Shown here piece by piece: positions 1 to 64,000 of a stretch of DNA of 64,000 nucleotides. The notes under the pieces were generated by a model. It had not been told where the DNA came from. It was given only the letters and a program-made list of their open reading frames with translations, and made no database searches. Positions within the stretch are counted from its first letter, which is position 1. Each line of letters begins with the position of its first letter. The position numbers and the translations under genes were made by a program. Origin of the DNA: Sporolactobacillus sp. (GTDB taxonomy: Bacteria > Bacillota > Bacilli > Bacillales > Sporolactobacillaceae); assembly GCA_047722915.1 (NCBI GenBank), contig JBDNZQ010000011.1, forward strand, positions 20,535 to 84,534, read 5' to 3'.

Positions 1-79
1 TTGTTTTTGAGCAGCCGAGCACGGCGGCAATGTCGCGGGCGACGCTTGGTTTTTCAGTCAGTACTAATGCTTTTTTCAT
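1..79 (-). CDS. topB: DNA topoisomerase III, first 26 codons only (gene continues left of the window)
   Basis: The reverse complement of 1..79 reads MKKALVLTEKPSVARDIAAVLGCSKT, a Toprim N-terminus typical of Firmicute TopB. The + strand ORF 1..315 is antisense to it. Confidence 0.6.
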   Translation of the reverse strand, partial: MKKALVLTEKPSVARDIAAVLGCSKT

Positions 80-417
80 CGCTTTTTAACCTTTCTGCAT
101 CTAACTGCCCTTGGAGCGGACATCCTTTATTATACAAGATGACGCGCCTTGTGCCGAATGCTTTTTACCTGCAGCTGCTCGGCTGCGCTAACTATAGCTT
201 GCTGCGCATTCCAAACAGTGGGGACTCTGCCGATGGTTCGGCACGGCCCATGAAAATTTCCTGCCATGCGATATTCGTCAAGTGTCAACCGATGTGCGGA
301 CGTGCGGACTACTGAGAAGCCGTCAGTGTAGACAGTCTTGCAAAATGTCTATCTGAAATCAGTGGTGAATATACATAGTTTCACTCAACGGTTAAGCATT
401 TTTCATCTGAAATAAAT

Positions 418-458
418 GGTCAAACAAAGTCAGAAAAATAATTTGACCTTTATTGACC
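418..458. promoter_or_regulatory. Two CtsR-type operators upstream of hsp20
   Basis: GGTCAAAcaaAGTCAGA lies at 418..434. The - strand of 442..458 reads GGTCAATaaaGGTCAAA. Both fit the heptad direct repeat (A/G)GTCAAA-NAN-(A/G)GTCAAA. The second overlaps the -35 box. Confidence 0.6.
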
Positions 459-471
459 ATTGAACTATAAT
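443..471 (+). promoter_or_regulatory. Sigma-A type promoter of the hsp20 gene
   Basis: TTGACC (443..448), a 17-nt spacer, then TATAAT (466..471), about 55 nt upstream of the ATG at 527. Confidence 0.65.
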
Positions 472-526
472 AAACTTGTAGTCAAGGAGCGGATGATAAG
501 CTCCATCATTCAAGGGGGAGTGTACG

Positions 527-961
527 ATGGCAAATCTTTATCCGACGAAAAAGGATCGTGACGGTTTTTTTGATTTTCTGCCTTCCTGGTTTGATGAATG
601 GGGACACAACTTTCTGCGCAACGCGGGCATTCAATCGTTCGCGGCAGATGTCGCAGAAAACGACGCCAGTTATACGGTGAAGATCGACTTGCCGGGATTC
701 AGCAAAGATAATATTCATCTTGATTTCAAGGAGAATGTACTGACTATCAGTGCATCGCGTGAGCAAGAGACAAATGAACGCACGGAGAACGGCAGTTTCA
801 TTCGCCGCGAGCGTGCCTCGGGAGCTTTTACACGTCGGTTTATGCTGGAAAAGGTGGACGAGAAGGCAATAAAAGCGCAATTCAAAGACGGTGTGCTGAC
901 GGTTACTTTGCCAAAACGGGAAGAACAAAAAGTAGATTCTAATACCATTTCAATTGATTGA
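527..961 (+). CDS. Hsp20/alpha-crystallin family small heat-shock protein
   Basis: 144-aa ORF with an alpha-crystallin domain (YTVKIDLPGFSKDNIHLDFKENVLTISA ... FKDGVLTVTLPK). RBS AAGGGGGAG precedes the ATG. Confidence 0.9.
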   Translation: MANLYPTKKDRDGFFDFLPSWFDEWGHNFLRNAGIQSFAADVAENDASYTVKIDLPGFSKDNIHLDFKENVLTISASREQETNERTENGSFIRRERASGAFTRRFMLEKVDEKAIKAQFKDGVLTVTLPKREEQKVDSNTISID

Positions 962-1011
962 GTAGGTAACAACTGTTATTTTTCAAACGGGCGCTAACCA
1001 TTCGTCCGAGA

Positions 1012-1042
1012 AGCCGGCAGTTTGCAGAATGCTTGGCTTTTT
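1012..1042 (+). terminator. Probable intrinsic terminator of hsp20
   Basis: Imperfect hairpin AGCCGG...CTTGGCT followed by TTTTTT. Confidence 0.45.
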
Positions 1043-1045
1043 TGT

Positions 1046-1142
1046 GCGTTAAGAATGTATAAAATGTCAGCGGAACTAAGTCTAAGAAACAGCTAAGGTT
1101 CTGCGCTCTCCCAAGGACTTAGCCTCGCCAAGTTTTTCTAAC
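1046..1142 (+). repeat. M1 dispersed intergenic repeat, copy 1 (forward)
   Basis: GCGTTAAGAATGTATAAAATGTCAGCGGAACTAAGTCTAAGAAACAGCTAAGG...GGACTTAGCctcGCCAAGTTTTTCTAAC. It aligns along its whole length with the other M1 copies listed below. Confidence 0.85.
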
Positions 1143-1272
1143 CAGTAAAGAAAGTCTATGATTTTTGCTGCCATACCGGAAAAAGCGAAGGTGCGAGAGC
1201 GCCTTGCGGGAACCGCGACTAGCGAAACCGAAACGCGGTTGCTTTAAAGGACGGGGTTGCTGTTTGCCCGGT
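1143..1272 (+). repeat. M2 GC-rich repeat module, short variant, fused to M1 copy 1
   Basis: It shares ATGATTTTTG..CATACCGG.AAAA.CG.AGGTG.GAG.GCGCCTTGCGG and CCGCGACTAGCGAAACCG.A.CGCGGTTGC.TTAAAGGAC..G...TTTGCCCGGT with 56388..56579. It lacks about 55 nt of internal sequence present there. Confidence 0.8.
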
Positions 1273-1367
1273 GGAGCACGCAGAGTCCTTACCAGAAGGC
1301 GACCCGCTGTGCTGTGGCAGTCCGCATACGCTTTCGCTTCACATGGCACTCATGTTGCTTTTTTTTA

Positions 1368-1396
1368 TTTACAACATCTGTCAGACGGTTTATAAT
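1368..1396 (+). promoter_or_regulatory. Sigma-A type promoter of the ABC exporter leader
   Basis: TTTACA (1368..1373), a 17-nt spacer, then TATAAT (1391..1396). Confidence 0.55.
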
Positions 1397-1432
1397 GTAA
1401 TTATTCGTTTTAATGAGAGGAAGGTGAGTACT

Positions 1433-1531
1433 ATGGAAACAAATATTCGGATGAAGTACACAGCAATCCGTATGGCTGTTTTCATGAATGTGCCGGCACT
1501 CACCTTCCTTTTCTGTTTACGCGACGTTTAA
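1433..1531 (+). CDS. Candidate 32-aa leader peptide (METNIRMKYTAIRMAVFMNVPALTFLFCLRDV)
   Basis: The ATG is preceded by the RBS GAGAGGAAGGTGAG. It lies between a consensus promoter and a terminator hairpin, upstream of the ABC exporter genes. The layout resembles B. subtilis bmrB-bmrCD. Confidence 0.35.
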   Translation: METNIRMKYTAIRMAVFMNVPALTFLFCLRDV

Positions 1532-1571
1532 TCGTCTGATCGGTATTTTGCCGGTCATTTGTCTGAGCGGT

Positions 1572-1614
1572 CGCAGAAAAAGGGGAGACCTCTTTTTTTG
1601 CGATCGTTTTAATT
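1572..1614 (+). terminator. Leader terminator/attenuator upstream of the ABC exporter
   Basis: 14-bp stem 1572..1585 / 1589..1602 (including G-U pairs) with a 3-nt loop, followed by the T-rich ATCGTTTTAATTTT. It ends 30 nt before the TTG start at 1645. Confidence 0.5.
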
Positions 1615-1644
1615 TTGGCGTTTTTGGGGTAAGGAGGCATTTTT

Positions 1645-3405
1645 TTGCGTATTTTCTTTGAACTTGGTTGGTTCTTTAAGCAGGAGAAATATCGTTATTT
1701 AATGGGCATTGTTTTTCTCATTGTATCCAGTTTTTTATCACTGGTTCCTCCCTATGCTGTAGGGGTGCTCGTCGATCGGATGCGCACGCGGACAATGACG
1801 GCTGCTGTCCTTGGCGAATGGATCGGCCTGCTTGTTCTAGTCGGCATTATTTATTATATAACAGGTTATGTGTGGCGGCAGATGATTTTTGGCACGGCTC
1901 AGCAGCTCGGCCGTCAGTTGCGCCGCTCGCTCTACCGGCATTTTACTCAGTTGTCACCGTCTTTTTATCAGCAGCATCGAATTGGCGACTTGATGGCACA
2001 CGCTACCAACGATGTGAACGCGGTGCAGGGAGCCGCAGGTGACGGCATTTTAACGCTCGTCGATTCACTGACGATGGGCGGCATGGTAATTGTCACCATG
2101 GTAACTTTGATTAGCTGGAAGCTAACCGTTGTTGCATTGCTGCCGATGCCGATTATGGCGGTGTTGACGATGCACTACGGTAATTTGCTTCACGATCGCT
2201 TTGGAAAAGCACAGGCCGCTTTTTCAGATCTGAACGATGAGGTGCAGGAGAGCGTATCAGGTATTCGCGTCATCAAAGCGTTCGGCGAAGAAGAAGCACA
2301 GATTGAGTCATTCCGCCGAGCGTCGGCGGATGTAGTTGACAAAAACGTCGAAGTGGCAAAAATTGATGCACTGTTTGACCCAACGATTACGCTCGTTGTT
2401 GCCGCAAGCTTTTTTCTCGCACTTATCGTTGGCGGATTCGGTGTTGTACACGGCAGTCTGTCACTTGGTCAGCTGACGAGTTTCACCCTTTATCTCGGCC
2501 AACTGATTTGGCCAATGCTTGCTTTCGGCTTTCTGTTCAATACTGTCGAGCGCGGCAGTGCGTCCTATGATCGTATTCGCCGGTTGTTAGCCGTAAAGCC
2601 GACGATTGTTGACCGACCGGGCGCGAGTGCGCATGTGCCAAGCGGAGACATTCATTACGATCTGCCCAACTTTAGTTACAACAACAGCTCTGTCCCTGCG
2701 CTCAGAGAGGTGGCATTCACTTTGCCGCGCGGGGGAACGCTTGGTGTCGTCGGTAAGACCGGTGCCGGTAAGACGACATTGCTGCGCCTGCTGCTTCGTG
2801 AATTTGACTTGCAGAAAGGAAAAATTACAATCGGTGGGTTGGGTATTCAAGAGGTGACACTCGATGCCCTGCGCTCAGCCATCGGCTATGTACCGCAGGA
2901 TCACGTGCTTTTTTCAGCGACTATTGGTGAGAACATCGCCTTTGCCCGTCCGCAGGCGACGCAGGAAGACATTGAGCGGGCGGCCAGACTGGCCAGCATC
3001 CATGCGGATATTCTCCAGTTTCCTGACGGCTATGAAACGATTGTCGGAGAACGCGGCGTGACGCTTTCAGGCGGCCAGAAACAGCGCATTTCCATTGCGC
3101 GGGCACTGCTGGCTGACCCGGAAATTCTCATTTTTGACGACTCATTGTCCGCTGTCGATGCGCGGACAGAGACCGCCATTCTTCAGGCACTTAAGCAGGA
3201 ACGCCAGCATAAAACGACGCTGATTGTCGCCCACCGCTTGAGTGCGGTGGAGCATGCCGACTTGATTCTTGTGATGAAGGAGGGCACCATTGCCGAACGA
3301 GGCACGCACAGTCAGCTGCTGGCGCGCGGCGGTTGGTATGCAGACATGCATGAACGTCAGCAGCTTGAAGAATTAGTCGCAGAGGGAGGTCGGTCGCGTG
3401 ACTGA
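1645..3405 (+). CDS. ABC exporter permease/ATPase, subunit with the degenerate catalytic site (YheI/BmrC-like)
   Basis: 586 aa with an N-terminal 6-TM domain. Walker A is GKTGAGKTT and the signature is LSGGQKQR. Walker B is ILIFDDS, so Asp replaces the catalytic Glu. TTG start with RBS AAGGAGG. Confidence 0.9.
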   Translation: MRIFFELGWFFKQEKYRYLMGIVFLIVSSFLSLVPPYAVGVLVDRMRTRTMTAAVLGEWIGLLVLVGIIYYITGYVWRQMIFGTAQQLGRQLRRSLYRHFTQLSPSFYQQHRIGDLMAHATNDVNAVQGAAGDGILTLVDSLTMGGMVIVTMVTLISWKLTVVALLPMPIMAVLTMHYGNLLHDRFGKAQAAFSDLNDEVQESVSGIRVIKAFGEEEAQIESFRRASADVVDKNVEVAKIDALFDPTITLVVAASFFLALIVGGFGVVHGSLSLGQLTSFTLYLGQLIWPMLAFGFLFNTVERGSASYDRIRRLLAVKPTIVDRPGASAHVPSGDIHYDLPNFSYNNSSVPALREVAFTLPRGGTLGVVGKTGAGKTTLLRLLLREFDLQKGKITIGGLGIQEVTLDALRSAIGYVPQDHVLFSATIGENIAFARPQATQEDIERAARLASIHADILQFPDGYETIVGERGVTLSGGQKQRISIARALLADPEILIFDDSLSAVDARTETAILQALKQERQHKTTLIVAHRLSAVEHADLILVMKEGTIAERGTHSQLLARGGWYADMHERQQLEELVAEGGRSRD

Positions 3406-5182
3406 AACGAAACAGGAGCGGAGCGTGCGAAGGCGCACTTTTTTCCGGCTTATGGGTTATTTGAAAATTGAGAAAAAGAGACTTGTAACAGCTCTGCTTT
3501 TTCTCCTAATTGCTACGGGAGGAACGGTCATCGGACCGATCTTGCTGAAAATTTTTATTGATTCTTACCTTACGCCGCGAATTTTTCCAATGGGTCCGCT
3601 GCTTGTACTTGGTGGAGCCTTCTTCATGTCCTACGTCGTGAATGCGGTCTTTAATTATTATCAGGTCATGCTCTTTCAGAAAATTGCACTGCATATTATT
3701 CAGCAGATGCGCGTCGACGTATTCAGCAAAGTTCAGCATCTTGGCCTCGCTTTCTTCGACCAAGTGCCCGGCGGCAGCCTTGTCTCGCGGATTACGAACG
3801 ATACGGAGGCTATTAAAGATCTTTTTGTCAGTGTGCTGTCGGTGTTTGTCAGCAGCGCAATAACGATGGTTGGTATTTTCGTCGGCATGTTCGTGCTCGA
3901 TGTGCGGATGGCACTTTTATGCCTTTTGCTTATGCCGTTCATTTTAATTTTGATGGGCGTCTACGGCCGGCTGAGCTCGGCGATCTATCATGTCGCCCGT
4001 GCTAAATTGAGCCAGCTCAATGCGCGATTGAACGAATCGCTGCAAGGCATGGCAATCATCCAGGCTTTGCGCCAGCAAAAGCGGATGCGCAAGGAGTTTG
4101 CTGCTATTAACGACGCGCATACCGCGGCACGCATGAAAAGTGTACGACTGAATGCGCTGCTGCTGCGCTCGGCCGTGTACTCGGTATATTTATTTGGCTT
4201 AATTCTTGTGCTCAGCTATTTTGGCATCGCGTCGATCGGCGGCATCGTGTCGATCGGTGTGCTGTATGCTTTTGTTAATTATCTTGACCGTTTCTTTGAC
4301 CCGGTCAATCAAATTATGATGCAGCTGACAATCTATCAGGAAGCGCTCGTGTCGGCTGAGCGTGTGTTTATTCTGCTTGACGACAAGCGGATGGCGCCCG
4401 GTAAGGCGGGTCATGCGCAGCCGACGATTGCAGAAGGGCGAGTGGAGTTTCGCGACGTGTCATTCTCGTATGATGGAAAAGTTGACGTGCTGAAACATAT
4501 TTCGTTTACAGCCGCTCCGGGAGAAACGGTAGCACTCGTCGGTCATACCGGCAGTGGCAAGAGCTCTATTATTAATTTGTTGATGCGTTTTTATGCGGTC
4601 AACCGCGGAGCCATTCTCATTGATGGCGCGCCGCTGCAATCTTTTTCCGACGAGGTGCTGCGCAGCCGCATGGGGCTTGTACTTCAGGATTCCTTTCTGT
4701 TTGTCGGGGATGTCGCCGGTAATATTCGGCTCAGTCGGTCGGTCAGCGACGAGGCGGTTCACGAAGCTGCAGAATTTGTGCAGGCTGATCAGTTTATCAA
4801 AAAATTGCCCGAAGGCTACGGGCAGATCATCGGTGAACGAGGTGCTTCCTTCTCAAGCGGACAGCGGCAGCTGCTCGCCTTTGCACGCACAATGACGCTC
4901 GACCCGAAAATACTGATTCTTGACGAGGCGACAGCAAGTGTGGATACAGAGACAGAAGAGGCTATTCAGCGCGCGCTGAAGAAAATGCGCAGCGGCCGGA
5001 CGACAATCGCCATTGCGCATCGGTTATCGACAATTCAGGACGCCGACCAGATTCTCGTGCTTCATCGCGGTGAAATCGTGGAGCATGGCAACCACCAGTC
5101 GTTGCTTCAGAAAAAGGGTTTGTATTACCAGATGTATCGCCTGCAGAGCGGGGCAGTGGACGGCAAGGCGATCATTTTATAA
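3398..5182 (+). CDS. ABC exporter permease/ATPase, subunit with the consensus catalytic site (YheH/BmrD-like)
   Basis: 594 aa. Walker A is GHTGSGKSS. Walker B is ILILDEATS, with the catalytic Glu present. The signature is the deviant FSSGQRQ. It overlaps the upstream gene by 8 nt. Confidence 0.9.
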   Translation: MTETKQERSVRRRTFFRLMGYLKIEKKRLVTALLFLLIATGGTVIGPILLKIFIDSYLTPRIFPMGPLLVLGGAFFMSYVVNAVFNYYQVMLFQKIALHIIQQMRVDVFSKVQHLGLAFFDQVPGGSLVSRITNDTEAIKDLFVSVLSVFVSSAITMVGIFVGMFVLDVRMALLCLLLMPFILILMGVYGRLSSAIYHVARAKLSQLNARLNESLQGMAIIQALRQQKRMRKEFAAINDAHTAARMKSVRLNALLLRSAVYSVYLFGLILVLSYFGIASIGGIVSIGVLYAFVNYLDRFFDPVNQIMMQLTIYQEALVSAERVFILLDDKRMAPGKAGHAQPTIAEGRVEFRDVSFSYDGKVDVLKHISFTAAPGETVALVGHTGSGKSSIINLLMRFYAVNRGAILIDGAPLQSFSDEVLRSRMGLVLQDSFLFVGDVAGNIRLSRSVSDEAVHEAAEFVQADQFIKKLPEGYGQIIGERGASFSSGQRQLLAFARTMTLDPKILILDEATASVDTETEEAIQRALKKMRSGRTTIAIAHRLSTIQDADQILVLHRGEIVEHGNHQSLLQKKGLYYQMYRLQSGAVDGKAIIL

Positions 5183-5243
5183 ATGAACATGCGCTTCATA
5201 AAAAGGCGGTCGCGGCATGATGTCGAGCGGCCGTTTTTCTAAT

Positions 5244-5342
5244 ACGCCAGGAAAGTCTAAAAATTTCAGCGGAACTTAAGTTTTAGAGAAGTTAAGGCTC
5301 TGCCGCTATCCAAAAGACTGGGCAATGCCCAGTTTTTCTTAT
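5244..5342 (+). repeat. M1 dispersed repeat, copy 2 (forward)
   Basis: ACGCCAGGAAAGTCTAAAAATTTCAGCGGAACTTAAG...GTTAAGGCTCTGCC...GACTGGGCaatGCCCAGTTTTTCTTAT. It follows directly after a GC-rich hairpin plus TTTTTCT downstream of the ABC genes. Confidence 0.85.
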
Positions 5343-5484
5343 ATGTTTAAAAATTTGGCAACATTGGCAGGCATTAAAAACAAGACATAGGGGTGAGGGC
5401 ACCTTGCGTGAGACACGTGCCAGACTTTCCGGAAGCATTGTCTTTTTATTACTGGAAACACGATCAACAGGCTTTGCGAACGTC

Positions 5485-6660
5485 TCAATGGGTATCCGTC
5501 GAGTGTGACTGTGTCCGCATGGCCGGATTGACGGTGTCGTCGGTCGATTCTGGTTTGGCAGCTTGTGGACGGCGCATGTTCTTCGGTAATTCCGCAGCAG
5601 TTTTATCGCCCAAAATCAGTGGGACGGCAGCTAAGTCAAGGCCTTCCTGTTCAAAAATATGTAGGATGGCAAGATTATATTTTTCCTTAATCTGTGTCCA
5701 TTCATTAAAATCAATTGTTTTTGTGAAAAACTGGATAGATAAATCAATGCCGGTTTGTGAAATTTTATCGACATAGACAAGCTGGCCCTCGCTATAGATG
5801 TCATTGCCGCCGCCAAGCAGCTCGCGCAAGTCCGAGAGACAACGGTCAAGCTGTGCATTGTTTGATGCGGGTGACAAGGAGGCGGTAATTGTGACGCGTC
5901 GTTTGCCGATGCGTGACATATTTGTAATGGGTTGGTTGGCGAGTGTTGAGTTTGGAACGGTGACGAGCGCTTGATCGGCGGTGCGAATTTTTGTCGAGCG
6001 AAAATTGATGTCTTCGACAATGCCTTCGATCGTTCCGGATTGAATCAGTTCGCCAATGGTGAATGGTGCGTCCGTGATGATGACGAGACCGCCAAAAAAA
6101 TTGCTGAGCGTATCTTTAGCAGCCATAGCGATGGCTAGACCGCCGATGCCCAGTCCGGTGATGAGTCCGGTGACGTGGTAATTCCATTGGTCGAGAATGG
6201 CAACGGCTGTGAAAACGACAACAAGGAATTTGCCGATTTTTGTCAAGAAAGGGATGAGAATATTATTGAACTGCAAGTCAAAGTGATCGTGTACTTGGTG
6301 GAAAAAAAGGCCAATAGTGTTGCAGAACAAATAGAATCCCCAGCCGATGGCAAGCGTCGTCAGTGATGAATAAATGCGGGTGACGCCATACATGGCGCTG
6401 CGGGGAACCGGCAGATAGGACAGTGAGAGGAAAAGTCCGCTGGCCATGAGCACAAGGGAAAGCGGCTTGCGAAAGCTGATTAGTAAAGCTCCGTCAATTT
6501 CACTTTTGCTTCTCTGAATAAGCACTTTCAGCAACTTTGGCATGTATTTTGAAAAAAGAATGGATGCTGAGATGAAAAGAAAAAAAATACCAAATGCAAT
6601 CAAGCCGTCACTCCATGAAATTTGTGAAATCCAAGCTATTTTCTGCCAAAAACGTTCCAT
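5485..6660 (-). CDS. Mechanosensitive ion channel (MscS family) protein
   Basis: The track ORF is 5485..6753. I prefer the internal ATG at 6660 (MERFWQKI...), which has RBS GGAG 8 nt upstream. The protein has TM helices followed by the MscS beta-domain (ELIQSGTIEGIVEDINFRSTKIRTADQALVTVPNS). Confidence 0.8.
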   Translation of the reverse strand: MERFWQKIAWISQISWSDGLIAFGIFFLFISASILFSKYMPKLLKVLIQRSKSEIDGALLISFRKPLSLVLMASGLFLSLSYLPVPRSAMYGVTRIYSSLTTLAIGWGFYLFCNTIGLFFHQVHDHFDLQFNNILIPFLTKIGKFLVVVFTAVAILDQWNYHVTGLITGLGIGGLAIAMAAKDTLSNFFGGLVIITDAPFTIGELIQSGTIEGIVEDINFRSTKIRTADQALVTVPNSTLANQPITNMSRIGKRRVTITASLSPASNNAQLDRCLSDLRELLGGGNDIYSEGQLVYVDKISQTGIDLSIQFFTKTIDFNEWTQIKEKYNLAILHIFEQEGLDLAAVPLILGDKTAAELPKNMRRPQAAKPESTDDTVNPAMRTQSHSTDTH

Positions 6661-6728
6661 TGTGTTCACTCCATATGACCGTTCATTCCATTCATGATAA
6701 CATGAATGATACTGTACGAAAAGCCGCC

Positions 6729-7355
6729 TTACATTTTTGCGAGTCGCGCACATTTTGCCAATGTGAGCTCCTCTGCTGCGGTGTCGGTATGCATGGTTAG
6801 ATTGTGCAGGATGCGCGGCTTCGCAGAAGGATGGCTGCGATTACTTGATAAGGAGCATCTCCACAGCCTGCTTGGCGTGTAAAATTTAGGGGAATGGAGG
6901 GGGAGTGGACATTGATGCATAACCATGCTGTTTTTCACACAGTACTTGGCTTTTATGGTGTGATTGCACAAACGGATCGGTTGGTGTTCCATGGAATGCG
7001 CGCAACGTGTTACCGTTTGTTCTTGGCGCCTGCGTCCCTCCGGTTACAGAGCTGACAAGGCGCATGGGGATGCGCCTTGATGCGGCATTTACGGATGTGA
7101 AGACGTTCGGGTCGCTCATGTGGTGGGGGCGATCAGCTGCATGATCGATGATGGCGCCCCGCCGACGCTTTCAGTCTTAAAACGGCTGTCTGCTTGGTTG
7201 GCAGCCGCAGAAGAAGGCTGTGTGGGTGCTCTCACACACGCCGCCGTGCGCTTTTTAAGGTGAAATCTAGGACATACAGTGTGCATGCACGGCTTCAAGT
7301 GTTCCCCATTCGTCAGCAGCCGCCGCAGTGACCGGAGCGACTCGTCAATGTTCAA
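6729..7355 (-). pseudogene. Possible decayed C-terminal (little-finger) remnant of a Y-family DNA polymerase
   Basis: Three overlapping ORFs in three frames lie directly downstream of the yolD-like gene. They contain pieces such as SRFKTESVGGAP and RRIPMRLVSSVTG. These weakly resemble the HRSKT..PT and VR.VSV.LS motifs of YqjW/UvrX. There is no catalytic N-terminal half. Confidence 0.3.
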
Positions 7356-7361
7356 AAACGG

Positions 7362-7715
7362 TCACGGCCGGCTGCCTTCGGTGATGCCAAGGATGTCGGC
7401 CAACGGAAGATCTATCGCTAACCCGAAGGCATCGCGGCAGATCAGCAGATGATGAGCCGAATCGGACGCTTGCGGGTAGACAATTTTTTGCTTGATGACG
7501 CCACTTTTGGAGTAATAGACTTGCACGGGCCGGCGTTGCCGGATCGCCTCTTGCAAAAGGCGATCGATGCGTTCGGCTTCCTGGACGTCGATGTCCGGAC
7601 GCCGGGTATCTGCCTTGACGTTCTGCATCGCTTCACGGACGGCTTTGACATGCTCGGGGAGCATCATCCGACTGGCTTCCCACCGTAAATTAGAACCTAC
7701 CGACAATTTGTTCAT
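7362..7715 (-). CDS. YolD-like protein (accessory factor of Y-family polymerases)
   Basis: 117 aa. Motifs W...MLPEHV, RRPVQVYY and I...D match the YolD/YqjX family. Confidence 0.75.
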   Translation of the reverse strand: MNKLSVGSNLRWEASRMMLPEHVKAVREAMQNVKADTRRPDIDVQEAERIDRLLQEAIRQRRPVQVYYSKSGVIKQKIVYPQASDSAHHLLICRDAFGLAIDLPLADILGITEGSRP

Positions 7716-7885
7716 TTCAGTCCGCCTTTCGATTGAGGTAACCTTTTTAACTTCGTGATGACAACGCCGATGTCCTGCCTGCTGTGTCCGGTGCGCTGTT
7801 CTAAATCGTCCAAATCGCTGATGCGACGCATAATTTGATCATTTAAAAGAATTTGTCGCACTTTGCGTTCAAAGTCTGAGAGCAT
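7712..7885 (-). CDS. Small hypothetical protein (57 aa), translationally coupled to the yolD-like gene
   Basis: MLSDFERKVRQILLNDQIMRRISDLDDLEQRTGHSRQDIGVVITKLKRLPQSKGGLK. RBS GGAGGAG lies 6 nt upstream. Its TGA overlaps the yolD ATG (ATGA). It is below the 60-aa cut-off of the ORF track. Confidence 0.45.
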   Translation of the reverse strand: MLSDFERKVRQILLNDQIMRRISDLDDLEQRTGHSRQDIGVVITKLKRLPQSKGGLK

Positions 7886-7916
7886 GCTGATCTCCTCCTT
7901 AAAAGTGAATAAATAA

Positions 7917-7960
7917 CGAACGTATATTCCTATTATAACTCAAAAAAGAATATATGTTCG
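7917..7960 (-). promoter_or_regulatory. Two LexA (Cheo) boxes flanking a -10 element
   Basis: Read on the - strand: aaCGAACATATATTCt-tttttgagt-TATAAT-a-GGAATATACGTTCGtt. Each box is one mismatch from CGAAC-N4-GTTCG. Together they form a 15-nt inverted repeat with 1 mismatch. Confidence 0.7.
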
Positions 7961-7980
7961 TTAAATTGGATATAATTATT

Positions 7981-8125
7981 TTAGTCTAAGTCCTCAAATC
8001 GGCCTTATGGGGCTGTGTTTCCCAAAAGATGTTCACCTGACTGGTCGACAGCCGGTCCGTGTGACTGCAGGCTTATCGCATGGTACTGACGCGTGAAGTC
8101 TATCTCGGCTTCCGATCGCCCGTTT
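7981..8125 (-). repeat. Possible strongly degenerate M1 copy
   Basis: The ends resemble M1 (TTAGTCTAAGTCC... and ...GCGTGAAGTCTATCTC versus ...CGCTGAAGTCTTTATAC). It lies directly behind the pgmB terminator in the usual orientation. The interior is poorly alignable. Confidence 0.25.
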
Positions 8126-8149
8126 GTTGATTGAATGCGTGTGGATACG

Positions 8150-8188
8150 AAACAAAACCGGCCTTCACCGCATGAGCGAAGACCGGTT
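8150..8188 (-). terminator. Intrinsic terminator of the maltose phosphorylase operon
   Basis: 11-bp stem AACCGGTCTTC/GAAGGCCGGTT (1 mismatch) followed by TTTTGTT on the - strand, 30 nt after the pgmB stop. Confidence 0.7.
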
Positions 8189-8220
8189 TATTCATCATTC
8201 ATCACAGAGCGATAGGCGGA

Positions 8221-8907
8221 TTATTGGGCAAAATATACACTGCCGGCAATGTTGTCCAGTGTGAGGCCCGCAGTCGATGCAAATAGGATGTCCGCATGTG
8301 CAAGTGTGTTTTTATCACCGATGCCAATTGATACTTCCCCGGCCGCATGAATGGACTGAATACCGGCGGCAGCATCCTCAATGCCGATCACTTCACCGGG
8401 CTGTAAATGAAGCAGTGAAGCACCGCGTGCAAAAATTTCCGGATCCGGTTTACCTGCTTTAAGTGTGGCCGGATCAACGACAGCGTCGAACAGCTCGGCA
8501 ATGCCAAGTCCTTTAAGAATGATCGGCGCATTTTTAGAGGCGGAGGCGAGTGCAAGCCCGTACCCGTTTGTTTTAATAGAATTCAAAAAAGCAGCCATTC
8601 CCGGCAATAGATCCTCAGGGGTCAGTCCGGCGATCAGTGTCAGATACTGTTTATTTTTTTCCGCTGCAAGCTGTTCCTTCTGCTGTTCGGTGTACTGTTT
8701 CTCATGTCCGCCGGCTTTGAGAATCATCTCAAGCGAGTCCATGCGGCTGATGCCTTTAAGCCCGTCGGCGAGTGAGTCTGTCCAGATCGTGCCGACACGA
8801 TTTGCTGTTTGATGCCACGCTTCGCCATGAAATCGAGCTGTATCGGCAATTACACCATCCAAATCAAGTACAAACCCTTTAATTACGTGAAAGTCTGCCA
8901 TTTTCAT
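8221..8907 (-). CDS. pgmB: Beta-phosphoglucomutase (HAD superfamily)
   Basis: 228 aa with the DLDGVIADT nucleophile motif and KPDPEIF. It sits downstream of a GH65 phosphorylase. Confidence 0.85.
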   Translation of the reverse strand: MKMADFHVIKGFVLDLDGVIADTARFHGEAWHQTANRVGTIWTDSLADGLKGISRMDSLEMILKAGGHEKQYTEQQKEQLAAEKNKQYLTLIAGLTPEDLLPGMAAFLNSIKTNGYGLALASASKNAPIILKGLGIAELFDAVVDPATLKAGKPDPEIFARGASLLHLQPGEVIGIEDAAAGIQSIHAAGEVSIGIGDKNTLAHADILFASTAGLTLDNIAGSVYFAQ

Positions 8908-9935
8908 TTTCCTCTCTCCAGCCTGTAAGTGACGCGATATGTTTTTTTCTGATGTGCGGGCAAGATGATGTCACCGAACCCATGATGATGGATGGCATCG
9001 GGCATCATCTGCATTTCAATTGCAACGCCGTTATCGGGGTGCTCATTTGCAAAGTCGGCCGATTGTCCGAAAACATAGGGATTTGCGGTGAAGATGACGG
9101 CCGCGTTTCGATCACTGTCAATCAATAACCGGCGTCCGCTGGCCGGATCGCTCAGCACAACGGCGGCTCCTTTATGTTTGGTATCGAGCAGAAAAGCATC
9201 ATCCAGCTGTCCACAAGGCAACTGATTAAGATTATCTCCGATTTGCCGGGGCATGGAAAAGTCAAAACCTGTACCCGCATTCTCAATCCATCGACCGGTC
9301 GGCAATTTCTGAGTGTCCAACTCTGCATGAAAGCGACTGTTAATCTGCAAGAGGTGATTGAGCACAGTCTGTTGCCCATCAGCCAAGTTAAAATAGACAT
9401 GTGTCATCGGATTAAACAGCGTGTCTGCATCGCTTTCTGCGGAAAAGGTGACGCTCACCTCATCCGTCTCATTCAGTGTGTAGGTGACCGTTGCCGCGAT
9501 GCTGCCTGGAAAGCCGTCACCGCTGAGAGTATGAGAGAATTGAACCATGCCAACATTGTTTACAACCGCCGCCTGCGTATACCAATTCAACTTATCCATG
9601 CCCTTTGCACCGCCGTGCAGCAAATGATTGTGATTATTGGGCTCAAGCTGCCACCTCCGACCGTTCAAAACAAAGCTGGCGTTAGCTAAGCGTCCGGCGA
9701 CACGGCCGATTGTATTGCCGAGATGGAACGGATTTGTTTCATAATCGGACAACTCATCAAAGAAAAGCACGAGGTCGCGCGGTACACCGCCAACATCTGT
9801 CACAATGAAGCGCCGCCACGTTGCGCCATATGAGATCACATTAAGAATGGTACCGCGCGCGTTGGTCAGCGTCATTTCATAAACAGTGTCACCGCTGCGC
9901 GTCAGCGTGCCAAATGGTTTTTGACTCAGTTGCAT
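8904..9935 (-). CDS. galM: Aldose 1-epimerase (galactose mutarotase family)
   Basis: 343 aa with NHLLHGG..G and mutarotase-type beta-sandwich motifs. It overlaps pgmB by 4 nt. Confidence 0.8.
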   Translation of the reverse strand: MQLSQKPFGTLTRSGDTVYEMTLTNARGTILNVISYGATWRRFIVTDVGGVPRDLVLFFDELSDYETNPFHLGNTIGRVAGRLANASFVLNGRRWQLEPNNHNHLLHGGAKGMDKLNWYTQAAVVNNVGMVQFSHTLSGDGFPGSIAATVTYTLNETDEVSVTFSAESDADTLFNPMTHVYFNLADGQQTVLNHLLQINSRFHAELDTQKLPTGRWIENAGTGFDFSMPRQIGDNLNQLPCGQLDDAFLLDTKHKGAAVVLSDPASGRRLLIDSDRNAAVIFTANPYVFGQSADFANEHPDNGVAIEMQMMPDAIHHHGFGDIILPAHQKKTYRVTYRLERGK

Positions 9936-9966
9936 GATTCAATCCCTTTCTTTGCCCGTCGTGGCA

Positions 9967-12228
9967 TCAGGCGTCGGCCGTTTCCTTTTTATCCAGTGTA
10001 ACGTTTTTTCCGTTGACATCAATCGTCAGGCCATCACCCGAAAGCAGGCGCAGTGATGTACCGGCTGAATCGACATGAATGTCAATCACACGGCCGCGGA
10101 AGGTCAAGCGGAACTGATATGCGGTCCATTTTTTCGGCAGAAAGGGCGCGACATGCAATCGATCATTTTCAATACGCATGCCGGCGAAGCCTTGAACAAT
10201 GGCCAGCCAGCTGCCGGTCATTGAAGTGATATGCAGGCCGTCTGACGTATCGTTGTTATAGTTATCAAGGTCAAGGCGTGCTGTGCGTTCGTACATTTCG
10301 ACAGCTTTTTCCTCTTCATGCAGATCGGCAGCGAGAATCGAATGAATGGATGCAGAGAGACTTGATTCATGAACGGTAAGCGGTTCATAGAAATCAAAGT
10401 TGCGCTTTTTCTGATCCGGTGTGAAGTCATCAATGAAGTTCCAGATACCTTGCAGCACATCCGCCTGTTTGACATACGGTGAGCGAAGAATCTTATCCCA
10501 CGACCAGTGCTGGTTGATGGGGCGCTCATCTTTCGGAATGGCGCTGGCAGGCTGAATGTCTTTATCCAGAAAGCCGTCATGCTGCACAAAGATACCTAAT
10601 TGTTTGTCTTCCGGTAAATACATGCGTTCGACAATGTCCTGCCACTGCTTCTTCTCGGCTTCCGAGACATTTAGCAGCGCTTCCTGCTCTTCAGACACCT
10701 TGCCGAGTACCTCAAGCGTATAAGCGATCGTCCAGCGTGCCATATAATTGGTGTACCAATTGTTGTCGACGTTATTTTCATATTCGTCCGGTCCGGTGAC
10801 GCCGTGAATCATATAGCGTTGCCGACGAGTCGAAAAATGGACACGATCAGCCCAAAAACGTGTAATTTCAGTCAATACACGGCTTCCCTCATGCAGCACG
10901 TAGGACTGATCACCCGTGTAGCGTGTGTAATTATAAATGGCAAAGGCGATGTCGCTGTTGCGGTGAATTTCTTCAAATGTAATTTCCCATTCATTATGCG
11001 ATTCGATTCCGTCAAAGGTGACCATGGGGAACAGTGCCCCTTTAAGCCCCTGCTGACGGGCATTATGATAAGCGCCGTCAAGCTGCTGATAACGGTACAT
11101 AAGCAAATGGCGCGTGACTGACGGATCTGTGACACCAAGATAGACCGGAACAGCGAACGCTTCGGTATCCCAGTAGGTGGCTCCGCCGTACTTTTCTCCA
11201 GTGAAGCCTTTTGGACCGATATTCAGACGGGAATCTTCACCATAGTAAGTTGAAAACAGCTGGAACAAGTTAAAGCGAATGCCTTGCTGGGCGGCGAGGT
11301 CACCTTCAATTTTAACGTCGGATTTTTGCCAGCGTTCATCCCAAACAGCGGTATGAGCGGCAAGCAGGTCGTCGTAGCTGAGCTTGCCAGTCTTTTCGTT
11401 CAACATATGCAATGCCGCCGTCAGTTTGTCGAGCGTTTCGTAGTCGCGTGAGGTGGCAACAACGACGCGCTTTTCAAACACGGTGCTTCCGCCTGCTTCA
11501 AGCGTGCCGGTAAACGCTTGGCTGATTTGTTTTTCGCCGATGAGGGCAGGCTGTGCGGCTAGATTCGACCGGTGATGCATGTCAGCGCCGACTGTGAAGC
11601 GCGGGGTGCCGAAAGGATTGGCTTTTGTTTTGGCGACCAATGCATGTTCATCAGTCGCAACGATATCCCAGAAACGCTCGTCATAATTGGCGTCCTCATT
11701 GGTGACCTCGGCGTCGATCGCCGAGATAATACCTAGATCAAAGGATGAATCGCCGATATTTTTTAGCGTGACGCGCTGCACGGACAGTTCTTTTTGCGCT
11801 ACACTTAAGAAACGCTCAAATGTGACAGCAACGGCTGCCGTGCCTTTTTTCACCGTGAACGAACGCATGAGCAATGAACGTTTCATGTCGAGGCTGAGCG
11901 TGAAGTCACTGATGGAATCGACGGCCAGATCGAGCGGTTCATCGTTGATGGTCAGCGTCAAACGAATAAAGTTAATGGCGTTGATCACTTTACCAAAATA
12001 TTGCGGGTAGCCGTTCTTCCACCAGCCAACACGCGTTTTGTCAGGAAACCAAACGCCGCCGATATAGATACCCGGAAGCGTATCACCGCTATAATCCTCT
12101 TCAAAAAATCCACGCATGCCCATATAGCCGTTGCCAAGACTCGTCATGGATTCCTGCAAGCGTTTGTCTGCCTTATTAAAATCATGGCTGACAACGTGCC
12201 AAGGTTGAATTTCAAATGTGCGTTTCAT
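9967..12228 (-). CDS. malP: Maltose phosphorylase (glycoside hydrolase family 65)
   Basis: 753 aa with an N-terminus of SLGNGYMGMRG and the catalytic region GVTGPDEYENNVDNNWYTNYMA, as in GH65 enzymes. Confidence 0.9.
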   Translation of the reverse strand: MKRTFEIQPWHVVSHDFNKADKRLQESMTSLGNGYMGMRGFFEEDYSGDTLPGIYIGGVWFPDKTRVGWWKNGYPQYFGKVINAINFIRLTLTINDEPLDLAVDSISDFTLSLDMKRSLLMRSFTVKKGTAAVAVTFERFLSVAQKELSVQRVTLKNIGDSSFDLGIISAIDAEVTNEDANYDERFWDIVATDEHALVAKTKANPFGTPRFTVGADMHHRSNLAAQPALIGEKQISQAFTGTLEAGGSTVFEKRVVVATSRDYETLDKLTAALHMLNEKTGKLSYDDLLAAHTAVWDERWQKSDVKIEGDLAAQQGIRFNLFQLFSTYYGEDSRLNIGPKGFTGEKYGGATYWDTEAFAVPVYLGVTDPSVTRHLLMYRYQQLDGAYHNARQQGLKGALFPMVTFDGIESHNEWEITFEEIHRNSDIAFAIYNYTRYTGDQSYVLHEGSRVLTEITRFWADRVHFSTRRQRYMIHGVTGPDEYENNVDNNWYTNYMARWTIAYTLEVLGKVSEEQEALLNVSEAEKKQWQDIVERMYLPEDKQLGIFVQHDGFLDKDIQPASAIPKDERPINQHWSWDKILRSPYVKQADVLQGIWNFIDDFTPDQKKRNFDFYEPLTVHESSLSASIHSILAADLHEEEKAVEMYERTARLDLDNYNNDTSDGLHITSMTGSWLAIVQGFAGMRIENDRLHVAPFLPKKWTAYQFRLTFRGRVIDIHVDSAGTSLRLLSGDGLTIDVNGKNVTLDKKETADA

Positions 12229-12394
12229 GAAAAAAACTCCTTTTCCTCAAGATACTTTTATGCATTTAACCGGCACGCTTATGAGCAATGATGACACTTA
12301 ACATGCCGTTGGTTAATCATGAATGAGCGAGTCACCACAAGGATTGGGGAACGGCTTTCATTTCGCTAAGCAAAGGCATGAGCCGGCATTCTGT

Positions 12395-13759
12395 TTACTC
12401 AGCATAAGTTTCTTTAATAATCGTAACGGATAGAGCGCCGACAAGCAGCAGAATACCAGAGAGCAGCACCATCATTGGCATGGATTGACCGAGCAGTGGA
12501 AACAGCAGGAAGCTTAGGCATGAGGCGACAATCTGCGGCAGGCAGATACTGCCGTTAAACAAACCGAGATAAGTTCCTATGTTATTGCCCGAAAGTGCAT
12601 TGGTCAACATCGTGAACGGGAATGTCATCATACCGGCCCAAGCCATGCCAATCAATGCGAATGACACGATGAGCATCATTTGACTGTGGATGAAGAACAC
12701 AGATGCAAAGCCGATGCCACCGAGTGTGAGACTGAGTGCATAAGCGGGTTTATGCTTATTATTAGGCATGCGCGCGAGAGCAAGCGACCAAAGGACAGCG
12801 GACAGTGAATAAACGGCAGAGAGGATGCCAAACCAATTACCGGCATTTTGATAGGCAACGCTGGAAGGATCACTGACATTCCATACATTTTTCGCAATCG
12901 CCCCGGCGCCATATGTCCACAGGTATTGAAACCCCATCCAGCAGAAAAACTGTACAATCGTAATGGTCCAGAATATTTTTGGTGCATGGGCCAGCACGTT
13001 GAAAATTCCTGCGTTATTCTCAGACGCATTCACGCCCATGCCGTGATAGGCCGCATAGTCAGCAGGTGTATATTCTTTGACACGCAGCGCAGTGAAGAGG
13101 CTGCAGATAATCAAGATTATAGCACCGCCGTAAAAAGAAACGATCACAGACTGCGGGACAACACCTTTTGCTGCGCTGTTTGAGAAGCCGAGCGCTGTAA
13201 GGACAAACGGAAAGATGCAGGCGAGCACCGCACCGCTGTTAGACAGAAAGCTCTGGATCGAGTAAGCAAATCCTTTTTGCTGCTCGTTGACCATATCGCC
13301 GACCATCATTTTAAATGGCTGCATCGCAACATTGGATGATAAGTCCATAAAGAGAATAGTTGTGGCACCGAAGATGAGTGCTGCAACAGATCCAAAACCA
13401 AAACCAAAACTGCCGGCGTTTGGCAACAGACACATGACGATAACGGCGACAAGCGCACCGATAATCAGATAAGGAATGCGCCGTCCAAGCCGAGGCATCC
13501 ACGTGCGATCTGAGAAATAGCCGATGAGTGGTTGAACGACAAGTCCTGCCAGAGGCGGCAATATGAAAAAGAAGCCAAGCCTTGTCGGATCAGCTCCGAT
13601 TGTTTGAAAAATCCGTCCCATATTTGAGCTTTGCAGAGAAAAAGCCATTTGAACGCCGAGAAAACCAAAACTGATGATCCAAATTGTGCTGTTGGATAAG
13701 TTTGGTAGTGTGCGTTGAATGTCTTGTCTTTTTACATGAAGATTTTTTTCATTAATCAT
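12395..13759 (-). CDS. MFS/GPH-type sugar:cation symporter, probable maltose permease
   Basis: 454 aa with 12 predicted TM segments and the motif YFSDRTWMPRLGRRIPY, typical of the sucrose/maltose symporter (SLC45-like) group. It is the first structural gene of the operon. Confidence 0.75.
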   Translation of the reverse strand: MINEKNLHVKRQDIQRTLPNLSNSTIWIISFGFLGVQMAFSLQSSNMGRIFQTIGADPTRLGFFFILPPLAGLVVQPLIGYFSDRTWMPRLGRRIPYLIIGALVAVIVMCLLPNAGSFGFGFGSVAALIFGATTILFMDLSSNVAMQPFKMMVGDMVNEQQKGFAYSIQSFLSNSGAVLACIFPFVLTALGFSNSAAKGVVPQSVIVSFYGGAIILIICSLFTALRVKEYTPADYAAYHGMGVNASENNAGIFNVLAHAPKIFWTITIVQFFCWMGFQYLWTYGAGAIAKNVWNVSDPSSVAYQNAGNWFGILSAVYSLSAVLWSLALARMPNNKHKPAYALSLTLGGIGFASVFFIHSQMMLIVSFALIGMAWAGMMTFPFTMLTNALSGNNIGTYLGLFNGSICLPQIVASCLSFLLFPLLGQSMPMMVLLSGILLLVGALSVTIIKETYAE

Positions 13760-13874
13760 TCTACACCCTCCGCTTATGTTGCTTCGTTTGTATTTATGGC
13801 AGATAGTTCAATCGCTGCAGCAGATTGAAAGCACTTTCTATAACGCTTTCATTATAAGCTATATATATGTATAG

Positions 13875-13888
13875 TGCAACCGTTTGCA
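13875..13888 (-). promoter_or_regulatory. LacI-family/cre-like operator palindrome
   Basis: The - strand reads TGCAAACGGTTGCA (arms TGCAA/TTGCA). It lies in the 227-bp gap between the LacI regulator gene and the permease gene. Confidence 0.5.
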
Positions 13889-13986
13889 CACAAAAAACGC
13901 ACCGCATGTATATGCGTGCGAAAAAATAGATCATCCATTGGCTGTATTCCTATTCGACGCAAAGGGCAAAGAAGCGAAGTGGGCAG

Positions 13987-14964
13987 TTAGTTCTGAATGT
14001 CAAACGGTACGATGATGCTCCGCGTCCTTGAATGACCGCTGGCTTGATTGAACAGTAACTGCACGGCGGCTGTGCCGAGCTGTGTTGGAAAGAGGTCGAC
14101 AGAATGGAACGTTTGCGCGTTCACTTGTGGCACAAACGAAAGGTTGTAGCTGATGACTGGCAGTTCTTTGCCCGGATAGTGCTGACGCCAATAATAATAG
14201 AACTGAAAGGCAATTTGATCATCTGCCGCCACCAATCCGTCGATTTCATCATGGTCAATGATGAACGCATGTAATAGGCTGTCGGTCATCTGCCGATCAT
14301 GCAGGTTCATTTTGCACACAAGTGGTATCACGCCACGGTTGACTGACAAATCAATGAACCCTTGCTTTCGATCATGTTCATAGCGCCAATCATTGGTAGA
14401 TTCAGCAAAGACAGGGTGGGTAGACCCCAAATCTGACAGCAGGTGATTCGTGGCCTCGGCGCCTGCTTTGTAGTTATCATTATTAACATAATAATCACAA
14501 CCGGCTGTAGGTTCGCCAATAATGACAAATGCTAACATTCTTTCCCGCAGATAGTTGGCGATTGGATCATCCGGATAACTGTAAAGCAAGATAAAGCGCT
14601 TAACTTTTGCCTGATTAACCATTGTTTTCACATTGTTGAATAATTGGTCAACATGGTCGGCAATGGCGATCGATTGAATATATTGACATGATGCCAGTTT
14701 TTGATTGATTCCCCGCAAAATTTCAATGTAAAAAGGATTTTGCTGGACACTGTTTTCGGTGGCAGGAAAGACAACGCCGACGACATTGGCCTCGCCGCGC
14801 GTCAAATTTTTGGCGTTATAGTTTGGCAGATAGCCCACTGAATTCGCAATGTCCTGCACGCGCTGTCGCGTGTGTTCACTGATTCTTGGATTGTTATTTA
14901 AAGCACGGGAGGCGGTCGACACCGACACGCCCGCTTTGGTAGCAATATCACGAATTGTCAGCAT
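13987..14964 (-). CDS. LacI family transcriptional regulator
   Basis: The track ORF extends to 15054. I prefer the ATG at 14964 (MLTIRDIATKAGVSVSTASRALNN, an HTH), which has RBS AAGGGGGA. Confidence 0.85.
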   Translation of the reverse strand: MLTIRDIATKAGVSVSTASRALNNNPRISEHTRQRVQDIANSVGYLPNYNAKNLTRGEANVVGVVFPATENSVQQNPFYIEILRGINQKLASCQYIQSIAIADHVDQLFNNVKTMVNQAKVKRFILLYSYPDDPIANYLRERMLAFVIIGEPTAGCDYYVNNDNYKAGAEATNHLLSDLGSTHPVFAESTNDWRYEHDRKQGFIDLSVNRGVIPLVCKMNLHDRQMTDSLLHAFIIDHDEIDGLVAADDQIAFQFYYYWRQHYPGKELPVISYNLSFVPQVNAQTFHSVDLFPTQLGTAAVQLLFNQASGHSRTRSIIVPFDIQN

Positions 14965-15263
14965 GCGTTGTTCCCCCTTTTCCTTAATCAGAACACAAAA
15001 AATAGTCGCTCGCTGTGTTTTTAAGTATGAAAAATAGTGAAGAAACAGCGGCATCCAAAGGTCTTGATCTTGATGCCTCTGACATGTTCAATTAAGAAGA
15101 GACGCCAGCGGAAGGTTACACAGTATCTGAGACATTCCTAAATGTCCGCAGATGGTTCACCCTTTTATTTAGGCTGGTCTTCAGCATACTTCGATCCAGT
15201 TATAGATAGTTTACGCGAAATTAAAACGCTTGCCTAGACTTGATGATCAATATGATAACGATT

Positions 15264-15600
15264 TCAGGAAGAAGCGTGCCAGCCGAACAGGTGCTTTGCA
15301 TACATGTAAGTCAAAGAGCTCGGCGTGTGGAACCTGTCGGGCGTATATTGTGGATCACTTAAAACTTTCAGAGCCATTGTCAGCCATGCGAGATGTTTTC
15401 CCGCGCAGGGGTGCATTCCGGTATTTGAGTGTACCGGTAAATTATCGTAAAATAAAACTGTGTTTAGTTCAGAATCGCTCGCGGCGGCAGTCCAGCGTTA
15501 ACTTCATATTGAAAAATGAAACCCGTTTTTTTCGAAACTTAACGGCGCGCGCATGCGTATGAAGAAGGGTAGAAAGGTAGGACGGCAAAGAGGGCCGTGC
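15264..15600 (-). pseudogene. Possible cytochrome P450 C-terminal relic
   Basis: The - strand reads ...LDCRRERF in one frame. A frameshifted continuation reads SELNTVLFYDNLPVHSNTGMHPCAGKHLAWLTMALKVL. This resembles the PERF motif followed about 20 aa later by the haem loop FxxGxxxCxG. There is no start codon and the N-terminal part is absent. Confidence 0.25.
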
Positions 15601-15636
15601 CGCGGTCGACAAAAGCATAGAAGGAGCTGTTTTTTT

Positions 15637-17058
15637 GTGGCAAAAAATTATGACCTGGTATTATTAGGAGGTGGAACGGGTGGCTATGTCGCAGCCATTC
15701 GCGCCAGCCAGCTCGGCTTAAAGACAGCCATCGTCGAACGGGAAAAGCTTGGCGGCACTTGTTTGCACAAGGGCTGCATTCCGACTAAAGCTTTTTTGCG
15801 CAGCGCTGAAGTGCTTGCAACGGTACGAGGAGCCGAGCAGTTCGGCATTTCAGTGACCGGCACAATGCTCAGCTTTCATAAAGTGCAAGAACGCAAGCAG
15901 AAGATTGTCGATCAGCTCCATCAAGGTGTCGTTAAACTCATGAAAAAAGGAAAAATTGACGTTTATAGCGGTGAGGGGCATCTGCTTGGACCGTCTATTT
16001 TTTCCCCACTACCCGGAGCTGTCTCAGTGACCTACAGCGACGGACGTGAGAGCGATGTGCTGACTGGTGATAAAGTCATTCTGGCTACAGGATCGCGTCC
16101 CCGTCCGCTTAACGGACTGGCATTTGACAGTGAATGCGTCTTGTCATCGGAAGACGCGCTCGCTTTGCAAACTTGTCCTCAGTCGCTGGTGATCGTCGGC
16201 GGCGGGGTGATTGGCGCCGAGTGGGCGTCACTGATGAGGGATTTTGGCGCCGACGTGACCGTACTTGAATATGCCGACCGGTTGATACCGAGCGAAGATA
16301 AGGAACTCTCGCGCCGGCTTGCGGCCAGTTTTAAGAAACGCGGCATTCGTGTACATACCGGCGCGGAGGTGCTTCCAAATACGCTAAAGAAGCAAGCGAA
16401 CGGCATCGAAATCGACGCCGTGCTTGACGGTCAGCAGCAGACGTTTGCCGCAGAAAAAATGCTTGTTTCTGTCGGCCGTCTACCGAATACATCAGACATC
16501 GGTTTGGATAATACGGCTATTGAGACAGACAAAGGCTTTATTTGTGTCAATAAATTTGGGCAGACAAAGGATAGTCATATTTATGCAATCGGCGACGTTG
16601 TCGGTGGGTTGCAACTGGCGCATGTGGCCGCACGCGAGGGCATTCAGGCTGTCGATCATCTCGCCGGTCGCGAGGTCGTGCCGATCACGCCCTTTGATGT
16701 GCCTAGGTGCATCTATACACGTCCGGAAATTGCAACGGTCGGCATGAGCGAAGGGGAAGCGCGTGCGGGCCATGCGGTCAAAGTCGGCAAAGTTCCTTTT
16801 GGAGCGATCGGAAAAGCGCTTGTTTACGGGGAATCAGAAGGCTATGCAAAAATTATTGCCGATGAGGCGACCGATGACATTCTCGGTGTTCAGATTATCG
16901 GTCCGCATGCGACAGATCTGATCGGCGAGGCGTCACTTGCGCAGCTGCTTAATGCCTCACCTTGGGAACTCGCGCAGGCTGTACATGCGCATCCGACACT
17001 GAGTGAAGTGCTTGGTGAGGCGGCGCTCGCAGTAGACGGCAATGGTATTCATGTCTAA
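15637..17058 (+). CDS. lpdV: Dihydrolipoyl dehydrogenase (E3) of the branched-chain 2-oxoacid dehydrogenase complex
   Basis: I prefer the GTG start at 15637 (VAKNYDLVLLGGGTGGYVAAIRA), with RBS AAGGAG 10 nt upstream. The redox-active site is GGTCLHKGCIP. Confidence 0.9.
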   Translation: MAKNYDLVLLGGGTGGYVAAIRASQLGLKTAIVEREKLGGTCLHKGCIPTKAFLRSAEVLATVRGAEQFGISVTGTMLSFHKVQERKQKIVDQLHQGVVKLMKKGKIDVYSGEGHLLGPSIFSPLPGAVSVTYSDGRESDVLTGDKVILATGSRPRPLNGLAFDSECVLSSEDALALQTCPQSLVIVGGGVIGAEWASLMRDFGADVTVLEYADRLIPSEDKELSRRLAASFKKRGIRVHTGAEVLPNTLKKQANGIEIDAVLDGQQQTFAAEKMLVSVGRLPNTSDIGLDNTAIETDKGFICVNKFGQTKDSHIYAIGDVVGGLQLAHVAAREGIQAVDHLAGREVVPITPFDVPRCIYTRPEIATVGMSEGEARAGHAVKVGKVPFGAIGKALVYGESEGYAKIIADEATDDILGVQIIGPHATDLIGEASLAQLLNASPWELAQAVHAHPTLSEVLGEAALAVDGNGIHV

Positions 17059-17083
17059 TTTCAACGAATGGGAGGGGTCGGCG

Positions 17084-18097
17084 GTGAAAAATCACCATCA
17101 GGCACTTGGCTTTTCAGATCAGGATGTGCTGCAAATGTATGACCGTATGCTGGCTGCCCGCCGAGTTGACGAGCGACTGTGGTTGCTGAACCGTGCAGGA
17201 AAGATACCGTTTATTGTGTCTTGTCAAGGACAGGAGGCCACTCAAGTCGGAGCGGCATTCGCATTGAACCGCGAGCGGGACTATGTGGCGCCTTACTACC
17301 GTGATATTGGCTTTGTTCTGGCATGGGGCATGAGTGTGCGGGAGATGATGCTCAACAATTTTGCCAAAGCGGAAGATCCCAATTCAGGCGGGCGCCAGAT
17401 GCCCGGGCATTTTGGTTATCGCAAATTGCGAATGCTCAGTCACTCGTCGCCGGTCGGCACACAGATGCCACACGCGGTCGGCATTGCTCTGGCTGCTAAG
17501 ATGCGCGGTGATGACATTGTTAGTTTTGTCACATTTGGCGAGGGCACATCTAATCAGGGGGATTTTCATGAAGCGGCTAATTTTGCCGGGGTCCACCGCT
17601 TGCCGGTTATCTTTTTGTGCGAAAACAACCACTATGCCATATCAGTCGGGCTCAAAGCGCAGCTCGCCTGCGAGCATGTCGCCGATCGCGCAGCCGGCTA
17701 CGGTATGTTTGGCAGCCGTTTCGACGGCAATGATCCACTGGCTGTGTATGCGGCAGTTAAAGAGGCTGCGGATCGTGCCCACCGCGGTGAGGGCCCATCA
17801 CTGCTCGAAGCGGACTGTTACCGGCTCAAGCCGCATACGAGCGATGACAACGACATGAGCTATCGTACGAAAGAAGAGGTCGAACAGGCAAAAGTGCATG
17901 ACGGGGTGCTCACTTTTGCCGCTTATTTGCGCGAAGTGGGCGTGCTGACGGCAGAGAAGGAGCGGGAGATGGAGCACACGCTTGCCCTGGAAATTGATGA
18001 GGCGACCGACTACGCGGAGCGCGCGCCGTTTGCGGGTGTGGAAACGATGGATCGGTATGTGTATGCACCGGACATGCAAGGGGGCAATGATCGATGA
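17084..18097 (+). CDS. bkdAA: Branched-chain 2-oxoacid dehydrogenase E1 alpha
   Basis: I prefer the GTG at 17084 (VKNHHQALGF...), with RBS GGGAGGGG. It aligns with the B. subtilis BkdAA N-terminus MSTNRHQALGL. It has a TPP-binding fold. The alternative ATG is at 17051. Confidence 0.9.
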   Translation: MKNHHQALGFSDQDVLQMYDRMLAARRVDERLWLLNRAGKIPFIVSCQGQEATQVGAAFALNRERDYVAPYYRDIGFVLAWGMSVREMMLNNFAKAEDPNSGGRQMPGHFGYRKLRMLSHSSPVGTQMPHAVGIALAAKMRGDDIVSFVTFGEGTSNQGDFHEAANFAGVHRLPVIFLCENNHYAISVGLKAQLACEHVADRAAGYGMFGSRFDGNDPLAVYAAVKEAADRAHRGEGPSLLEADCYRLKPHTSDDNDMSYRTKEEVEQAKVHDGVLTFAAYLREVGVLTAEKEREMEHTLALEIDEATDYAERAPFAGVETMDRYVYAPDMQGGNDR

Positions 18098-19077
18098 CGA
18101 CGATGTCATACATAGAAGCGGTTACCGCAGCTTTGCGCGAAGAGATGACGCGCGATGAACGTGTATTTGTCATGGGGGAGGATGTCGGTCGGCGCGGCGG
18201 TGTTTTTCAAGCGACAAAGGGGCTTTATGAACAGTTTGGCGCGGCGCGTGTGCTGGACACGCCGCTTGCCGAGTCGGGCATTGCTGGCGTAGCGATCGGC
18301 GCGGCAATGTATGGCATGCGGCCGGTTGCAGAAATGCAGTTTGCCGACTTCATGCTTCCCGCTGTCAATCAAATAATTTCGGAGGCGGCAAAACTTCGCT
18401 ACCGTTCGAACAATGATTGGAGTGCGCCGCTGACGATTCGTGCGCCTTATGGCGGCGGCGTGCACGGCGGTTTATATCACTCGCAATCTTTAGAGGCACT
18501 GTTTGCTAATGTTCCCGGTTTGAAAATTGTCATGCCATCGACGCCTTTTGACGTCAAAGGGCTGCTGAAAGCGTCGATTCGTTCTGAGGATCCTGTCATT
18601 TTCTTTGAACACAAGCGCGCTTACCGGATGATTAAGGGCAATGTGCCGGATGAAGAGTATGTACTGCCAATCGGAGAGGCGGATGTGAAGCGGGAAGGCA
18701 GCGACGTTACCGTTATCACTTACGGGTTAATGGTGCACTTTGCTCTTCAAGCTGCACAAACACTTGAAGCGGAAGGCATTTCCGTGCATGTGCTCGATCT
18801 GCGCACGGTCTATCCGCTTGATCGCGAGGCAATTGGCGACGCCGTGTCAAGGACAGGCAAAGTGCTGCTTTTGACAGAAGCGCCGAAAACGGGCAGCGTG
18901 CTCAGTGAAGTAGCCGCCATCATCGCAGAGGACTGCCTGTTTTCACTTGACGCACCCGTGCGGCGGTTGGCTTCACCTGATATTCCGGCGATGCCTTATG
19001 CGTCTGCGCTTGAGATGCACTATATGATTCAGCAAGACGATGTGACCGAAGCCATTCGGGAATTGGCTGCTTTTTAA
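18094..19077 (+). CDS. bkdAB: Branched-chain 2-oxoacid dehydrogenase E1 beta
   Basis: 327 aa of the transketolase-like pyrimidine-binding family. It has an ATGA overlap with bkdAA. Confidence 0.9.
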   Translation: MTTMSYIEAVTAALREEMTRDERVFVMGEDVGRRGGVFQATKGLYEQFGAARVLDTPLAESGIAGVAIGAAMYGMRPVAEMQFADFMLPAVNQIISEAAKLRYRSNNDWSAPLTIRAPYGGGVHGGLYHSQSLEALFANVPGLKIVMPSTPFDVKGLLKASIRSEDPVIFFEHKRAYRMIKGNVPDEEYVLPIGEADVKREGSDVTVITYGLMVHFALQAAQTLEAEGISVHVLDLRTVYPLDREAIGDAVSRTGKVLLLTEAPKTGSVLSEVAAIIAEDCLFSLDAPVRRLASPDIPAMPYASALEMHYMIQQDDVTEAIRELAAF

Positions 19078-19096
19078 CAGACGGAGGGGTCCAGCA

Positions 19097-20371
19097 ATGG
19101 AAGAAATACAGATTACCATGCCGCAGCTCGGTGAGAGTGTCACGGAAGGCACAGTCAGTCAATGGCTCGTCTCAGTCGGTGATGCGGTGAAAAAGTACGA
19201 TCCGCTTGTTGAGGTCACCACCGACAAAGTGAATGCGGAAGTACCGTCCAGCTTTAGCGGTACGGTGACCAAACTGTTGGTTGCGCCAGGAGATACGCTG
19301 GCAGTCGGTGCTCCGATCTGCTTGCTTGCCACGGAGAACTCAGGGGAAGTGAAGACGGGCGTCGCGGAGAAAGAAGCCCTAGAGGCGCAACCGCAGCAGG
19401 CTTCTGGCGGTCACGGCTCGTCCGGACGCGGTGTGCGGCCTGCGGGTCGCTACTCACCTGCGGTACGTGCTCTAGCGCAGCAGCACCACGTGCCGCTTGA
19501 TACGCTGCGCGGCAGCGGTCGCGGCGGTCGCGTGACGCGGCGCGACGTGGAGCGATTCCTTCAGGCAGTGCCGGCTGCTGCCACGGCACTGCCTGAGGCC
19601 GGCCCAGACAATGAAATGTGCGGCGGACAAGAGACGCTGCCTTTGTCCCACCCAAACAAACCGGCAGCACCCGGGGATCGAGTCGTTCCGCTGACTGCCG
19701 TGCGCCGCGCGATTGCCGCCAATATGGTGCGCAGCGTGCATGAGATTCCCCATGCCTGGATGATGGTTGAAGTGGACGTCAGTCGTCTCGTCAACTACCG
19801 CAATCAAATGAAACGAAGCTTTCAAGAAAAAGAAGGAAGCAAGCTGACGTATCTACCTTTTTTTATTAAGGCCATTGTGACCGCGCTTAAAGCGTTTCCA
19901 CGTATGAACAGCACGTGGGCCGGTGATCAGATTATTGAGAAACAAGCCGTCAATGTCTCGCTGGCGGTGGCCGCAGAAGACGCGCTTTATGTACCCGTTA
20001 TCCATCGCGCAGATGAACTGAGCGTCAAGGGGCTTGCCGTACACATTGATGAGCTGGCGGCCAAGGTACGCACCGGGCGTCTTGCCCCTGCCGACGTGCA
20101 GGGCGGTACCTTCACTGTCAACAATACCGGCTCATTCGGTTCCATTGAGTCGCAGCCCATCATTAACTATCCGCAGGCGGCTATTCTATCCATCGAGTCG
20201 ATTGTCAAGCGGCCGGTCGTCATCCATGATATGATTGCGATTCGCGATGTCGTTAACCTCTGTCTATCAGTCGATCATCGCGTGCTCGACGGACTGATTG
20301 CCGGTCGTTTTCTCGCGCATGTCAAGGATTTGCTGGAGCATATCACACCGGAGAATATGCCGATTTACTGA
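19097..20371 (+). CDS. bkdB: Lipoamide acyltransferase (E2) of the branched-chain 2-oxoacid dehydrogenase complex
   Basis: 424 aa. It has a lipoyl domain (VEVTTDKVNAEVPS), a Pro/Ala linker, a subunit-binding domain and a catalytic DHRVLDG motif. Confidence 0.9.
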   Translation: MEEIQITMPQLGESVTEGTVSQWLVSVGDAVKKYDPLVEVTTDKVNAEVPSSFSGTVTKLLVAPGDTLAVGAPICLLATENSGEVKTGVAEKEALEAQPQQASGGHGSSGRGVRPAGRYSPAVRALAQQHHVPLDTLRGSGRGGRVTRRDVERFLQAVPAAATALPEAGPDNEMCGGQETLPLSHPNKPAAPGDRVVPLTAVRRAIAANMVRSVHEIPHAWMMVEVDVSRLVNYRNQMKRSFQEKEGSKLTYLPFFIKAIVTALKAFPRMNSTWAGDQIIEKQAVNVSLAVAAEDALYVPVIHRADELSVKGLAVHIDELAAKVRTGRLAPADVQGGTFTVNNTGSFGSIESQPIINYPQAAILSIESIVKRPVVIHDMIAIRDVVNLCLSVDHRVLDGLIAGRFLAHVKDLLEHITPENMPIY

Positions 20372-20510
20372 GTTGTTCCGTCACGAAAAAGCAGAGCGTG
20401 TTCATCGGATCCGTTTCATGTTGCACATTCGTGCCGGTTAAAAGAGACTGGGTCACTCCGCGTCTCTTAAAGGCAGTCGTATTGCACTTGACTTGACAAT
20501 TCAAGCGATC

Positions 20511-20609
20511 TTAGAAAGACTTGGCTCTGCCAAGTCATTTGGACGACGGCTGAGCCTTAGCTTTTCTTAGACTGAGTCCCGCTGAAGTCTTTATACTTTC
20601 GTAACGTAT
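20511..20609 (-). repeat. M1 dispersed repeat, copy 3 (reverse)
   Basis: The - strand reads ACGTTACGAAAGTATAAAGACTTCAGCGGGACTCAGTCTAAGAAAAGCTAAGGCTCAGCC...GACTTGGCagaGCCAAGTCTTTCTAA. Confidence 0.85.
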
Positions 20610-20656
20610 AAAAAAATGCCAGCTGCACTTGATCAAAGCAGCCGGCGTTCTTTTTT
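20610..20656. terminator. Bidirectional terminator between bkdB and the DMT transporter gene
   Basis: Stem GCCAGCTGC/GCAGCCGGC flanked by AAAAAAA on the left and TTCTTTTTT on the right. Confidence 0.6.
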
Positions 20657-20747
20657 AGTTATTCACTATGCAGGCCCCATCGTTCGGCGATTAGCCCCAA
20701 GTCCAAATCTTATTTTGAACGTTACGTTGTTGCAGCTTTTTACTGTG

Positions 20748-20778
20748 CCGAAAAGCAGTTCACTTCAAGCGAACTGCT
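20748..20778 (-). terminator. Terminator directly after the DMT transporter stop codon
   Basis: Stem GCAGTTC/GAACTGC followed by TTTTC on the - strand. Confidence 0.5.
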
Positions 20779-21690
20779 TTACTGTCGCTTTTCAAGCGGA
20801 TGTTCATCAGCCTTTGCTTTCAGCGGTCTGAATTTGACTTCAGTGATGAGTGATACGCTGCTCAAAATAATAATCATTCCGAATAATTCACCAAAGGAGG
20901 CCATTTCGTGCAGAAAAAGCATGCCCCAGATCACGCCATAGACTGAAACGAGTAACGTGACACTTGACGTCTTTGTCGGACCGACCTGCCTGTTCAAATA
21001 AAAATAGAGAATATAAGCAATGGCCGTGCAAATTAAAGCAAGGGCGAGCACCGCGCAGCTCATGCCGATGCTCAGCCGCATGAGTCTGCCGGCGCTCGGT
21101 AAACTAAAGGGAAGGAGCAGCATGCCTGCTGCCAGCTGCTGGCCGATTGTCACCGTAAGAAAGGGCTCGCTGGCAAAGGCGCGTTTAGCATATACTCCGC
21201 CGAAGCCGTAAGAGACGGCAGCCAGCAGCGAAAACAGAATCGACAGCCAGATGACTGGGGATGTGCCAAGCTGTCCCCAGCCGGCAAGAACGACAACACC
21301 GCCGATGCCGAGCAACAGGCTGATGATTTTTTTAGTGCTGAGGGTCTCCTTAAGCCAGACGCGGGCGACGAGTGCCGTGAACAGCGGTGTGGTTGCATTT
21401 AAAATGGATGAGACCGATGCACTCAGATGCAGTTCCGAACTGGCAATCAGAGTGAAAGGGACAGCGGCATTCAGTGCCCCTAGCAGGAAATATTGCCGCC
21501 ACGTGTGACGGTAGTCCGGAATTTGCCGCGCAGCCAAAACTGAGAGCAGCAGTGCAACTCCGGCGAGCAGCACCCGCAGATCGATAAGCAGAAACGGGCC
21601 GAGAACGGGAGACGCAAGCCGCATAAACAAAAAGGAGGCTCCCCACAGGGCGCCGAGAATATTTAAAACGAGGAAATCTTTAATAGTCAA
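20779..21690 (-). CDS. DMT superfamily (EamA-like) transporter
   Basis: 303 aa with 10 predicted TM segments and two EamA-type repeats. Confidence 0.8.
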   Translation of the reverse strand: MTIKDFLVLNILGALWGASFLFMRLASPVLGPFLLIDLRVLLAGVALLLSVLAARQIPDYRHTWRQYFLLGALNAAVPFTLIASSELHLSASVSSILNATTPLFTALVARVWLKETLSTKKIISLLLGIGGVVVLAGWGQLGTSPVIWLSILFSLLAAVSYGFGGVYAKRAFASEPFLTVTIGQQLAAGMLLLPFSLPSAGRLMRLSIGMSCAVLALALICTAIAYILYFYLNRQVGPTKTSSVTLLVSVYGVIWGMLFLHEMASFGELFGMIIILSSVSLITEVKFRPLKAKADEHPLEKRQ

Positions 21691-21853
21691 CCTTCATCAT
21701 TCCCTTGCAGCAGATACTTTGCCATACTAAAATAGATGAATTGCACGAAACTGTCAACCACCTATCATGCATTTATGAAAGGCATGAGTTTCTCGATGCG
21801 ACGATTCGTCCGCATATAATTAGGGGCAAAACACAAAAAATGACAATCTTTGT

Positions 21854-21952
21854 TTAGAAGAACTTAGCGCTGCTAAGTCCCTTGGGACGATGGCGGAGCC
21901 TTAGCTTGTCTTGGACGGGTTCCGCTGAAATCTTAGTACTTTCTTATCTTGT
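21854..21952 (-). repeat. M1 dispersed repeat, copy 4 (reverse), left flank of the low-GC islet
   Basis: TTAGAAGAACTTAGCGCTGCTAAGTCCCTTGGGACGATGGCGGAGCCTTAGCTTGTCTTGGACGGGTTCCGCTGAAATCTTAGTAC... The ~80-nt core differs at only 4 positions from copy 5. Confidence 0.85.
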
Positions 21953-22069
21953 TAAAAAAACAGGTATTCGGAATTTATGGCGGAAGAAGGCTTACTAATC
22001 GCCTTCTTCCAAATTCTGAAATAAGTGTGGGAAAAGCGACAGCAAAGTTGTCTGTCATGTCATGATCAG

Positions 22070-22402
22070 TCACTTCAAACCAATCGAAAGTATCGTATAA
22101 CATAGCTTTGTTAAGAGCGATCGAATTAAATCGTGGTTTACGCTTCTTATAAAGCTTATCATTGAACAGCAGTTTGACTCGTTGGATAGGTTATGTTTTT
22201 CATTAACGGCTATTAGGCGTTCCCAGAAGGTAGATCGGAATTCACGACACTTGTATCGTTTGCGGTTCAATTGTAGACCCACTTGCTCTGAACAAATGGT
22301 CAAATCCATAATTAGTTGTTTTCTTGAGCTGTGTCCGTACAACTTGTAAAAACCACATTCAGAACAATGTTCAGATGGTTTGATTGCTTCAGCTTTAAAC
22401 AT
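22070..22402 (-). mobile_element. ISL3-family transposase N-terminal fragment (remnant)
   Basis: 110 aa with the zinc-finger-like pattern HCSECG..KLYGH..R.L.DL...G..V.L...RKRYKC. This matches ISL3 transposase N-termini. The second Cys pair is degenerate and the catalytic domain is absent. Confidence 0.45.
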
Positions 22403-22513
22403 CCTATCGGTATTATTTTCTGGTGGGGGTTCAATTGCAGTTAGATTTGAAAGACATAGTAGATGTCATATTGTTCATCTTTTAAACAGAAGGTGGGAAA
22501 TGTCCCTGCTTCG

Positions 22514-22963
22514 TTACTGTATAGGAACTAATATTTCACACAAATGATTATCAATCATTTGTGAAGTATATCTTTCTATAATGGGTTGTTCCCTTATTAA
22601 TAAATGATTTCTTTCTATCTCAGAAAAAATATTGCCCCAAAATTCACTGACTGCCGCTTTTGTATGATCAAGCAAGAAAACAGCGTATTTCCCACCAGAA
22701 AATTCACTAACATAGGCTGGCTTTTCCACATTAAAATCTTTATTTATAACAACGCAAACATCATAACGGCATGCCTCTTTAGGAGTAATCTCTGGATTAT
22801 CTTGCGGTATACCTAAAATTGTAGAATTATCAAATACACCATTCGATTTTGCCCATTTTTTAAAATTCTCCATTAATTCTTTGTTTTGCTTTTCACCATA
22901 CTCCCCCACATTTCGAAAATAAGCAATCCTTGATTCAGGTAGTTCTTCAATAGTTATTTTCAT
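22514..22963 (-). CDS. GyrI-like small-molecule-binding domain protein
   Basis: 149 aa. It begins MKITIEELPESRIAYFRNVGEYG and ends IERY....D...CEILVPI, typical of the GyrI-like/SbmC effector-binding fold. Strongly AT-rich codon usage. Confidence 0.7.
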   Translation of the reverse strand: MKITIEELPESRIAYFRNVGEYGEKQNKELMENFKKWAKSNGVFDNSTILGIPQDNPEITPKEACRYDVCVVINKDFNVEKPAYVSEFSGGKYAVFLLDHTKAAVSEFWGNIFSEIERNHLLIREQPIIERYTSQMIDNHLCEILVPIQ

Positions 22964-23084
22964 ATTTTAATTCTCCTTTCTTAGATAAGGTAATTCGATT
23001 TAAAATTTTTTTCAAGCTTTTTTACAGATTTTTACTATAGTATAGTTTAATTAATCCATTATTCCACTATATACTCCGAAGACC

Positions 23085-23182
23085 TTAAAGAACTTAGCGC
23101 TGCCAAGTCCCTTGGGACGACGGCGGAACCTTAGCTTGTCTTGGACGGGTTCCGCTGAAATCTTAGTACATTCGTAACGTAT
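23085..23182 (-). repeat. M1 dispersed repeat, copy 5 (reverse), right flank of the low-GC islet
   Basis: TTAAAGAACTTAGCGCTGCCAAGTCCCTTGGGACGACGGCGGAACCTTAGCTTGTCTTGGACGGGTTCCGCTGAAATCTTAGTACATTCGTAACGTAT. Confidence 0.85.
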
Positions 23183-23397
23183 AAATAAGACAGGTCTAAG
23201 ACTAATCTGGACGCTGGACGATAATGCTTAATGACAGACCACACTCACATCACATCAAAGTGTCCGTTTCCATTGTGCTTGCCTCTGCTGTTAACGCGCT
23301 CTAATCGTTCGATTTTTCTGCGTCGTTCATCATCTGTTCATCTACGCGGTATATGCTTGAGTTGGCATCAAGTATTCTGAAAAAAGAGAGGGTGAAC

Positions 23398-24078
23398 GTG
23401 TTGGGAACAGTTTTAATTGTCGACGATGACCCGAACATTCGCGAACTTGTCCGCGTTTTTTTGCAGGAAGAAGGACTCGTTTGTCTGGAGGCGGCAACCG
23501 GTGTGGAAGCACTTACCGTGCTTGAGAGCGGACAGGTGGCGCTCGTTGTGCTTGATATTATGATGCCGGAGATGGACGGTTGGATGTTCTGCGAACAGGC
23601 GCGTGCTTTGTATCCCGAACTTCCGATTCTTATGCTTACCGCGAAAGGTGAAACCGCGCAGAAGGTAAAGGGCTTTCGCCTTGGCGCCGACGACTACTTA
23701 GTCAAACCGTTTGAGCCGATTGAGCTTGTTATGCGCATCAAAGCACTTTTGCGGCGATATCAGGCGGTCGCAGCTTTTACTGTGCAGGTCGGTTCACTTG
23801 TCATTGATCAGCAGTCACACGTCATTCACGATCGTGAAAAAGACTATGTCATTCCGCTAAAGGAGTTTGAGCTGCTCTTTACGCTTGCGGCTTCGGCGGG
23901 CCGTACGTTTTCTCGCGAGGATCTCATTGAAAAGATCTGGGGTTATGACTTTGCCGGCGATGAGCGCACCGTTGACGTACATATCAAGCGTTTGAGGGAA
24001 CGCTTTAATTCGAATGACTGTGGATTTTCTATTCGTACGGTTCGCGGATTGGGCTACCGGCTGGAGGAGATATCATGA
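23398..24078 (+). CDS. OmpR/PhoB-family response regulator
   Basis: Receiver domain (LIVDDDPNIRE...DIMMPEMDG...LTAKG) plus a winged-helix output domain. I prefer the GTG at 23398, after RBS GAGAGG. The track ORF starts at 23353. Confidence 0.85.
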   Translation: MLGTVLIVDDDPNIRELVRVFLQEEGLVCLEAATGVEALTVLESGQVALVVLDIMMPEMDGWMFCEQARALYPELPILMLTAKGETAQKVKGFRLGADDYLVKPFEPIELVMRIKALLRRYQAVAAFTVQVGSLVIDQQSHVIHDREKDYVIPLKEFELLFTLAASAGRTFSREDLIEKIWGYDFAGDERTVDVHIKRLRERFNSNDCGFSIRTVRGLGYRLEEIS

Positions 24079-25193
24079 AAAAAGTGGCCCGTTTTCTTTT
24101 TTGGCTAGGCAGTGTTCTGCTTTTTTTCTCGCTGATTTCAAGCTTTTTTTATGCGCTGCTTAATGGAGTCAGACGGTTGCTGCACGCCGCATGGCCGTCG
24201 TTTGTCGTTCACCTGCTCAGCGCCAACCTAGGTGTCGTCGGTTTCATCAGCGTGTTTTATCTGACGGCGCATGTCTATGCTCACCGTCATCATACGCACC
24301 GGGCCAACTACTTTCAGGCACTGATGCAGGCGATACGCGAGATTTCAAAGGGGAATTTTGACATTGATACGCTTGACTTACCGGTGGCATTTAGCGAACG
24401 TTCGCGGCGGCATAATCCGTTTCAAATGCTGTCAGACGGCTTGAAAGAGATGGCACATGAACTTGGAAAAATTGATCAAGTGCGCCAGCAGTTCATTTCC
24501 AATGTGTCGCATGAGATCCAGTCACCGCTGACTTCGATTAAGGGTTTTGCCCGAGCATTGGAGAATGCCGGGCTCAGTGAGCAGCAGCGCCTTCACTATT
24601 TGCAGATTATTCAACAGGAAACCGAGCGCCTGTCAAACCTTAGCACCAATCTATTAAAACTGACATCGCTTGAAAATGATGTGCACTTGCTGGCGGTTAG
24701 CGCTTATCGTGTGGATCGCCAGATTCGGCAGTCTTTGCTGTTTTTTGAAACCAAGTGGGAAGAGAAGCAGCTTACACTTGATATCGAGCTTGAGCCCGTC
24801 GTTATTCGCGCTGATGCGGAGTTGATGGAACAAGTCTGGCGTAATTTAATTCAGAACAGCATCAAGTTCACACCAGCAGGCGGGAGAATCGCGGTGAAAC
24901 TCTACGTGCGTAAACACCGCGCTTATTTTGAAATCAGTGATACGGGCATCGGCATTCGTCCGGAAGAGCAGGTGCATCTGTTTGAGCGCTTTTACAAGGC
25001 TGACCGTTCGCGCAACCGAATGATTGAAGGCAGCGGGCTCGGTCTGTCGATCGTCAAAAAAATTATTGATGTTCACGGCTGGAGCATTCGCGTGGCGAGC
25101 GATTACGGTCACGGAACGACCTTTATCGTCAGCGTGGGCTTGCCTGATGATGAAACGCATCAAACGACGGAAGTCAGCGAGAGCACGCGGTGA
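24075..25193 (+). CDS. Sensor histidine kinase (two TM segments with a short external loop)
   Basis: 372 aa with H-box SHEIQSPLTSIKG and an HATPase_c domain with DTGIGI and GSGLGLSIV. It has an ATGA overlap with the regulator gene. Confidence 0.85.
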   Translation: MKKVARFLFWLGSVLLFFSLISSFFYALLNGVRRLLHAAWPSFVVHLLSANLGVVGFISVFYLTAHVYAHRHHTHRANYFQALMQAIREISKGNFDIDTLDLPVAFSERSRRHNPFQMLSDGLKEMAHELGKIDQVRQQFISNVSHEIQSPLTSIKGFARALENAGLSEQQRLHYLQIIQQETERLSNLSTNLLKLTSLENDVHLLAVSAYRVDRQIRQSLLFFETKWEEKQLTLDIELEPVVIRADAELMEQVWRNLIQNSIKFTPAGGRIAVKLYVRKHRAYFEISDTGIGIRPEEQVHLFERFYKADRSRNRMIEGSGLGLSIVKKIIDVHGWSIRVASDYGHGTTFIVSVGLPDDETHQTTEVSESTR

Positions 25194-25365
25194 ACCGGCA
25201 GTCTGAGGCAGGACCCGCAATGTCACAAAAAGAGGCGGCGCTCTTTTGTGCAAGACGTCTTCCAAAGGCTCAATAATTCGAGCTTTCGCCATACCGCAGA
25301 ATCGACAACAGAGTCCATTGTAAACAAAAAAAACGGTGATCAAACTGCATGCAGGCACTCGCTCT

Positions 25366-26913
25366 TTATTTCACTGAGGGACGGAACAGTTCAAATAATC
25401 CCATGCATGCCGTGCCGATCAGAACGGCTACGGCTGTCCACATGCTCGTGTGAAAAGCAAAAAGAAAGGCGTCGTCGGCTTTCAATCGAATCGCTATTTT
25501 CGCGGTTGTAACAATTGATGAATGGTTGAGAGCAGTACGCGTTTGGCTTAATGATTCAAGTGTATAAATCTTCAATCCTAATTTGTCTGCTGAGGGAGAT
25601 AAGGCGTTCGTCAGATATTGCCTATAAACCATTGAATATAGGGTGCCGAGGACACCTACTCCGACAATGGAGATTAATCCGCGTACGGTATTCGTCAAAC
25701 CCGCACCCGCGCCTGCTTTTTCCGCGGAAACGGCGGCCATTGTCAGTTGCGTTGTAGCGCCCATGGCCAATCCCATACCGACTCCCGAAAGCAAAAAGCC
25801 AATCTCAATCATGAGGACCAGTGTGTGTTGATTACTCCAACTAAAAATGATAAAACCGGAGGCAATAATAAGCAGTCCGGCTGTAGCAATTGCTTTTGCG
25901 CCGAAAGATCGGGACAATCGAGCGCTGGCGAGCGAACCGATGATTGCACCGCCGGCAACAGGAAACATAAGTAGTCCCAGCATTAGAGGCGTGTTATGGC
26001 GAATAAGCTGCATGAAAAAAACAAGCACGTAAGTTCCACCGGAAAGCGCAAAGTAAGCACAAGAAATGGCTAAGGTGCCAAAGGAAAAACCAGAATTTTT
26101 AAAAAGATTGAGCGCAAGTAACGGATCTTTTTGCCTCGTTTCAAAGAAGACAAGCACCATGATCAGGATCAAACCGAGCAGCAGCGAACCACTGACGAGA
26201 GGGTCAAACAAGCCGTGATGACTTTGCCCCATTTGGACCAGCCCGTACATCAGCACACTGATGCCCGTGATGCACATGAGCGAGCCCCAAAAATCAATGG
26301 CAGTGTCAAAACGGTTAACAGATTCGACCACATAGCGTCCAATAATGAGTACACAGCATAGCACAATGGGTATGTTGATTAAAAAAATACTCCACCAAGG
26401 CAAAAATCGAATGAGCAGCCCGCTGAGAATGGGTCCGAAGGCAACGGAGGCACCGCCGGCAGCTGACCAGATGCCGAGCACTTTACTCTGTTCCTTGGAA
26501 GTAAATGTATTTTTGATGATAGCTAATGTGGTGGCTGGTACAACGGCACCGCCTATTCCCATTCCCACTCGCCACATAATGAGTGCCTCCATGTTGTCGC
26601 TCAGCGCAATGCCGCATGAGGAAAGAAGGAACAGCGTAAGACCGATTGTAAGTATTCGTTTTCTACCGAAGCGGTCTGCCAGAAAACCTGCGGGAAGCAG
26701 CAGTGAGCAATAAGGAATTTCATAAGCGACTACCGCCCATTGGAGTTGTGAATTGCTCGCCTGGAAATGCTGTTGTATAGTCTGCAGTGCAACGTTAAGA
26801 ATGGAGTAATCCATCATGACCATCAAGTAGGCGAGACTGACGGCCGCAATGATCCAATTTTTTTGCTTGACTGTCCATGTTTCAGGTGTCACTCTTCTGT
26901 TTTCATTAGACAC
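25366..26913 (-). CDS. MFS drug:H+ antiporter (DHA2/EmrB-QacA type, 14 TM)
   Basis: 515 aa with motif A LADRFGRKR and 14 hydrophobic segments. It lies downstream of an ArsR-family gene. Confidence 0.85.
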   Translation of the reverse strand: MSNENRRVTPETWTVKQKNWIIAAVSLAYLMVMMDYSILNVALQTIQQHFQASNSQLQWAVVAYEIPYCSLLLPAGFLADRFGRKRILTIGLTLFLLSSCGIALSDNMEALIMWRVGMGIGGAVVPATTLAIIKNTFTSKEQSKVLGIWSAAGGASVAFGPILSGLLIRFLPWWSIFLINIPIVLCCVLIIGRYVVESVNRFDTAIDFWGSLMCITGISVLMYGLVQMGQSHHGLFDPLVSGSLLLGLILIMVLVFFETRQKDPLLALNLFKNSGFSFGTLAISCAYFALSGGTYVLVFFMQLIRHNTPLMLGLLMFPVAGGAIIGSLASARLSRSFGAKAIATAGLLIIASGFIIFSWSNQHTLVLMIEIGFLLSGVGMGLAMGATTQLTMAAVSAEKAGAGAGLTNTVRGLISIVGVGVLGTLYSMVYRQYLTNALSPSADKLGLKIYTLESLSQTRTALNHSSIVTTAKIAIRLKADDAFLFAFHTSMWTAVAVLIGTACMGLFELFRPSVK

Positions 26914-26999
26914 ACGGATCTCATCCCGTCTTTAATTTTATATGTTTAATCATATGAACTTATTGATCAAAAAAAATGAAACTGATTGTCGCCAAAAGA

Positions 27000-27326
27000 T
27001 CAGGACTCGATTGCCCTTTCAACGGCGGTTACAAGACGTTTCAATGAGTCAAGAAAGGTATCCGGAACGAGTGAATAATATTTTTCGGTGCTTTTGCGAC
27101 TGAATGTGACTAGCTGCGCATCGCGCAAAATTTTTAAATGATGCGAGACTGCGGGTCTGGAGATATGCAGACGATCAGTCAGTTGATTCACATTGAGCGT
27201 ACCGCTTTTCAATAGGATAGCAACAATTTGCTGGCGGTTATCGTCGCCGAGTGCCTGAAAAATGGGGGTCGATTGCTTAAAATTGTCAAGAATGACAGCT
27301 GAAGCAGCACACACGTCATGTTCCAT
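27000..27326 (-). CDS. ArsR/SmtB family transcriptional regulator
   Basis: 108 aa with the HTH LNVNQLTDRLHISRPAVSHHLKILRDAQLV. Confidence 0.8.
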   Translation of the reverse strand: MEHDVCAASAVILDNFKQSTPIFQALGDDNRQQIVAILLKSGTLNVNQLTDRLHISRPAVSHHLKILRDAQLVTFSRKSTEKYYSLVPDTFLDSLKRLVTAVERAIES

Positions 27327-27371
27327 GAGTAGCGCTCCGTTTCACATGATTATACGTTTAAAAGCATGAAC

Positions 27372-27400
27372 ATTATAAGCGACAACCACCCTTATGTCAA
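27372..27400 (-). promoter_or_regulatory. Sigma-A type promoter of the arsR-MFS operon
   Basis: The - strand reads TTGACA, a 17-nt spacer, then TATAAT. Confidence 0.55.
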
Positions 27401-27477
27401 GTTCACATGGTCGGCTTTAAAAAATCTTTACATAACGGCATTTGAAGGGTGAAGATGTTGGCCGGTGAGCGCCGTTA

Positions 27478-27579
27478 TCAGTTCATACCTGCCAAGGCAG
27501 CAATGAGTCCGCCGACTGTGGAGAGGACCATTGCGATAATCATTAAGTAAATGACAACTTTAAACACTTTTTTTGACAT
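27478..27579 (-). CDS. 33-aa membrane miniprotein, Prli42/DUF4044-like
   Basis: MSKKVFKVVIYLMIIAMVLSTVGGLIAALAGMN with RBS GGGAGG 6 nt upstream. Its basic N-terminus plus single TM resembles Listeria Prli42 as I recall that sequence. Confidence 0.45.
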   Translation of the reverse strand: MSKKVFKVVIYLMIIAMVLSTVGGLIAALAGMN

Positions 27580-27722
27580 GAGCAGCCTCCCAGCTCTTTC
27601 GCTCTCTTGAGCGCAAAACATCCTTTTTTTATTATAGACAAGCGGGAGCTCTTTTCCAATATGAAAGATGGGCGGATAATATGATAGAATAAACACAAGG
27701 AAGAGAAGCAGAGGGTAAGCCC

Positions 27723-28859
27723 ATGCAAGGTATTGTTAATGAAAAAAGACTTGTCGGCGAGTTGATCGAGCTGTTGAAAGTGGACTCACCGACGGGGCAT
27801 GAACAGGTGCTGGCAAGTCTGCTTGAACGCAAGTTGGCCGCACTTGACGTGCGCGTTCAGCGCTGTCCATCCGGTATGGGAAGCGATAACCTCGTCTGCC
27901 AGCTGCCCGGCACAACCGCTGGCAAGACGCTTTTATTTAGCGCGCATATGGATACAGTGGCTGCCGCGGTGCATGTTCAGCCGCGCTTCTCGTGCGGGCG
28001 CTTTTCGTCGGCGGGCACGATGTCAGCACGTGGCAGTGATGATAAAACCGGTATTGCCGCTTTGCTGGAAGCGCTTCGTGTCGTTCGCGAATGCGGCCTT
28101 CCCCATGCCGGCTTGCGCATTGTACTGACAGCCGGCGAAGAGTCGGGCTTGATTGGCGCAAAAGCGCTGGACCGGGAGCTTATTCTTGCTGATTACGGAT
28201 TTGTGCTCGATGGTGAGGGGAAAGTCGGAGGCATCATTGCTGAGACGCCTTATCGCCGGCGTTTGATCGTTGACGTGTGCGTATCTGAACGTTTCCGCCA
28301 GAAACGGGCACAGAAAGCATCGGCAATGGCTGTGGCCACGGCGGCTGTTGCCCATATGCCGCTTGGCCATATCACTGCGACCACCGCAGCGGAAATTGTT
28401 CGTTTCGAACGAGTGAGTGCAGATGGTGTCGATCACGTCAAAATTACTGTTGAAATTTGTACAGCCGATACGTTTGGGCTTCATCAGCAATCCGAACGAA
28501 TCATAGCAGCTTTTCAGCAGGCAGCCTCTCAGGCCGGCGGCATTGCACGTGTTGACGTAGTCGAGCATTATGCAGGTTACCATTTTTCTGCGAATGCACC
28601 CGTCGTGCGCCGTGCATGTGCAGCCGTCAAAGCCATTCAATGTCAGCCCGAGCTGCTTACCAGTCAATGGGGGAGCGACGCCAATATATTCTCTGCTTTG
28701 GGTGTGCCGACGGTGGCCCTCTCAGTTGGCTTTGAGCGGATTCATACGCCCGAAGAGTATCTGCCAATGGGTGAACTTGTGAGGACGGTCAAGCTTGTTC
28801 TGGCCTTAATTGCCGGTGCCTGTGCTTTAAAGGATTCATGGCAGACACGATACAGCTGA
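27723..28859 (+). CDS. M20-family metallopeptidase/deacylase (YqjE-like)
   Basis: 378 aa with metal ligand motifs SAHMDTV, GSDDKTGIAA and TAGEESGLIGAK. It is syntenic with B. subtilis yqjE, next to polY1. Confidence 0.75.
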   Translation: MQGIVNEKRLVGELIELLKVDSPTGHEQVLASLLERKLAALDVRVQRCPSGMGSDNLVCQLPGTTAGKTLLFSAHMDTVAAAVHVQPRFSCGRFSSAGTMSARGSDDKTGIAALLEALRVVRECGLPHAGLRIVLTAGEESGLIGAKALDRELILADYGFVLDGEGKVGGIIAETPYRRRLIVDVCVSERFRQKRAQKASAMAVATAAVAHMPLGHITATTAAEIVRFERVSADGVDHVKITVEICTADTFGLHQQSERIIAAFQQAASQAGGIARVDVVEHYAGYHFSANAPVVRRACAAVKAIQCQPELLTSQWGSDANIFSALGVPTVALSVGFERIHTPEEYLPMGELVRTVKLVLALIAGACALKDSWQTRYS

Positions 28860-28971
28860 TAACCGGTTGCCGCTTAACAAGCTGTTGTTTTGGAACGCAG
28901 GCCCGCCGCATCTTGCACCGGTCTTTCGGCGGTAAGTTGTACCGACTAAGGGATGCCCGTCGTAAAACCAT

Positions 28972-30243
28972 TTGTTCCATTTTGGGCAGCGGAAGGGGAG
29001 AGAAGCATTGCAGCGCGGCCAAGGGAGAATTATTTTTCATCTGGATATGAACTCTTTCTTCGCTTCTGTCGAGCAGGCTCATCATCCTGAATTGCGCGGC
29101 AAACCGCTGGCCATTGCCGGGCGTCAGGAAGAGCGACACGGCATTGTTGTTACAAGCAGTTACGAAGCCAGACAGTGGGGTGTGCGCACGCCAATGCTCG
29201 TCAGCGAAGCCGTGCGGCTTTGCCCGCAGTTGATCATTCGCCAGCCCGATTTTGAATTATACCGGGCAACTTCTGCGATGCTTTTTAAAATGCTGCGGCG
29301 TTATACCGAGCGAATCGAGAAGGCGTCGATTGACGAAGGCTATCTTGATATGACGGGTTATGCCGGCACGGAACCGATTATCTCACTTGCCATGCATATC
29401 CAGCGGCGAATTCTCCGGGAGATGAAGCTACCGTCAAGCCTTGGCATTTCTCCAAACAAGTTTTTGGCAAAAATGGCATCGAATATGAAAAAGCCGCTTG
29501 GATTGACTGTTTTGCGGCTCAGAGATATTCAAGAAAAACTTTGGCCGCTGCCGATCGGTACGATGCACGGTATCGGTGCAAAAACTGAAAAAAAATTGAA
29601 ACGGCTTGGCATTCAGACCATTGGAGACCTGGCAGGCAGTGATCGCCTGCGGATGGCTGAACGGTTTGGCCAGTACGGCGTGAAGATGTGGGAACGAGCC
29701 AATGGTCGTGACGATCGACCGGTTGATCCGGAGGCATGGGAACGCTACAAGACGATCGGCCATTCCGTGACTTTGGCGAAGGATACCGTGTCGCCCGATA
29801 GGATCGCCGAAACTTTTGAATCTCTCGCTCAAAAGCTGGAAAGTCAAGTGAAACGTGAACACGTTGTGGCTTATGAGTTAATGATTACGATTCGTTATGC
29901 GACTTGGCAAACGGCCACCCGACATTTTTCGCTGAAACAGCCACTCTATGAAGCCAAGGCCATCAGCGAGCAAGCCCGGCTGCTCTTTCTTTCAATGTGG
30001 GCGGGTCAGGCTGTACGACTGCTCGGTATTACGCTTGGTGATTTTCAGCCGTTTGCCTCAGCGACAAAGCAACTTGATCTTTTTTCTTATACAGAGGATA
30101 TTCGCGCAGAAGCACGGACTGCGCTCATTGAGGATATTCGCGCACGTTTCGGTGCGGAAGCGCTCAAGCCTGCGGCGGCGCTTATCGCCGGTAAGCCGAC
30201 AAATCATGAGTTACGCAAGCGTACGGACAGCGGTCCGCTATGA
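28972..30243 (+). CDS. dinB: DNA polymerase IV (Y-family, PolY1/DinB)
   Basis: Motifs IFHLDMNSFFASVE, SIDEGYLD and a helix-hairpin-helix. A TTG at 29008 after RBS GGAGAG is the likelier start. There is no LexA box upstream. Confidence 0.85.
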   Translation: MFHFGQRKGREALQRGQGRIIFHLDMNSFFASVEQAHHPELRGKPLAIAGRQEERHGIVVTSSYEARQWGVRTPMLVSEAVRLCPQLIIRQPDFELYRATSAMLFKMLRRYTERIEKASIDEGYLDMTGYAGTEPIISLAMHIQRRILREMKLPSSLGISPNKFLAKMASNMKKPLGLTVLRLRDIQEKLWPLPIGTMHGIGAKTEKKLKRLGIQTIGDLAGSDRLRMAERFGQYGVKMWERANGRDDRPVDPEAWERYKTIGHSVTLAKDTVSPDRIAETFESLAQKLESQVKREHVVAYELMITIRYATWQTATRHFSLKQPLYEAKAISEQARLLFLSMWAGQAVRLLGITLGDFQPFASATKQLDLFSYTEDIRAEARTALIEDIRARFGAEALKPAAALIAGKPTNHELRKRTDSGPL

Positions 30244-30264
30244 GAAAGACTTGGCGGCAAGTCG
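30243..30264 (-). repeat. Fragment resembling the terminal hairpin of M1
   Basis: AGAAAGACTTGGCggCAAGTC compared with AGAAAGACTTGGCtctGCCAAGTC in copy 3. Confidence 0.3.
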
Positions 30265-30397
30265 CTGACCAAGCAGGCACAAAAGGAAAGACGCAGCTCG
30301 GGTGCTCGCCGTCAGCGATGGCGGGGCCTGCTCAAGTAATAGACAACAGGTGTTTAGCCCAAAGCGGAGCTGTGGAATGGAAAAGAGGTAGGGATGG

Positions 30398-31351
30398 GTG
30401 GACTTTACTTTTCTGGGAACAGGTGCCGGCATGCCGGCAAAGGAACGGAATGTCAGCGCACTGGCTGTTTCTTTTCCGGAATATGACGGTGATCTTTGGC
30501 TGTTTGATTGCGGTGAGGGAACGCAGCGGCAAATTCTGTATACACCGGTGCGTTTGCCAAAATTATCGGCTATTTTTATCACGCATCTGCACGGCGATCA
30601 TATCTATGGCTTGCCCGGTATACTCGGCAGCCGGTCCTTTCAGACAGACGAACGATCTTTGACTGTAATCGGTCCGGTGGGAATCAGAAAGTTCATTGAG
30701 ACCGCTTTAAACGTTTCAAAAACGCATTTGCGCTATCCGCTGATGTTCAAAGAGATGAATGAAAAAGGGACGGTCTTTGAAAACGCACACTTTTCAGTAA
30801 CGGCCGCGCCTCTCGACCATGGCGTGCCGAGCTTTGGCTTTCGCATCGTTGAACGCGACCAACCCGGAGAATTGCGCGTTGATAAGTTGTGCGGCATGGG
30901 TATCACGCCCGGACCGATTTACCGCCAATTTAAAGAACGTGAATTTGTCACCCTTGCTGACGGGAGGGTGCTTTGCGCTGCCGACTTTCTTGGCCCGGTA
31001 AAAAAAGGACGCGTTACAGTGATTCTTGGCGATACGCGGCCGTGTGCGGAAGCCGCAGATTTGGCACAGGGGGCGGATGTAATCGTGCACGAGGCGACCT
31101 TCCGGCAAAAAGATGCTGCGCTTGCACACGATTACCATCATTCGACGTCTGTTCAGGCTGCAAAGCTGGCCAAATCGGCTGCCGCGTCAATGCTTATTCT
31201 TAATCACATCAGTTCGCGCTATCAGAAAGCCGATCAGCAAGGGCTGCTCAGCGAAGCTCGATCGGTTTTTCAGCAGACGATGCTGGCGACTGATCTTTGG
31301 ACGTGGGTACTTGGACACGGTTCATCGCACCAGAGGCATTCATCTGTATAA
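30398..31351 (+). CDS. rnz: Ribonuclease Z
   Basis: 317 aa. It begins FLGTGAGMP and has the metallo-beta-lactamase motif THLHGDHIYGLPG. GTG start. Confidence 0.9.
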   Translation: MDFTFLGTGAGMPAKERNVSALAVSFPEYDGDLWLFDCGEGTQRQILYTPVRLPKLSAIFITHLHGDHIYGLPGILGSRSFQTDERSLTVIGPVGIRKFIETALNVSKTHLRYPLMFKEMNEKGTVFENAHFSVTAAPLDHGVPSFGFRIVERDQPGELRVDKLCGMGITPGPIYRQFKEREFVTLADGRVLCAADFLGPVKKGRVTVILGDTRPCAEAADLAQGADVIVHEATFRQKDAALAHDYHHSTSVQAAKLAKSAAASMLILNHISSRYQKADQQGLLSEARSVFQQTMLATDLWTWVLGHGSSHQRHSSV

Positions 31352-31581
31352 TATTCGCTTTTATCCGGCTTTGGTAAGGATTGTTCGTCGTGCAAAAATG
31401 AATATCAATTCATTTTTGAAGGCTACCCACTCAAAACAGCAGAAGGATTGTCTGTTTATGCCGTGAATGGGAAAAAATGCATCAGTTGAATTTTAATTTT
31501 TTAACATTCTGGAAACTGTCAAGGATCCGTCCCTGAATCACTGATAATACCGTATGACTTGACCGGCAACTTGTAAAATTG

Positions 31582-31679
31582 TTAGAAAAACTTGGCGAGG
31601 CCAAATCCTTTAGACGATGGATGAGCCTTAGTTTTTCTTATACTTCGTTTCGCTGAAATCTTTATATTTTCTTAACGTA
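31582..31679 (-). repeat. M1 dispersed repeat, copy 6 (reverse)
   Basis: The - strand reads ACGTTAAGAAAATATAAAGATTTCAGCGAAACGAAGTATAAGAAAAACTAAGGCTCATCC...GATTTGGCctcGCCAAGTTTTTCTAAC. Confidence 0.85.
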
Positions 31680-31683
31680 CAAG

Positions 31684-31712
31684 AAAAAGCCTCCTTTGCG
31701 GGAGGCTTTTTT
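31684..31712. terminator. Bidirectional terminator after amt
   Basis: Stem GCCTCC/GGAGGC with loop TTTGCG, flanked by AAAAA and TTTTTT. Confidence 0.75.
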
Positions 31713-31733
31713 AAATAATCAACTATACAACTA

Positions 31734-33002
31734 TTATTTTGCTTCGGTTTCACCATAGCCATAAGCGCCGTGTTCGCTGATATCGAGACCGGCAATTTCG
31801 GCTTCTTTGGAAACCCGCAGACCAATTGTCACTTTCAGTACATACAGAATAATGAAGGAAACAACGGCTACGAACACGAAGGCTGACAAAACACCGAGAG
31901 CCTGAACACCAAGCTGATGGAAGCCGCCGCCATAGAACAAACCCGGTTTGCCGACGCCAACGATGCTGACAAGCTTCGGTGCGGCAAGAAAGCCGGTGGA
32001 CAACGTACCAATGACGCCGGAGATGCCGTGAACAGAAAATGCATAGATCGGATCATCAAGGCCTTTTGATTCAAACAAGATTGAGGTCCAGTATGTGAAT
32101 CCGCCTGCAAAGGCACCGATGACAATAGCAGCCCAAGGTTCAACAAATGCGCACGATGCAGTAATCGCAACGAGTGCAGCAAGAACGCCGTTGCACATTG
32201 CGCCAATGTCTGCCTTTTTTGAAAGAATCATCGCTGTGAACAGCGCGCCAAGAGCACCGCCCGCGGCTGCTAAGTTAGTCGTTAAAGCAACATAGCCAAA
32301 GAACTGACCATAACCTGCTTTGACAACGCCGGCAGAAGCAGTGGAACCGGCGTTAAATCCGAACCAGCCAAGCCAAAGGATGAATGTACCGAGGAATACA
32401 AAAGGAATATTATGTGCTGGAATTGTTTGAGCTTTGCCATCCTTAAACTTGCCAATACGCGGTCCAAGCAGCAGCGTTGCAACGAGTGCTGCCGTTGCGC
32501 CTTGCAGATGGACGACAGTTGATCCGGCAAAATCCTGCATGCCCAGTTTCGCCAGCCAGCCGCCGGCGTTCCAAATCCAGTGGCCGACAATCGGATAAAC
32601 GATGATAACAAAAAGTGTACCGAAAATGAAATAGATAGATAGCTTTGCACGTTCCGCAAAGCCGCCCCATGCAATCGCCAAAGAAACAGCAGCGAATGCA
32701 AGTTGGAAGATAAAGAATGTCGCATCGTGACCGTTTGGAATACCACTCAGAAAAAATGAAGAAGTACCAATAAAAGCGTTGCCGTCACCAAAAGCAATGC
32801 CGTAGCCGAAAGCCCAAAAAGCAATCGATGAAATGGCAAGGGTGATGATTTGCTTGCCGGTGATGTGCCCGGCATTCTTGCTCTGCAAAGAGCCTGCTTC
32901 CAAGAATGCAAAGCCAGCTTGCATGAATAAAACTAAGATGCCTGCTACCATGAGCCAAATCGTGTCAAGGCTCAATGTGACTGGTGTGCTCGCTAATGTC
33001 AT
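31734..33002 (-). CDS. amt: Ammonium transporter (Amt family)
   Basis: 422 aa with 11 TM segments and motifs DFAGSTVVH and VHGISGVIGTL. No PII gene follows it. Confidence 0.9.
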   Translation of the reverse strand: MTLASTPVTLSLDTIWLMVAGILVLFMQAGFAFLEAGSLQSKNAGHITGKQIITLAISSIAFWAFGYGIAFGDGNAFIGTSSFFLSGIPNGHDATFFIFQLAFAAVSLAIAWGGFAERAKLSIYFIFGTLFVIIVYPIVGHWIWNAGGWLAKLGMQDFAGSTVVHLQGATAALVATLLLGPRIGKFKDGKAQTIPAHNIPFVFLGTFILWLGWFGFNAGSTASAGVVKAGYGQFFGYVALTTNLAAAGGALGALFTAMILSKKADIGAMCNGVLAALVAITASCAFVEPWAAIVIGAFAGGFTYWTSILFESKGLDDPIYAFSVHGISGVIGTLSTGFLAAPKLVSIVGVGKPGLFYGGGFHQLGVQALGVLSAFVFVAVVSFIILYVLKVTIGLRVSKEAEIAGLDISEHGAYGYGETEAK

Positions 33003-33049
33003 TCAATGAATTCTCCCCTCATCTATGATGCTCATAGTATAACATACGG

Positions 33050-33066
33050 TGTTACGAGATGTAACA
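33050..33066 (-). promoter_or_regulatory. TnrA/GlnR box
   Basis: TGTTACGAGATGTAACA is a perfect match to TGTNA-N7-TNACA. It overlaps the -35 position relative to a TATACT element and lies 48 nt upstream of the amt ATG. Confidence 0.65.
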
Positions 33067-33700
33067 GAAAAATAGTAAAAATATTCATTTATTTATGGAA
33101 GCCTTTGCATCCTTAACATTTTTTCCATAAAATTTAGAGCAAAAAATGTTAATACAGATGATACTTAATCGTAAAACGGAATATTTTAATTGGATTAAGC
33201 AGATAATATTCGCTGTTTTTCTAAATTGGATTACTTTTTTATTAATGTATAAATTTACTATATTTAATAAAATATGTTAAATAAATACTCATTTTAAATA
33301 ATTGTATCAACATAAATTTTATTTATAACAGCATATGTTGCAAACGTTAACATTTAAAGCTGATTAGTCAAATGACTGTCCCTATTTCATTTCTCCTGAG
33401 GTATCTTGAGATGTATTGTGGCGTGACGTGGGGACGACGTGTTTTTCTATAGGCGAGCAGAGAGCAGACGGTTGGCAAAAAAAATGGATTAACTCGGCTT
33501 CGATAGGTTAAAATAGAAAGTGAAATAGTTTGAATGTCTCGCTGCCGTAAACAGGTTTAATGATTGTTGCTTAGGACTGCCGCTTTTTAAGCTGCCAAAC
33601 AAGACCGGTGACCGGCGCGTGGACTTGTAAAGTAGCGTCGTATGCAAAATGATGTCCGCCGCAAACGCCAACACTCGCTTAATATGAAAAGCTAAAAATC

Positions 33701-33736
33701 AACCGTGTATACAGTCTTGCGCACACGGTTTTCGTT
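33701..33736 (+). terminator. Terminator-like hairpin immediately upstream of the AI-2E permease RBS (possible attenuator)
   Basis: Stem AACCGTGT/ACACGGTT with a 14-nt loop, followed by TTCGTT. It ends 14 nt before the ATG at 33751. Confidence 0.4.
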
Positions 33737-33750
33737 AGGACAGGAGAAAA

Positions 33751-34830
33751 ATGCCACAATCCAAATATTTTAAATTTGCCGTCTGGCTGCTTGTTATTTT
33801 ATTGATCTTGCTCGTCGCGTCACAGCTGACTTTCATTCTTGAACCGATCGGCGTTATCCTGACGTCGCTTGCTGCACCGCTTATTATTTCCATTCTTTTC
33901 TACTACTTGTTGCGGCCGCCTGTGCTTTTACTTTGCCGTTTCAATGTGCCTAAAGCACTGGCGATTCTCATTATCTATCTCATTGTTATCGGCTTGATTG
34001 TTGCGATTTTTGTAGGGATCGTTCCGCGCCTCTATAGCGAGTTTTTGTCGCTGATTAACAATATGCCGCACTTTGTCAAACAGTTCAGTCACCAGATGTA
34101 TGAAATTGAAAAGAGTCCCTTCTTGAAAAAGATGGGGCTGAATAACGTGACGTTAACGAACGTGGCTAATCGCTTTTCAAAAAATATGAGCCAGATGACG
34201 ACTTCAATCGTAAACAATACGCTTTCAATCATCCAGTCAGTGACCGGAACGATGCTGCTTGTCGTAACGATTCCTTTTATATTGTTCTATCTGCTAAAAG
34301 ACGGTGAAGGCATGGCTCGCACACTCGTTCGCTTTATTCCCGAAGAACATCGTGAAAGGGGAAGAGATATATTAAAAGATATGGATGGGGCGCTGAGCGG
34401 GTATATTCAGGGACAGATGATCGTTCTTCTTTTTGACTTTGTGTGCATTCTCATCTGGTATTCGGCTATTCACTTGCATTACTCACTGATTCTTGCCCTT
34501 GTCATTCTTGTTACGAATGTCATTCCGTTTATCGGTTCGTTTATTGCGACCGTACCGGCGGTGATTGTAGCGTTTATTCAAGATCCGGTGCTTGCGATCT
34601 ACGTTATCATCGGTGTGATTGTCGTGCAACAAATTGAAGGCAATGTCGTCTCTCCGTTCGTTATGGGCCGCAAACTTGACGTTCACCCGCTGACCATCAT
34701 TTGTATCCTGCTTGTCGCCGGTAATCTGGCCGGCATCATCGGCATGCTGCTTGCCATTCCGTTTTATGCGGTCTGCAAAGTGGTCGTCACACGTGTCTAC
34801 CAGTTGATTCAGCTGCGGCGCCATAATTAA
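33751..34830 (+). CDS. AI-2E family transporter (PerM/YtvI-like permease)
   Basis: 359 aa with 8 TM segments and the C-terminal motif IIGVIVVQQIEGNVVSPFVMG typical of UPF0118/AI-2E. Confidence 0.8.
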   Translation: MPQSKYFKFAVWLLVILLILLVASQLTFILEPIGVILTSLAAPLIISILFYYLLRPPVLLLCRFNVPKALAILIIYLIVIGLIVAIFVGIVPRLYSEFLSLINNMPHFVKQFSHQMYEIEKSPFLKKMGLNNVTLTNVANRFSKNMSQMTTSIVNNTLSIIQSVTGTMLLVVTIPFILFYLLKDGEGMARTLVRFIPEEHRERGRDILKDMDGALSGYIQGQMIVLLFDFVCILIWYSAIHLHYSLILALVILVTNVIPFIGSFIATVPAVIVAFIQDPVLAIYVIIGVIVVQQIEGNVVSPFVMGRKLDVHPLTIICILLVAGNLAGIIGMLLAIPFYAVCKVVVTRVYQLIQLRRHN

Positions 34831-35081
34831 GCGAAGCACGCGCGCGGATGCATCCTGCTGCATAAATGATGCTTTTTCCGCCTATGCGGAGACTGCCGGG
34901 CAGTTTAATCAAATTTGGTGAAACATCAGAAGAAGCGACGACCGAGTGGCGATCTGCGATGACAACCGGTGATTGACAGGCTTTCTTGAGCACAGCGGCA
35001 GATCGAATTAGAAGAAGTTGGCGGCGCTTTTTTTATAAACGGCTTAGAAAACGTCAACCGCGCTAAAGAGGCACAGCAAAT

Positions 35082-35124
35082 AAACGGCACGACGCTGAAG
35101 GTTGACTTGAGCGTCGTGCCGTTT
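35082..35124. terminator. Long hairpin between the convergent permease and deoD genes
   Basis: 15-bp perfect stem AAACGGCACGACGCT/AGCGTCGTGCCGTTT with a 13-nt loop. Confidence 0.55.
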
Positions 35125-35242
35125 AGATTCTAAGACACTTAAAAATCTAACATGCTGGAGAAGCGTGCGGCAGATTTGTTATATGTATGTTTGACGACTT
35201 GAGCAGGATCTTGTCATGTCGGCATCAGCCGTGCTTTGCCGC

Positions 35243-35947
35243 TTAAGCGGTGGCTGCAGCGAGCGCGATATGCACCATGTCATCAAGCGTGTGCTCGCGT
35301 TCGGCGGCACTTGTTGCTTCACCGCTGAACACATGATCGCTGACGGTTAATACCGTCAGCGCGCGCACACCATATTTGGCCGCCAGAGTATATAGAGCGG
35401 CCGTCTCCATTTCAACCGCGAGTACGCCGCAATTCGCCAGATACTTGAGCGGTTCCATGCTGTCGCGATAAAAGACGTCAGTGGACAGGATATTGCCAGC
35501 GTGCACCGTCACCCCGCGTGTTTGCGCGGCTTGGTAGGCAGCGCAAAGCAGCCGGAAGTCGGCAGTCGGTGCGTAGTCAAACCCTTGGAAAGACAGACGG
35601 TTCATAGCCGAATCAGTCGTTGCTGACAGTGCGAGTACGACGTCACGAACGTGCAGCTTGGCCTGTAAACCACCGCAAGTACCGACGCGGATAAGGCATT
35701 TTGCACCGTATTCGCGAATCAACTCATTGACGTAAATGGCTAGGGAAGGCATCCCCATTCCCGAACCCTGAACAGAGATACGCTTTCCCCGATAATATCC
35801 TGTATAACCAAGCATGCCGCGAATGTGATTATAGGCCTCGGCTTTCTCAAGATACGTGTCAGCGATGTATTTGGCGCGGAGCGGATCGCCGGGCAGCAGA
35901 ACTGTTTCGGCGACTTGTCCTATCCTTGCTTCAATATGCGTGCTCAT
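35243..35947 (-). CDS. deoD: Purine nucleoside phosphorylase, DeoD type
   Basis: 234 aa containing [19 protein letters not shown] and EMETAALY. Confidence 0.9.
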
Positions 35948-35963
35948 ATGTCAGTCATTCCTT

Positions 35964-36389
35964 TCATTCACTATCATTTAGTGTTGGTTGCGATTCAGCA
36001 TACTGTTCGTATAATTCAAGCGGAAGGCCGTCAGGGTCACGAAAAAATGCAAAGCGGCGACCGGTATAAGGATCTTTCCGGACCGCGTCAACGCGTATAC
36101 CATCATGTTTCAGCGCAAGAATGGCATCATCGATGTTCACAACGCCGAACGCGAGGTGACGCAGACCGCACGCTTCTGGGTACGATGGGCGACGGGGAGG
36201 ATCAACGAATGAAAAAATTTCGATTTGGCCGCCTGTCCTGCTGATTTGGAGATCAAGCTTATAGGAGCGGCGTTCTTTCCGGTAGTGTTCAGCGATCACC
36301 TGTAAACCGAGACAATGCACATAAAAGTGTTTGGAGCGCTCATAATCGGAGCAGATAATGGCTGCGTGATGGATGGCTTGAACGTGCAT
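35964..36389 (-). CDS. VOC (glyoxalase/bleomycin resistance) family protein
   Basis: 141 aa with the motifs IHHAAIICSDYERSKHFY and GLRHLAF of the VOC fold. Confidence 0.75.
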   Translation of the reverse strand: MHVQAIHHAAIICSDYERSKHFYVHCLGLQVIAEHYRKERRSYKLDLQISRTGGQIEIFSFVDPPRRPSYPEACGLRHLAFGVVNIDDAILALKHDGIRVDAVRKDPYTGRRFAFFRDPDGLPLELYEQYAESQPTLNDSE

Positions 36390-36598
36390 TGGACGACCTC
36401 GTTTTTTGCATTATAGGTTAACATCAATTGTCTCAAGTATAGCAAAGCTAAAGAGCTGAATCGACCCGTTAAAAAAAGAAAATATGATTATTTGGAAGAT
36501 GTGGATATTTTTTTGCGCGCATGCCTGCGAACATTTTATACTTAAAAGACATGAAAAAGGAAGCATTCCGGTTTCCTTGACACTCTTTTTTGAATGCA

Positions 36599-36640
36599 GC
36601 ATATTTAACGTATGAGCCATGGCTCATACGTTAAATATGC
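36599..36640. promoter_or_regulatory. 42-bp perfect palindrome overlapping the czcD promoter (candidate operator)
   Basis: GCATATTTAACGTATGAGCCATGGCTCATACGTTAAATATGC equals its own reverse complement. TTGACA at 36577..36582 places the -10 at the left edge of the palindrome. Confidence 0.6.
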
Positions 36641-36701
36641 ATCAATGTGTGATTTCCAGAGCCGCATAATGCATGAAAAACAATAGCGGGGTGAATAGGC
36701 C

Positions 36702-37664
36702 ATGCATGATGAGTCAAAGGCAATTCACGTGCACAGTGTCCACGGGCACGACCACAGTCACCATCACGGTGCCAATGCCAATCGTGGTGCTTTGCAACTC
36801 AGTTTCTTTTTAATTACTGCTTTTATGATTGTCGAGTTCATTGGGGGACTGATGACCGGCAGCTTGACGCTGCTGGGCGATTCCGGACACATGCTCAGCG
36901 ATTCGGTGTCGCTCGGACTCAGTTTTGCCGCAGTCGTTGTCGGGGCTAAAATTCAGGCGAACAGTTCAAAAACATTTGGATATCGCCGCTTTGAAATTCT
37001 CGCTGCGCTTTTCAACGGCGTGCTGCTTCTGCTGATTTCGGTCGCCGTTGTCGTTGGGGCACTGTTGCGATTTGGTCATCCCGCTCACGTTGCCGGTAAT
37101 GATATGCTCGTCATTGCAACTGTCGGACTGGTTGTTAATGTGACGGTCGCATTAATTTTAATGCGCGGCGAACATAAAGAAAATCTCAATATCCGCAGTG
37201 CGTTGCTTCATGTGATCGGTGACCTGCTTGGCTCGATCGGTGCAATTGTCGCTGCCCTGCTCATTACTTGGTTTGGTTTTGAATGGGCCGATCCGATGGC
37301 CAGCATCATCGTGTCACTCATGATTATGCACAGCGGTTGGCAAGTGACAGGTGAGTCAATCAGCATTCTCATGGAGGCAAGACCGCGTGACATTGATCTT
37401 GAAGAGATTCGCTCAGAATTGCTCGCTTTGCCCGGCGTGGCCGCTTTGCATGATCTGCACATCTGGACGATTACGTCAGGGTTCTTTTCAATCAGCTGCC
37501 ACATCATTGTGAATGAAGGAGCTGATCGTGATCAGCTCCTTACCAAGGCGGAAGCGTTGCTGAATGCCCATCATCTCGGTCATGCTACAATCCAAATGGA
37601 AGGCGTACATTTTACCGGTTGCACGAGCGATTGTACGCATGAGCGCAAACTGGTTTTGCATTGA
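36702..37664 (+). CDS. czcD: Cation diffusion facilitator (Zn/Co/Cd efflux), CzcD-like
   Basis: 320 aa with the His-rich N-terminus HVHSVHGHDHSHHHG, 6 TM segments and the motifs GHMLSDS and HVIGDLLGS. Confidence 0.85.
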   Translation: MHDESKAIHVHSVHGHDHSHHHGANANRGALQLSFFLITAFMIVEFIGGLMTGSLTLLGDSGHMLSDSVSLGLSFAAVVVGAKIQANSSKTFGYRRFEILAALFNGVLLLLISVAVVVGALLRFGHPAHVAGNDMLVIATVGLVVNVTVALILMRGEHKENLNIRSALLHVIGDLLGSIGAIVAALLITWFGFEWADPMASIIVSLMIMHSGWQVTGESISILMEARPRDIDLEEIRSELLALPGVAALHDLHIWTITSGFFSISCHIIVNEGADRDQLLTKAEALLNAHHLGHATIQMEGVHFTGCTSDCTHERKLVLH

Positions 37665-37887
37665 GAGAAAAAGACTTCGGCCATGAAGGACCCCGCCTTT
37701 TGACTGCGCGCAGCGAGTGAACCTGTTTTTAGGCGGCCGACTGTGTTTCGTGAATGCCGTATCGTTTCTTCGTTGATCTAAGTCTAAGTTCGGCGCTAAT
37801 CTGATAAGGAGTGGACTGACGCGGCAAATCATCTGATCGCGAACAGTTTGAACAGGACTGCGATCAATGGGTAAAACATATCACGCA

Positions 37888-37918
37888 GAAGAACCAAGCG
37901 CTTTTTGCTTGGTTCTTC
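37888..37918 (+). terminator. Hairpin downstream of czcD
   Basis: 12-bp perfect stem GAAGAACCAAGC/GCTTGGTTCTTC with a 7-nt loop, followed by TTCAAATC. Confidence 0.55.
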
Positions 37919-37933
37919 TTCAAATCATACATT

Positions 37934-38000
37934 CAGAAAGTATAAAAATTTCAGCGGAACTAAGTATAAGAAAAAACTCAGTCTTTCTCAAGGCATAAAA
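37934..38000 (+). repeat. M1 dispersed repeat, copy 7 (forward, 3' truncated)
   Basis: CAGAAAGTATAAAAATTTCAGCGGAACTAAGTATAAGAAAAAACTCAG... The terminal hairpin is missing. Confidence 0.7.
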
Positions 38001-38117
38001 GCGAATTGAGATTAAAAAAAAACCGGTTTGATCGACAGCACGTGGACAAGTCGCAAGTGCCGTGTCTGAGCAGACCAAACGAATTCACTGTATACCGGTC
38101 GCCGGCCTGCCATTCGC

Positions 38118-38459
38118 TCACAGAATCGGGTCGGCAGGTTTGGCAAGCGCAGCCAGAAAGTCACGAATCTCTTCCGGAGACTTGTTATCGGCACGCAAGT
38201 GAGCGATCTTTTCGCTCTTTTTAAAAGCAAGCAAGCTTGGAATGCCAAGTACATCGTAACGTTCTGCCAGCTTGGGCAGTTGATCGCGGTCGACTGCATA
38301 CCATTGAAACGGGAAGGCTTGAACAAGGTCGTCGACATATTGATTCAGCCGTTTGCAATCCGGGCACCATGATGTCTCGAATTTGACAATAATCGGTTCT
38401 GTTGTGGAGATCATTTTTTTAAACATGTCTTCGGTTTCAATCATTTTCATGTTTGTCAT
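38118..38459 (-). CDS. Thioredoxin-family protein
   Basis: 113 aa with active site WCPDC and GIPSLLAF. Confidence 0.75.
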   Translation of the reverse strand: MTNMKMIETEDMFKKMISTTEPIIVKFETSWCPDCKRLNQYVDDLVQAFPFQWYAVDRDQLPKLAERYDVLGIPSLLAFKKSEKIAHLRADNKSPEEIRDFLAALAKPADPIL

Positions 38460-38632
38460 CGCCCCCTGTCGTTTGTCCTTATCAATTCTTTTATCTATTC
38501 TAGCAGAATTTTCTGCCGTTGCACATGAAAGGGTGCTGATCGCGGTGCAGCGACTGCCGATGCTTCGACGTCGGCATGGCGCCGGCTTTTGTGCGATAAT
38601 AGTTTTATTAGGGAAGAAGGGCAGGGAAGCAA

Positions 38633-39279
38633 ATGGGCGTCGATGCGCTTTTAATTAGTGATATGAGCAATGGGTTTGTTGTAGTCTTAGTGTAGAGCGA
38701 AAGCGCGGGCAGGCGATTGTGCCGGCGATCACTCGGCTGGCCGATATATTTGAACAGGCAAGGGAGCTCGCTATTTTCTGCATGGGCGCCCATGAACGCG
38801 GCGATGCTCATTTTCAACTTTGGCCGTCCCACACAATGTGAAGGGGGGTCTGGGGTGCACAGCTTTGGGGCACTCTGTGTGACTGGTATCGCAATCACTT
38901 GGCCGATTCCAACGTATTATTTGTACCCAAGCAAGAATATGGCGCCTTCATTGGTACCAATCTCGATCAGATTCTGCAAGTTCATCATGGCTCGCGCTTG
39001 CATCTCACAAGGATTTGTATGGATATTTGTGATTTTCCGACGATCTACGGCGACTATTCGCGCGGATACAAGACGGCTGCTTATCGCCGGGCAACAAGAT
39101 ATTTTTTGAAGCATAGGGCTGCCATCTTCAAAACGCAAGTTGTGGATGACCGGCCACTGGAAAAGCTGAATCAAAAACTTTTTACACACTATAAGGTGAT
39201 ATACCGCAATCGAGTGCGGCCGAGCTGTCGGCTGAGGGGGCATTGCTGTAGTCGCCATGGCAGCTGTTTTTCAGCATAA
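38633..39279 (+). pseudogene. Isochorismatase/nicotinamidase-family cysteine hydrolase, disrupted
   Basis: The frame from ATG 38633 reads MGVDALLISDMSNGFV and stops at TAG 38693..38695. Homology continues in another frame (AIVPAITRLADIFEQARE...HERGDAHFQLWPSHTM). That frame is interrupted by TGA 38839..38841. It then reads GVWGAQLW...PKQEYGAFIGTNLDQIL...ICMDICDFPT...RGYK. Confidence 0.55.
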
Positions 39280-39324
39280 TAAAGGCAGTGCTTCGTGCCT
39301 GCGCCCATGCAGAGGATGATGATT

Positions 39325-39891
39325 ATGATGGCAAACGATGGTTTGACGGAAGTTAGGAAGAGTTCAAAAGAAATCTTTAAAGGGAAAGTCGTTGATATGT
39401 TCCTTGATGAGGTGAGTTTGCCAAACGGGGAGGAGGCGACACGAGAAGTTGTCCGGCATTGCGGCGCTGTCGCAGTGATAGCGGTTGATGCGGAGGGGCG
39501 GTTGTTGCTTGTGCGCCAGTACCGCTATCCGCTTGGCCGCATTATTTACGAAGTGCCGGCCGGTAAGCTTGAACCCGGTGAAGCGCCTGACGCTGCCGCC
39601 GCACGTGAACTGGAGGAGGAGACAGGTTGTCGTTGCCGTAAGCTTGAACAAATAGCCTCTTTTTATACGACACCGGGTTTTTCAGATGAAATCATTCATT
39701 TGTATTACACCGATTCAATACTTGCCGGCAGTCAGCATCTGGATGCCGATGAGTTCTTGGAAGTGCACGCTGTACCCATGGAGAAGGCGCTGGTGATGAT
39801 GGGGGACGGGCGCATTGCTGACGTTAAGTCTATGTACGCCGTGCAGTGCCTGCAGCTTCGTCGGTTAAATGCCGAATTAGAAAAAAGATAA
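39325..39891 (+). CDS. nudF: ADP-ribose pyrophosphatase (Nudix)
   Basis: Nudix box GKLEPGEAPDAAAARELEEETG. It aligns with B. subtilis NudF from MANDGLTEVRKSSKEIFKGKVV. The track ORF starts at 39295. Confidence 0.85.
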   Translation: MMANDGLTEVRKSSKEIFKGKVVDMFLDEVSLPNGEEATREVVRHCGAVAVIAVDAEGRLLLVRQYRYPLGRIIYEVPAGKLEPGEAPDAAAARELEEETGCRCRKLEQIASFYTTPGFSDEIIHLYYTDSILAGSQHLDADEFLEVHAVPMEKALVMMGDGRIADVKSMYAVQCLQLRRLNAELEKR

Positions 39892-39928
39892 ATCGTTTAT
39901 TTGCAGATCAGGGTAGTCCGGCAGTCTC

Positions 39929-40105
39929 GGAAAATTTCAGCCGATTAGAGGCAGGGGGCACGCCGGCGCCTGCGGGAGAAGCGTGCCGAGCGAGACCCCG
40001 CAGGGCATCACTTGTCTGAGGAGGCTTGCAATGCGCCCGCGGCAAGCGAGCAATCGGAGCACTGTTGCTTTAAAGAATCGGGCACTTTTGTTCGGTTTTT
40101 CTAAC
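39929..40105 (+). repeat. M2 GC-rich repeat module (with a short M1-like 5' piece)
   Basis: GGAAAATTTCAGCCG resembles the M1 core. The rest is ...GCGCCTGCGGGAGAAGCGTGCCGAGCGAGACCCCGCAGGGC...TCTGAGGAGGCTTGCAATGCGCCCGCGGCAAGCGAGCAATCGGAGCACTGTTGCTTTAAAGAATCGGGCACTTTTGTTCGGTTTTTCTAAC. This aligns with 56430..56579. Confidence 0.7.
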
Positions 40106-40185
40106 AAGATGTGAAAAAAGAATAGGGAGCGGCGCTGCTCTAGCTGTCATAGTCGTTCGGGACAATCCATAGAGTAATTAATAGA

Positions 40186-40851
40186 TTGTTCGACAGACTT
40201 AAAGAGCGGGGAGTGCTGGCCGTGAAAGAAAAAATGAATGTCGTGTTTATGCGACATTTAACGGAATATCGTTCACTATACGTTTTTGTGACGGCACTAT
40301 TTTTAATGGGCATCATTTTTGGCGCAGTTGTTGTCAATGGTTTACCTTATGGCACGCGAAGCAGCCTGCTTCAATATATGGAAAACTTTTTGAGCGATTT
40401 GGCGGGCGGACGTGTGGCTGATCCGCCAGTTCTTTTGCAAGAGGGGATTGGCAATAATATTCAATACGCCGGATTGATTTGGCTGCTTGGTCTGTCGGTC
40501 ATCGGATTGCCACTGCTCTTCGTCCTCATTTTCGTGCGGGGATTATTTCTTGGTTTCACTATTGGTTTTCTACTAAGCGAAATGGGCATGAAAGGTCTCG
40601 GCATTGCCATTGTCGGCGTTTTTCCGCAAAATTTGCTCGTCATTCCCGCCGATATATTTTTGACGGTCGCTGCTGTCTCGTGTTCATTGAAAATCATTCG
40701 CCGTCTCATTGTAAAAATTAGCCGCGATCCGCTGTTACCTCAAGGTATCAGCTATGCCGGAGTGTTGCTGGCTGTCACGGCTCTGCAAACACTGGCCTGT
40801 GTGTTTGAAGCGTACGTGTCACCTGCACTTGTTCACGTGCTTGTTCAATGA
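40186..40851 (+). CDS. spoIIM: Stage II sporulation protein M
   Basis: Polytopic membrane protein (LYVFVTALFLMGIIFGAVVVN...). It is syntenic with B. subtilis spoIIM-fur. The start is uncertain: a GTG at 40222 or the ATG near 40234 are also possible. Confidence 0.8.
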   Translation: MFDRLKERGVLAVKEKMNVVFMRHLTEYRSLYVFVTALFLMGIIFGAVVVNGLPYGTRSSLLQYMENFLSDLAGGRVADPPVLLQEGIGNNIQYAGLIWLLGLSVIGLPLLFVLIFVRGLFLGFTIGFLLSEMGMKGLGIAIVGVFPQNLLVIPADIFLTVAAVSCSLKIIRRLIVKISRDPLLPQGISYAGVLLAVTALQTLACVFEAYVSPALVHVLVQ

Positions 40852-40989
40852 CGGGACGGGGACATATTATGCAGAAGAAGAGGCGTTAGCCTGCTTGGGC
40901 TAATCTGGGCCGGTGGATGCAGGCAGCAGTTTGACGACTGTCAATTGATAAATAAAATAATTATAAAATGACAGTTATTATTTTTATCG

Positions 40990-41018
40990 TTGACGCTCTT
41001 TTCAGCAAGGTTTATAAT
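40990..41018 (+). promoter_or_regulatory. Sigma-A type promoter of fur, preceded by an AT-rich Fur/PerR-like box
   Basis: TTGACG (40990..40995), a 17-nt spacer, then TATAAT (41013..41018). ATAAAATAATTATAA at 40952..40966 matches the PerR box TTATAATNATTATAA at 12 of 14 defined positions. Confidence 0.5.
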
Positions 41019-41080
41019 GTAAAAGAAATGCATACGACTGTTTGTTAAGGATGGTTGCTTTACTGCGGGAGGGAACGCAC

Positions 41081-41587
41081 GTGGAAGAGGGCCGCATTAA
41101 TCGGATAAAAAAGCAACTGCATGCGCAAAAATATAAGCTGACGCCTCAACGGGAAGCGACCGTACGCGTTTTACTTGAGAATGAGCAAGATCATCTCAGC
41201 GCTGAAGATGTCTACCTTCTCGTTAAAGAAAAATCTCCGGAAATCGGCTTAGCCACCGTTTACCGAACGCTGGAATTACTGTCGGAATTAAAGGTTGTCG
41301 ATAAAATAAATTTTGGCGACGGTGTCTATCGTTATGATTTACGCCGTGAAGGGGCGAATCATTTTCATCACCATCTTGTGTGCATTGAATGCGGGGCGGT
41401 CGATGAAATTCAGGAAGATTTGCTCGGCGATGTTGAGAAAGTTGTTGAGCAACGCTGGCATTTTAAAGTGAAGGACCATCGTTTGACGTTTCACGGCATT
41501 TGTCATCGATGCCAAGAAAAACATGAAGAGGAGCAGCGGCAGCTGTCGGAGCGGAATTTAGTAAAGTCCGGTATGAATCAGGCGTAA
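41081..41587 (+). CDS. fur: Ferric uptake regulator
   Basis: I prefer the GTG at 41081 after RBS GGGAGGGA. It is near-identical in long stretches to B. subtilis Fur (KLTPQREATVRVLLENE.DHLSAEDVYLLVKEKSPEIGLATVYRTLELL.ELKVVDKINFGDG) and has HHHL.C..CG and HGICHRC. Confidence 0.9.
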   Translation: MEEGRINRIKKQLHAQKYKLTPQREATVRVLLENEQDHLSAEDVYLLVKEKSPEIGLATVYRTLELLSELKVVDKINFGDGVYRYDLRREGANHFHHHLVCIECGAVDEIQEDLLGDVEKVVEQRWHFKVKDHRLTFHGICHRCQEKHEEEQRQLSERNLVKSGMNQA

Positions 41588-41669
41588 AAAACGAATGACA
41601 GGCTGTTTGATAATGAGGTCATATTTTGTTTGAACAGTAGCCGTCTGTTCTTGTGAAAGCTCCGGTTTA

Positions 41670-41755
41670 TCTGAGAAGGGGCACAACGTTCGCGACAAGC
41701 GCGCTGGAGCACTAGACTGTAAAGAACCGGGCGATTTTTGCCCGGCTTTTCTAGT
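41670..41755 (+). repeat. M2 repeat module, 3' part only, acting as the fur terminator
   Basis: TCTGAGAAGGGGCACAACGTTCGCGACAAGCGCGCTGGAGCACTAGACTGTAAAGAACCGGGCgatttttGCCCGGCTTTTCTAGT. Terminal hairpin CCGGGC/GCCCGG plus a T-run. Confidence 0.7.
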
Positions 41756-41853
41756 ACGTTAAGAAAGTATAAAGACACCAGAAGAATCAAGGATAAGAAA
41801 AGCTAAGCCTCTGCCCTTGAACAAAGACTGGCAATGCGTCCTATTATTCTCTA
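41756..41853 (+). repeat. M1 dispersed repeat, copy 8 (forward, degenerate 3' end), directly behind M2
   Basis: ACGTTAAGAAAGTATAAAGACACCAGAAGAATCAAGGATAAGAAAAGCTAAGCCTCTGCC...GACTGGCAATGCGTCC... Confidence 0.75.
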
Positions 41854-42130
41854 GGTGGTTGCACTTAGAGTGTACATTCAAGAAGGTAAGATAAAACAAA
41901 CGCTAAATGGTATTGCAAAACGTTGGCTTTGCCCCATTTGACTGATTTGAAGGGTAAACAGCCGTTGACGGAGCATGCTGAAATAGAGAAAGTTCAAGGC
42001 ATGCAGCATCAGCTTCCGGCGCCATGTGAGCGGAAACAGCAGCATATTTGCCGGCGATCTGTCGTATATGTGCATGGACGGTAACTGTTTTTTTGTTGCT
42101 GCAGACGTGGCGTTAGGGGGGGAAGGAGCA

Positions 42131-42367
42131 ATGAGGACAGCGGCCGGACGCGCAGTGGATGCGCTGAAATTTGTCGCAATTTTTGCGGGACTGATGCTAT
42201 TCTTTTACGAAGCCATGCTTTGGCTTGATCGCTTTGATGTGTATTCGCACCGCTACGATAACCCGGGTAGCGATGCAGTGCAGGTCTTTCAAACGGGTGA
42301 TGCAGAGCATCAACTCGGCCACGGATTAACCCGGCGCTTTCTTGAATTTATTAGAGACGGAGAGTAA
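42131..42367 (+). CDS. Small membrane protein, YqkK-like by position
   Basis: I prefer the ATG at 42131 after RBS GGGGGGGAAGGAG. 78 aa with one TM segment (FVAIFAGLMLFFYEAMLWL). It lies between fur and xerD, as yqkK does in B. subtilis. Confidence 0.5.
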   Translation: MRTAAGRAVDALKFVAIFAGLMLFFYEAMLWLDRFDVYSHRYDNPGSDAVQVFQTGDAEHQLGHGLTRRFLEFIRDGE

Positions 42368-42369
42368 AG

Positions 42370-43260
42370 ATGACGGAGCCAGACGTCCAGCTTACTGATT
42401 TTCTTGAATACGCAGCTTGCGAGCGGCATTTGACAGCCAACACGCTGAGCGCCTATCGCAGTGACTTGCTGCAATATGCCGGGTTTGCCTTTCAGCAGCG
42501 ACAGTGTACCGCTTGGCCGGACGTGGATGAGTTGGTTGTGCGCAAGTATGTGTTGTGGCTAAAAGAAAATGGCAATGCACTGTCAACGGTGGCGAGAAAA
42601 GTGGCAGCCATCCGAGGATTTCACCGTTTTTTAGTCATGCACCGTGGGTTTGCAAGTGATCCCACCTATGCGCTCGAATTACCGCGCCCGCCGCTGCGTC
42701 CGTTGCCGTTATTGACACTTTCGCAAGTCCAACAGCTGCTTGAGGCGCCTGATAGTGAAACAGCTGTCGGCCGGCGTGACCGCGCTGTTTTGGAACTGCT
42801 GTATGCTTCGGGCATTCAAATCAGTGAATTAATTGCTTTGAACTATGAGGACGTGCATCTCGATCTGTGTGCTATTCATTGCGGGGCGGTCAAAAGGAAC
42901 GAACGTGTCGTGCCTTTTGGTCATTATGCCCGGCAGGCGTTAGCCACTTATATGGAACGGGATAAGCGGACTTATGAAAAATCAGGTGCGGTGCCGCTGT
43001 TCATTAACGGGCGCGGAGGACGTTTCAGCCGTCAAGGCATTTGGAAAACTTTGAAACAGTATGGGGTAGTGCTTGGCATCAGCCAGTTATTCTCACCGGA
43101 GACATTGCGACAGTCGCTGGCGGTACATCTGCTTGAAAATGGAGCAGACCTCCAATCGGTCGACACACTCCTGGGCCGTAAAAGCGTACTGCATGCCCGA
43201 CAGGTGACGGCTCATTTGCCATTGAACACATTTTATCATCGCTATCATCCCCGTGCTTAA
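42370..43260 (+). CDS. xerD: XerD-like tyrosine recombinase homologue with a degenerate active site
   Basis: 296 aa, colinear with B. subtilis RipX/XerD from the N-terminal core-binding domain to the C-terminal HPRA. It reads GIQISEL instead of G.RVSEL, PETLRQS instead of PHTLRHS, LLGR instead of LLGH, and QVTAHL instead of QIYTHV. Confidence 0.85.
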   Translation: MTEPDVQLTDFLEYAACERHLTANTLSAYRSDLLQYAGFAFQQRQCTAWPDVDELVVRKYVLWLKENGNALSTVARKVAAIRGFHRFLVMHRGFASDPTYALELPRPPLRPLPLLTLSQVQQLLEAPDSETAVGRRDRAVLELLYASGIQISELIALNYEDVHLDLCAIHCGAVKRNERVVPFGHYARQALATYMERDKRTYEKSGAVPLFINGRGGRFSRQGIWKTLKQYGVVLGISQLFSPETLRQSLAVHLLENGADLQSVDTLLGRKSVLHARQVTAHLPLNTFYHRYHPRA

Positions 43261-43298
43261 TACAGGTTAAAATCTACTGAAAGTGGGATAGATTAAAA

Positions 43299-44114
43299 AT
43301 GAAAATAAAAAGGTTGGACAGCGTGCTTCGTGTGATTGGCGATTTGCCAGGTGAGCGGCCGCGAATTGCTTTGATCCTCGGTTCGGGACTCGGAGATATA
43401 GCCGATGGCGTGAACGTGAAGCGCGTGATTGATTACCGCGATTTGCCTGAATTTCCGGTACCGACAGCCGAAGGTCATAAGGGGCGCTTTGTGATCGGTG
43501 AACTGGGAAACCAACCGGTTATTGTTATGCAGGGACGCTACCATTATTATGAAGGGTATTCGCTTGAGCAAATTGTTCTTCCGGTACAAGTCATGCATGC
43601 GCTCGGTGCAAACACGCTAATTGTGACGAATGCGGCCGGTGCGGTCAATCGCTCCTTTGCTCCCGGTGACTTCATGCTGATTAACGATCATATTAACATG
43701 CTCGGCCGCAGTCCGCTCATCGGCCCGAACGATGAGGCCATCGGACCGCGTTTTCCCGATATGACGGCAGCCTATGATCGTGAACTGATTGCGCTGGCAC
43801 GCCGCGTGTCCACTGAACTTGGCATGCGCCTGCGGGAGGGTGTCTATCTGGCAACTCCCGGCCCTCAGTATGAAACACCCGCCGAAGTGCGGATGATACG
43901 TACACTTGGCGCCGATGCTGTCGGGATGTCGACCGTTCCTGAAGTGATTGCAGCCCGGCATGCAGGTATGCGGGTGCTTGGTTTGTCATGTCTGACGAAC
44001 ATGGGAGCCGGTATGGTGTCCACCCCGCTTTCCCACCAGGAAGTCATTGAAACCGGACAGCGCGTTCAAGTGCAGTTTGCCGCGCTGATCCGCCGGCTTG
44101 TTGCCGAACTGTAA
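43299..44114 (+). CDS. punA: Purine nucleoside phosphorylase (PunA/PupG, trimeric type)
   Basis: 271 aa containing ILGSGLG, HKGRFVIGELG and VGMSTVPEVIAARH. Confidence 0.9.
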   Translation: MKIKRLDSVLRVIGDLPGERPRIALILGSGLGDIADGVNVKRVIDYRDLPEFPVPTAEGHKGRFVIGELGNQPVIVMQGRYHYYEGYSLEQIVLPVQVMHALGANTLIVTNAAGAVNRSFAPGDFMLINDHINMLGRSPLIGPNDEAIGPRFPDMTAAYDRELIALARRVSTELGMRLREGVYLATPGPQYETPAEVRMIRTLGADAVGMSTVPEVIAARHAGMRVLGLSCLTNMGAGMVSTPLSHQEVIETGQRVQVQFAALIRRLVAEL

Positions 44115-44265
44115 CAGACGGGGTGCGGCAAACTGTCGTTATAAGTTCTCCCGACAGTTTGCCGCCTTGAGCCGCCTTTGTCCATTGAATGAAGCTGCTG
44201 CAAGTGATATAACAAGCACAAAAATCGAATTTTACAATAATTTTGAGTTTCGAATTATTTTTTGA

Positions 44266-44715
44266 ATGGAAAGAGGGATTCATTTGATTATCAGACCTAT
44301 GCAAATAGAAGATTATAATGCTGTATACACTTTGTGGTCTACTACTACTGGAATGGGAATGCGCAGCTTAGATGATTCATTAGAGGGTATTACAAGACTT
44401 TTGGTTCGAAATCCTAATACATGCTTTGTAGCGGAACTCGACAATCAAATAATAGGCGTGATATTATGCGGACAAGATGGAAGAAGAGGTTATATTTATC
44501 ATACAGCTGTAAAGTCCGATCATAGAAACAATGGGATAGGCAAGACCTTAGTGGACGCTGCACTTGAGGCATTAAAAAGGGAAAAAATCAATAAAGTTGC
44601 ACTTGTTGTCTTTACAACTAATCGTTTGGGAAATGAATTTTGGAAACACATCGGCTTTGATATGCGAGAGGATTTGGTTTATAGAAATATTAGTCTGAAT
44701 GCCCAAAATACATAA
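44266..44715 (+). CDS. GNAT family N-acetyltransferase
   Basis: Acetyl-CoA motif HRNNGIGKTLVDAAL. AT-rich relative to its neighbours. The TTG at 44281 after RBS AGAGGGA is a likelier start than the ATG at 44266. Confidence 0.75.
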   Translation: MERGIHLIIRPMQIEDYNAVYTLWSTTTGMGMRSLDDSLEGITRLLVRNPNTCFVAELDNQIIGVILCGQDGRRGYIYHTAVKSDHRNNGIGKTLVDAALEALKREKINKVALVVFTTNRLGNEFWKHIGFDMREDLVYRNISLNAQNT

Positions 44716-45087
44716 TTGCCTCAGTATGAGCGCAATGTAAAACTGCCGCACCTGATATACAGGGCGGCGGTTTCACATTTCCATCTGTTGGCTTATTTGT
44801 TTGTTCTCTTATGGAATCTGCCCATTATACGCTGCTTTATCCCGGTTAACGTTCGGCTGAATCACGCGGTGAGAAGCAATGCTTTATCGGCATGAGCGGC
44901 GATAGAAAGCGGATGGATCTCTCTGCGTTCAAGGGCAGGCACAGCACCCGCCACTCGGAAAGCAGCAACCAGGCTACTGCTGTTAATAATTCTTAAAGAT
45001 TGTAAAGATATGGTATGAAAGGCTTACGAGTGGCCCAAGGTCGTGTATACTTTTTTCTGTTCAGTGTGCGCGCAAAGGAGAAGCTTC

Positions 45088-46587
45088 ATGAACAGCGGAA
45101 AACGAAACTTGACACGTCTTGGAATCAAAGCCATTTCTTATCTTTTCACCTTAGTTGCGGTGATCATTCTGCTGCTTAATCTGTTCTATTCTCGCGGTTA
45201 CGAATCGGTAGGCTTGCGGGCATCATTCGTGTTCAAGGGGGTGACGCTGCTGGTGGCTGGAGCCGGGGTTGCCATGCTCATCTGGCGAAACCGGCAGATC
45301 GTGCGGCATCTGTCCCGAGTGCCGCCGAGGTGGGCCGTCACTGCGTTGCTGATCGTTAGCCTGCTGCTTCAGAGCGGGGTGCTGATTTTTCTAAATGTGC
45401 GTCCGTCTTGGGATTTTCGCTACCTTGTTGACGGAGCGAACTATGTTCTGCACAATGGCACGATCAGCAGCTACTTTTTTCGTTATCCAAATAATATCTT
45501 TCCGATGCTGTTACTGGCTGCGCTTGGCTGGCTTGGCACGCCGCAACTCCTTTTCTATCAGATCGTTAACATTGTGGCCATTGCTGCGTCGCAATATATG
45601 GTTTATCAATTTGTCAGGCGTCGCTGTGGTCAAGGTGTAGCCTTGGCCTGCCTGTTTGCTGCGGTGTTTGCTTTTCCGCTGATCGGCTATGCGCCGATCG
45701 TCTATACCGATACGCTGCCGCTTCCCTTTGCGATGGCAGCGCTTTGCCTGATGACGAATTCGTCGGGCGAGTTGAAGACGCACGGGTGCAATGTATGGCT
45801 TGTTTCACTGACGGTTGCCGTCTGCTTTATGTTGAAAGGTACGCTCATTGTTTTGCCCATCGCTTATGCCCTTGTTTTATTGCTGTTTGCCGGCGGTTGG
45901 CGCAAGTTCTTTTCACTGCTTCCGCTCATCACGTGCTTGGTTTTTCACTTTATTTTTTTTACCATGATCTATGATTTCGGACTCGTCGACCACGCCCAGA
46001 TTAGCAAAAATGCTTTCCCCATTGCCCATTGGATACTGATGGGAGAGAATGAGTGGACATACGGAAAGTATGAACAGCGCGATGTGGATACGACGCATCG
46101 GCTTATGATAAGCGAACCCAAAGCGGCAGTGACGCAGCAGCTGCTGAATGAAACACGCGAACGCATTATGAAACGGGGCTTTCTTGGCAATCTTCATTTT
46201 TGGATGGAGAAATTGGCTATGACGTGGACGGACGGTACGTTCTACGTCGTTAATGTGCTGCGCCGATTGCCTGAGCACCCACCGCTCTTTCGTGCCTTTC
46301 TGTTCAACGGGTTGACGGCGTTCTTTGTTCAAGCGATGGCCCGCATGGCTCTTATTGTTCTGGCTGTTGGCTTTTTCAGCGCCGCCTGTCGTTCGCGTAA
46401 ATGCCTGTTGAGCGCGTCAGACTGCTTTATGATGTTGACATGCATCGGTTTGTTTTTTTTCCTTTGCATATGGGAGACGCGTTCGCGCTATCTTGTCAGC
46501 GCCATCCCTTACTTTATTATCCTTGCAGCGTCCGGTTATTTTCCATCCCGGCACTTGCCTTTGATTTCCCATAACACCCAAAAGTAA
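45088..46587 (+). CDS. Polytopic membrane glycosyltransferase-like protein (GT-C fold, ArnT/PMT_2-like)
   Basis: I prefer the ATG at 45088 after RBS AAAGGAGAAG. 499 aa with at least 11 TM segments and the loop motif FRYPNNIFP. The family assignment rests on topology and weak motif similarity only. Confidence 0.55.
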   Translation: MNSGKRNLTRLGIKAISYLFTLVAVIILLLNLFYSRGYESVGLRASFVFKGVTLLVAGAGVAMLIWRNRQIVRHLSRVPPRWAVTALLIVSLLLQSGVLIFLNVRPSWDFRYLVDGANYVLHNGTISSYFFRYPNNIFPMLLLAALGWLGTPQLLFYQIVNIVAIAASQYMVYQFVRRRCGQGVALACLFAAVFAFPLIGYAPIVYTDTLPLPFAMAALCLMTNSSGELKTHGCNVWLVSLTVAVCFMLKGTLIVLPIAYALVLLLFAGGWRKFFSLLPLITCLVFHFIFFTMIYDFGLVDHAQISKNAFPIAHWILMGENEWTYGKYEQRDVDTTHRLMISEPKAAVTQQLLNETRERIMKRGFLGNLHFWMEKLAMTWTDGTFYVVNVLRRLPEHPPLFRAFLFNGLTAFFVQAMARMALIVLAVGFFSAACRSRKCLLSASDCFMMLTCIGLFFFLCIWETRSRYLVSAIPYFIILAASGYFPSRHLPLISHNTQK

Positions 46588-46803
46588 TACGCCACATCCG
46601 CAACGCTTGGATTGGCGTGCGCCATCTGCGCGTTCCACTTATGAAATTGTCTGATATACAGAGAGTTAAGTTTAATGACGTTTTTTGAATCAAACAGTGC
46701 TGTGAGCGCGATTTTCTTGATGCTCGTGGTTGTCAATCTCAGCAGGCCTCAACCGGCTTAGCAAAGGACGGCTCGTTCAGGTTCAGGGCGCGATCACTCG
46801 AAA

Positions 46804-46832
46804 AAGCCAAGCTATTTTTTGCTTGGTTTTTT
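46804..46832 (+). terminator. Intrinsic terminator upstream of dacF
   Basis: Stem AGCCAAGC/GCTTGGTT with loop TATTTTTT, followed by TTTTT. Confidence 0.6.
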
Positions 46833-46897
46833 GCATTCTCGTATAAAAAGAAAATTGGTGGAGAGAATGCTAATGATCAGCATAGGGAGGTAGATTC

Positions 46898-48061
46898 ATG
46901 AAATCTTTTTTGACAGGACTGCTGGCGGCCGTCTTGCTTCTGACATGCGGCGCACCAGCCGCCCATGCCCAAGTGAAATCATCGGACAAAGCCAAAGCGA
47001 CCGGTCAGTCAGCCATTGTTATTGAAGCGGAAACCGGTCAAGTGCTTTACCAAAAAAATGCCGAAAAGGAACTGCCTCCGGCAAGTATGACCAAAATTAT
47101 GACGATGTTGCTCATTTTCAAAGCCATCAGTCACCATCAATTAGCGCTAAACGACAAAGTAAGCGTCAGTGAGTACGCGGCATCGATGGGCGGATCCCAA
47201 GTGTTTCTTGAACCGGGAGAGACGATGAACGTCGATGAAATGCTGCGTGCGATTGCGATTGCCTCGGGCAATGATGCATCTGTTGCCATGGCAGAGAAAC
47301 TGAGTGGTTCGGTGAAATCATTCGTTGCCGCCATGAATGCTGAAGCCAAAGTTCTTGGATTAAAACACACGCATTTTGCCAATCCGACCGGGCTGCCGGT
47401 CGCTAATCACTATACGACGGCGCACGACATGGCCGTCATGGCGCGCGCACTTGCCCGCTACCCGCTTGTGTTTCACTATACGTCAAAATACGACGATTAT
47501 CTTCGTGAAAATACGGATAAAAAGTTCTGGCTCGTCAATACAAATAAGCTGATTAAAACGTATCCGGGTGCGGATGGCATGAAAACAGGTTTTACAAACG
47601 AGGCAAAATATTGTCTGACAGCGACCGCTAAGCGAGAGGGTATGCGTCTGATTACGGTCGTCATGGGAGCGCCGACACCCAAGGCGCGCAATAAGGAAGT
47701 GGCCGATTTAATGAATCAGGCGTTTGCTGCCTACGAGACAAAGCAGATTGTTCCCAAGGGGAAAACAGTAACCACTGAAAAAGTAGCGAAAGGCAGTGTC
47801 AGTCACGTTGCCGTCGTCACGGAAAAACCGGTCGTTCTGCTGGCCAAACGAGGCAAGGTGCCAAAGAAGCTGCAGAAAAAGATTGTGCTCAAAGCTAAAT
47901 TATCTGCGCCTTTAAAGGCGGGCAGTGTCGTCGGCTATTATATTGTCAGTGATCAGCGGCACGTGCTCACTAAGACGCCGCTTGTCGTGACAACAAATGT
48001 CAATTCAGCCTCTTGGTGGCAGTTGTTTAAGCGCAGCGCCGGCAGCATTTTTAGCCATTGA
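46898..48061 (+). CDS. dacF: D-alanyl-D-alanine carboxypeptidase (PBP5 family), forespore type
   Basis: 387 aa with a signal peptide and the motifs SMTK, SGN and KTG. It lies immediately upstream of spoIIAA-spoIIAB-sigF, as in B. subtilis. Confidence 0.85.
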   Translation: MKSFLTGLLAAVLLLTCGAPAAHAQVKSSDKAKATGQSAIVIEAETGQVLYQKNAEKELPPASMTKIMTMLLIFKAISHHQLALNDKVSVSEYAASMGGSQVFLEPGETMNVDEMLRAIAIASGNDASVAMAEKLSGSVKSFVAAMNAEAKVLGLKHTHFANPTGLPVANHYTTAHDMAVMARALARYPLVFHYTSKYDDYLRENTDKKFWLVNTNKLIKTYPGADGMKTGFTNEAKYCLTATAKREGMRLITVVMGAPTPKARNKEVADLMNQAFAAYETKQIVPKGKTVTTEKVAKGSVSHVAVVTEKPVVLLAKRGKVPKKLQKKIVLKAKLSAPLKAGSVVGYYIVSDQRHVLTKTPLVVTTNVNSASWWQLFKRSAGSIFSH

Positions 48062-48121
48062 TACGCTTGAGCTGAACAGACTAAAAAGAATGACGAAAAT
48101 CCACTAGTTTTGCGGTTCGGC

Positions 48122-48147
48122 AGGGAAAGCGCTGAACGGTGAAGAAA
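48122..48147 (+). promoter_or_regulatory. Candidate sigma-H type promoter of the spoIIA operon
   Basis: AGGGAAA, 12 nt, then GAAGAAA. This loosely matches RNAGGAWWW ... RNNGAAT. Confidence 0.25.
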
Positions 48148-48200
48148 AATATCTACAGACAGGCATTTGAGCCATGATGCGTTCCGGGAGGGGAAAACGT

Positions 48201-48551
48201 ATGAGTCTGACAATGGATTTGGAAGTGAAATACGGGGTGCTTTGCATTCGGTTGGAAGGCGAGCTGGATCACCATACGGCTGAAGAATTGCGGCAGCGTG
48301 TCACCGCTGTCATGGATGAAGAAATTGTGCAGCATATTCTGCTGAATTGTGAAAAACTGACTTTTATGGACAGTTCCGGACTTGGCGTGATTCTTGGACG
48401 CTATCGCCAGATCGTCGGACTTGGCGGTGAGCTTGTTGTCTGCGCGCTGTCTCCTTCTGTTCGGCGGCTTTTCGAACTGAGCGGTCTCTTCAAAATTATC
48501 CGTTTTGAACCGGATGAAGACGATGCACTGCATACGCTGGGGGTGGCTTGA
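48201..48551 (+). CDS. spoIIAA: Anti-sigma F factor antagonist
   Basis: I prefer the ATG at 48201 after RBS GGGAGGGG. STAS domain with the phosphorylatable Ser in FMDSSGLG. Confidence 0.9.
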
Positions 48552-48995
48552 ATGAAGAATGAAATGACCCTCCTTTTTCCGGCAATCAGTGCAAATGAGG
48601 CATTTGCTCGTGTTACGGTGGCCGCCTTTATTTCGCAAGTCGATCCGACACTTGAGGAAGTCACAGAGGTCAAGACAGTCGTATCAGAAGCGGTGACTAA
48701 CTGCATTATTCACGGATATGCCAACAGTGGTGAGGGGCAAATTAAAATTCAGGCTGAGCTGGCGGATGGTGGATTATTCAGTCTCAGCATTCATGACGAC
48801 GGTGTCGGCATTGCCGACCTTGAACAAGCGAAGCAGCCGTTGTTCACGACAAAACCTGAGCTTGAGCGCTCCGGGATGGGTTTTACAATTATGGAAAACT
48901 TCATGGATGACATCACGATAAAAACGGAGGTCGGCAAAGGCACAACCGTTCTGATGACAAAAACGATTACCCATCATCGTGCGCTGTGCAAATAG
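48552..48995 (+). CDS. spoIIAB: Anti-sigma F factor (serine kinase)
   Basis: 147 aa. GHKL ATPase motifs [17 protein letters not shown] and RSGMGFT. Confidence 0.9.
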
Positions 48996-49001
48996 GGAGA
49001 T

Positions 49002-49766
49002 GTGCAGATGAATCTGGACCGGAAAGTTTGCGCAAGAGAGTCGTTGCTTGATGATGATGAGATCAAACAGCTAATTGCACGCAGTCAATCGGGCGATCAT
49101 GCGGCGCGCGACCGAATTGTGGCTAAGAACATGCGGCTTGTCTGGTCGGTTGTGCAGCGGTTTTTGAGCCGCGGTTATGAAGCGGACGATCTGTTCCAGA
49201 TTGGCTGTATCGGTCTGCTCAAATCCGTCGACAAATTTGATCTGAGCTATAACGTGAAATTTTCGACCTATGCGGTACCGATGATTATCGGTGAAATTCA
49301 GCGCTTTATTCGTGATGACGGAGCGGTTAAAGTCAGTCGTTCATTGAAAGAGACAGGTATCCGCGTACGAAAGAAGCGTGACGAAATCGCTAAAAAACTG
49401 GGCCGCAATCCGACGGTCGGCGAGTTGGCCGAAGCGCTTGAACTCTCTCCTGAAGACGTCGTGATGTCTCAGGAAGCGATTAGAATGCCGTCGTCGATCA
49501 ATGAAACGGTGTTTGAAAATGACGGCGACCCAATTACCATGCTTGATCAAATTGCCGATGGTGAAAGCGGTAAATGGTTTGATAAAATGCTCATTCGTGA
49601 GGCGATCGAGCGACTGAGTGAGCGAGAAAAGCTGATCGTTTACTTGAGATATTTTAAAGATCAGACACAAATGGAAGTTGCTGTGCGGCTTGGTATTTCA
49701 CAGGTCCAAGTGTCACGGCTGGAAAAAAAGATTCTCGAGGAAATTAAGAGCCAGATGGCAGAATGA
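49002..49766 (+). CDS. sigF: RNA polymerase sporulation sigma factor F
   Basis: 254 aa with sigma-70 regions 2-4 (FSTYAVPMIIGEIQRFIRDDG, GISQVQVSRLEKK). The ATG at 49008 is a possible alternative start. Confidence 0.9.
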   Translation: MQMNLDRKVCARESLLDDDEIKQLIARSQSGDHAARDRIVAKNMRLVWSVVQRFLSRGYEADDLFQIGCIGLLKSVDKFDLSYNVKFSTYAVPMIIGEIQRFIRDDGAVKVSRSLKETGIRVRKKRDEIAKKLGRNPTVGELAEALELSPEDVVMSQEAIRMPSSINETVFENDGDPITMLDQIADGESGKWFDKMLIREAIERLSEREKLIVYLRYFKDQTQMEVAVRLGISQVQVSRLEKKILEEIKSQMAE

Positions 49767-49804
49767 CAAAAAAAGTATGGGTATGCCGTCTCTTATAGGT
49801 GTGA

Positions 49805-49835
49805 GTGCCGAGCCGCTTAGCGTTCGGCATTTTTG
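49805..49835 (+). terminator. Intrinsic terminator after sigF
   Basis: Stem TGCCGA/TCGGCA followed by TTTTT. Confidence 0.6.
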
Positions 49836-50005
49836 CGCACTAAAAAGAACAGGGCATGTTAAAGCGTCAGAATCTCATTTGTCTGAGTGTCCCGCGACAA
49901 GTCAACAACCGGAGCCCTGTTGTTTTAAAGGATTTATTAGAACAAAGTTTTTTTCTAACCTAACAGAAATTGTGACGGTGTTGCCTGCCGCTGTTTGAGC
50001 GATGC

Positions 50006-50034
50006 TCATAGATTTCGACGCACGGTGCATACTA
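50006..50034 (+). promoter_or_regulatory. Candidate forespore (sigma-G/F type) promoter of the spoVA genes
   Basis: TCATA, 17 nt, then CATACTA. This fits GNATR-N17/18-CATNNTA except for the first base. Confidence 0.35.
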
Positions 50035-50071
50035 CTCGTATCAATGGAAACGGTGAGGAGGAGATGCAGCA

Positions 50072-50521
50072 ATGCTGAATGATCCAAAAAACTACAGCAA
50101 GGCCATTAAACCATTTTTGCCGAAAATTCCCTACATAAGCAATTGTTTTAAAGCCTTTGTTTCAGGCGGTGCAATCTGCTTGATCGGCCAATGTATTCAA
50201 GTTTTCTATATACATTTTTTTCATTTCAGCAAGCAGGCCGCAGGGAATCCCACATCAGCTACGCTTATTCTTGCTTCAGCACTTCTGACCGGCTTTGGAC
50301 TCTATGACCGTTTGGCACGCTTTGCCGGAGCAGGTTCGATCGTTCCGGTGACCGGTTTTGCCAATTCAATAACAAGCGCTGCACTTGAACATAAGAATGA
50401 AGGCGTTGTGCTGGGCATTGCCACAAATTTGTTTTCGCTGGCAGGGGCAGTCATTGTATTTGGCGTCGTTTCTGCGGCGGTGCTCGGCATTGTACGTCTG
50501 GCGATCGAACAGCTGTTTTAG
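50072..50521 (+). CDS. spoVAC: Stage V sporulation protein AC
   Basis: 149 aa with 4 TM segments, containing GGAICLIGQ and VPVTGFANS. Confidence 0.9.
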   Translation: MLNDPKNYSKAIKPFLPKIPYISNCFKAFVSGGAICLIGQCIQVFYIHFFHFSKQAAGNPTSATLILASALLTGFGLYDRLARFAGAGSIVPVTGFANSITSAALEHKNEGVVLGIATNLFSLAGAVIVFGVVSAAVLGIVRLAIEQLF

Positions 50522-50738
50522 CAACCTCATCCTGCCTCTGATAAAATGGGTCCGGCAGCCGCGACATGCTGTGCATCAGCCTATCCGGCAGTTGCCGGGG
50601 CGGTAAACTAACAACGTAGAAAGACTTCAGAGGGGAGAAGCCCAGACCAGTTGGATCCATTCCAATGAACAACTAGAGGATGTCACGCAGTGCCCGAACT
50701 GAATAAGGATTTCAAAACTAGTTATACAAGGAGGGAAA

Positions 50739-51761
50739 GTGGTGAGTAAAATTCGCGAACAGACGTGGCGCTTCGATCGTCCGGTTTACATCGAGTCAAC
50801 CGGGACAACAACGGGACCGCTTGAGGGACGTGGACCGCTTGGCGGCACGTTTGATACATGTTATGCAGTTCTGAATTGCGGCGAAAAAGACTGGGTAAAT
50901 GCAGAACGCACGCTGTTGCGGCGCGCGGTGAATTTTTGCTTGGCAAAAGCAGGAAAGCAGACAAGCGATATAGATCTCTTTCTTGCCGGCGATTTGATGG
51001 ATCAGACTGTAACGGCTAATTTTATTGCTCGTGAACTGCGCATCCCCTACTTTGGGATGTTTGGTGCCTGCTCAACGTCGATGGAAACGCTGGCACAAGC
51101 GGCACAGCTTGTCGAAAGCGGCTATGCAGATCACGCGCTGTGCGCGGTCAGCAGTCACAATGCGACAGCCGAGCGTCAGTTCCGCTATCCGACAGAATAT
51201 GGCGGACCCCATAATTTGACGCAGACGTTCACCGTGACCGGTGCAGCTGCGGCTCTGATCGGGCGTGAGAAGGGCAAGGTGCGCGTGTGTGAGGCAACGA
51301 TTGGCAGAGTCATTGATTGGGGAATCGGCGATCCGAACAATTTGGGAGCGGCGATGGCACCGGCTGCCGCCGACACAATCTGGCGCCATTTTCAAGATAC
51401 GGGGCGCACCCCGGATGCCTATGATTTGATCGTCACCGGCGATCTTTCAAGCGTCGGCTCGCCCCTGCTCGTTGAACTGCTCTCGGAAAAGGGACTGGCA
51501 ATTCATCGTCAACACAAAGATTGTGGTTTGATGATCTACAGTCCCGATCAACCCGTTAATGCGGGGGGAAGCGGAACCGCCTGCTCGGCGGTTGTTACAT
51601 TTGGCTACCTTTATCAGAAGCTAGCTGAGGGGACGATGCACCGCGTATTAGTCGTTGCGACCGGTGCTTTAATGAATCAGGCAACAACGAAACAAAAGGA
51701 TACGATTCCCTGTATTGCCCACGGCATCGTTCTTGAATCGGCAAGGGAGGATGAGCCATGA
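50739..51761 (+). CDS. spoVAD: Stage V sporulation protein AD
   Basis: 340 aa with a thiolase-like fold, containing [10 protein letters not shown] and [19 protein letters not shown] start after RBS AAGGAGGGA. Confidence 0.9.
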
Positions 51762-52108
51762 TTTTCTTAAATGCATTTCTTGTCGGGGGAGCCATCTGTG
51801 TTGTGGGACAGTTGCTGCTTGATGTTTTTAAGCTGACACCCGCGCATATCGTTGCCCTCTTTGTTGTGCTTGGTGCACTGCTTGATACGTTTGGCATCTA
51901 TGATCACTTGATCGATTTTGCCGGTGCAGGGGCGACGGTACCGATCACAAGCTTTGGTCATGCCCTGCTGCACGGCGCCATGTCGGAAGGACATGAACAC
52001 GGTTATCTCGGCATCGCCATCGGTATTTTCAAGCTGACCTCGGCCGGTATCACCTCAGCCATTTTGTTTGGATTTCTTGCTGCGCTTGTTTTCAAACCGC
52101 GCGGATAA
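51758..52108 (+). CDS. spoVAEb: Stage V sporulation protein AE (AEb type)
   Basis: 116 aa beginning [26 protein letters not shown] overlap with spoVAD. Confidence 0.85.
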
Positions 52109-52135
52109 TGGGAACAAAGGAGCCCGGATATACTG

Positions 52136-53611
52136 ATGCTTGCAGAACATACGCCGATAGACGATCAGCTGGTAAAAAATGAAGGCATACTTGATCCGCT
52201 GCTTGACTTCGGACCGCACAACTTTGATCTTGGCGTGCGCGATTTTCTGATTCTCGGACGCAGCTGTCGAATTTATTATACGAACAGTCTGGCGGATGGC
52301 ACGCTCATCGCCATCCTGATGAGCGAGCTGATGCGGCTCGTGCATGACAGCTCGCACGAAAGCCATGTATTTGAAACCATCAAGCAGCACCTCGTTCACT
52401 ATCAAGTCGAAGAGGCGGCGACGCTGAATGACGTCGTCGATAAAATGTTAACGGGACGCATTGTGCTGCTCATTGATGGCGAAACATCGGCCTTGATCAT
52501 TGATATTCGACATTATCCAGGGCGACAACCGCAGGAGCCGGATGTTGAAAAGGTAGTGCGCGGCGCAAAGGACGGTTTTACTGAAAACATTATTGAAAGC
52601 TCGGGCCTGATCCGCAGACGTATTCGCGATCCGCGGCTGCGCTGCGAACTGATGCAAGTCGGTCAGCGTTCAAAAACGGACGTTTGTCTGTGCTACTTGA
52701 AAGACGTGGCTAATCCTCAGCTGCTGAAGACGCTCCGTAAAGAGCTGCAAGCGATTCAAGTGGACGGCATTCCGATGGCAGACAATGCGCTCGAAGAGTT
52801 TGTTGTGAAGCAAGGTTGGAATCCCTATCCGCTTGTTCGCTTTACCGGGCGACCGGATGTTGCCGCGACTCACTTACTTGAAGGTCATGTCATCATCATT
52901 ACGGATACATCGCCGAGCGTCATGATTCTGCCAACGACGTTGTTTCACCATCTGCAGCACGTCGAAGAGTACCGGCAAGTCACTGCCGCCGGCAGCATGC
53001 TGCGATGCACTCGGCTTTTGGCCGTTTTAGCCTCCGTATTTCTTGTGCCGCTCTGGCTGTTGCTCGTGCAGGATCACCTGCTGCCGCAGGGGCTCGGCTT
53101 TATCGGTCCGAATAGCCACCATTACCATCTGCCACTGCTCGTTCAAATTCTTATTGCCGAGGCAGGGATTGAAGCTTTGCGTTTGGCGGCCATTCATACA
53201 CCGACCTCGTTGTCCACTGCGCTCGGCTTGATTGCTGCCGTGCTGATCGGGCAAATCGCTATTCAAGTCGGCGTGTTTATCCCCGAGGTCATTCTTTACA
53301 CGTCAGTTTCAGCAATTGGCGGTTTTGCAACACCAAGCTATGAATTACAGCTGGCTAATAAAATGACAAGATTGCTGCTGATTTTAGCAGCCGGTTTACT
53401 TCAGGTGCCTGGATTCATGCTTGCCGCAACGCTGATGATCGTCTATTTAGCCCATGTGACGAATTTGAATACACCGTATCTGTGGCCCTTTATCCCATTT
53501 AATCCGACTGGATTGTATAATGTGCTTATCCGCCGCGCACTGCCAACGGCAACTCTGCGTCCGAGCATCGTACGTCCGCTCGACAAATACCGGCAGCCGA
53601 AGACAAAGTGA
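52136..53611 (+). CDS. spoVAF: Stage V sporulation protein AF (GerA-family)
   Basis: 491 aa. The N-terminal soluble domain and C-terminal TM bundle match GerAA/SpoVAF proteins (RRIRDPRL, LFHHLQ). Its position between spoVAE and lysA matches B. subtilis. Confidence 0.85.
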   Translation: MLAEHTPIDDQLVKNEGILDPLLDFGPHNFDLGVRDFLILGRSCRIYYTNSLADGTLIAILMSELMRLVHDSSHESHVFETIKQHLVHYQVEEAATLNDVVDKMLTGRIVLLIDGETSALIIDIRHYPGRQPQEPDVEKVVRGAKDGFTENIIESSGLIRRRIRDPRLRCELMQVGQRSKTDVCLCYLKDVANPQLLKTLRKELQAIQVDGIPMADNALEEFVVKQGWNPYPLVRFTGRPDVAATHLLEGHVIIITDTSPSVMILPTTLFHHLQHVEEYRQVTAAGSMLRCTRLLAVLASVFLVPLWLLLVQDHLLPQGLGFIGPNSHHYHLPLLVQILIAEAGIEALRLAAIHTPTSLSTALGLIAAVLIGQIAIQVGVFIPEVILYTSVSAIGGFATPSYELQLANKMTRLLLILAAGLLQVPGFMLAATLMIVYLAHVTNLNTPYLWPFIPFNPTGLYNVLIRRALPTATLRPSIVRPLDKYRQPKTK

Positions 53612-53945
53612 AGCTTGCCTATCATAGTCATTGGTGATAAAATGAATTAAATTTAAACGGTATTATTTTTAACTGATAAGGAGTGCGGCACGGATCAGTG
53701 AGGGGCGGAGGATGACGAAGTTCCTGCAAGATTTGATCGCCGAAGCGGATGTTTTTTTCGCAAACGGCAGGCCGGTCTTCAGATGAATGAAGCGGCAGGC
53801 TGCCGTTTGCGTGTTGCAGCGGAGCACTTGTCGGGCGCGGTGTAAGCAAAGTTGGACCTGTGTTTCCGGACGCAGGTTTTTGTGCGTTTGGAGGAAATGG
53901 TTTGCGCAGCGTCACTACAAGCGCAGTGCAGAGAGGGGCAGATAG

Positions 53946-55271
53946 TTGCTAAACGGAATGGAACAGAATGAAAAAGGGCATCTCATCATTGGCGGATGCG
54001 ATGCGGTTAAGCTTGCGGAAACATATGGGACACCGCTTTATGTCTATGACGTGTCAATGATTCGTCAGAACATCAACGCTTTTAAACAGGCCTTTGCAAG
54101 CCACCCGAAGATCAACTGGCAGATCGCTTATGCAAGCAAGGCTTTCTCCTCAACGGCTATGGTTCAGCTGATTAAGGAAGAGGGACTCTCGCTTGATGTC
54201 GTCTCAGGCGGCGAGCTTTATACGGCACTTCAGGCGGGTATGCCGGCAAAGAACATTCATTTTCATGGCAACAACAAGTCCGATGATGAACTTGCCTTTG
54301 CCCTTGATTCAAACATTGGACTGATCGTTGTCGATAATTTTTATGAGCTTGAACGTTTGGAAGAGTTGTGTGCCCGTTGCGGTCAAACGATGGACATATT
54401 GCTTCGCATCACGCCGGGCGTTGAGGCACACACGCATGAATTTATTATGACCGGGCAAAGTGATACGAAGTTTGGATTTAATCTGGAGGGCGGGATGGCG
54501 GATCAAGCGGTGCGCCAAGCTATGTCTGCCGAGCATCTGTCATTAAAAGGCTTACATTGCCACATCGGCTCGCAGATCTTTGAGACGGAGGGCTATGCGC
54601 GTGCGATTGCTAATATCTATGCCGCGATTGAAAAATGGATAGCCGACCCCGGATTCATACCGGCAGTGATGAACGTTGGCGGCGGCTTTGGCATTCAATA
54701 TACCAAGCGTGACCGTCCACTCCCTGTCAGTGCCTATGTTGACCGCATTGTGGCGGCCGTGGAGGCGGAAAGTGTGCGATTGCATATAGATACGCCTTCA
54801 ATTTGGGTGGAGCCCGGTCGCCGCATCGTCGGTGAAGCGGGCATGACACTTTATACCGTCGGCGCGATCAAGACGATTCCCGGGGTTCGTACATATATGT
54901 CGGTTGACGGCGGCATGACCGATAATATACGGCCAGCCCTCTATGGCGCTATGTATCGGGCGATTTGCGCCAATCGGGTCGGGGAGCCTTCAGACACAGA
55001 CTACACGATTGCCGGCAAATGCTGCGAAACGGGTGACCTACTCATTAAGGGTGCCATGCTTCCGGCAGCATGCACGAGCGGCGACACGCTTGCTGTTTGC
55101 GCGACTGGCGCTTACGGTTACGCCATGGCCAGCCACTACAATCGTTTACCCAATCCTGCCGTTGTTTTTGTCGAAGACGGCGAAGCGACTGTTGTTGTCC
55201 GGCGGGAAAGCTATGCAGATCTGACTCGTTTTGATGTACCGCTGAAAACAAAACTTGCACACGAAGGTTAA
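53946..55271 (+). CDS. lysA: Diaminopimelate decarboxylase
   Basis: 441 aa. TTG start after RBS GAGAGGGG. It contains YGTPLYVYD, the PLP lysine in YASKAF, and GGGFGI. Confidence 0.9.
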   Translation: MLNGMEQNEKGHLIIGGCDAVKLAETYGTPLYVYDVSMIRQNINAFKQAFASHPKINWQIAYASKAFSSTAMVQLIKEEGLSLDVVSGGELYTALQAGMPAKNIHFHGNNKSDDELAFALDSNIGLIVVDNFYELERLEELCARCGQTMDILLRITPGVEAHTHEFIMTGQSDTKFGFNLEGGMADQAVRQAMSAEHLSLKGLHCHIGSQIFETEGYARAIANIYAAIEKWIADPGFIPAVMNVGGGFGIQYTKRDRPLPVSAYVDRIVAAVEAESVRLHIDTPSIWVEPGRRIVGEAGMTLYTVGAIKTIPGVRTYMSVDGGMTDNIRPALYGAMYRAICANRVGEPSDTDYTIAGKCCETGDLLIKGAMLPAACTSGDTLAVCATGAYGYAMASHYNRLPNPAVVFVEDGEATVVVRRESYADLTRFDVPLKTKLAHEG

Positions 55272-55440
55272 CTGTGCACAATGGTGTAGAGATGGGTATA
55301 ATAAGGAAGGATGCGGCTGGCGCTTCAAATGCGGCTACCAGCCGAGGAATGTGCCGGCTGTTCATATCGGTTGTTTTTGCACTTAAAGTTGTGACAGATG
55401 AGGATGCACGGCATTATTTTTTGGCAACGAGGGGTTTGAC

Positions 55441-55803
55441 ATGCTGATTCGTTATAAAAAATGCTATGAGAAAATTGCTGTTGGTCTACTGTCGCTTCTG
55501 TCAACTGCAGCGGATATTAAAAACGTTTTTCAAACGGTGCGTCTTTATGAAGACGACGATCGTTTGCAGCTGTTTTTGTGGAAGCAGGGGGAAGACATTA
55601 TAGGTGTGCTGGGTATCCAGATCATGGCTTCAGACAGGGCAGTGATCCGCCATATCAGCGTCAATCCGTCATATCGTGAAGAAGGGATTGACGTGCAGAT
55701 GTGCGATGCGCTGGCGGCTTTTCTGGGGGCTGACGTCAAAATTATACCGCTTGAGGAGGCGGAAGAGACGTTGCCCGGCACAGCGGAAAAGTCGGTGGAT
55801 TGA
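55441..55803 (+). CDS. ribT: RibT-like GNAT protein
   Basis: 120 aa. MLIRYKKCYEKIAVGLLS...LFLWKQGEDIIGVLGI...IRHISVNPSYR closely parallels B. subtilis RibT (MLIRYKKSFEKIAMGLLS...IRHISVNPSHR). Confidence 0.8.
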   Translation: MLIRYKKCYEKIAVGLLSLLSTAADIKNVFQTVRLYEDDDRLQLFLWKQGEDIIGVLGIQIMASDRAVIRHISVNPSYREEGIDVQMCDALAAFLGADVKIIPLEEAEETLPGTAEKSVD

Positions 55804-56286
55804 TGCTCTCAAACGATTTTTTATTTTTTATTTCGAGAGGCTTAAAGATCTAGCTGCGCAGGAGCAGCGGCTAGCTAAATTAATAGAATCATCTCACCGG
55901 ATTGGCTTTTTTCGTCAAAACGGTAAAAGAAAAAGGTGCGGCGCATGCATGGTCGCTGCATCTTTTTCTTGCACGATAATGGGTTTCAAGACTGTTTGCG
56001 AGCAGCTGCATGATGCTGTTTTTTCGAAGCGGCAAACCGGATGAACGGTCGCATACGCCGGGTCTGTTAGGGATGTGCGCCCGGTTCACACCAAACGTAC
56101 AGTCGCAGCATGCACGCTTGAAACCTGCGTGGGCAGACATGCAAATTGTCGCTCACATGAGCGCCGCCGGCAATCTGATCAGGACGCACGACAATAAGTG
56201 AAACAGACTAATCAGGCGGTGTAACCGGATGCAGATGCTTGCCCGCGCCTGTATTTTACCTTATACTTTGATGGATCCTTTCTTAT

Positions 56287-56387
56287 ACGTAAAGGAAGAA
56301 TAAAGATTTCAGCGGGACTAAATATTAAGAAAAAGCTAAGACTCTTCTGTTATTTTTAAGGGCTTGGCGAAGCCAAGTTTTTCTAAC
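56287..56387 (+). repeat. M1 dispersed repeat, copy 9 (forward)
   Basis: ACGTAAAGGAAGAATAAAGATTTCAGCGGGACTAAATATTAAGAAAAAGCTAAGACTC...GGCTTGGCgaaGCCAAGTTTTTCTAAC. Confidence 0.85.
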
Positions 56388-56579
56388 AAGCAAAGAGATG
56401 ATATGATTTTTGACGTCATACCGGGAAAAACGGAGGTGTGAGGGCGCCTTGCGGCAACAACGTGCCGGGAGGCCCTGACGCTGGCCTGTTTGAGGAGGTT
56501 CGCGGTGCGCCCGCGACTAGCGAAACCGGAGCGCGGTTGCCTTAAAGGACCGGATCGCTTTTGCCCGGTTTTTCTTAAT
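56388..56579 (+). repeat. M2 GC-rich repeat module, long variant, fused to M1 copy 9
   Basis: It is colinear with 1143..1272 plus about 55 extra nt (CAACAACGTGCCGGGAGGCCCTGACGCTGGCCTGTTTGAGGAGGTTCGCGGTGCGC). It ends with GACCGGatcgcttttgCCCGGTTTTTCTTAAT. Confidence 0.8.
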
Positions 56580-56612
56580 AGATGGCAAGGATAGAAACGG
56601 CGGGATGCGGCG

Positions 56613-57398
56613 GTGGAGTATAAAGTAAAAATTGATGCTTTTGAAGGGCCGCTTGACCTGCTGCTGCATTTAATCAAAGAGTTTGAAATTGACATCTATG
56701 ATATTCCGGTGGCTGAGATTACCGATCAGTATTTACACTTTATTCATGATATGCAAGTACTCGAATTAAATGTGGCCAGTGAGTACCTCGTCATGGCGGC
56801 CACGCTGATTGCGATGAAAAGCCGAATGTTGCTTCCTCGTCCTGAACCGGTTGATGAATCGGAGGATGATGTCTTTGAGGATGCAGAGGATTCGCGCCAG
56901 ATGCTCATGCGTCGGCTTCAAGAATATAAGCAATTTAAAGAAATGGCGGCCACGCTGCGTGAGAGTGAGACGGATCGATTGCTATTTTTCTCCAAACCGG
57001 CAGACGTACTCGAAGGTATCGGCAAAAATCTTTTACTTATACCAAAAAGTGAACGTTCGAGCACACATGATTTAATGCGAGCTTTTCAGCATATGCTGCA
57101 GCGGCGCAGATTAGAGATGCCGCTCACGACTAAAATTGACCGGCAGTCTCTGCCGATCGGACGGCAGATGAGTGTCCTAATGAGCCGGTTAAAAAAAACG
57201 ACGACAGCGCTAAGCTTTTCGGCACTGTGTGATGCATATGACCGTTCTTCGCTGGTCGTCACTTTTTTGGCATTGCTTGAGTTGATGAAGAAACGGGCGA
57301 TAAAATGCACGCAGGCCGACAATTTTGCAGAGATTCAAATCGGGCTCGGAGAGGAGGCCGGTCAGTTTGACGGATCCAATGACATGTTCGATTATTGA
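56613..57398 (+). CDS. scpA: Segregation and condensation protein A
   Basis: 261 aa. GTG start. MEYKVKIDAFEGPLDLLLHLI is nearly identical to the B. subtilis ScpA N-terminus. Confidence 0.9.
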   Translation: MEYKVKIDAFEGPLDLLLHLIKEFEIDIYDIPVAEITDQYLHFIHDMQVLELNVASEYLVMAATLIAMKSRMLLPRPEPVDESEDDVFEDAEDSRQMLMRRLQEYKQFKEMAATLRESETDRLLFFSKPADVLEGIGKNLLLIPKSERSSTHDLMRAFQHMLQRRRLEMPLTTKIDRQSLPIGRQMSVLMSRLKKTTTALSFSALCDAYDRSSLVVTFLALLELMKKRAIKCTQADNFAEIQIGLGEEAGQFDGSNDMFDY

Positions 57399-57990
57399 AG
57401 GGCTGCTGTATGTCAGCGGTGAAGAGGGGGTGGCAGTCAACCAGGTGGCCAAAGTTTTGGATGATTGCGCAGAACAAGATATTCACCGCCTGATTAAGCA
57501 CATGAAACAGTCATATGATGACGACCCTGCTTGCGGCTTGACAATTGTTGATACACCTAGCGGGTACCGGCTAACGACCAAGCCTTCTTTGGCGTCCTAT
57601 GTGGAATGTTTTGCGGCCATCCCCAAAGCGTCCCCGCTGTCGCAGGCGGCGCTTGAGACAGTGGCCATTATTGCCTATCGACAGCCGGTATCGCGTATCG
57701 AGATTGATGATATTCGTGGCGTGAAGTCAGACCGCGCGCTGCACAGTTTGCTGCTTAAAGGCATGATCTGTGAAAAGGGGCGAGCTGACAGTGTGGGCAG
57801 GGCGATTCTTTACGGGGTGACGCCACTTTTTCTTGATTATTTTGGTTTCCGTTCCCTTGATGAATTGCCGCCGCTGTTTCACGCGGCACAAACGCCTAAC
57901 GAACAACTGGATGCCTATGATTTATTTTATGATAAATACAAAGAAACATTGAATGATCTAGAGACGCAGACGAAGGACGAATCCGTCTGA
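57379..57990 (+). CDS. scpB: Segregation and condensation protein B
   Basis: I prefer the ATG at 57379 (MTCSIIEGLLYVSGEEG). It contains LSQAALETVAIIAYRQPVSRIEIDDIRGVKSD. It overlaps scpA by 20 nt. Confidence 0.9.
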   Translation: MTCSIIEGLLYVSGEEGVAVNQVAKVLDDCAEQDIHRLIKHMKQSYDDDPACGLTIVDTPSGYRLTTKPSLASYVECFAAIPKASPLSQAALETVAIIAYRQPVSRIEIDDIRGVKSDRALHSLLLKGMICEKGRADSVGRAILYGVTPLFLDYFGFRSLDELPPLFHAAQTPNEQLDAYDLFYDKYKETLNDLETQTKDESV

Positions 57991-58012
57991 ACGCATATGT
58001 TGTCATGAATCG

Positions 58013-58042
58013 CCGCTCTAATAAATTAGAGCGGGTTTTTTC
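58013..58042 (+). terminator. Intrinsic terminator after scpB
   Basis: Stem CCGCTCTAA/TTAGAGCGG with loop TAAA, followed by GTTTTTTC. Confidence 0.75.
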
Positions 58043-58263
58043 TTGAGAGGAAAAATTGAAAAGATGTTCGGTTCTTTAGAACGCAGTGCTCCGGCTCGGC
58101 CAAGTTCTTTAAATGCGTGCTGCCACTTGTTCGAATTCACCTTTGCCTAAAGACCCTCCATTTTTTAATGAAGCCAACACCCACAATAAAATCGGTGGAA
58201 GAGGTGGGGTGTTCTGCGTGAGAATGATTCTAACAATCATATTCTGTTCCTTTATGCATAAGC

Positions 58264-59445
58264 ATGTATCAGAAAAGGGACAGGGGTGTGAGCGGGGTGA
58301 CTGTTTTTTTAAAAAAAATGCTGGTAGCGAGCGTGCTGCTACTGCTCGTTGTTCCGCTGTTTTCGCTGCACCGAACGTCCGCTCAAGCGCCGGCTGTATC
58401 GGCTCAGACCGCCGCGTTGATGGAATTAGCGACGGGTCGACTGCTTGATGCTAAAGACAGTCACCGGCGCCTGCCGATTGCCAGCATTACGAAAGTCATG
58501 ACCGCGCTTTTGGCAATTGAGTCGGGCAAAATGAACGATACGGTCGTCGTCAGTCCGGAGGCCATTCGTACGGAAGGCTCGTCTATTTATCTGAAAGCGG
58601 GCGAGAGGATCAAACTGCGTGATCTTGTCTATGGGTTGATGTTGCGTTCGGGCAATGATGCATCGCGGGCAATTGCCGAAGCGGTTGCCGGAAGCGAACA
58701 GGGTTTTGTTTTTCTTATGAACGAGAAAGCAAAAGCAATCGGTATGGATGACACGCACTTCGCCAACCCCAATGGTTTGCAGAATGATGCGCATTATTCC
58801 TCTGCCTACGACATGGCGTTACTGATGCGCGAAGCAATGCGTCAGCCCCTGTTCCGAAGGATAACAGGGACAAAGAGCTACAGTGTCCCGGCAACCAACC
58901 GATCGGAGGCACGGCTTTGGCTGAACAAGAATAAAATGCTGCGTCAATATCCTTTTGCGACCGGAGGGAAAACCGGCTATACCGAAGTCGCCGGTCGTAC
59001 ACTGATTTCAACGGCCAGTAAAGATGGCATGGAACTTGTCGCCGTGACACTCAATGACCGTGATGATTGGCGCGATCACAGCCGTTTGTTCGATTGGGGA
59101 TTTACAACGTATAAAGAAACGGTTGTTATGCACCGCGGCACGCTGAACGCAGATGTGTCCAAGCCTTATCGCGGGCATCTCTATGTCAAAGAAACGCTGC
59201 GTGTACCGCTTGCAGGCAGAGAAGCGGCACAAATAAAGAAAACATTGACACTGATCAAGTACACCGCTTTTTCGCGCGAGCGAATGAGCGATGAACCGTG
59301 CGGCAGCATGCAGATAAATGTCGGTAATAAGACGCTTGCCGAGGTGCCTGTCTACTATCAGGAGCAAGTTAAGAAGAGCAGTTTTCTGATAGATTTTGAA
59401 CAGGTGCTTGCCAGTTTGTTCAGCGGAGGGCGAAGCGATGATTAA
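58264..59445 (+). CDS. dacB: D-alanyl-D-alanine carboxypeptidase (PBP5* type, sporulation)
   Basis: Motifs SITK, SGN and KTG. It is followed by spmA-spmB, as in B. subtilis. The start codon is uncertain: in-frame GTGs at 58288 and 58297 are alternatives. Confidence 0.85.
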   Translation: MYQKRDRGVSGVTVFLKKMLVASVLLLLVVPLFSLHRTSAQAPAVSAQTAALMELATGRLLDAKDSHRRLPIASITKVMTALLAIESGKMNDTVVVSPEAIRTEGSSIYLKAGERIKLRDLVYGLMLRSGNDASRAIAEAVAGSEQGFVFLMNEKAKAIGMDDTHFANPNGLQNDAHYSSAYDMALLMREAMRQPLFRRITGTKSYSVPATNRSEARLWLNKNKMLRQYPFATGGKTGYTEVAGRTLISTASKDGMELVAVTLNDRDDWRDHSRLFDWGFTTYKETVVMHRGTLNADVSKPYRGHLYVKETLRVPLAGREAAQIKKTLTLIKYTAFSRERMSDEPCGSMQINVGNKTLAEVPVYYQEQVKKSSFLIDFEQVLASLFSGGRSDD

Positions 59446-60034
59446 TCTGGTCTGGGCGGCACTTTTTTTAACCGGTTTGCTGTATGCGGTTTGCAACGGC
59501 ACAATGGAGAGCGTGAACCGATCGCTGTTTGAATCGGCCGGCTATGCGGTATCAATCTGCATTGGCCTGATTAGTGTACTGATTTTCTGGGTCGGACTCA
59601 TGCGCATTGCTGAACGTTCAAGCCTGCTCAGCCAGCTATCACGCCTGTTTCGTCCGCTTATTCAGCTGCTTTTCCCGGAGGTGCCGGCGGGCCATCCGGC
59701 CATGGGCTATATTCTTTCAAATTTGATTGCAAATTTTTTCGGACTGGGCAATGCGGCGACACCGATGGGTATTAAAGCAATGGAGGAGCTCAAACGGCTC
59801 AACGATGGGGCGCGCGAGCCGAGCCGCTCAATGATTACACTGCTTGCACTCAATACGTCAGGACTGACGCTGATTCCGACAACTGTCATTGCGGTGCGCA
59901 TGCAAAATAAAGCATTGGCGCCTACCGACATCGTTGTACCGACGCTGTTAGCGACGCTTTGTACGACTATTGCAGCGCTTGTGATTGATCGATTGTTCTA
60001 TTATCGCCGCATGCGAAAGGGGCGCCGAAAATGA
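59438..60034 (+). CDS. spmA: Spore maturation protein A
   Basis: I prefer the ATG at 59438 after RBS GGAGGG (MINLVWAALFLTGLLYA). Nucleoside-recognition-type membrane protein. Confidence 0.85.
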   Translation: MINLVWAALFLTGLLYAVCNGTMESVNRSLFESAGYAVSICIGLISVLIFWVGLMRIAERSSLLSQLSRLFRPLIQLLFPEVPAGHPAMGYILSNLIANFFGLGNAATPMGIKAMEELKRLNDGAREPSRSMITLLALNTSGLTLIPTTVIAVRMQNKALAPTDIVVPTLLATLCTTIAALVIDRLFYYRRMRKGRRK

Positions 60035-60564
60035 CACAGCTGACAATGATGTCTGCATGGATCGTCCCCGTCCTGATTGCGGTCATTTTGTTGCATGCCA
60101 TGTTTCACCGTACGCCGTCCTATGAAGCATTTGTCGAAGGCGGAAAGGAGGGCATCAAACTGGCCGTGGCAATTATGCCCCCGCTCGTCGGTATGTTGAC
60201 AGCCATTGGTGTGTTCCGAGCATCGGGTGCAATGGATGCCTTAACCGGTCTTTTGCGGCCGCTGCTTGCCTTTGTCGGTATGCCACCGGAAGTTGTGCCA
60301 CTTGCCCTGCTTCGGCCCTTGTCAGGCAACGGCGCGCTCGGATTGACCGCAGAGTTGATACGCACATACGGACCGGACAGCTATATCGGCCGGCTCGCCT
60401 CTGTTATGCAGGGCAGCACGGATACGACGTTTTATGTCGTAACGGTTTATTTCGGCGCAGTCGGCATTCATCGTATCGGCGATGCGTTAAAGGTTGGACT
60501 GCTTGCCGATGCTGTTGGTGTTTGCAGCGCGATTTGGATTGTCAGCTCGATGTTTGGCAGATAG
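60031..60564 (+). CDS. spmB: Spore maturation protein B
   Basis: 177 aa membrane protein with an ATGA overlap with spmA. Confidence 0.85.
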   Translation: MTQLTMMSAWIVPVLIAVILLHAMFHRTPSYEAFVEGGKEGIKLAVAIMPPLVGMLTAIGVFRASGAMDALTGLLRPLLAFVGMPPEVVPLALLRPLSGNGALGLTAELIRTYGPDSYIGRLASVMQGSTDTTFYVVTVYFGAVGIHRIGDALKVGLLADAVGVCSAIWIVSSMFGR

Positions 60565-60826
60565 ATTGCTGACCCAAACAGTCCATGTACCCACTTACCC
60601 ATGCCATATTGCCTCAGACGGTTCTCTCCTTTTTTGCACATTCGCTCCTCACTCCAAAAAACACAGCCTGCGGCCGCTGCTTTGCTTTTTTCGTGCCGCT
60701 GTTTTCAAATGTTAAGCTCACGTATTTCTGGTTGTTCTGGCTTGTCGTCGCCTCAAAGCATGCGGCATGAAAAGAGCGGCTTGCACCGACTGCTTTGGCA
60801 CGATATGATAACGGTGAGGTGGAAAT

Positions 60827-61567
60827 ATGGAACGTTTGCAAAAAGTGATGGCGCAAGCCGGTGTGGCTTCGCGTAGAAAGGCAGAACAATTAATTATTGA
60901 GGGCCACGTGACGGTTAATGGCGAGACGGTCAAAGCACTGGGTACAAAAGTATCTGACAGTGATGCAGTAGCCGTTAACGGCGTACCTATCAACAGAGAG
61001 GCATACGTTTATTATTTGTTTTATAAACCGGTAGGTGTTATTTCGTCAGTGGCCGACGATCACGGACGGAGGACGGTTCTCGATTTTTTTCGCGACGTTC
61101 CGGAGCGCCTTTTCCCTGTGGGACGGTTGGATTACGATACATCAGGCGCGTTATTGCTGACAAATGACGGTGCTCTTGCCTACCAGCTGATGCATCCACG
61201 CTTTGAAGTTGATAAAACCTACATAGCTAAAGTGAGTCCGCCGCCTACAAAGGAGCAGCTTCGCAAAATAGCCGGTGGTCTGGCGCTTGAAGACGGCATG
61301 ACGGCAAAGGCAACTGTTGAACTTTTAAAAAGCGAAAAGGACCAATCTTTTGCGTCAGTTCGACTGACCATTCATGAAGGGCGCAACCGTCAAGTACGGC
61401 GCATGTTTGCATCACTGAACCTGCATGTGCGCAAATTGAAACGCGAATGTTACGGTTTTCTGACGCTAAACGGGCTGCATCCAGGTGACAGTCGCCGCCT
61501 CAAACCGCATGAGGTGAAATCTCTGTACGGATTGATTAATGAATCGCGAAAAGCTGACAGAAAATGA
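60827..61567 (+). CDS. rluB: 23S rRNA pseudouridine synthase B (RsuA/RluB family)
   Basis: 246 aa with an S4 domain (RLQKVMAQAGVASRRKAEQLI) and the catalytic GRLDYDTSGALLLTNDG. Confidence 0.85.
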   Translation: MERLQKVMAQAGVASRRKAEQLIIEGHVTVNGETVKALGTKVSDSDAVAVNGVPINREAYVYYLFYKPVGVISSVADDHGRRTVLDFFRDVPERLFPVGRLDYDTSGALLLTNDGALAYQLMHPRFEVDKTYIAKVSPPPTKEQLRKIAGGLALEDGMTAKATVELLKSEKDQSFASVRLTIHEGRNRQVRRMFASLNLHVRKLKRECYGFLTLNGLHPGDSRRLKPHEVKSLYGLINESRKADRK

Positions 61568-61569
61568 AC

Positions 61570-61596
61570 GACGATCGCAGAGTGATCGGCTTTTTT
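61570..61596 (+). terminator. Intrinsic terminator after rluB
   Basis: Stem CGATC/GATCG (extendable to include GC) followed by TTTTTT. Confidence 0.5.
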
Positions 61597-61732
61597 GTAC
61601 TGCATTTTTCGCCAAAATTGTTTACAATGTATGTAGTCAAACATAAAAAGTGTCCTCAATTTTTGCAATAAGTGGTTCAAACAGAAGGGAAGTATTCATC
61701 AAGCTTCATTTGATTAAAGGGGAGATTGCGCC

Positions 61733-62455
61733 ATGGCCGAGAGAAAGACAACTATTCTTGTCGTTGACGACGAAGAACGCATTCGCAAATTGCTGCGAAT
61801 TTATTTAGAAAGGGAAAATTACCGGATTGAAGAGGCCGAAGATGGTGAAACGGCGCTGAATATGGCGATCGAGCAAGATTACGATCTGATCTTGCTTGAT
61901 CTTATGCTACCTGGCATTGATGGTATTGAAATGTGTGAAAAACTTCGCGAATTTAAAGCGACGCCGATCATTATGCTGACTGCTAAAGGCGAGGAAGCAA
62001 ACCGTGTACAGGGCTTTGAAGTCGGGACAGACGATTATATCGTTAAACCGTTCAGCCCGCGTGAAGTGGTGCTGCGCGTCAAGGCGTTGCTCCGGCGAGC
62101 CTCAAGCACCAAATTTCTGGAGACGGAAACCTCGTCGAAAGACGTTGTTGTCTTTCCGCATCTTGTGATTGATCATGACGCTCATCGTGTGAAAGTGGAT
62201 AATCGGGAAGTGAGCCTGACACCGAAGGAATACGAATTGTTATACTATTTGGCGCAGAATCCTGATAAAGTGTTTTCTCGTGAACAGCTGCTGAAAGAAG
62301 TGTGGAATTACGAATTTTTTGGTGATTTGCGCACTGTTGATACTCACGTCAAGCGGTTGCGTGAAAAGCTGAACCGTGTGTCGCCTGAGGCAGCAGAAAT
62401 GATCGTTACGGTATGGGGTGTCGGCTACAAAATTGAGGTTGAAGCAGACGCATGA
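61733..62455 (+). CDS. resD: Response regulator ResD (OmpR family)
   Basis: 240 aa with long identical runs to B. subtilis ResD (ATPIIMLTAKGEEANRVQGFE.GTDDYIVKPFSPREVVLRVKALLRRAS, GDLRTVDTHVKRLREKLN.VSPEAA). It follows rluB. Confidence 0.8.
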   Translation: MAERKTTILVVDDEERIRKLLRIYLERENYRIEEAEDGETALNMAIEQDYDLILLDLMLPGIDGIEMCEKLREFKATPIIMLTAKGEEANRVQGFEVGTDDYIVKPFSPREVVLRVKALLRRASSTKFLETETSSKDVVVFPHLVIDHDAHRVKVDNREVSLTPKEYELLYYLAQNPDKVFSREQLLKEVWNYEFFGDLRTVDTHVKRLREKLNRVSPEAAEMIVTVWGVGYKIEVEADA

Positions 62456-64000
62456 TGCTGCGCAGCATGATTACGAAGCTGTGGGCAACTATTATTGCAT
62501 TGATGCTGCTTGTGCTCGTTTTTTTAACTTTTCTACTACTGCAGTTTTTTCAAAATAGCAGTTTACAGCAAACAGAGCAACAATTGGAAAATATTGCAAA
62601 TAAAGCAGTGCTTTTGATTGAAAAAAAAGGAGACGGAGCCGCTGCCCGTGGCGCGGTGGCGGATATCGCGGATGTCTATCATGCGGGTAGCGCACTTTTC
62701 ATTGACGGTCGCTACGTTCGACTGGCGGGCGGCAGCGGGCTTCCGGACGTAGAACGTCATTTTTTTGATGAGAACAGTCAGCTCAAGCCGGCGATCACCG
62801 GACGACAAACAGTGGCTGTTCAAGGGGTATCTGCTGCGACGAACGAACCGGTTCAACTCGTTGTTGTCGGCGTGCCCCTCGAACGCGGGCACGGTGCGGT
62901 TTTTGTCTATCAGTCGATTCAAATTGCACATAATGCAATGGATCGTTCAAAAAAATTAATCTATCTCAGTGTTGTTATTACTATTATTTTGACGACGTTC
63001 TTTGCCTTCTTCTTGTCGACACGCATTGGTTTGCCGCTGCGAAAGATGCGGCATGCGGCGCTGCAAGTTGCCCGCGGGAATTTTGATATGCCCGTTCCGG
63101 TTATTACGACAGATGAAGTCGGAGAGTTGGCCGTTGCTTTTAATGCCATGCGAAAGGAACTCAAATCCTATGTAGCAGCTTTAAAACAGGAAAAAGAGCA
63201 GCTGGCAGGCATTGTCGACAACATGGCTGACGGTGTGCTTTTTTTTGACGGAGGCCACCAGATTCGGGCGAGCAACCCACCTGCAGATCATTTTCTGAAA
63301 GCTTGGGCTTACGAAAATAATGAAAGTGTCGCTGACTGGGAAAAATTGCCGGATTTTCTTGGCGAGTGGATGAAGTATCCCTCCAATGCACAAAAACAGC
63401 ACGTCCAAGAATTGTCGGCTCAAGGCCGCTTCTTTGTTATCATTCTGACACCGCTTTTTGATGCGGATCGGCTGCGCGGTGCGGTGGCTGTGATTCGTGA
63501 TATGACAGAAGAACGCAAGCTCGACGAGATGAAAGAAGGCTTTGTGGCCAATGTCAGTCATGAATTGCGTACGCCAATCTCGATGATCCAAGGCTACAGT
63601 GAAGCGATTATTGACGATATTGCGGAAACCGATCAGGAAAAAAAGGAAATGGCGAAAATTGTGCTTGATGAGTCCAAGCGGTTGGGTCGTCTTGTCAGCG
63701 AATTGCTTGATCTTGCCAAGCTTGAAGCCGGGTATTTTCAACTGAATAAGCGCAATACGCGGATCGTCGACTTGTTTCATCATGCGGTTCATAAGTTTGA
63801 CAACTTGGCGCATAGCTCAAGCGTCAGTCTTACCTTGACTTTTGAGTTTGCCGGCAAACGTGATTTTGTTCTTGATCCGGATCGCATTGAACAAGTGCTG
63901 ACAAACTTGATCGATAATGCGCTGCGTCACACGCCTGAGCAGGGCGAGGTAGCGATAAAGGTCCGCAATACAAGCGATGATTTGTATGTCAGTGTTCATG
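62452..64000 (+). CDS. resE: Sensor histidine kinase ResE, N-terminal 516 codons (runs off the right edge; absent from the ORF track)
   Basis: The ATG at 62452 overlaps the resD stop (ATGA). The frame stays open to position 64000. It has TM1, an external domain, TM2, HAMP (DEVGELAVAFNAM), PAS, H-box SHELRTPISMIQGY and N-box NLIDNALRHT. The 210-aa ORF 63181..63813 on the - strand is antisense to it. Confidence 0.8.
   Translation, partial: MMLRSMITKLWATIIALMLLVLVFLTFLLLQFFQNSSLQQTEQQLENIANKAVLLIEKKGDGAAARGAVADIADVYHAGSALFIDGRYVRLAGGSGLPDVERHFFDENSQLKPAITGRQTVAVQGVSAATNEPVQLVVVGVPLERGHGAVFVYQSIQIAHNAMDRSKKLIYLSVVITIILTTFFAFFLSTRIGLPLRKMRHAALQVARGNFDMPVPVITTDEVGELAVAFNAMRKELKSYVAALKQEKEQLAGIVDNMADGVLFFDGGHQIRASNPPADHFLKAWAYENNESVADWEKLPDFLGEWMKYPSNAQKQHVQELSAQGRFFVIILTPLFDADRLRGAVAVIRDMTEERKLDEMKEGFVANVSHELRTPISMIQGYSEAIIDDIAETDQEKKEMAKIVLDESKRLGRLVSELLDLAKLEAGYFQLNKRNTRIVDLFHHAVHKFDNLAHSSSVSLTLTFEFAGKRDFVLDPDRIEQVLTNLIDNALRHTPEQGEVAIKVRNTSDDLYVSVH

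Follow-up and report, generated by a model that had tools for sequence, protein, structure and literature searches.

A dispersed non-coding repeat of Sporolactobacillus found behind terminator-like T-tracts

The stretch of Sporolactobacillus DNA analyzed here (64,000 nucleotides; the window) harbors nine copies of a ~98-bp (about 97–98) non-coding repeat, designated M1, that lies between genes of a few Sporolactobacillus species. A covariance model of the family (R1), applied to the whole window with filters off, identified eight full copies scoring 79–118 bits and one truncated copy scoring 55 bits; no other match in the whole window was better than E = 1. The listed copies were detected by nhmmer with E values of 1e-16 to 8e-37. 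These searches reproduced the coordinates and strands that an earlier sequence-only reading had assigned to the nine copies, and its consensus agrees with that obtained by MAFFT. Two further stretches that it had flagged as possible relics (7981–8125 and 30243–30264) are unsupported, as the covariance model finds only the nine copies. Its views that M1 is intergenic and forms a genuine high-density family were borne out: every copy in the window lies between long ORFs, and the model yields nine copies per 64 kb. M1 contains neither codon periodicity nor an ORF. The tail motif TTTTTCTAAY occurs 7 times in the window against 0.5 expected, and the mutual identity of the copies is only 69%.

Five copies reside on the + strand. 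The copy at 1046..1142 (94.3 bits) follows the terminator of hsp20, identified by Pfam, with the junction ...GCTTGGCTTTTTTGT/GCG (the slash marks the element boundary), and is directly followed by a member of a second family, M2 (1158–1297; nhmmer). The copy at 5244..5342 (101 bits; 5' flank ...GGCCGTTTTTCTAAT/ACG) lies after the second ABC-transporter gene in a spacer convergent with an MscS gene. The truncated copy at 37927..37998 (55.2 bits; 37923–37998 in the covariance scan, nhmmer model positions about 5–61) retains only the 5' module, module A. It is located 3' of the terminator of a czcD-like gene (AGAAGAACCAAGC...GCTTGGTTCTTCT), and unrelated sequence occupies the place of module B. 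A diverged full copy at 41756..41853 (79.2 bits), whose 3' hairpin has decayed, separates the fur and DUF4227-xerD genes; it is preceded by the 3' part of an M2 element (41662–41755), the tail of which (CCGGGCG..GCCCGG-CTTTTCTAGT) supplies the T-tract. The copy at 56287..56387 (91.9 bits) lies upstream of scpA and is followed by M2 (56403–56581; nhmmer).

The remaining four copies are on the - strand. The copy at 20511..20609 (115.5 bits), in which Logan contig L124 stops, follows an EamA transporter gene in a spacer convergent with a 2-oxoacid dehydrogenase E2 gene and is preceded by a hairpin (GCCGGCTGC...GCAGCTGGC) with a T7 run. The copy at 21854..21952 (97.6 bits) lies between an ISL3 transposase fragment and an EamA gene, both on the - strand, and shares the sub-variant CCCGTCCAAGACAAG with the copy at 23085..23182 (87.2 bits), to which it is 90% identical. 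The latter occupies a divergent spacer between a GyrI-like gene (-) and a response regulator gene (+) and is oriented like the downstream GyrI-like gene. The copy at 31582..31679 (118.4 bits), at which Logan contig L127 stops, lies directly 3' of the amtB terminator (AAAAAGCCTCCCGCAAAGGAGGCTTTTTCTTGT/ACG) in a spacer convergent with an MBL-fold gene.

M1 extends beyond the window: Logan contigs from the source organism end within copies, and two other Sporolactobacillus MAGs carry the repeat. One of these, WK069_bin.8, contains at least 35 copies in the ~170 kb sampled, with a mutual identity of 82%, and the third lineage contributed one full copy. Between two species whose orthologous proteins share 49–92% (typically 65–85%) identity, the consensus sequences of the family agree at 92%, and at the family level the whole 97 nt is conserved, not merely the ends. 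No match to M1 was found in Rfam 15, plasmids, phages, IMG/VR, or JGI metagenomes, and text searches of the literature revealed none, in agreement with the failure of the sequence-only reading to name the family. Membership of any Rfam 15 family, including Bacillaceae-1, was rejected: the window returned 0 matches at gathering thresholds, and permissive scans of the copies (E<=5–10) produced only chance-level matches. M1 is a real, previously undescribed family that is specific to a subset of Sporolactobacillus.

Across species, M1 is patchy at syntenic spacers, a comparison in which the source species is represented by one strain, with no close relative, in the collections. Within a syntenic 20-kb block, different species have M1 in different combinations of four spacers (czcD, NUDIX-spoIIM, fur, and GNAT-scpA). 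In the fur spacer, the MAG retains only half of M1, an orthologous module-A copy (L130 9621–9673), and a trace is all that is left in L134. The GNAT-scpA spacer of MAG GCA_047718855.1 contains the same M1+M2 composite as copy 56287 (L166 15120–15411); the 3' hairpin and tail of these orthologous copies are identical save for the loop, whereas module A has diverged.

The repeat is composed of two modules. Module A comprises ~50 nt of A-rich, unstructured sequence with the core TTTCAGCGGAAC..AAGTATAAGAAAA; the 5' half of M1 has no conserved secondary structure, and the first hairpin appears ~52 nt in from the left end. Module B consists of a small GGC/GCC hairpin, a CTTGGC-NNN-GCCAAG hairpin, and the TTTTTCTAAY tail. 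The main stem is 6–11 bp in length with a 3-nt loop, and the foot of this right-end hairpin lies 10 nt from the end of the element. The 3' stem-loop and T-run had been described as invariable. The arrangement is conserved, with 91% of hairpin cells paired, but "always" is too strong, as copy 41756 is degenerate and the truncated copy lacks the hairpin. Compensatory change in the stem is likewise real but sparse: double changes affect 3 of 11 pairs and five cells, compared to 1.3 expected, and several mismatches occur (e.g., A-C in copy 1046). The substitutions thus hint at selection on the structure of the stem. The proposed imperfect terminal inverted repeat is present, GTTA(A)GAAA matching the reverse complement of TTTCTAAC, but it is weak, spanning 8–9 nt with one indel, and lends slight encouragement to a MITE-style reading. 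The nearby ISL3 fragment, the sole IS compared, has no such end. In the MAG, M1 copies exhibit hairpins followed by T-runs on both strands.

Except for the copy at ruvA, which lacks any T-tract, M1 copies start directly after a T-rich tract, TTTTTNTTRT/ACG. The flank common to 27 solo copies reads T(-10..-6) N T T R T / ACG, with T at -8, -7, -6, -4, and -1 in 22–25 of the 27 and no conservation further upstream. In ~60% of copies, a clear GC-rich hairpin ends 2–16 nt before the junction, and the tract is the tail of the terminator of the upstream gene; in ~40%, the T-tract has no detectable hairpin. The 3' boundary is sharp after TTTTTCTAA, beyond which the sequence is unrelated. No target-site duplication was found, as in each copy the left flank (T-tract plus NNT) is unlike the sequence that follows TTTTTCTAA; L156, for example, is flanked by TTTTATTTT/ACG on the left and CTAAT/ACAATT on the right. 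M1 points in the direction of the genes at 21 of 21 loci between co-directional genes, with none reversed (~5e-7 under random orientation). Convergent spacers are enriched, accounting for 10 of 35 loci compared to 4 that are divergent. All four - strand copies of the window lie behind - strand genes, with GC skew remaining positive, which indicates that the polarity of M1 tracks transcription rather than replication. The sequence-only reading did not include the T-tract or terminator context at the 5' side, the co-orientation with genes, or the two modules and module-A-only copies.

In one other Sporolactobacillus MAG, M1 also forms arrays with a period of 97–98 nt (L146 3324–3527; L137 5696–5954; L140 7042–7472; L150 4191–4339). 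These are strictly head-to-tail and share the junction GCCAAGTTTTTCTAAT/ACGTTAAG. Within operons, only module A is found (rplF-rplR in L151 and ruvA-ruvB in L135); it also stands alone before pnp and immediately before cmk. The module-A-only copies at rplR, cmk, and ruvB lie 22–40 nt upstream of the RBS or start codon. Some full copies are located only 27–37 nt upstream of start codons (L146 3421 and L158), too close for a promoter to fit; at these sites, termination by the hairpin must be poor or the element must contribute to expression. M2 has the TTTTTCTAAY tail in common with M1 and abuts it, and in L166 the terminal hairpins of the two are the same. M2 looks like a genuine structured RNA that is conserved across the genus. 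Both the tandem arrays in relatives and this second, tail-sharing family are additions to the sequence-only reading.

On balance, we lean toward the view that M1 is a non-autonomous, non-coding repeat, mobile or formerly mobile and similar to SPRITE and MITEs, that targets terminator tails and brings its own terminator. It resembles a short selfish element that is unusual in where it prefers to land, rather than a gene. In the proposed model, a ~97-bp unit extending from ACGTTAAG to TTTTTCTAAY would enter in a single orientation immediately 3' of a TTTTTNTTRT-type tract, which in most cases would be the U-tract-encoding tail of an intrinsic terminator. Entry behind such tracts would place M1 just downstream of genes and in the same direction. 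Module B (CTTGGC-NNN-GCCAAG plus TTTTTCTAAY) is predicted to act as an intrinsic terminator, and the opposite strand could be terminated as well in the MAG copies, by the central hairpin together with the A-run before it. Each copy would thereby recreate a hairpin and T-tract at its end, so that landing behind old copies would generate the head-to-tail arrays and M1/M2 chains. Terminators within operons or immediately before start codons would be detrimental, and selection against module B may explain why only module A is found there; the bias toward 3' truncation could instead reflect a copying mechanism.

Cut-and-paste MITEs of the classical DDE type fit poorly with an element that has no target-site duplication, a weak terminal inverted repeat, and strict polarity; these features point toward a strand-specific mechanism. 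Candidate movers include an HUH/ssDNA transposase, a site-specific recombinase whose substrate would be the TTTCTAA-TACG-TTAAGAAA junction, and T-tract-primed copying; no autonomous partner or transposase was found in the ~300 kb examined. A more adventurous proposal, which we judge quite improbable, is that M1 and possibly M2 spread by entering T/U-tracts at the ends of transcription units. Entry might proceed by T-tract-primed copying of an A-tailed antisense RNA, amounting to a bacterial SINE-like retroposition, or through an ssDNA or site-specific recombinase that recognizes the terminator hairpin and T-tract on the non-template strand. Such entry would account for the fixed junction, the polarity, the absence of target-site duplications, the excess of distal 3' truncations, and the self-targeted arrays. 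If true, M1 would add a previously unknown class, separate from group IIC introns, to the mobile elements that target terminators.

The main rival to a mobile repeat, which we regard as fairly unlikely, is that M1 constitutes a multicopy family of small-RNA or cis-acting RNA genes. Module A would provide a promoter or regulator-binding region, with a GTTAAG-N5-ATAAAG direct repeat and TATAAG as the -10 element, and a short transcript would end at the module-B terminator. In another version, the entire M1 unit could be liberated from read-through 3' UTRs. The LhrC sRNAs of Listeria and the csRNAs of streptococci have a comparable tandem and dispersed organization; sRNA families of this type have a promoter of their own before each unit, a discrete transcript, and a conserved seed. 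In favor of RNA genes, M1 units end in a terminator-like hairpin and T-run (degenerate in copy 41756), occur both head-to-tail and dispersed, and neighbor what appears to be a genus-wide structured RNA; a promoter in the module-A-only copies could act on rplR, cmk, and ruvB from its position before their RBS or starts. Conservation of the entire unit across species (92% identity of consensus) is unusual for MITEs and expected of a functional RNA, and thus counts against a mobile repeat. In addition, the two copies that appear orthologous across species (fur and GNAT-scpA) could reflect long retention under selection instead of mobility. However, a scan of the sense strand revealed no sigma-70-type promoter, the -35 position in alignment with TATAAG (ATAAAG) is poor, and the transcript predicted from TATAAG is only ~45–50 nt, essentially the hairpins alone; as read from the sequence, the geometry is not that of CiaR or PhoB-type boxes. 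RNA genes would also be at odds with the unstructured 5' half, the decay of the orthologous fur-spacer copies, and the absence of an Rfam match, and they leave unexplained both the shared start nucleotide after a T-tract or terminator and the truncated copies in ribosomal-protein and ruvAB operons.

The position of M1 almost always downstream of genes and co-oriented with them, the enrichment of convergent spacers, and the bidirectional hairpins and T-runs of the MAG copies would suit a terminator or insulator cassette that the host maintains as a back-up to block read-through into neighboring genes. The cassette would spread without dedicated transposition, by ordinary recombination, gene conversion, or microhomology-mediated template switching between T-tracts; T-tracts on both sides of each unit are a substrate for slippage and template switching, no transposase was found in ~300 kb, and the GNAT-scpA orthologues keep the 3' hairpin and tail while module A diverged. 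We consider this explanation unlikely. Most copies already follow a competent terminator, making any benefit doubtful, and the fur-spacer copy of the window no longer has a hairpin. A cassette does not explain the conservation of hairpin-less module A, its insertion into tight operons, or a 5' boundary precise to the nucleotide in >30 copies, and the high copy number with a lineage-restricted burst (82% identity in the MAG, 69% in the window) resembles selfish proliferation. It is very improbable that the M1 copies are remnants of something larger, be it IS ends (e.g., of ISL3), pieces of group II introns, or prophage att sites. Between copies 21854 and 23085 there is indeed an ISL3 Zn-ribbon transposase fragment (22070–22402), but only one of the nine window copies adjoins it, and its surroundings contain no M1-like end or typical inverted repeat joined to M1. 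Group IIC introns insert after intrinsic terminators in gene orientation (PMC4424553); nevertheless, no group II intron or other Rfam match was obtained at E<=5–10, the 3' hairpin does not have a domain V/VI shape, and truncated M1 retains the 5' side, whereas aborted intron retrohoming retains the 3' side. The loci examined include no pair of half copies around a long insert, and phage and plasmid collections gave no match.

Among known systems, the closest counterpart to the favored mobile repeat is SPRITE of S. pneumoniae, with an 18-bp duplex, a long U-rich tract, and AAAA/TTTT ends (PMC3049150). Both are ~100-bp, AT-rich, non-coding interspersed repeats of a Firmicute in which a predicted stem precedes a T/U-rich tract; both are found near gene 3' ends and preferentially in convergent spacers, have no demonstrable target-site duplication or matching IS, and are restricted to a few related species (PMC3049150). 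The published description of SPRITE nevertheless sets M1 apart. The two are unrelated in sequence, and M1 combines an unstructured 50-nt module A with two short hairpins, a 5' junction that is fixed behind a T-tract or terminator, head-to-tail arrays, and module-A-only derivatives. Its polarity is absolute between co-directional genes, compared to a leading-strand bias of only 63% in SPRITE, and it is denser, at 1 per 7 kb here versus 30 copies per 2.2 Mb (PMC3049150). Membership of SPRITE was rejected on the grounds of the 6–11-bp stem, 3-nt loop, and 5' module in place of the 18-bp duplex.

MITEs such as RUP, BOX, Correia, and bcr1 also occur as short non-coding sequences in multiple intergenic copies within restricted lineages; promoters or terminators may be part of them, they can influence neighboring genes, and BOX is modular like M1. 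M1 differs in its strict orientation to transcription, precise T-tract targeting, exact tandem arrays, merely 8–9-nt imperfect inverted repeat, and lack of a visible related transposase. Classical DDE-dependent MITEs have terminal inverted repeats of roughly 10–40 bp that match those of an IS, as well as target-site duplications; the two flanks of each M1 copy differ, which speaks against such an element. No mobile elements that enter just behind intrinsic terminators, in gene orientation, are better documented than group IIC introns (PMC4424553). M1 shares this target behavior, which is not evidence of membership. At ~97 nt, M1 has no ribozyme domains or RT ORF, its truncation polarity is opposite to that of aborted retrohoming, and only 2–3 copies start with GTGCG, whereas group II introns open with GUGYG; an intron or intron fragment was rejected on these features and the lack of Rfam intron matches.

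IS200/IS605-derived PATEs and REP/RAYT systems resemble M1 in lacking target-site duplications and real terminal inverted repeats, in polar insertion 3' of a short AT-rich target, and in their ability to form clusters. The right end of IS608 carries a subterminal hairpin ~10 nt from the end, as does M1. PATEs insert 3' of a conserved 4–5-nt target, bear subterminal hairpins at both ends, and depend on a Y1 (HUH) transposase in the genome. At the sampled loci, M1 displays a conserved TTRT/ flank and this right-end hairpin; no Y1 transposase gene was seen there, and the first left hairpin is distant from the end rather than near it. In the window, moreover, M1 follows transcription and not the replication strand. 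REPs are much shorter, and a REP/BIME was rejected, as these are 20–40-nt imperfect palindromes with a conserved 5' tetranucleotide, clustered in alternating orientation and associated with a RAYT gene, whereas M1 is a half-unstructured 97-nt unit in strictly head-to-tail arrays. Finally, M1 resembles Bacillaceae-1 RNA (RF01690) and M2 as a multi-copy, terminator-ended non-coding unit of the same genus; it does not match RF01690 even at permissive thresholds, and conserved long-range structure is a property of M2 rather than of M1.

The nine copies of M1, an intergenic repeat of ~97 nt, that had been listed in the sequence-only reading are real; they align to a common consensus and were all regained by an nhmmer profile (E = 1e-16 to 8e-37). 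A covariance model built from 27 M1 copies (R1) was scored across the whole window with filters off and returned the same nine copies, the rest being noise. Eight of these are full copies that score 79–118 bits, and the ninth (37923–37998) is truncated and scores 55 bits. Two stretches proposed as possible relics (7981–8125 and 30243–30264) are unsupported. Every copy lies between long ORFs, as had been noted, and the proposed density, one copy per 7 kb, is right. The repeat indeed has no Rfam name: the window gave no matches at gathering thresholds, and M1 gave none at permissive thresholds. M1 has not been described before and is an interspersed repeat confined to certain lineages. The earlier MITE-like interpretation holds in part; the insertion rules of M1 separate it from typical MITEs, and its terminal inverted repeat is short, spanning 8–9 nt with an indel. 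This inverted repeat renders the head-to-tail junction TTTCTAA-TACG-TTAAGAAA near-palindromic.

M1 extends from ACGTTAAG to TTTTTCTAA(T/C) and has a G+C content of 41–42%, compared with 49% for the genome. Its 5′ half, designated module A, is A-rich, lacks conserved pairing, and is best conserved in the core TTTCAGCGGAAC-N-AAGTATAAGAAAA. The 3′ half (module B) consists of a small GGC-TCA-GCC hairpin, a variable spacer, a CTTGGC-NNN-GCCAAG hairpin that can be extended to 11 pairs with G-U, and TTTTTCTAAY. In copies from the metagenome-assembled genome (MAG) Sporolactobacillus sp. WK069_bin.8, the small hairpin is lengthened to ACGAAGGC/GCCTTCGT and preceded by an A-run, which makes it resemble a terminator on the opposite strand. 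Compensatory changes in the 3′ stem had been taken as a sign of selection on structure. Three pairs do show double changes (5 cells vs 1.3 in shuffles) and 91% of cells are paired, but mismatches are also present; these substitutions give genuine, if modest, support for selection on structure. M1 contains no ORFs. One frame of module A reads TLRKYKDFSGTKSKKS*, and a coding role was rejected because codon periodicity is absent from the 27 copies. Other likenesses were similarly discarded: the core-site polarity is reversed relative to integron attC (GTT...AAC vs AAC...GTT); Chi (AGCGG), RTP/Ter, parS, and dif were ruled out by orientation or sequence; and CiaR/PhoB-like direct repeats, sought by eye, misfit in spacing and sequence.

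The context of the copies is the most informative result of our analysis. Among 27 solo copies whose 5′ end is intact, ACG is immediately preceded by TTTTT-N-T-T-R-T, with T almost invariant at positions -8, -7, -6, -4, and -1; the sequence upstream of the tract is unconserved. A GC-rich hairpin ends 2–16 nt before the junction in ~60% of copies, which indicates that the T-tract there ends the intrinsic terminator of the upstream gene. The 3′ boundary is as sharp as the 5′ boundary, no target-site duplication was found, and the left and right flanks differ from each other. Where M1 lies between co-directional genes, it is co-oriented with them at all 21 loci and reversed at none; 10 loci fall in convergent spacers and 4 in divergent ones. 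The four minus-strand copies in the window lie downstream of minus-strand genes, and GC skew is positive throughout, which argues that polarity follows transcription rather than the replication strand.

In WK069_bin.8, M1 units also follow one another head to tail in exact arrays, repeating every 97–98 nt; one array is so long that an assembly gap resulted. Approximately nine other copies comprise only module A and stop right after the AAGAAAA run. Among them are copies inserted into the rplF/rplR and ruvA/ruvB spacers, directly upstream of cmk, and upstream of pnp. The rplF–rplR spacer in Bacillales measures a few tens of nucleotides, so the 62 extra nt at this site represent an insertion.

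Identical matches to proteins of the window were obtained only on short Logan contigs of SRR26216075 and SRR26216074. SpoVAD of the source organism shares 74–80% identity with its counterparts in named Sporolactobacillus species, indicating a Sporolactobacillus that lacks a close sequenced relative; a XerD-based search for related loci found no close relatives. Two contigs of the source organism (L124 and L127, SRR26216075) stop inside or at M1 copies, the expected effect of a genome-wide repeat on de Bruijn assembly. M1 thus fragments assemblies of the source genome and, more broadly, breaks up assemblies made from short reads of these spore formers, which produce lactic acid.

The repeat is not confined to the window. 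A scan of genome contigs with a 16-nt exact pattern gave chance matches only, except for one locus in a Sporolactobacillus MAG. In pattern scans covering one genome per species, true M1 appeared, among the matches listed, only in WK069_bin.8, for which nhmmer revealed ~35 copies within the ~170 kb sampled. A third lineage, MAG GCA_047718855.1, carries one full copy. M1 is absent from the 21-kb syntenic loci of S. terrae, S. kofuensis, S. laevolacticus, strain CQH2019, and the ERR11138639 organism, and the corresponding locus of S. putidus has a module-B-like relic and no more. Searches of JGI metagenomes, plasmid and phage collections, and literature text did not find M1. In IMG/VR, a specific 3′-end pattern gave zero matches, and a degenerate pattern gave just two, which we take for chance.

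Between the window organism and WK069_bin.8, protein orthologs are 49–92% identical (typically 65–85%), and the M1 consensuses of the two are 92% identical. Copies share 69% pairwise identity on average within the window and 82% within the MAG. The comparison of consensus identity with copy divergence indicates that the source sequence is conserved or exchanged between species, whereas single copies drift. Within the syntenic block from czcD to scpA, M1 presence is patchy among species. The fur–DUF4227 spacer holds a diverged full copy in the window, module A only in WK069_bin.8, and a faint trace at another locus (L134). The GNAT–scpA spacer of both the window and GCA_047718855.1 contains M1 followed by a second repeat, M2, with an identical junction. 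Both sites look orthologous across species; alternatively, they may reflect separate insertions at the same terminators. In the window, ~480 nt of apparently non-coding DNA (55803–56280) separates the GNAT gene from the M1 copy upstream of scpA; the entire GNAT–scpA spacer of WK069_bin.8 is 92 nt. Intergenic regions of the window genome are generally inflated relative to those of relatives. A supposed 13 kb insertion relative to WK069_bin.8 was dropped because the E2 gene of the window is not orthologous to that of the MAG (30% identity).

The T-tract junction, absolute polarity, lack of target-site duplication, self-targeting arrays, operon insertions, and lineage-restricted bursts appear best accounted for if M1 is a mobile repeat, non-autonomous and equipped with a terminator, whose target is the tail of terminators. 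M1 would land behind the T-tract of a terminator tail in a single orientation and bring a terminator of its own; new copies would then target M1 itself, building arrays, and copies reduced to module A would persist at sites where termination does harm. The main rival is that M1 constitutes a multicopy family of small RNAs, which would accord with conservation of the entire unit, the terminator it carries, and its tandem organization. However, a sigma-70 scan detected no fitting promoter in M1 (the sole 9/12 match is antisense and occurs in one copy), and inspection by eye for sigma-A, extended -10, ECF (GGAAC), and sigma-B/D/E/F/G/H/K promoters revealed misfits in spacing and sequence. The unstructured 5′ half, the nucleotide-precise T-tract junction, truncated copies within operons, and decay of orthologous copies also speak against small RNAs. 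A third possibility is that M1 is a host back-up terminator dispersed by recombination.

SPRITE of S. pneumoniae is the closest described analogue of M1 (PMC3049150), and group IIC introns are the elements known to prefer the same target (PMC4424553); M1 is a member of neither. If M1 is a mobile repeat, a classical DDE MITE is unlikely; candidate movers include an HUH/ssDNA transposase, a site-specific recombinase, or T-tract-primed copying. No multi-copy proteins that might serve as transposases were found among ~370 ORFs of the window and the relatives' loci.

Bacteria commonly harbor small interspersed repeats; to our knowledge, the mode of movement and the effect on neighboring genes have been worked out for only a minority of them. 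The rules for M1 are unusually clean: placement after a T-tract or terminator, one orientation, no duplication, self-targeting into arrays, and absence of the terminator half where termination would be harmful. These rules make M1 well suited to the search for an enzyme or process aimed at transcription terminators and to measurements of how selfish DNA alters the boundaries of transcription units. At ~1 per 7 kb, M1 would add or strengthen terminators. We consider it moderately interesting, and highly so if the terminator-targeting mechanism is new.

M2 is a GC-rich dispersed family of ~140–180 nt that adjoins M1 on either side. It occurs in the window at 1158–1297, 39931–40108, 41662–41755, 49866–49957, and 56403–56581, and elsewhere in S. 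terrae AP021853 (L170; 5840–6129 and 16820–16945), L171 (19283–19633), and GCA_047718855.1 (L166; 15263–15411). M2 is widespread and conserved across Sporolactobacillus species, including S. terrae and S. kofuensis. Its core (...GCCTGCGGGA...GAGACCCCGCAG...TGAGGAGGCT..GCCCGCGGCAAGCGAG.AACCGGAGC) had zero matches in Rfam. M2 has a predicted long-range structure with 29 pairs, 6 of which show compensatory change. The 3′ hairpin is unlike that of M1, yet the TTTTTCTAAY tail is common to both. In S. terrae, a Bacillaceae-1 RNA (RF01690; L170 6193–6260, 63.5 bits) sits between an M2 core and a CCGGGCG..GCCCGG-TTTTTCT terminator, which suggests that the two can form a single transcription unit; Bacillaceae-1 was not found in the window. 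M2 shows that terminator-ended non-coding modules form chains in these genomes.

A 19-nt palindromic motif, CTTGAATTGTCAA(G/A)TCAAG, adjoins M1 in two species with an exact match and may be a tiny third module. In the window it lies directly 3′ of the copy at 20511 (20487–20505, minus strand), and in WK069_bin.8 (L157 4099–4117) it interrupts the 5′ ACG|TTAAG start of a copy. The near-identical copies at 21854 and 23085 (90% identical) flank a decayed IS fragment, a 110-aa ORF (22070–22402, minus strand) in which the Zn-ribbon N-terminus is all that remains of an ISL3-family transposase. No IS ends are recognizable around it, and a link to M1 was rejected because ends are not shared. Upstream of lysA, a lysine riboswitch (53670–53837, plus strand) scores 25 bits against an Rfam gathering score of 30. 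Its counterparts are clear, at 99–105 bits, in three relatives (L130, L166, and L167) and reach a marginal 36 bits in a fourth (L168); by these scores, the window aptamer is divergent or decaying.

Follow-up and report, generated by a model that had tools for sequence, protein, structure and literature searches.

M1, a non-coding element of ~100 nt in Sporolactobacillus, sits directly behind intrinsic terminators and shares the direction of the preceding gene. Both this placement and this bias in direction are real, recur in a second genome and lie far above chance. We characterized it in a 64,000-nt stretch of a Sporolactobacillus MAG (hereafter the window; GC ~49%, with positive GC skew throughout). 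On the evidence set out below, we lean by a little towards reading M1 and its relatives, the M elements, as non-autonomous mobile elements that are mobilised in trans and home to terminators.

M1 copies and their ends

Repeat finding, alignment and profile search gave nine copies of M1 in the window, all of those reported in a preliminary description of this DNA, and seven of them (c1, c2, c3, c4, c5, c6 and c9) are full-length. On the forward strand, c1 (1044..1142; nhmmer score 80.5 bits) adjoins the terminator-like hairpin of hsp20 (1013-1043), c2 (5242..5342; 86.8 bits) comes after the 3′ hairpin of an ABC exporter (5205-5241), and c9 lies at 56285..56387 (76.9 bits). On the reverse strand, c3 (20510..20609; 97.6 bits) ends in the 3′ hairpin ACTTGGCAGAGCCAAGT followed by CTTTCTAAG, c4 (21853..21952) follows an ISL3 transposase fragment (22070-22402), c5 (23083..23182) is 90% identical to c4, and c6 (31581..31680; 86.7 bits) stands after the amt terminator (31681-31712). 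The remaining two copies, both on the forward strand, are incomplete: c7 (37927..37984) is truncated at its 3′ side, retains only the first ~55 nt, which we call module A, and follows a hairpin at 37888-37918, and c8 (41754..41837) has a degenerate 3′ part (34 bits, model positions 2-86).

The copies are mutually 75-90% identical, and their consensus reads RTACGTTAAGAAAGTATAAAGATTTCAGCGGRAC...AGCTAAGGCTC...GGACTTGGCnnnGCCAAGTTTTTCTAAY. The 5′ end is better written RTACGTTAAG than as the literal ACGTTAAG, which occurs exactly at three places only (31678, 41756 and one chance match elsewhere). M1 is a 100-nt unit and not a palindrome; its terminal inverted repeat amounts to a short imperfect match between TTAAGAAAG on the left and CTTTTTCTAA on the right. 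The motif TAAGAAA(G) is found at the left end and again at the end of module A in mid-element, and stands inverted inside the right-end T-tract. Where a copy is truncated, it is nearly always the 3′ part that is missing, the left junction and module A being kept.

The 3′ hairpin is conserved as a structure, with 91.8% of cells paired and 11 cells changed on both sides, against 37-62% paired in slid alignments used as a control. RNAalifold on 16 copies showed this right-end hairpin as the one evident structure, and no conserved hairpin at the left end. Judged from sequence, the 3′ hairpin and T-tract together make a predicted intrinsic terminator of textbook form. An alternative long hairpin in the 3′ half of c3 was rejected because the other copies do not keep it. 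At the 5′ end of M1 no sigma-70-type promoter is conserved, and the single consensus match is antisense, in c3. Rfam gave no match to M1 or M2 at gathering thresholds in the window and 13 further loci, at E <= 1 across the whole window, or at E <= 10 at 20480-20680. BLAST of M1 and M2 against plasmids and phages gave no match either, and a pattern scan of metagenome contigs returned one chance match within a coding region.

Upstream terminators and junction geometry

The preliminary description had placed six copies behind terminators. Six do begin 8-13 nt after the foot of a hairpin, five of them (c1, c2, c3, c6 and c8) at 8-10 nt with a T-rich tract between, and c7 at 13 nt. The hairpin before c1 is weak (−11.4 kcal/mol) and is followed by T6; that before c2 folds at −18.5 kcal/mol and is followed by TTTTTCTAAT; and the amt hairpin before c6 has a 10-bp stem (−16.0 kcal/mol) followed by TTTTTCTTGT. 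Before c3 lies a terminator-like hairpin (20610..20656, reverse strand) that consists of an A-run, a 9-bp GC-rich stem (GCCGGCTGC/GCAGCTGGC) and T7 and stops 2-3 nt short of the element's 5′ end. Folding of the 46 nt upstream gives −19.0 kcal/mol, and because the A-run and T7 flank the stem this terminator can be taken as bidirectional, as had been proposed.

Not every one of the six hairpins is the terminator of a gene. The hairpin upstream of c8 is the 3′ hairpin of a copy of a second element, M2; that upstream of c7 (−21.0 kcal/mol), previously assigned to czcD, lacks a real T-run (TTCTTCAAATCAT) and from its sequence probably resembles an M2-type 3′ end rather than a czcD terminator; and that upstream of c2 is perhaps also the 3′ end of an M2-type element. 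The other three copies have no adjoining hairpin. As previously noted, c4 directly follows a T-run (T7), the nearest hairpin lying ~30 nt off, and c5 and c9 are preceded only by the T-rich sequences CTTATTTAT and CCTTTCTTAT, respectively.

Across junctions, the distance from hairpin foot to element is mostly 8-11 nt, and the distance from the foot of the element's own hairpin to its 3′ end is 9-10 nt. The left flank consists of T5-7, then 0-3 nt, then RT (RT in nearly all copies), and so is like the TTTTTCTAAY of the element. From the equal distances and the similar flank we infer that the target mimics the right end. The offset of the junction would also roughly match the place where an intrinsic terminator releases its transcript.

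Eight of the nine window copies have the direction of the gene upstream, c5 being the opposite one, exactly as first described. Five copies lie on the forward and four on the reverse strand under a uniformly positive GC skew, so orientation tracks transcription and not replication. Copies c4 and c5 have ~13 nt of upstream flank in common and bracket a GyrI-like gene and the ISL3 transposase fragment; the common flank hints at a segmental duplication.

Occurrence in a second genome and comparison with chance

A scan of species-representative genomes with a strict M1 pattern identified one other genome, the MAG Sporolactobacillus sp. WK069_bin.8. Its copies likewise follow a hairpin and T-run, behind G6PD, MCP, Ppk, rpsO and SLT genes, and it also has M1 arrays. 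For tests against chance we pooled 20 independent (non-tandem) junctions from the window and WK069_bin.8. Six or more of the 12 nt upstream are T at 17 of the 20, a composition found at 13.7% of randomly drawn intergenic positions (P = 1.7e-12), and half of the junctions (10/20) have both a T-rich flank and a hairpin at least as stable as −11 kcal/mol, for which the random figure is 2.3% (P = 6e-12). Given a run of T5+, a hairpin of that stability is present at 11 of 16 junctions and at 23.9% of 251 other intergenic T5+ runs (P = 1.9e-4). The direction is that of the upstream gene at 16/20 junctions. The proposed enrichment at terminators therefore holds over both genomes, with the hairpin absent at 7/20 junctions. 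Other contexts also occur, such as an S. spathodeae copy after the fur promoter. These copies and the junctions without a hairpin leave room for a different target: rather than the hairpin, a T-rich motif such as CTTTCTTA may be what is recognised.

Orthologous terminators without elements

The upstream hairpins are unrelated and differ in sequence from copy to copy. We compared them with orthologous sites in related species, some of which are given here by number. The fur terminator stands without an element in L012, the E2 terminator in L012 and L017, the amt terminator in L018, and the hsp20 terminator in S. terrae and CQH2019. No element follows the PNP terminator in L012, L017 and L020; in the window, the PNP site has a hairpin without a T-run and no element. 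Elsewhere the same terminator is occupied by different units: in S. terrae it is directly followed by an M2-like unit, in S. spathodeae by a different M2-like unit, and in L018 by an M1-like unit, the 3′ arm of the L018 terminator, CCCCGGCTCTTTTT, being common with the empty L017 site. Because orthologous terminators in related species stand without an element, the hairpin and T-run are pre-existing DNA at these sites. The preliminary description had named the opposite outcome, a hairpin and T-run belonging to the element, as grounds for its refutation, and this check did not refute it.

Within species, no empty and filled pair was obtained for the natural gene terminators. For the M1 host, one strain is on record, and contigs from Logan (SRR26216075/76) are 100% identical to the window and gave no such pair.

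M2 and related units

M1 and M2 have both ends in common, CAGTAAAGAAAGTCTATGATTT on the left and GGACCGGGC...GCCCGGTTTTTCTTAA on the right. All four M2 copies in the window are on the forward strand. The first (1143..1271) is head-to-tail with c1, begins with the common 5′ end and has a 3′ hairpin without a T-tract. The second (39900..40105), absent from the preliminary description, lies between NUDIX and spoIIM genes and ends in a hairpin and TTTTTCTAAC. The third (41662..41753) is partial, lies behind fur and abuts c8 with its 3′ hairpin CCGGGCGATTTTTGCCCGG and CTTTTCTAGT, and the fourth (56388..56578) is head-to-tail with c9 and ends GCCCGGTTTTTCTTAA.

Related units are present in S. terrae, S. 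spathodeae and species L018. The family left end is a conserved stretch of ~25 nt, RTACGTTAAGAAAGTATAAAGATTT (the M-type left end is also given as RTACGTTAAGAAAG), and the right end is a hairpin GGACYKGGC...GCCMRG followed by TTTTTCTAAY. Conservation across subfamilies is limited to these ends, the interior being modular and variable. In S. terrae, for example, two inserted modules distinguish one unit from another, and one of these modules is a Bacillaceae-1 RNA (RF01690); this RNA was found once, in one S. terrae M2-like unit (63.5 bits), and was absent by Rfam search from M1 and M2 in the window. From these sequence comparisons, M1 appears to be one subfamily of small modular non-coding elements distributed across Sporolactobacillus, with M2 and its relatives as others.

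The distribution is patchy. The 20-kb syntenic loci of CQH2019 contained no elements, and those of L012 and L017 none save one 20-nt right-end-like fragment in L017. Together with the 75-90% identity among copies, this patchiness fits a recent spread. Full-text literature searches found no description of these Sporolactobacillus elements.

Strain differences, chains and arrays

Two S. terrae sequences, CP082837 (L013) and AP021853 (L014), are 99.7% identical around the PNP spacer. L014 has an extra unit of 345 bp, absent from L013, exactly after the ...GCCCGGTTTTTCTTAC of the first unit. The sequence TTAAAAACGCAG follows in both, so that there is no target duplication at the 345-bp unit, and the single L013 unit is orthologous to the first L014 unit and not a chimera of both. 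Recombination between the two 32-nt right ends, with loss of a unit, could equally account for the difference. The first S. terrae element differs by ~4% between the strains, and its flanks by 0.3%. The S. terrae ABC-exporter operon has no terminator at its 3′ end other than the right end of an M2-like unit. In one sequence of this site, JAQS01000067 (L030), a further M-type left end comes directly after the unit, where other strains have unique DNA; the contig ends there, so the case is incomplete.

Mixed chains are seen in the window as M1-M2 (1044-1271 and 56285-56578) and M2-M1 (41662-41837). Because tandem duplication cannot make chains of unlike units, these need insertion. Within arrays of like units, identity is 95-97% (L004, 98-nt period; S. 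spathodeae L023, 174-nt period), which suggests that these arrays probably arose by local duplication rather than repeated insertion. The preliminary description had derived the tandem M1-M2 and M2-M1 arrays from insertion at the element's own 3′ end; this account agrees with the S. terrae strain polymorphism and the unlike-unit chains, and does not carry over to the M1-M1 arrays.

The two flanks of a given copy do not repeat each other directly. TA, YTAR and other short duplications were rejected by eye, single-copy flanks showing no repeat, and integron-like GTTRRRY cores were likewise considered by eye and rejected.

Search for a partner enzyme

The window had been described as having no obvious partner enzyme, and Pfam bore this out: 30 window proteins and 10 proteins beside the MAG copies comprised housekeeping genes and the ISL3 Zn-ribbon fragment only. 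No RT domain was found among the scanned window genes and the genes beside MAG copies, and tblastn with IS608 TnpA against ~280 kb gave no match; no RAYT-like gene was seen among the scanned window and neighbouring proteins or by tblastn over the ~280 kb. In all, no partner enzyme came to light in ~280 kb of sequence, and the window and the surroundings of the MAG copies contained no reverse transcriptase or ribozyme and, of transposases, only the ISL3 fragment. The ISL3 fragment (110 aa, Zn-ribbon) was rejected as a partner, since the ISL3 family makes 8-bp duplications. Large ORFs after two truncated M1 copies (L004 and L006) were rejected as cargo, being an MCP chemoreceptor and PNPase.

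Discussion

The best reading of these data is an integration that is directed by structure, oriented and free of duplication, and that takes place at terminators and at the element's own 3′ end. We infer mobility in trans. A trans-acting enzyme encoded elsewhere in the genome would recognise 'hairpin + T-tract' both as the right end of the element and as the target. The terminator being asymmetric, it would then set the orientation. Copies lie behind gene terminators as well as behind the 3′ ends of resident elements, and the latter placement gives rise to head-to-tail chains of different subfamilies. The enzyme might best be a single-strand hairpin-reading recombinase or transposase of the HUH type (IS200/IS605 Y1, RAYT or IS91) or, alternatively, a hairpin-targeting one like IS110/IS1111. 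A classical DDE cut-and-paste MITE is disfavoured because there is no duplication, orientation is strict relative to an asymmetric hairpin + T target, the hairpin lies ~10 nt from the right end, the target mimics the end and units chain head-to-tail; the same features fit a hairpin- or single-strand-reading enzyme acting in trans. Classical MITEs, unlike M1, have a target-site duplication around each copy.

More tentatively, and as a reading less likely than not, the M elements may form a previously undescribed class: terminator-homing non-coding mobile DNA of ~100-200 nt, with a right end that is an intrinsic terminator and a candidate enzyme for which 'hairpin + T-tract' would serve as donor end and target alike, so that each insertion creates a landing site and can supply or replace gene terminators throughout the genus. 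Class C group II introns are known to home to terminators, for which they use a large ribozyme and reverse transcriptase; if our reading is true, a 100-nt non-coding element would represent a second, protein-based or other way of recognising terminators, and would offer a small natural signal for integrating DNA behind genes at a safe site and in a defined orientation. Some of a genus's intrinsic terminators may in that case stem from mobile elements, as at the S. terrae ABC-exporter operon, and structured RNAs such as Bacillaceae-1 could travel as cargo. M elements add terminators, and they also bear on annotation: short-read assemblies break at the repeats, which can pass for gene terminators or small RNA genes.

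Placement behind terminators could instead reflect tolerance, with no target specificity at all. Here, unspecific spread or T-rich microhomology recombination would be followed by survival where copies are harmless, that is, behind terminators and in sense orientation, and arrays would form by local duplication. The high identity within arrays, the flank common to c4 and c5 and the junctions that lack a hairpin all speak for this account, and the enrichment of pneumococcal SPRITE, BOX and RUP between convergent genes has been put down to tolerance by Croucher et al. (PMC3049150). Selection explains the region and the orientation, but not why the junction is fixed 0-5 nt downstream of the T-run and 8-11 nt downstream of the hairpin foot; it leaves unexplained the independent use of the PNP terminator by different subfamilies, and the hairpin enrichment that stays after conditioning on a T5+ run (P = 1.9e-4) also argues against it. 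We consider this explanation unlikely.

Marginally less probable again is that M1 and M2 are RNA modules useful to the host (multicopy small RNA genes, 3′-UTR stabilisers or backup terminators) that are selected and copied by gene conversion or recombination. In favour of this stand a right end in the form of a canonical terminator with compensatory changes, an S. terrae operon with an M2-like right end as its only terminator and a unit that carries Bacillaceae-1 RNA; the larger divergence of the first S. terrae element than of its flanks suggests conversion among copies. Yet across subfamilies the ends alone are conserved and the interior varies, presence is patchy among species and strains, many copies are truncated, the 5′ end has no conserved promoter consensus, and no Rfam family matches M1 or M2.

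Homing to terminators, the reading we prefer, recalls class C group II introns, and the preliminary description had drawn this comparison. The introns B.h.I1 and O.i.I1 insert shortly after a terminator stem-loop and T-stretch, in sense orientation (PMC1702495). Like M1, class C introns choose a site a few nucleotides after a terminator or other hairpin, make no target duplication and can sit behind one another. The comparison is borne out for target geometry and sense orientation and breaks down beyond them. Class C introns have an RNA of ~400-700 nt or more, six ribozyme domains and usually an RT ORF, whereas M1 is ~100 nt, about one-fifth of a minimal intron RNA, and has no detected intron domain and no RT nearby; Intron_gpII and group-II-D1D4 gave no match at E <= 1 across the whole window or at E <= 10 at 20480-20680. 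As to intron boundaries (5′ GUGYG, 3′ AY), c1 starts GTGCG and the elements end ...CTAAY, but the consensus 5′ end is RTACG. That M1 is a relic or miniature of such an intron, or is retro-mobilised by such an intron's reverse transcriptase, is therefore very improbable: apart from its lack of group II domains, it has no domain V-like hairpin, no RT was found in the window or the loci scanned, and truncated copies lack the 3′ part while the 5′ junction stays, whereas reverse transcription that starts at the 3′ end and stops early would leave the reverse pattern. Membership of the group is largely refuted, and the likeness is confined to target choice and geometry.

It is equally improbable that the upstream hairpin and T-run belong to an element with a hairpin at each end that targets nothing, a reading that could draw on the resemblance of several upstream flanks (TTTTTCTAAT, TTTTTCTTGT and CTTTTCTAGT) to the element's own 3′ end and on the M2-type right ends before c8 and probably c7, since the upstream hairpins are unrelated among copies and orthologues in element-free species (hsp20, amt, fur, PNP and E2) keep their own hairpin and T-run, which refutes it for natural gene terminators.

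Among known systems, M1 is best filed as a variant of the small non-autonomous interspersed elements, one with an unusual terminator-directed placement. Oriented, duplication-free integration at hairpins and arrays of hairpin-ended units give M1 a possible likeness to IS1111/IS110 (REP and attC targets) and to integron cassettes. IS1111/IS110 elements are 1.2-1.5 kb and encode a DEDD transposase, and integrons need an integrase and GTTRRRY core sites; by contrast, neither a DEDD transposase nor an integrase or GTTRRRY cores were seen here.

Like M1, IS200/IS605 elements and PATEs make no target duplication and carry a hairpin ~10 nt from the right end; they have no notable terminal inverted repeats, as also appears to be so for M1, and IS200/IS605 elements insert in strict orientation on the 3′ side of a short sequence similar to the cleavage site at their right end. 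M1 shows the corresponding PATE-like traits in the absence of duplication at the L013/L014 junctions of S. terrae and in a T-rich left flank ending RT. It differs from IS200/IS605 in that a single conserved hairpin is evident (at the right end) where those elements have one at each end, in a target that includes a variable hairpin rather than a fixed tetra- or pentanucleotide, and in an orientation that follows transcription and not replication. REP/BIME sequences, which go with a RAYT Y1 transposase gene, resemble M1 in forming mosaic extragenic arrays at gene 3′ ends, but consist of 20-40-nt palindromic units with a conserved 5′ tetranucleotide, whereas M1 is a 100-nt unit and no palindrome, and no RAYT-like gene was seen in the sequence searched.

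SPRITE and BOX of the pneumococcus, small non-coding Firmicute repeats with no known transposase (Croucher et al. 2011, PMC3049150), are the closest Firmicute counterparts described. SPRITE is terminator-like and concentrated at gene 3′ ends, BOX has conserved end modules and variable middle modules as the M family does, and both, like M elements, cluster and insert next to one another (PMC3049150). SPRITE is described as acting as a terminator, however, and not as lying at a fixed offset behind a pre-existing one, and for neither repeat is head-to-tail chaining through its own terminator described (PMC3049150); their sequences are, as far as can be judged, unlike M1. As a minor observation on the family itself, the palindrome at the junction is faint in M1 (z = −0.3) and stands out more in M2-like units (z = −2.3 and −3.6).

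Module content of M-type elements

M-type elements apparently can carry a Bacillaceae-1 RNA along as cargo. In S. terrae AP021853, a match to this family (RF01690; L014 13169-13236; 63.5 bits, with the gathering score at 35) forms an internal module of a 345-bp M2-like unit that is polymorphic and strain-specific. The cores of M2 units also hold a conserved GAGGAGG (window 39965-40105; L014 13040-13110); 6 nt after it stands ATG or GTG with a short reading frame, which reads MRPRQASNRS... in two species. This probably reflects nucleotide conservation alone, a Shine-Dalgarno-like or anti-UCCU element being a possible alternative.

A short module, CGCTTGAATTGTCAAGTC, is common to window 20490-20509 and positions 4090-4114 of L006, a locus of the metagenome-assembled genome WK069_bin.8. 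It lies directly 3' of the M1 copy c3 (20510..20609, minus strand) in the window and directly 5' of one M1 copy in L006, and may be a further small module of the M-element repeat system.

Units near the E2 and fur genes of S. spathodeae

The S. spathodeae locus L023 starts within a tandem array (1-422) of at least 2.4 copies of a 174-nt M2-like unit (95% identical), and the sequence therefore covers only the downstream side of the array and not its upstream gene. Every unit contains a weak terminator-like hairpin, and the array stops 10-20 nt upstream of the start codon of a 2-oxoacid dehydrogenase E2 gene. In the same locus, the spoIIM-fur spacer holds an M-type unit (9789-9904) with a terminator-like 3' end and no terminator upstream. 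It immediately follows the conserved fur promoter (TTGACAC-17-TATAAT), placing it in the expected fur 5' leader; the orthologous site is empty in the related Sporolactobacillus L020.

M1 copies, a variable block and assembly breaks

Four of the nine M1 copies in the window fall within a variable block of about 13 kb (20371-33750) that runs from the E2 gene to an AI-2E transporter gene and encodes EamA, a two-component system, MFS, ArsR, an M20 peptidase, a Y-family polymerase, an MBL-fold protein and Amt. The block is missing at the corresponding position in S. terrae, S. spathodeae and two related Sporolactobacillus (L012 and L017). The most similar M1 pair, c5 and c4, shares about 13 nt of upstream flank and brackets a GyrI-like gene and a truncated IS, the latter a 110-aa ORF (22070-22402, minus strand) comprising solely the Zn-ribbon of an ISL3-family transposase.

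M-type repeats break assemblies, and they are probably numerous genome-wide. The short-read contigs L001, L015, L024 and L030 (the last from S. terrae) terminate within M-type elements; c3 and c4 form the two borders of L001 (1385 bp).

Possible regulatory features of the window

Region 1368-1640 falls in the spacer from M2 to the heterodimeric ABC exporter (1645-5182). A strong match to a promoter (TTTACA-17-TATAAT) is accompanied there by a short ORF at about 1434-1530 and by a long terminator-like hairpin at 1566-1608, an arrangement resembling leader-peptide attenuators such as that of bmrB-bmrCD. S. terrae and the related Sporolactobacillus CQH2019 show the same layout. Upstream of lysA, a lysine riboswitch (53670-53837, plus strand) scores 25 bits, under the Rfam gathering score of 30, and its L012 orthologue scores 99 bits; the window aptamer is divergent or decaying.

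Follow-up and report, generated by a model that had tools for sequence, protein, structure and literature searches.

A XerD orthologue of Sporolactobacillus that lacks most catalytic residues and is retained under selection

XerCD and dif are among the most conserved bacterial housekeeping systems. To our knowledge, the XerS lineage is the only textbook exception in the Bacillota. Among the Firmicutes examined, 97% had a predicted dif site (PMC3025954). Genomes of streptococci and lactococci, which have XerS, also encode a XerD-like protein (YnbA), a relative of XerD that is conserved in the lineage and lacks part of the catalytic set; the streptococcal protein is missing its extreme C-terminus, clusters with phage integrases and shows no binding to difSL (PMC1914069). 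A role other than recombination is known in B. subtilis, where XerD bound to XerD-binding sites (XDS) unloads Smc-ScpAB (Karaboja 2021, as summarized in the passages of PMC11840125, PMC11894783 and PMC10945525 that cite it). The tyrosine recombinase fold can also serve outside recombination, since YopR of the phage SPbeta has this fold and is a DNA-binding repressor without recombinase activity, and tyrosine recombinases are classically inactivated by replacing Tyr with Phe (bioRxiv 10.1101/2022.10.21.513154). A literature search found no published account linking Sporolactobacillus with Xer.

The DNA analyzed here, a 64,000-nt stretch of a Sporolactobacillus MAG referred to as the window, includes a xerD-like gene located among the following features:

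41042..41587, + strand: fur (NF051892, 267 bits), which marks the canonical locus
42026..42367, + strand: DUF4227 (YqzK/YqkK-type) gene upstream of the xerD-like gene, stop codon TAA at 42365-42367
42359-42362, + strand: GGAG Shine-Dalgarno sequence of the xerD-like gene, within the 3′ end of the DUF4227 gene
42370..43260, + strand: xerD-like coding sequence, ATG start, 296 aa, TAA stop, intact frame
43299..44114, + strand: punA, purine-nucleoside phosphorylase (NF006054, 388 bits), a context marker

The window was compared with 12 related loci, and synteny supports XerD orthology in all of them. The window and all Sporolactobacillus loci retrieved share the gene order spoIIM-fur-DUF4227-xerD-punA, and the canonical Bacillaceae loci L008 and L024 have the same order from fur to punA. 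The best NCBIfam model for ORF 42370..43260 was XerD (TIGR02225), with 242.8 bits against a cut-off of 329.6. The scores with XerC (TIGR02224, 203.8 against 335.15) and XerS (NF003462, 54.5 against 267) were lower and also fell below their cut-offs. The protein aligned colinearly with E. coli XerD (1A0P) over residues 8-284 (phmmer, E 5e-37), and its identity to Bacillaceae XerD is about 40-43%. Because of the synteny and the best-scoring model, the ORF is the positional orthologue of XerD, in agreement with the original prediction of a full-length XerD homologue in an intact frame at the canonical fur-yqkK-xerD-punA locus. The stop codon of the DUF4227 gene ends 2 nt before the xerD-like ATG and no terminator-like site was found between the DUF4227 gene and punA; judging from this arrangement, the xerD-like gene is translationally coupled to the gene upstream. 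In other annotations, the DUF4227 gene is 99 aa long.

The original prediction also drew a parallel with the XerD-like proteins of streptococci and lactococci. The common theme, a XerD relative without part of the catalytic set, is present in both cases, but the proteins do not belong to the same family. The window protein scored 34.5 bits with the streptococcal XerD-like model NF002685 (HAMAP MF_01817), whose cut-off is 178, and, unlike the streptococcal protein, it has its full length of 296 aa, keeps the C-terminal tail, whose YHPRA end is conserved, and is orthologous to Bacillus XerD by position. Membership in the streptococcal family was rejected on the basis of the score and the tail. 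By these sequence comparisons, the window-type XerD represents the inactive XerD-like theme independently and has an origin of its own.

The domains and the surfaces that are retained in the window protein are the following:

42394..42636, + strand: N-terminal core-binding (SAM-like) domain, residues 9-89 (Pfam PF02899 Phage_int_SAM_1, E 1.1e-14)
42712..43200, + strand: C-terminal tyrosine-recombinase fold, residues 115-277 (Pfam PF00589 Phage_integrase, E 1.4e-27)
43030..43056, + strand: presumed DNA-recognition helix RQGIWKTLK, R221-K229, fully conserved
43234..43257, + strand: C-terminal tail YHRYHPRA, with Y289, H293, P294 and R295 kept

The AF2 model of the protein had a mean pLDDT of 87.5, residues 273-280 being the sole part of low confidence (below 50), and the best Foldseek matches of the model were XerA and XerD (E about 1e-13). 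Together with both Pfam domains, the modeling predicts that the two-domain tyrosine recombinase fold is retained, with a poorly ordered tyrosine segment. The locus, length, two-domain fold, RQGxWK helix and HPRA tail are those of canonical XerD, as exemplified by B. subtilis RipX and E. coli XerD. Within the helix, R221, Q222 and W225 are invariant in 61 canonical XerD sequences and G223, K226 and K229 are conserved in at least 92% of them; none of the six varies among the 11 Sporolactobacillus sequences that this alignment also includes. The preservation of the HPRA block, which had been predicted, was confirmed; in canonical XerCD, the C-terminal tail docks on the partner protomer (PMC5052618). 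The N-terminal domain is conserved as well and carries two invariant residues that are specific to the clade, C46 and W49.

What distinguishes the window protein from canonical XerD, besides the low model score, is the active site. At the positions of R148, K172, H244, R247, H270 and Y279 of E. coli XerD it has Q, V (with K at +1), E, R, R and T/V, respectively:

42817..42819, + strand: Gln150 at the Arg I (E. coli R148) position, codon CAA verified
42889..42894, + strand: Val174-Lys175, with Val174 under the beta-hairpin lysine K172 and Lys at +1
43099..43110, + strand: E244-T-L-R247, the HxxR box reading ETLR, with His II changed to Glu and Arg II (R247) kept
43177..43179, + strand: Arg270 at the His III (H270) position, codon CGT
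43180..43233, + strand: degenerate tyrosine segment, residues 271-288, including a two-residue deletion
43207-43209, + strand: Thr280 at the nucleophile (Y279) position, codon ACG verified

Of the six catalytic residues, four to five have been exchanged, the tyrosine nucleophile and Arg I among them. Since all 61 canonical XerD sequences compared have R148, H244, R247, H270 and Y279 (and 95% of them have K172), the replacements are not due to chance. Several changes had been predicted correctly, namely Gln at Arg I, ETLR at the HxxR box (the E244 codon is GAG, 43099-43101, + strand) followed by Gln in place of H248 of E. coli XerD in the phmmer alignment, and LLGR instead of LLGH. The prediction stood only in part for the other two positions. 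While V174 does align with K172, the first K of GKGNKER, K175 is located one residue past this position, which makes the loss of the lysine more doubtful than the other losses; across the genus the hairpin motif changed from GKGxKER to GxKGxER, and the catalytic lysine may be kept in a shifted register. As for the nucleophile, Tyr is absent in both alignments, but its replacement by Thr depends on the method: phmmer places T280 under Y279, whereas MAFFT, because of the two-residue deletion, places V279 there. A search of the window protein for an alternative Tyr or Arg within reach of the active site, or for a shifted register that restores them, found none. No Tyr occurs between residues 232 and 288, and the last 60 residues have just two, Y289 and Y292, both in the tail beyond the tyrosine segment; in the Y289 column, 97% of canonical XerD sequences likewise have Tyr.

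The gene was originally proposed to be retained rather than dead, and the evolutionary data support this. When the calculation was restricted to pairs with unsaturated dS, dN/dS of the xerD-like orthologues was 0.06-0.20 overall (0.13-0.20 for L001-L005 and 0.06-0.11 for L003-L009), far from the neutral value of a pseudogene, and it was 0.08-0.13 for the pair L016-L081, which is already without Tyr and Arg I. Intact ORFs are present in 20 lineages with a mutual identity of about 45-65%, and the window protein retains 54 of the 57 columns that are invariant in the other 19 clade members. The coding sequence, including the key codons, is identical base for base in two independently assembled sequencing runs. 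The window protein evolves 2-4 times faster than its neighbors, and the conservation that was lost is unevenly distributed: of 86 columns conserved in canonical XerD, 10/31 are kept in residues 244-285 as opposed to 41/55 elsewhere (Fisher p = 2e-4). The mean identity of the tyrosine segment is 0.33 within the genus compared to 0.74 in canonical XerD, a drop that is not seen in the N-domain, the C-domain core or the tail. Constraint is relaxed locally, specifically in the tyrosine segment. Since dS to the nearest relative is saturated, a very recent loss of function in the window lineage alone may have taken place. Horizontal acquisition was ruled out by GC and GC3 values that match those of the neighbors and by the conserved synteny.

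The degenerate XerD had been described as a property of this genome. The degeneration is real, but it is not peculiar to the genome; it is part of a stepwise decay across the genus. Glu at position 244 was found in 20/20 Sporolactobacillus orthologues examined and in no other homologue examined, and Arg at position 270 in 19 of the 20. The Tyr nucleophile is kept in 11 clade members and lost in nine, among them S. inulinus, S. pectinivorans, S. spathodeae and this MAG; among these relatives the position is occupied by Phe, Leu or Thr/Val. S. inulinus, which has Phe, is sister to a clade that keeps Tyr (bootstrap 100), and therefore Tyr was lost at least twice. The Arg I position is Arg in most of the genus and was lost only in the subclade of the window, where it is Gln or, in the closest relatives of the window protein, His. 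The sister genera Scopulibacillus and Caenibacillus are canonical and keep R-K-H-R-H-Y, as do 232 other XerD homologues examined, which agrees with the expectation that such a protein would be unusual in a spore-former with Bacillus-like synteny. No canonical XerD with a Sporolactobacillus name was present among the best 120 matches listed by two database searches, where XerDs of the sister genera do rank, a weak negative result. In a tblastn search of the window and of eight Sporolactobacillus flanks, one recombinase gene only and no XerS was detected. The stem branch of the Sporolactobacillus clade is long, and the active site was first altered on it, by the change of His II to Glu, then of His III to Arg, with remodeling of the Lys hairpin. 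After these changes catalysis was evidently dispensable; Tyr was later replaced at least two times, and Arg I changed to His or Gln in the window's subclade. We infer that catalysis was already lost at the root of the genus, and the congeners that keep Tyr (R-K-E-R-R-Y), of which S. putidus is one, might still be weakly active.

The loss of catalytic residues in a protein that is under selection indicates that it probably survives as a DNA-binding, chromosome-organizing protein and not as a recombinase, and that it is a selected, non-cleaving XerD is very probable. Of the non-catalytic role suggested originally, retention under selection stands, and the function itself is one that we infer. 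The XerD orthologue would have turned into a pseudo-recombinase that kept the fold and lost the formation of the phosphotyrosyl bond. Most likely, it still clamps XerD-type DNA half-sites, and its role would be that of an architectural factor acting at specific sites of the terminus region. Its favored job would be to unload SMC-ScpAB when bound to XDS, and it may in addition be a non-cleaving partner that enables assembly of XerC on dif. We consider it somewhat probable that the non-cleaving XerD was kept as such a terminus factor with this favored job; that SMC unloading is the main function is possible but somewhat doubtful. B. subtilis XerD performs this non-recombination job in a related spore-former and is also an active recombinase, while the window protein could retain the non-catalytic capacity only. 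Unloading in B. subtilis reportedly requires neither XerD catalysis nor CodV; a search of the literature for a statement that SMC unloading is independent of catalysis found none. Genes for Smc-ScpAB components are present in the window:

56613-57398: ScpA
57325-57990: ScpB

No smc gene was seen in the window. The GC skew is uniformly positive across the 64,000 nt and therefore the window does not include the terminus; the window lies outside that region, and no dif site or XerD half-site was found in it.

Other explanations were considered. Decay into a pseudogene, or an error of sequencing or of MAG assembly, would account for the score under the XerD cut-off and for non-synonymous evolution faster than that of the neighbors, and the source is indeed a MAG. 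However, the low dN/dS, the clade-invariant residues that are retained and the intact ORFs of the 20 lineages, which include the isolates S. spathodeae DSM 100968, S. inulinus and S. pectinivorans, rule out a pseudogene, the identical independent assemblies together with the isolate genomes rule out an artifact, and GC and GC3 are like those of the neighbors; this explanation is already largely refuted and hardly credible. Equally implausible is that the protein remains an active recombinase by means of non-canonical residues or a shifted register. The lysine one residue past the K172 position and the conserved Arg II would fit this explanation, and it is conceivable that in the congeners that keep Tyr the Glu acts as general base and the Arg contacts the phosphate. 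Against it are the lack of a Tyr between residues 232 and 288, with a Y289 column that is Tyr in canonical XerD too, the Gln at Arg I, from which the nearest Arg is R138, the poor order of the tyrosine segment in the AF2 model, and a Tyr position that tolerates Phe, Leu or Thr/Val in relatives.

Two further explanations accept that the protein does not cleave. Its main job could be that of a silent partner of XerC at dif that binds the XerD arm and builds the synapse, perhaps receiving the FtsK/SpoIIIE signal, while XerC carries out the sole exchange of strands, leaving the Holliday junction to be completed by replication or RecU/RuvAB. A precedent exists at plasmid cer sites and in CTX-phage integration, where XerC exchanges one strand pair in the presence of a XerD that does not cleave. 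At the chromosomal dif of E. coli, on the other hand, exchange by XerC only is inefficient. The HPRA tail, which takes part in the cyclic XerC-XerD contact (PMC5052618), and the recognition helix are kept, but the residues of E. coli XerD that contact FtsK-gamma (E119, Q123, E184 and Y187) are not conserved in the window protein. These contact residues are uninformative because they also differ in one canonical Bacillales XerD, compared by eye. As the main job, silent partnership is unlikely, although it is compatible with the architectural role that we favor. The remaining explanation is neofunctionalization unrelated to the terminus, with a role such as repressing transcription or regulating another recombinase. 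The clade-specific invariants C46 and W49, together with the fast evolution relative to the neighbors, could mean that the function is new and not retained, and the invariant E244/R270 pair and the long stem branch point in the same direction. YopR is a documented precedent: its fold was kept purely for DNA binding once catalytic residues had been lost. It differs from the window protein in that it is a phage protein, shares less than 25% identity with recombinases and keeps the Tyr, and there is neither orthology nor a common context between them. The locus and operon are unchanged, and the 41/55 family-conserved columns kept outside residues 244-285, including the recognition helix, argue for unchanged DNA specificity and partners; neofunctionalization is accordingly quite improbable. 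A broader version of the favored reading is that the whole genus abandoned XerD catalysis, resolves dimers by XerC alone or by another system, and kept XerD purely for recombination-independent chromosome organization, for instance to unload SMC-ScpAB at the terminus, which we regard as rather unlikely in this full form.

A XerD orthologue at the canonical locus of a spore-forming Bacillales genus in which catalysis was lost stepwise and repeatedly under purifying selection makes two questions testable. One is the purpose of XerD apart from recombination, since the SMC-unloading role in B. subtilis predicts such an allele, and the other is how dimers of a circular chromosome are resolved without a cleaving XerD. 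If the loss of catalysis is genus-wide, the gene would be a natural separation-of-function allele and would suggest that selection maintains the non-catalytic role of XerD in the Bacillota. Carriers that are cultured and genome-sequenced are available (S. inulinus, S. pectinivorans and S. spathodeae) and therefore experiments are feasible. In current annotations, the Sporolactobacillus genes are described only as "tyrosine-type recombinase/integrase", and as XerD in some strains.

The xerD-like gene is an intact reading frame, and the gene order spoIIM-fur-DUF4227-xerD-like-punA was present in every Sporolactobacillus locus fetched. The neighbours, identified by Pfam/NCBIfam profile matches, are arranged in the window as follows.

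40186-40851, SpoIIM gene
41042-41587, Fur gene
ending at 42367, DUF4227 protein gene, directly 5' of the xerD-like gene
42370..43260, plus strand, xerD-like CDS, intact ORF, 296 aa
43299-44114, PunA gene, on the 3' side

The DUF4227 stop codon (42365-42367) lies 2 nt 5' of the xerD-like ATG, and a GGAG is found at 42359-42362. There is a terminator-like hairpin 3' of fur and a promoter-like site 5' of DUF4227, and no terminator-like element was found between DUF4227, xerD-like and punA. An assembly artefact was ruled out: the 891-nt CDS and its 2 kb flanks showed zero differences in the Logan assemblies of the separate runs SRR26216075 and SRR26216074, and the GC and GC3 of the gene are like those of its neighbours. 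An identical protein was found under the NCBI name 'MAG: Sporolactobacillus sp.'. Elsewhere in the region, punA and dacF are separated by genes (44266-46587) for a GNAT acetyltransferase and for a membrane protein of 514 aa whose only match, to PMT_2 glycosyltransferases, is weak; they look like a lineage-specific insertion because dacF lies directly 3' of punA in a related MAG (locus L086). Upstream, a Y-family (IMS) DNA polymerase (28972-30243) and a second PNP_UDP_1 phosphorylase (DeoD-like, 35243-35947, minus strand) look ordinary.

Alignment of the window protein to E. coli XerD (1A0P) with phmmer was colinear (E 5e-37) and showed the replacements R148Q, H244E, H248Q, H270R and Y279T, with R247 retained. 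The original prediction of an intact ORF with most active-site residues replaced was therefore borne out, and the codons it gave, CAA at 42817-42819 and ACG at 43207-43209, are present in the sequence. Two details needed revision. The GKG.KER lysine context had been given as AVKRNER; the K172 column (the first K in GKGNKER) is occupied by Val174, but a lysine, K175, follows one residue on, so a register shift may have preserved the catalytic lysine. The nucleophile had been read as Thr, which agrees with phmmer (Thr280), but in the MAFFT alignment a 2-residue deletion brings Val279 under the tyrosine. Neither placement puts a Tyr in this segment of the protein. The nearest tyrosines, Y289 and Y292, sit in the C-terminal tail, and 97% of canonical XerD (n=61) likewise have Tyr in the Y289 column.

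The matches listed in a database search with the window protein left a gap between a few relatives at 49-52% identity and canonical XerD at ~40%. A genome scan with one genome per species produced eight Sporolactobacillus loci, and look-ups of the proteins P0002, P0004 and P0131 gave further ones; a profile search contributed S. inulinus, S. pectinivorans, strains THM7-7 and CPB3-1, and several uncultured lineages. Among the matches listed in the profile search, the clade (at least 426 bits) was cleanly separated from canonical XerD (at most 392 bits). Within the 20 clade members, the His corresponding to H244 is always Glu, Arg II (R247) is always retained, and H270 is Arg in 19, with P0127 keeping His; the hairpin motif GKGxKER has become GxKGxER. 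Arg I (R148) is His in S. spathodeae, P0002, WK069 and P0131, Gln in the window protein, and Arg in all others. The nucleophile is Tyr in 11/20 members. Seven have Phe instead (S. inulinus, S. pectinivorans, P0132, P0004, S. spathodeae, P0002 and WK069), P0131 has Leu, and the window protein, the most eroded member, has Thr/Val. Scopulibacillus and Caenibacillus, the sister genera, keep R-K-H-R-H-Y. A neighbour-joining tree, built after masking of the catalytic columns, gave the clade a bootstrap of 100 and put the window protein in a group (bootstrap 91) with P0131, WK069 and S. spathodeae. Since S. inulinus (Phe) is sister to a Tyr-keeping group (bootstrap 100), there were either two or more losses of the tyrosine or a loss followed by a regain. 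XerD catalysis appears to have been lost independently, stepwise and genus-wide in this spore-forming genus of the Bacillales.

The gene has nonetheless been retained by selection. Values of dN/dS, read only where dS was unsaturated, were 0.06-0.11 for L003-L009, 0.13-0.20 for L001-L005 (dS 0.5-0.7) and 0.15-0.19 for L001-L003, all comparisons between related loci. They were 0.08-0.13 for S. spathodeae versus locus L081 (dS 0.15-0.21, 48 nucleotide differences), a pair already without Tyr and Arg I. These low values in relatives (0.06-0.20) support the view that the gene is not dead. For the window gene dS is saturated against every relative and dN is 0.41-0.50; its protein retains 54/57 columns invariant among the other 19 members, the three exceptions being D/E, T/S and A/G. 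Evolution is faster than at the neighbours: dN of xerD-like is 2.5-3.6x the values for punA and spoIIM across the same pairs of genomes, and the protein-distance ratio to neighbouring genes is 2-4, versus about 1.1 in canonical Bacillaceae. Overall, the observation is confirmed, and its interpretation as a retained, non-catalytic XerD is supported and widened to a stepwise, genus-wide change.

The loss of constraint is concentrated in the tyrosine segment. Of 86 reference columns, chosen for conservation of 90% or more across the 61 canonical XerD, 51 are retained in Sporolactobacillus: 10/31 in residues 244-285 versus 41/55 elsewhere (Fisher p = 2e-4).

Mean identity by region, within the genus and in canonical XerD
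Tyr segment, residues 271-288: 0.33 within the genus, 0.74 in canonical XerD
Pocket helices, residues 244-270: 0.71 and 0.91
N-domain: 0.49 and 0.41
C-domain core: 0.53 and 0.54
Tail: 0.67 and 0.69

The RQGxWK helix is retained, with R221, Q222 and W225 invariant in both sets, as is the HPRA tail, and the replacing residues E244 and R270 vary little or not at all within the clade. A C46-x-x-W49 pair in the N-terminal domain (42505-42516), shared by almost all XerD-like proteins of Sporolactobacillus (S. pectinivorans alone lacks C46), is a gained constraint: canonical XerD lack the Cys and hence the pair, Trp49 alone being found also in Scopulibacillus, Caenibacillus and Terrilactibacillus. 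The AF2 model (mean pLDDT 87.5, pTM 0.71) is confident except at residues 273-280, and its top PDB matches are XerA and XerD, then other tyrosine recombinases. Chain 14 of PDB 9i5v (401 residues) carries the name 'Ribosome-associated translation inhibitor RaiA', which looks like a mislabel: some 290 residues of it can be aligned with the XerD-like protein (E 3e-25), up to a terminal HPRA.

Pfam detected an N-terminal SAM-like domain and a Phage_integrase domain. The top NCBIfam model was XerD TIGR02225, at 242.8 bits below its cut-off of 329.6; XerC, XerS and streptococcal 'XerD' (NF002685) models scored far under their own cut-offs. The window protein thus differs from canonical XerD in both the equivalog score and the catalytic residues, which makes XerD-derived pseudo-recombinase an apt name. 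It shares with the streptococcal XerD-like protein the idea of an inactive XerD, but membership of that family was rejected: it scores 34.5 against a cut-off of 178 bits, is full length with the tail, and is by position the orthologue of Bacillus XerD, whereas the streptococcal protein is missing the C-terminus, clusters with phage integrases and shows no binding to difSL (PMC1914069). SPbeta YopR shows that the tyrosine-recombinase fold can last as a DNA-binding module. Among the papers searched, none links Sporolactobacillus with Xer; the proteins are already in public databases under generic names.

The change of Tyr to Phe is a classical inactivating one in tyrosine recombinases (bioRxiv 10.1101/2022.10.21.513154), and the window protein lacks, beyond Tyr, Arg I and His II (H244). 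It is a selected XerD orthologue unable to use standard chemistry. We hypothesize that its conserved clamp continues to bind XerD-type half-sites and that its role is an architectural one, with no cleavage. Passages in PMC11840125, PMC11894783, PMC10945525 and PMC8357415 that cite Karaboja 2021 describe B. subtilis XerD, bound to XerD-binding sites (XDS), unloading Smc-ScpAB near the terminus. The SMC kleisin ScpA (56613-57398) and its partner ScpB (57325-57990) are both encoded in the window, 13 kb 3' of xerD-like; their ORFs as listed share 74 nt, which suggests that ScpB probably starts further downstream. Unloading is reported to require neither XerD catalysis nor CodV, the B. subtilis XerC, and could be the function that keeps the gene. 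A second, compatible role, that of silent partner of XerC at dif, is suggested by the retained C-terminal docking tail. The window is not located at the terminus, and no dif or XerD half-site was found within its 64 kb. What resolves chromosome dimers in Sporolactobacillus, and whether SMC unloading keeps the gene, are testable questions.

Active-site erosion was also seen elsewhere. The XerD orthologue of Cohnella cellulosilytica (L047:10001-10870), within a spoIIM-fur...punA region, reads R-S-Q-R-V-Y and a Bacillota MAG (L059) reads R-S-Q-R-M-Y, Lys and both His being likewise lost; in Paenibacillus antibioticophila (L052:10001-10894) K172 is Asp. From the sequences, this looks like convergent erosion in Paenibacillaceae. 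Among proteins classed simply as XerD homologues, Clostridia MAGs (L029, L031, L034, L038, L045) have R-(E/D/G)-Q-R-H-Y, Mogibacterium/Anaerovoracaceae (L035, L037, L075, L078, L079) have R-(V/N/S)-(Q/I)-R-F-Y, and in one Bacillota MAG from rumen (L062) the tyrosine is replaced by Phe.
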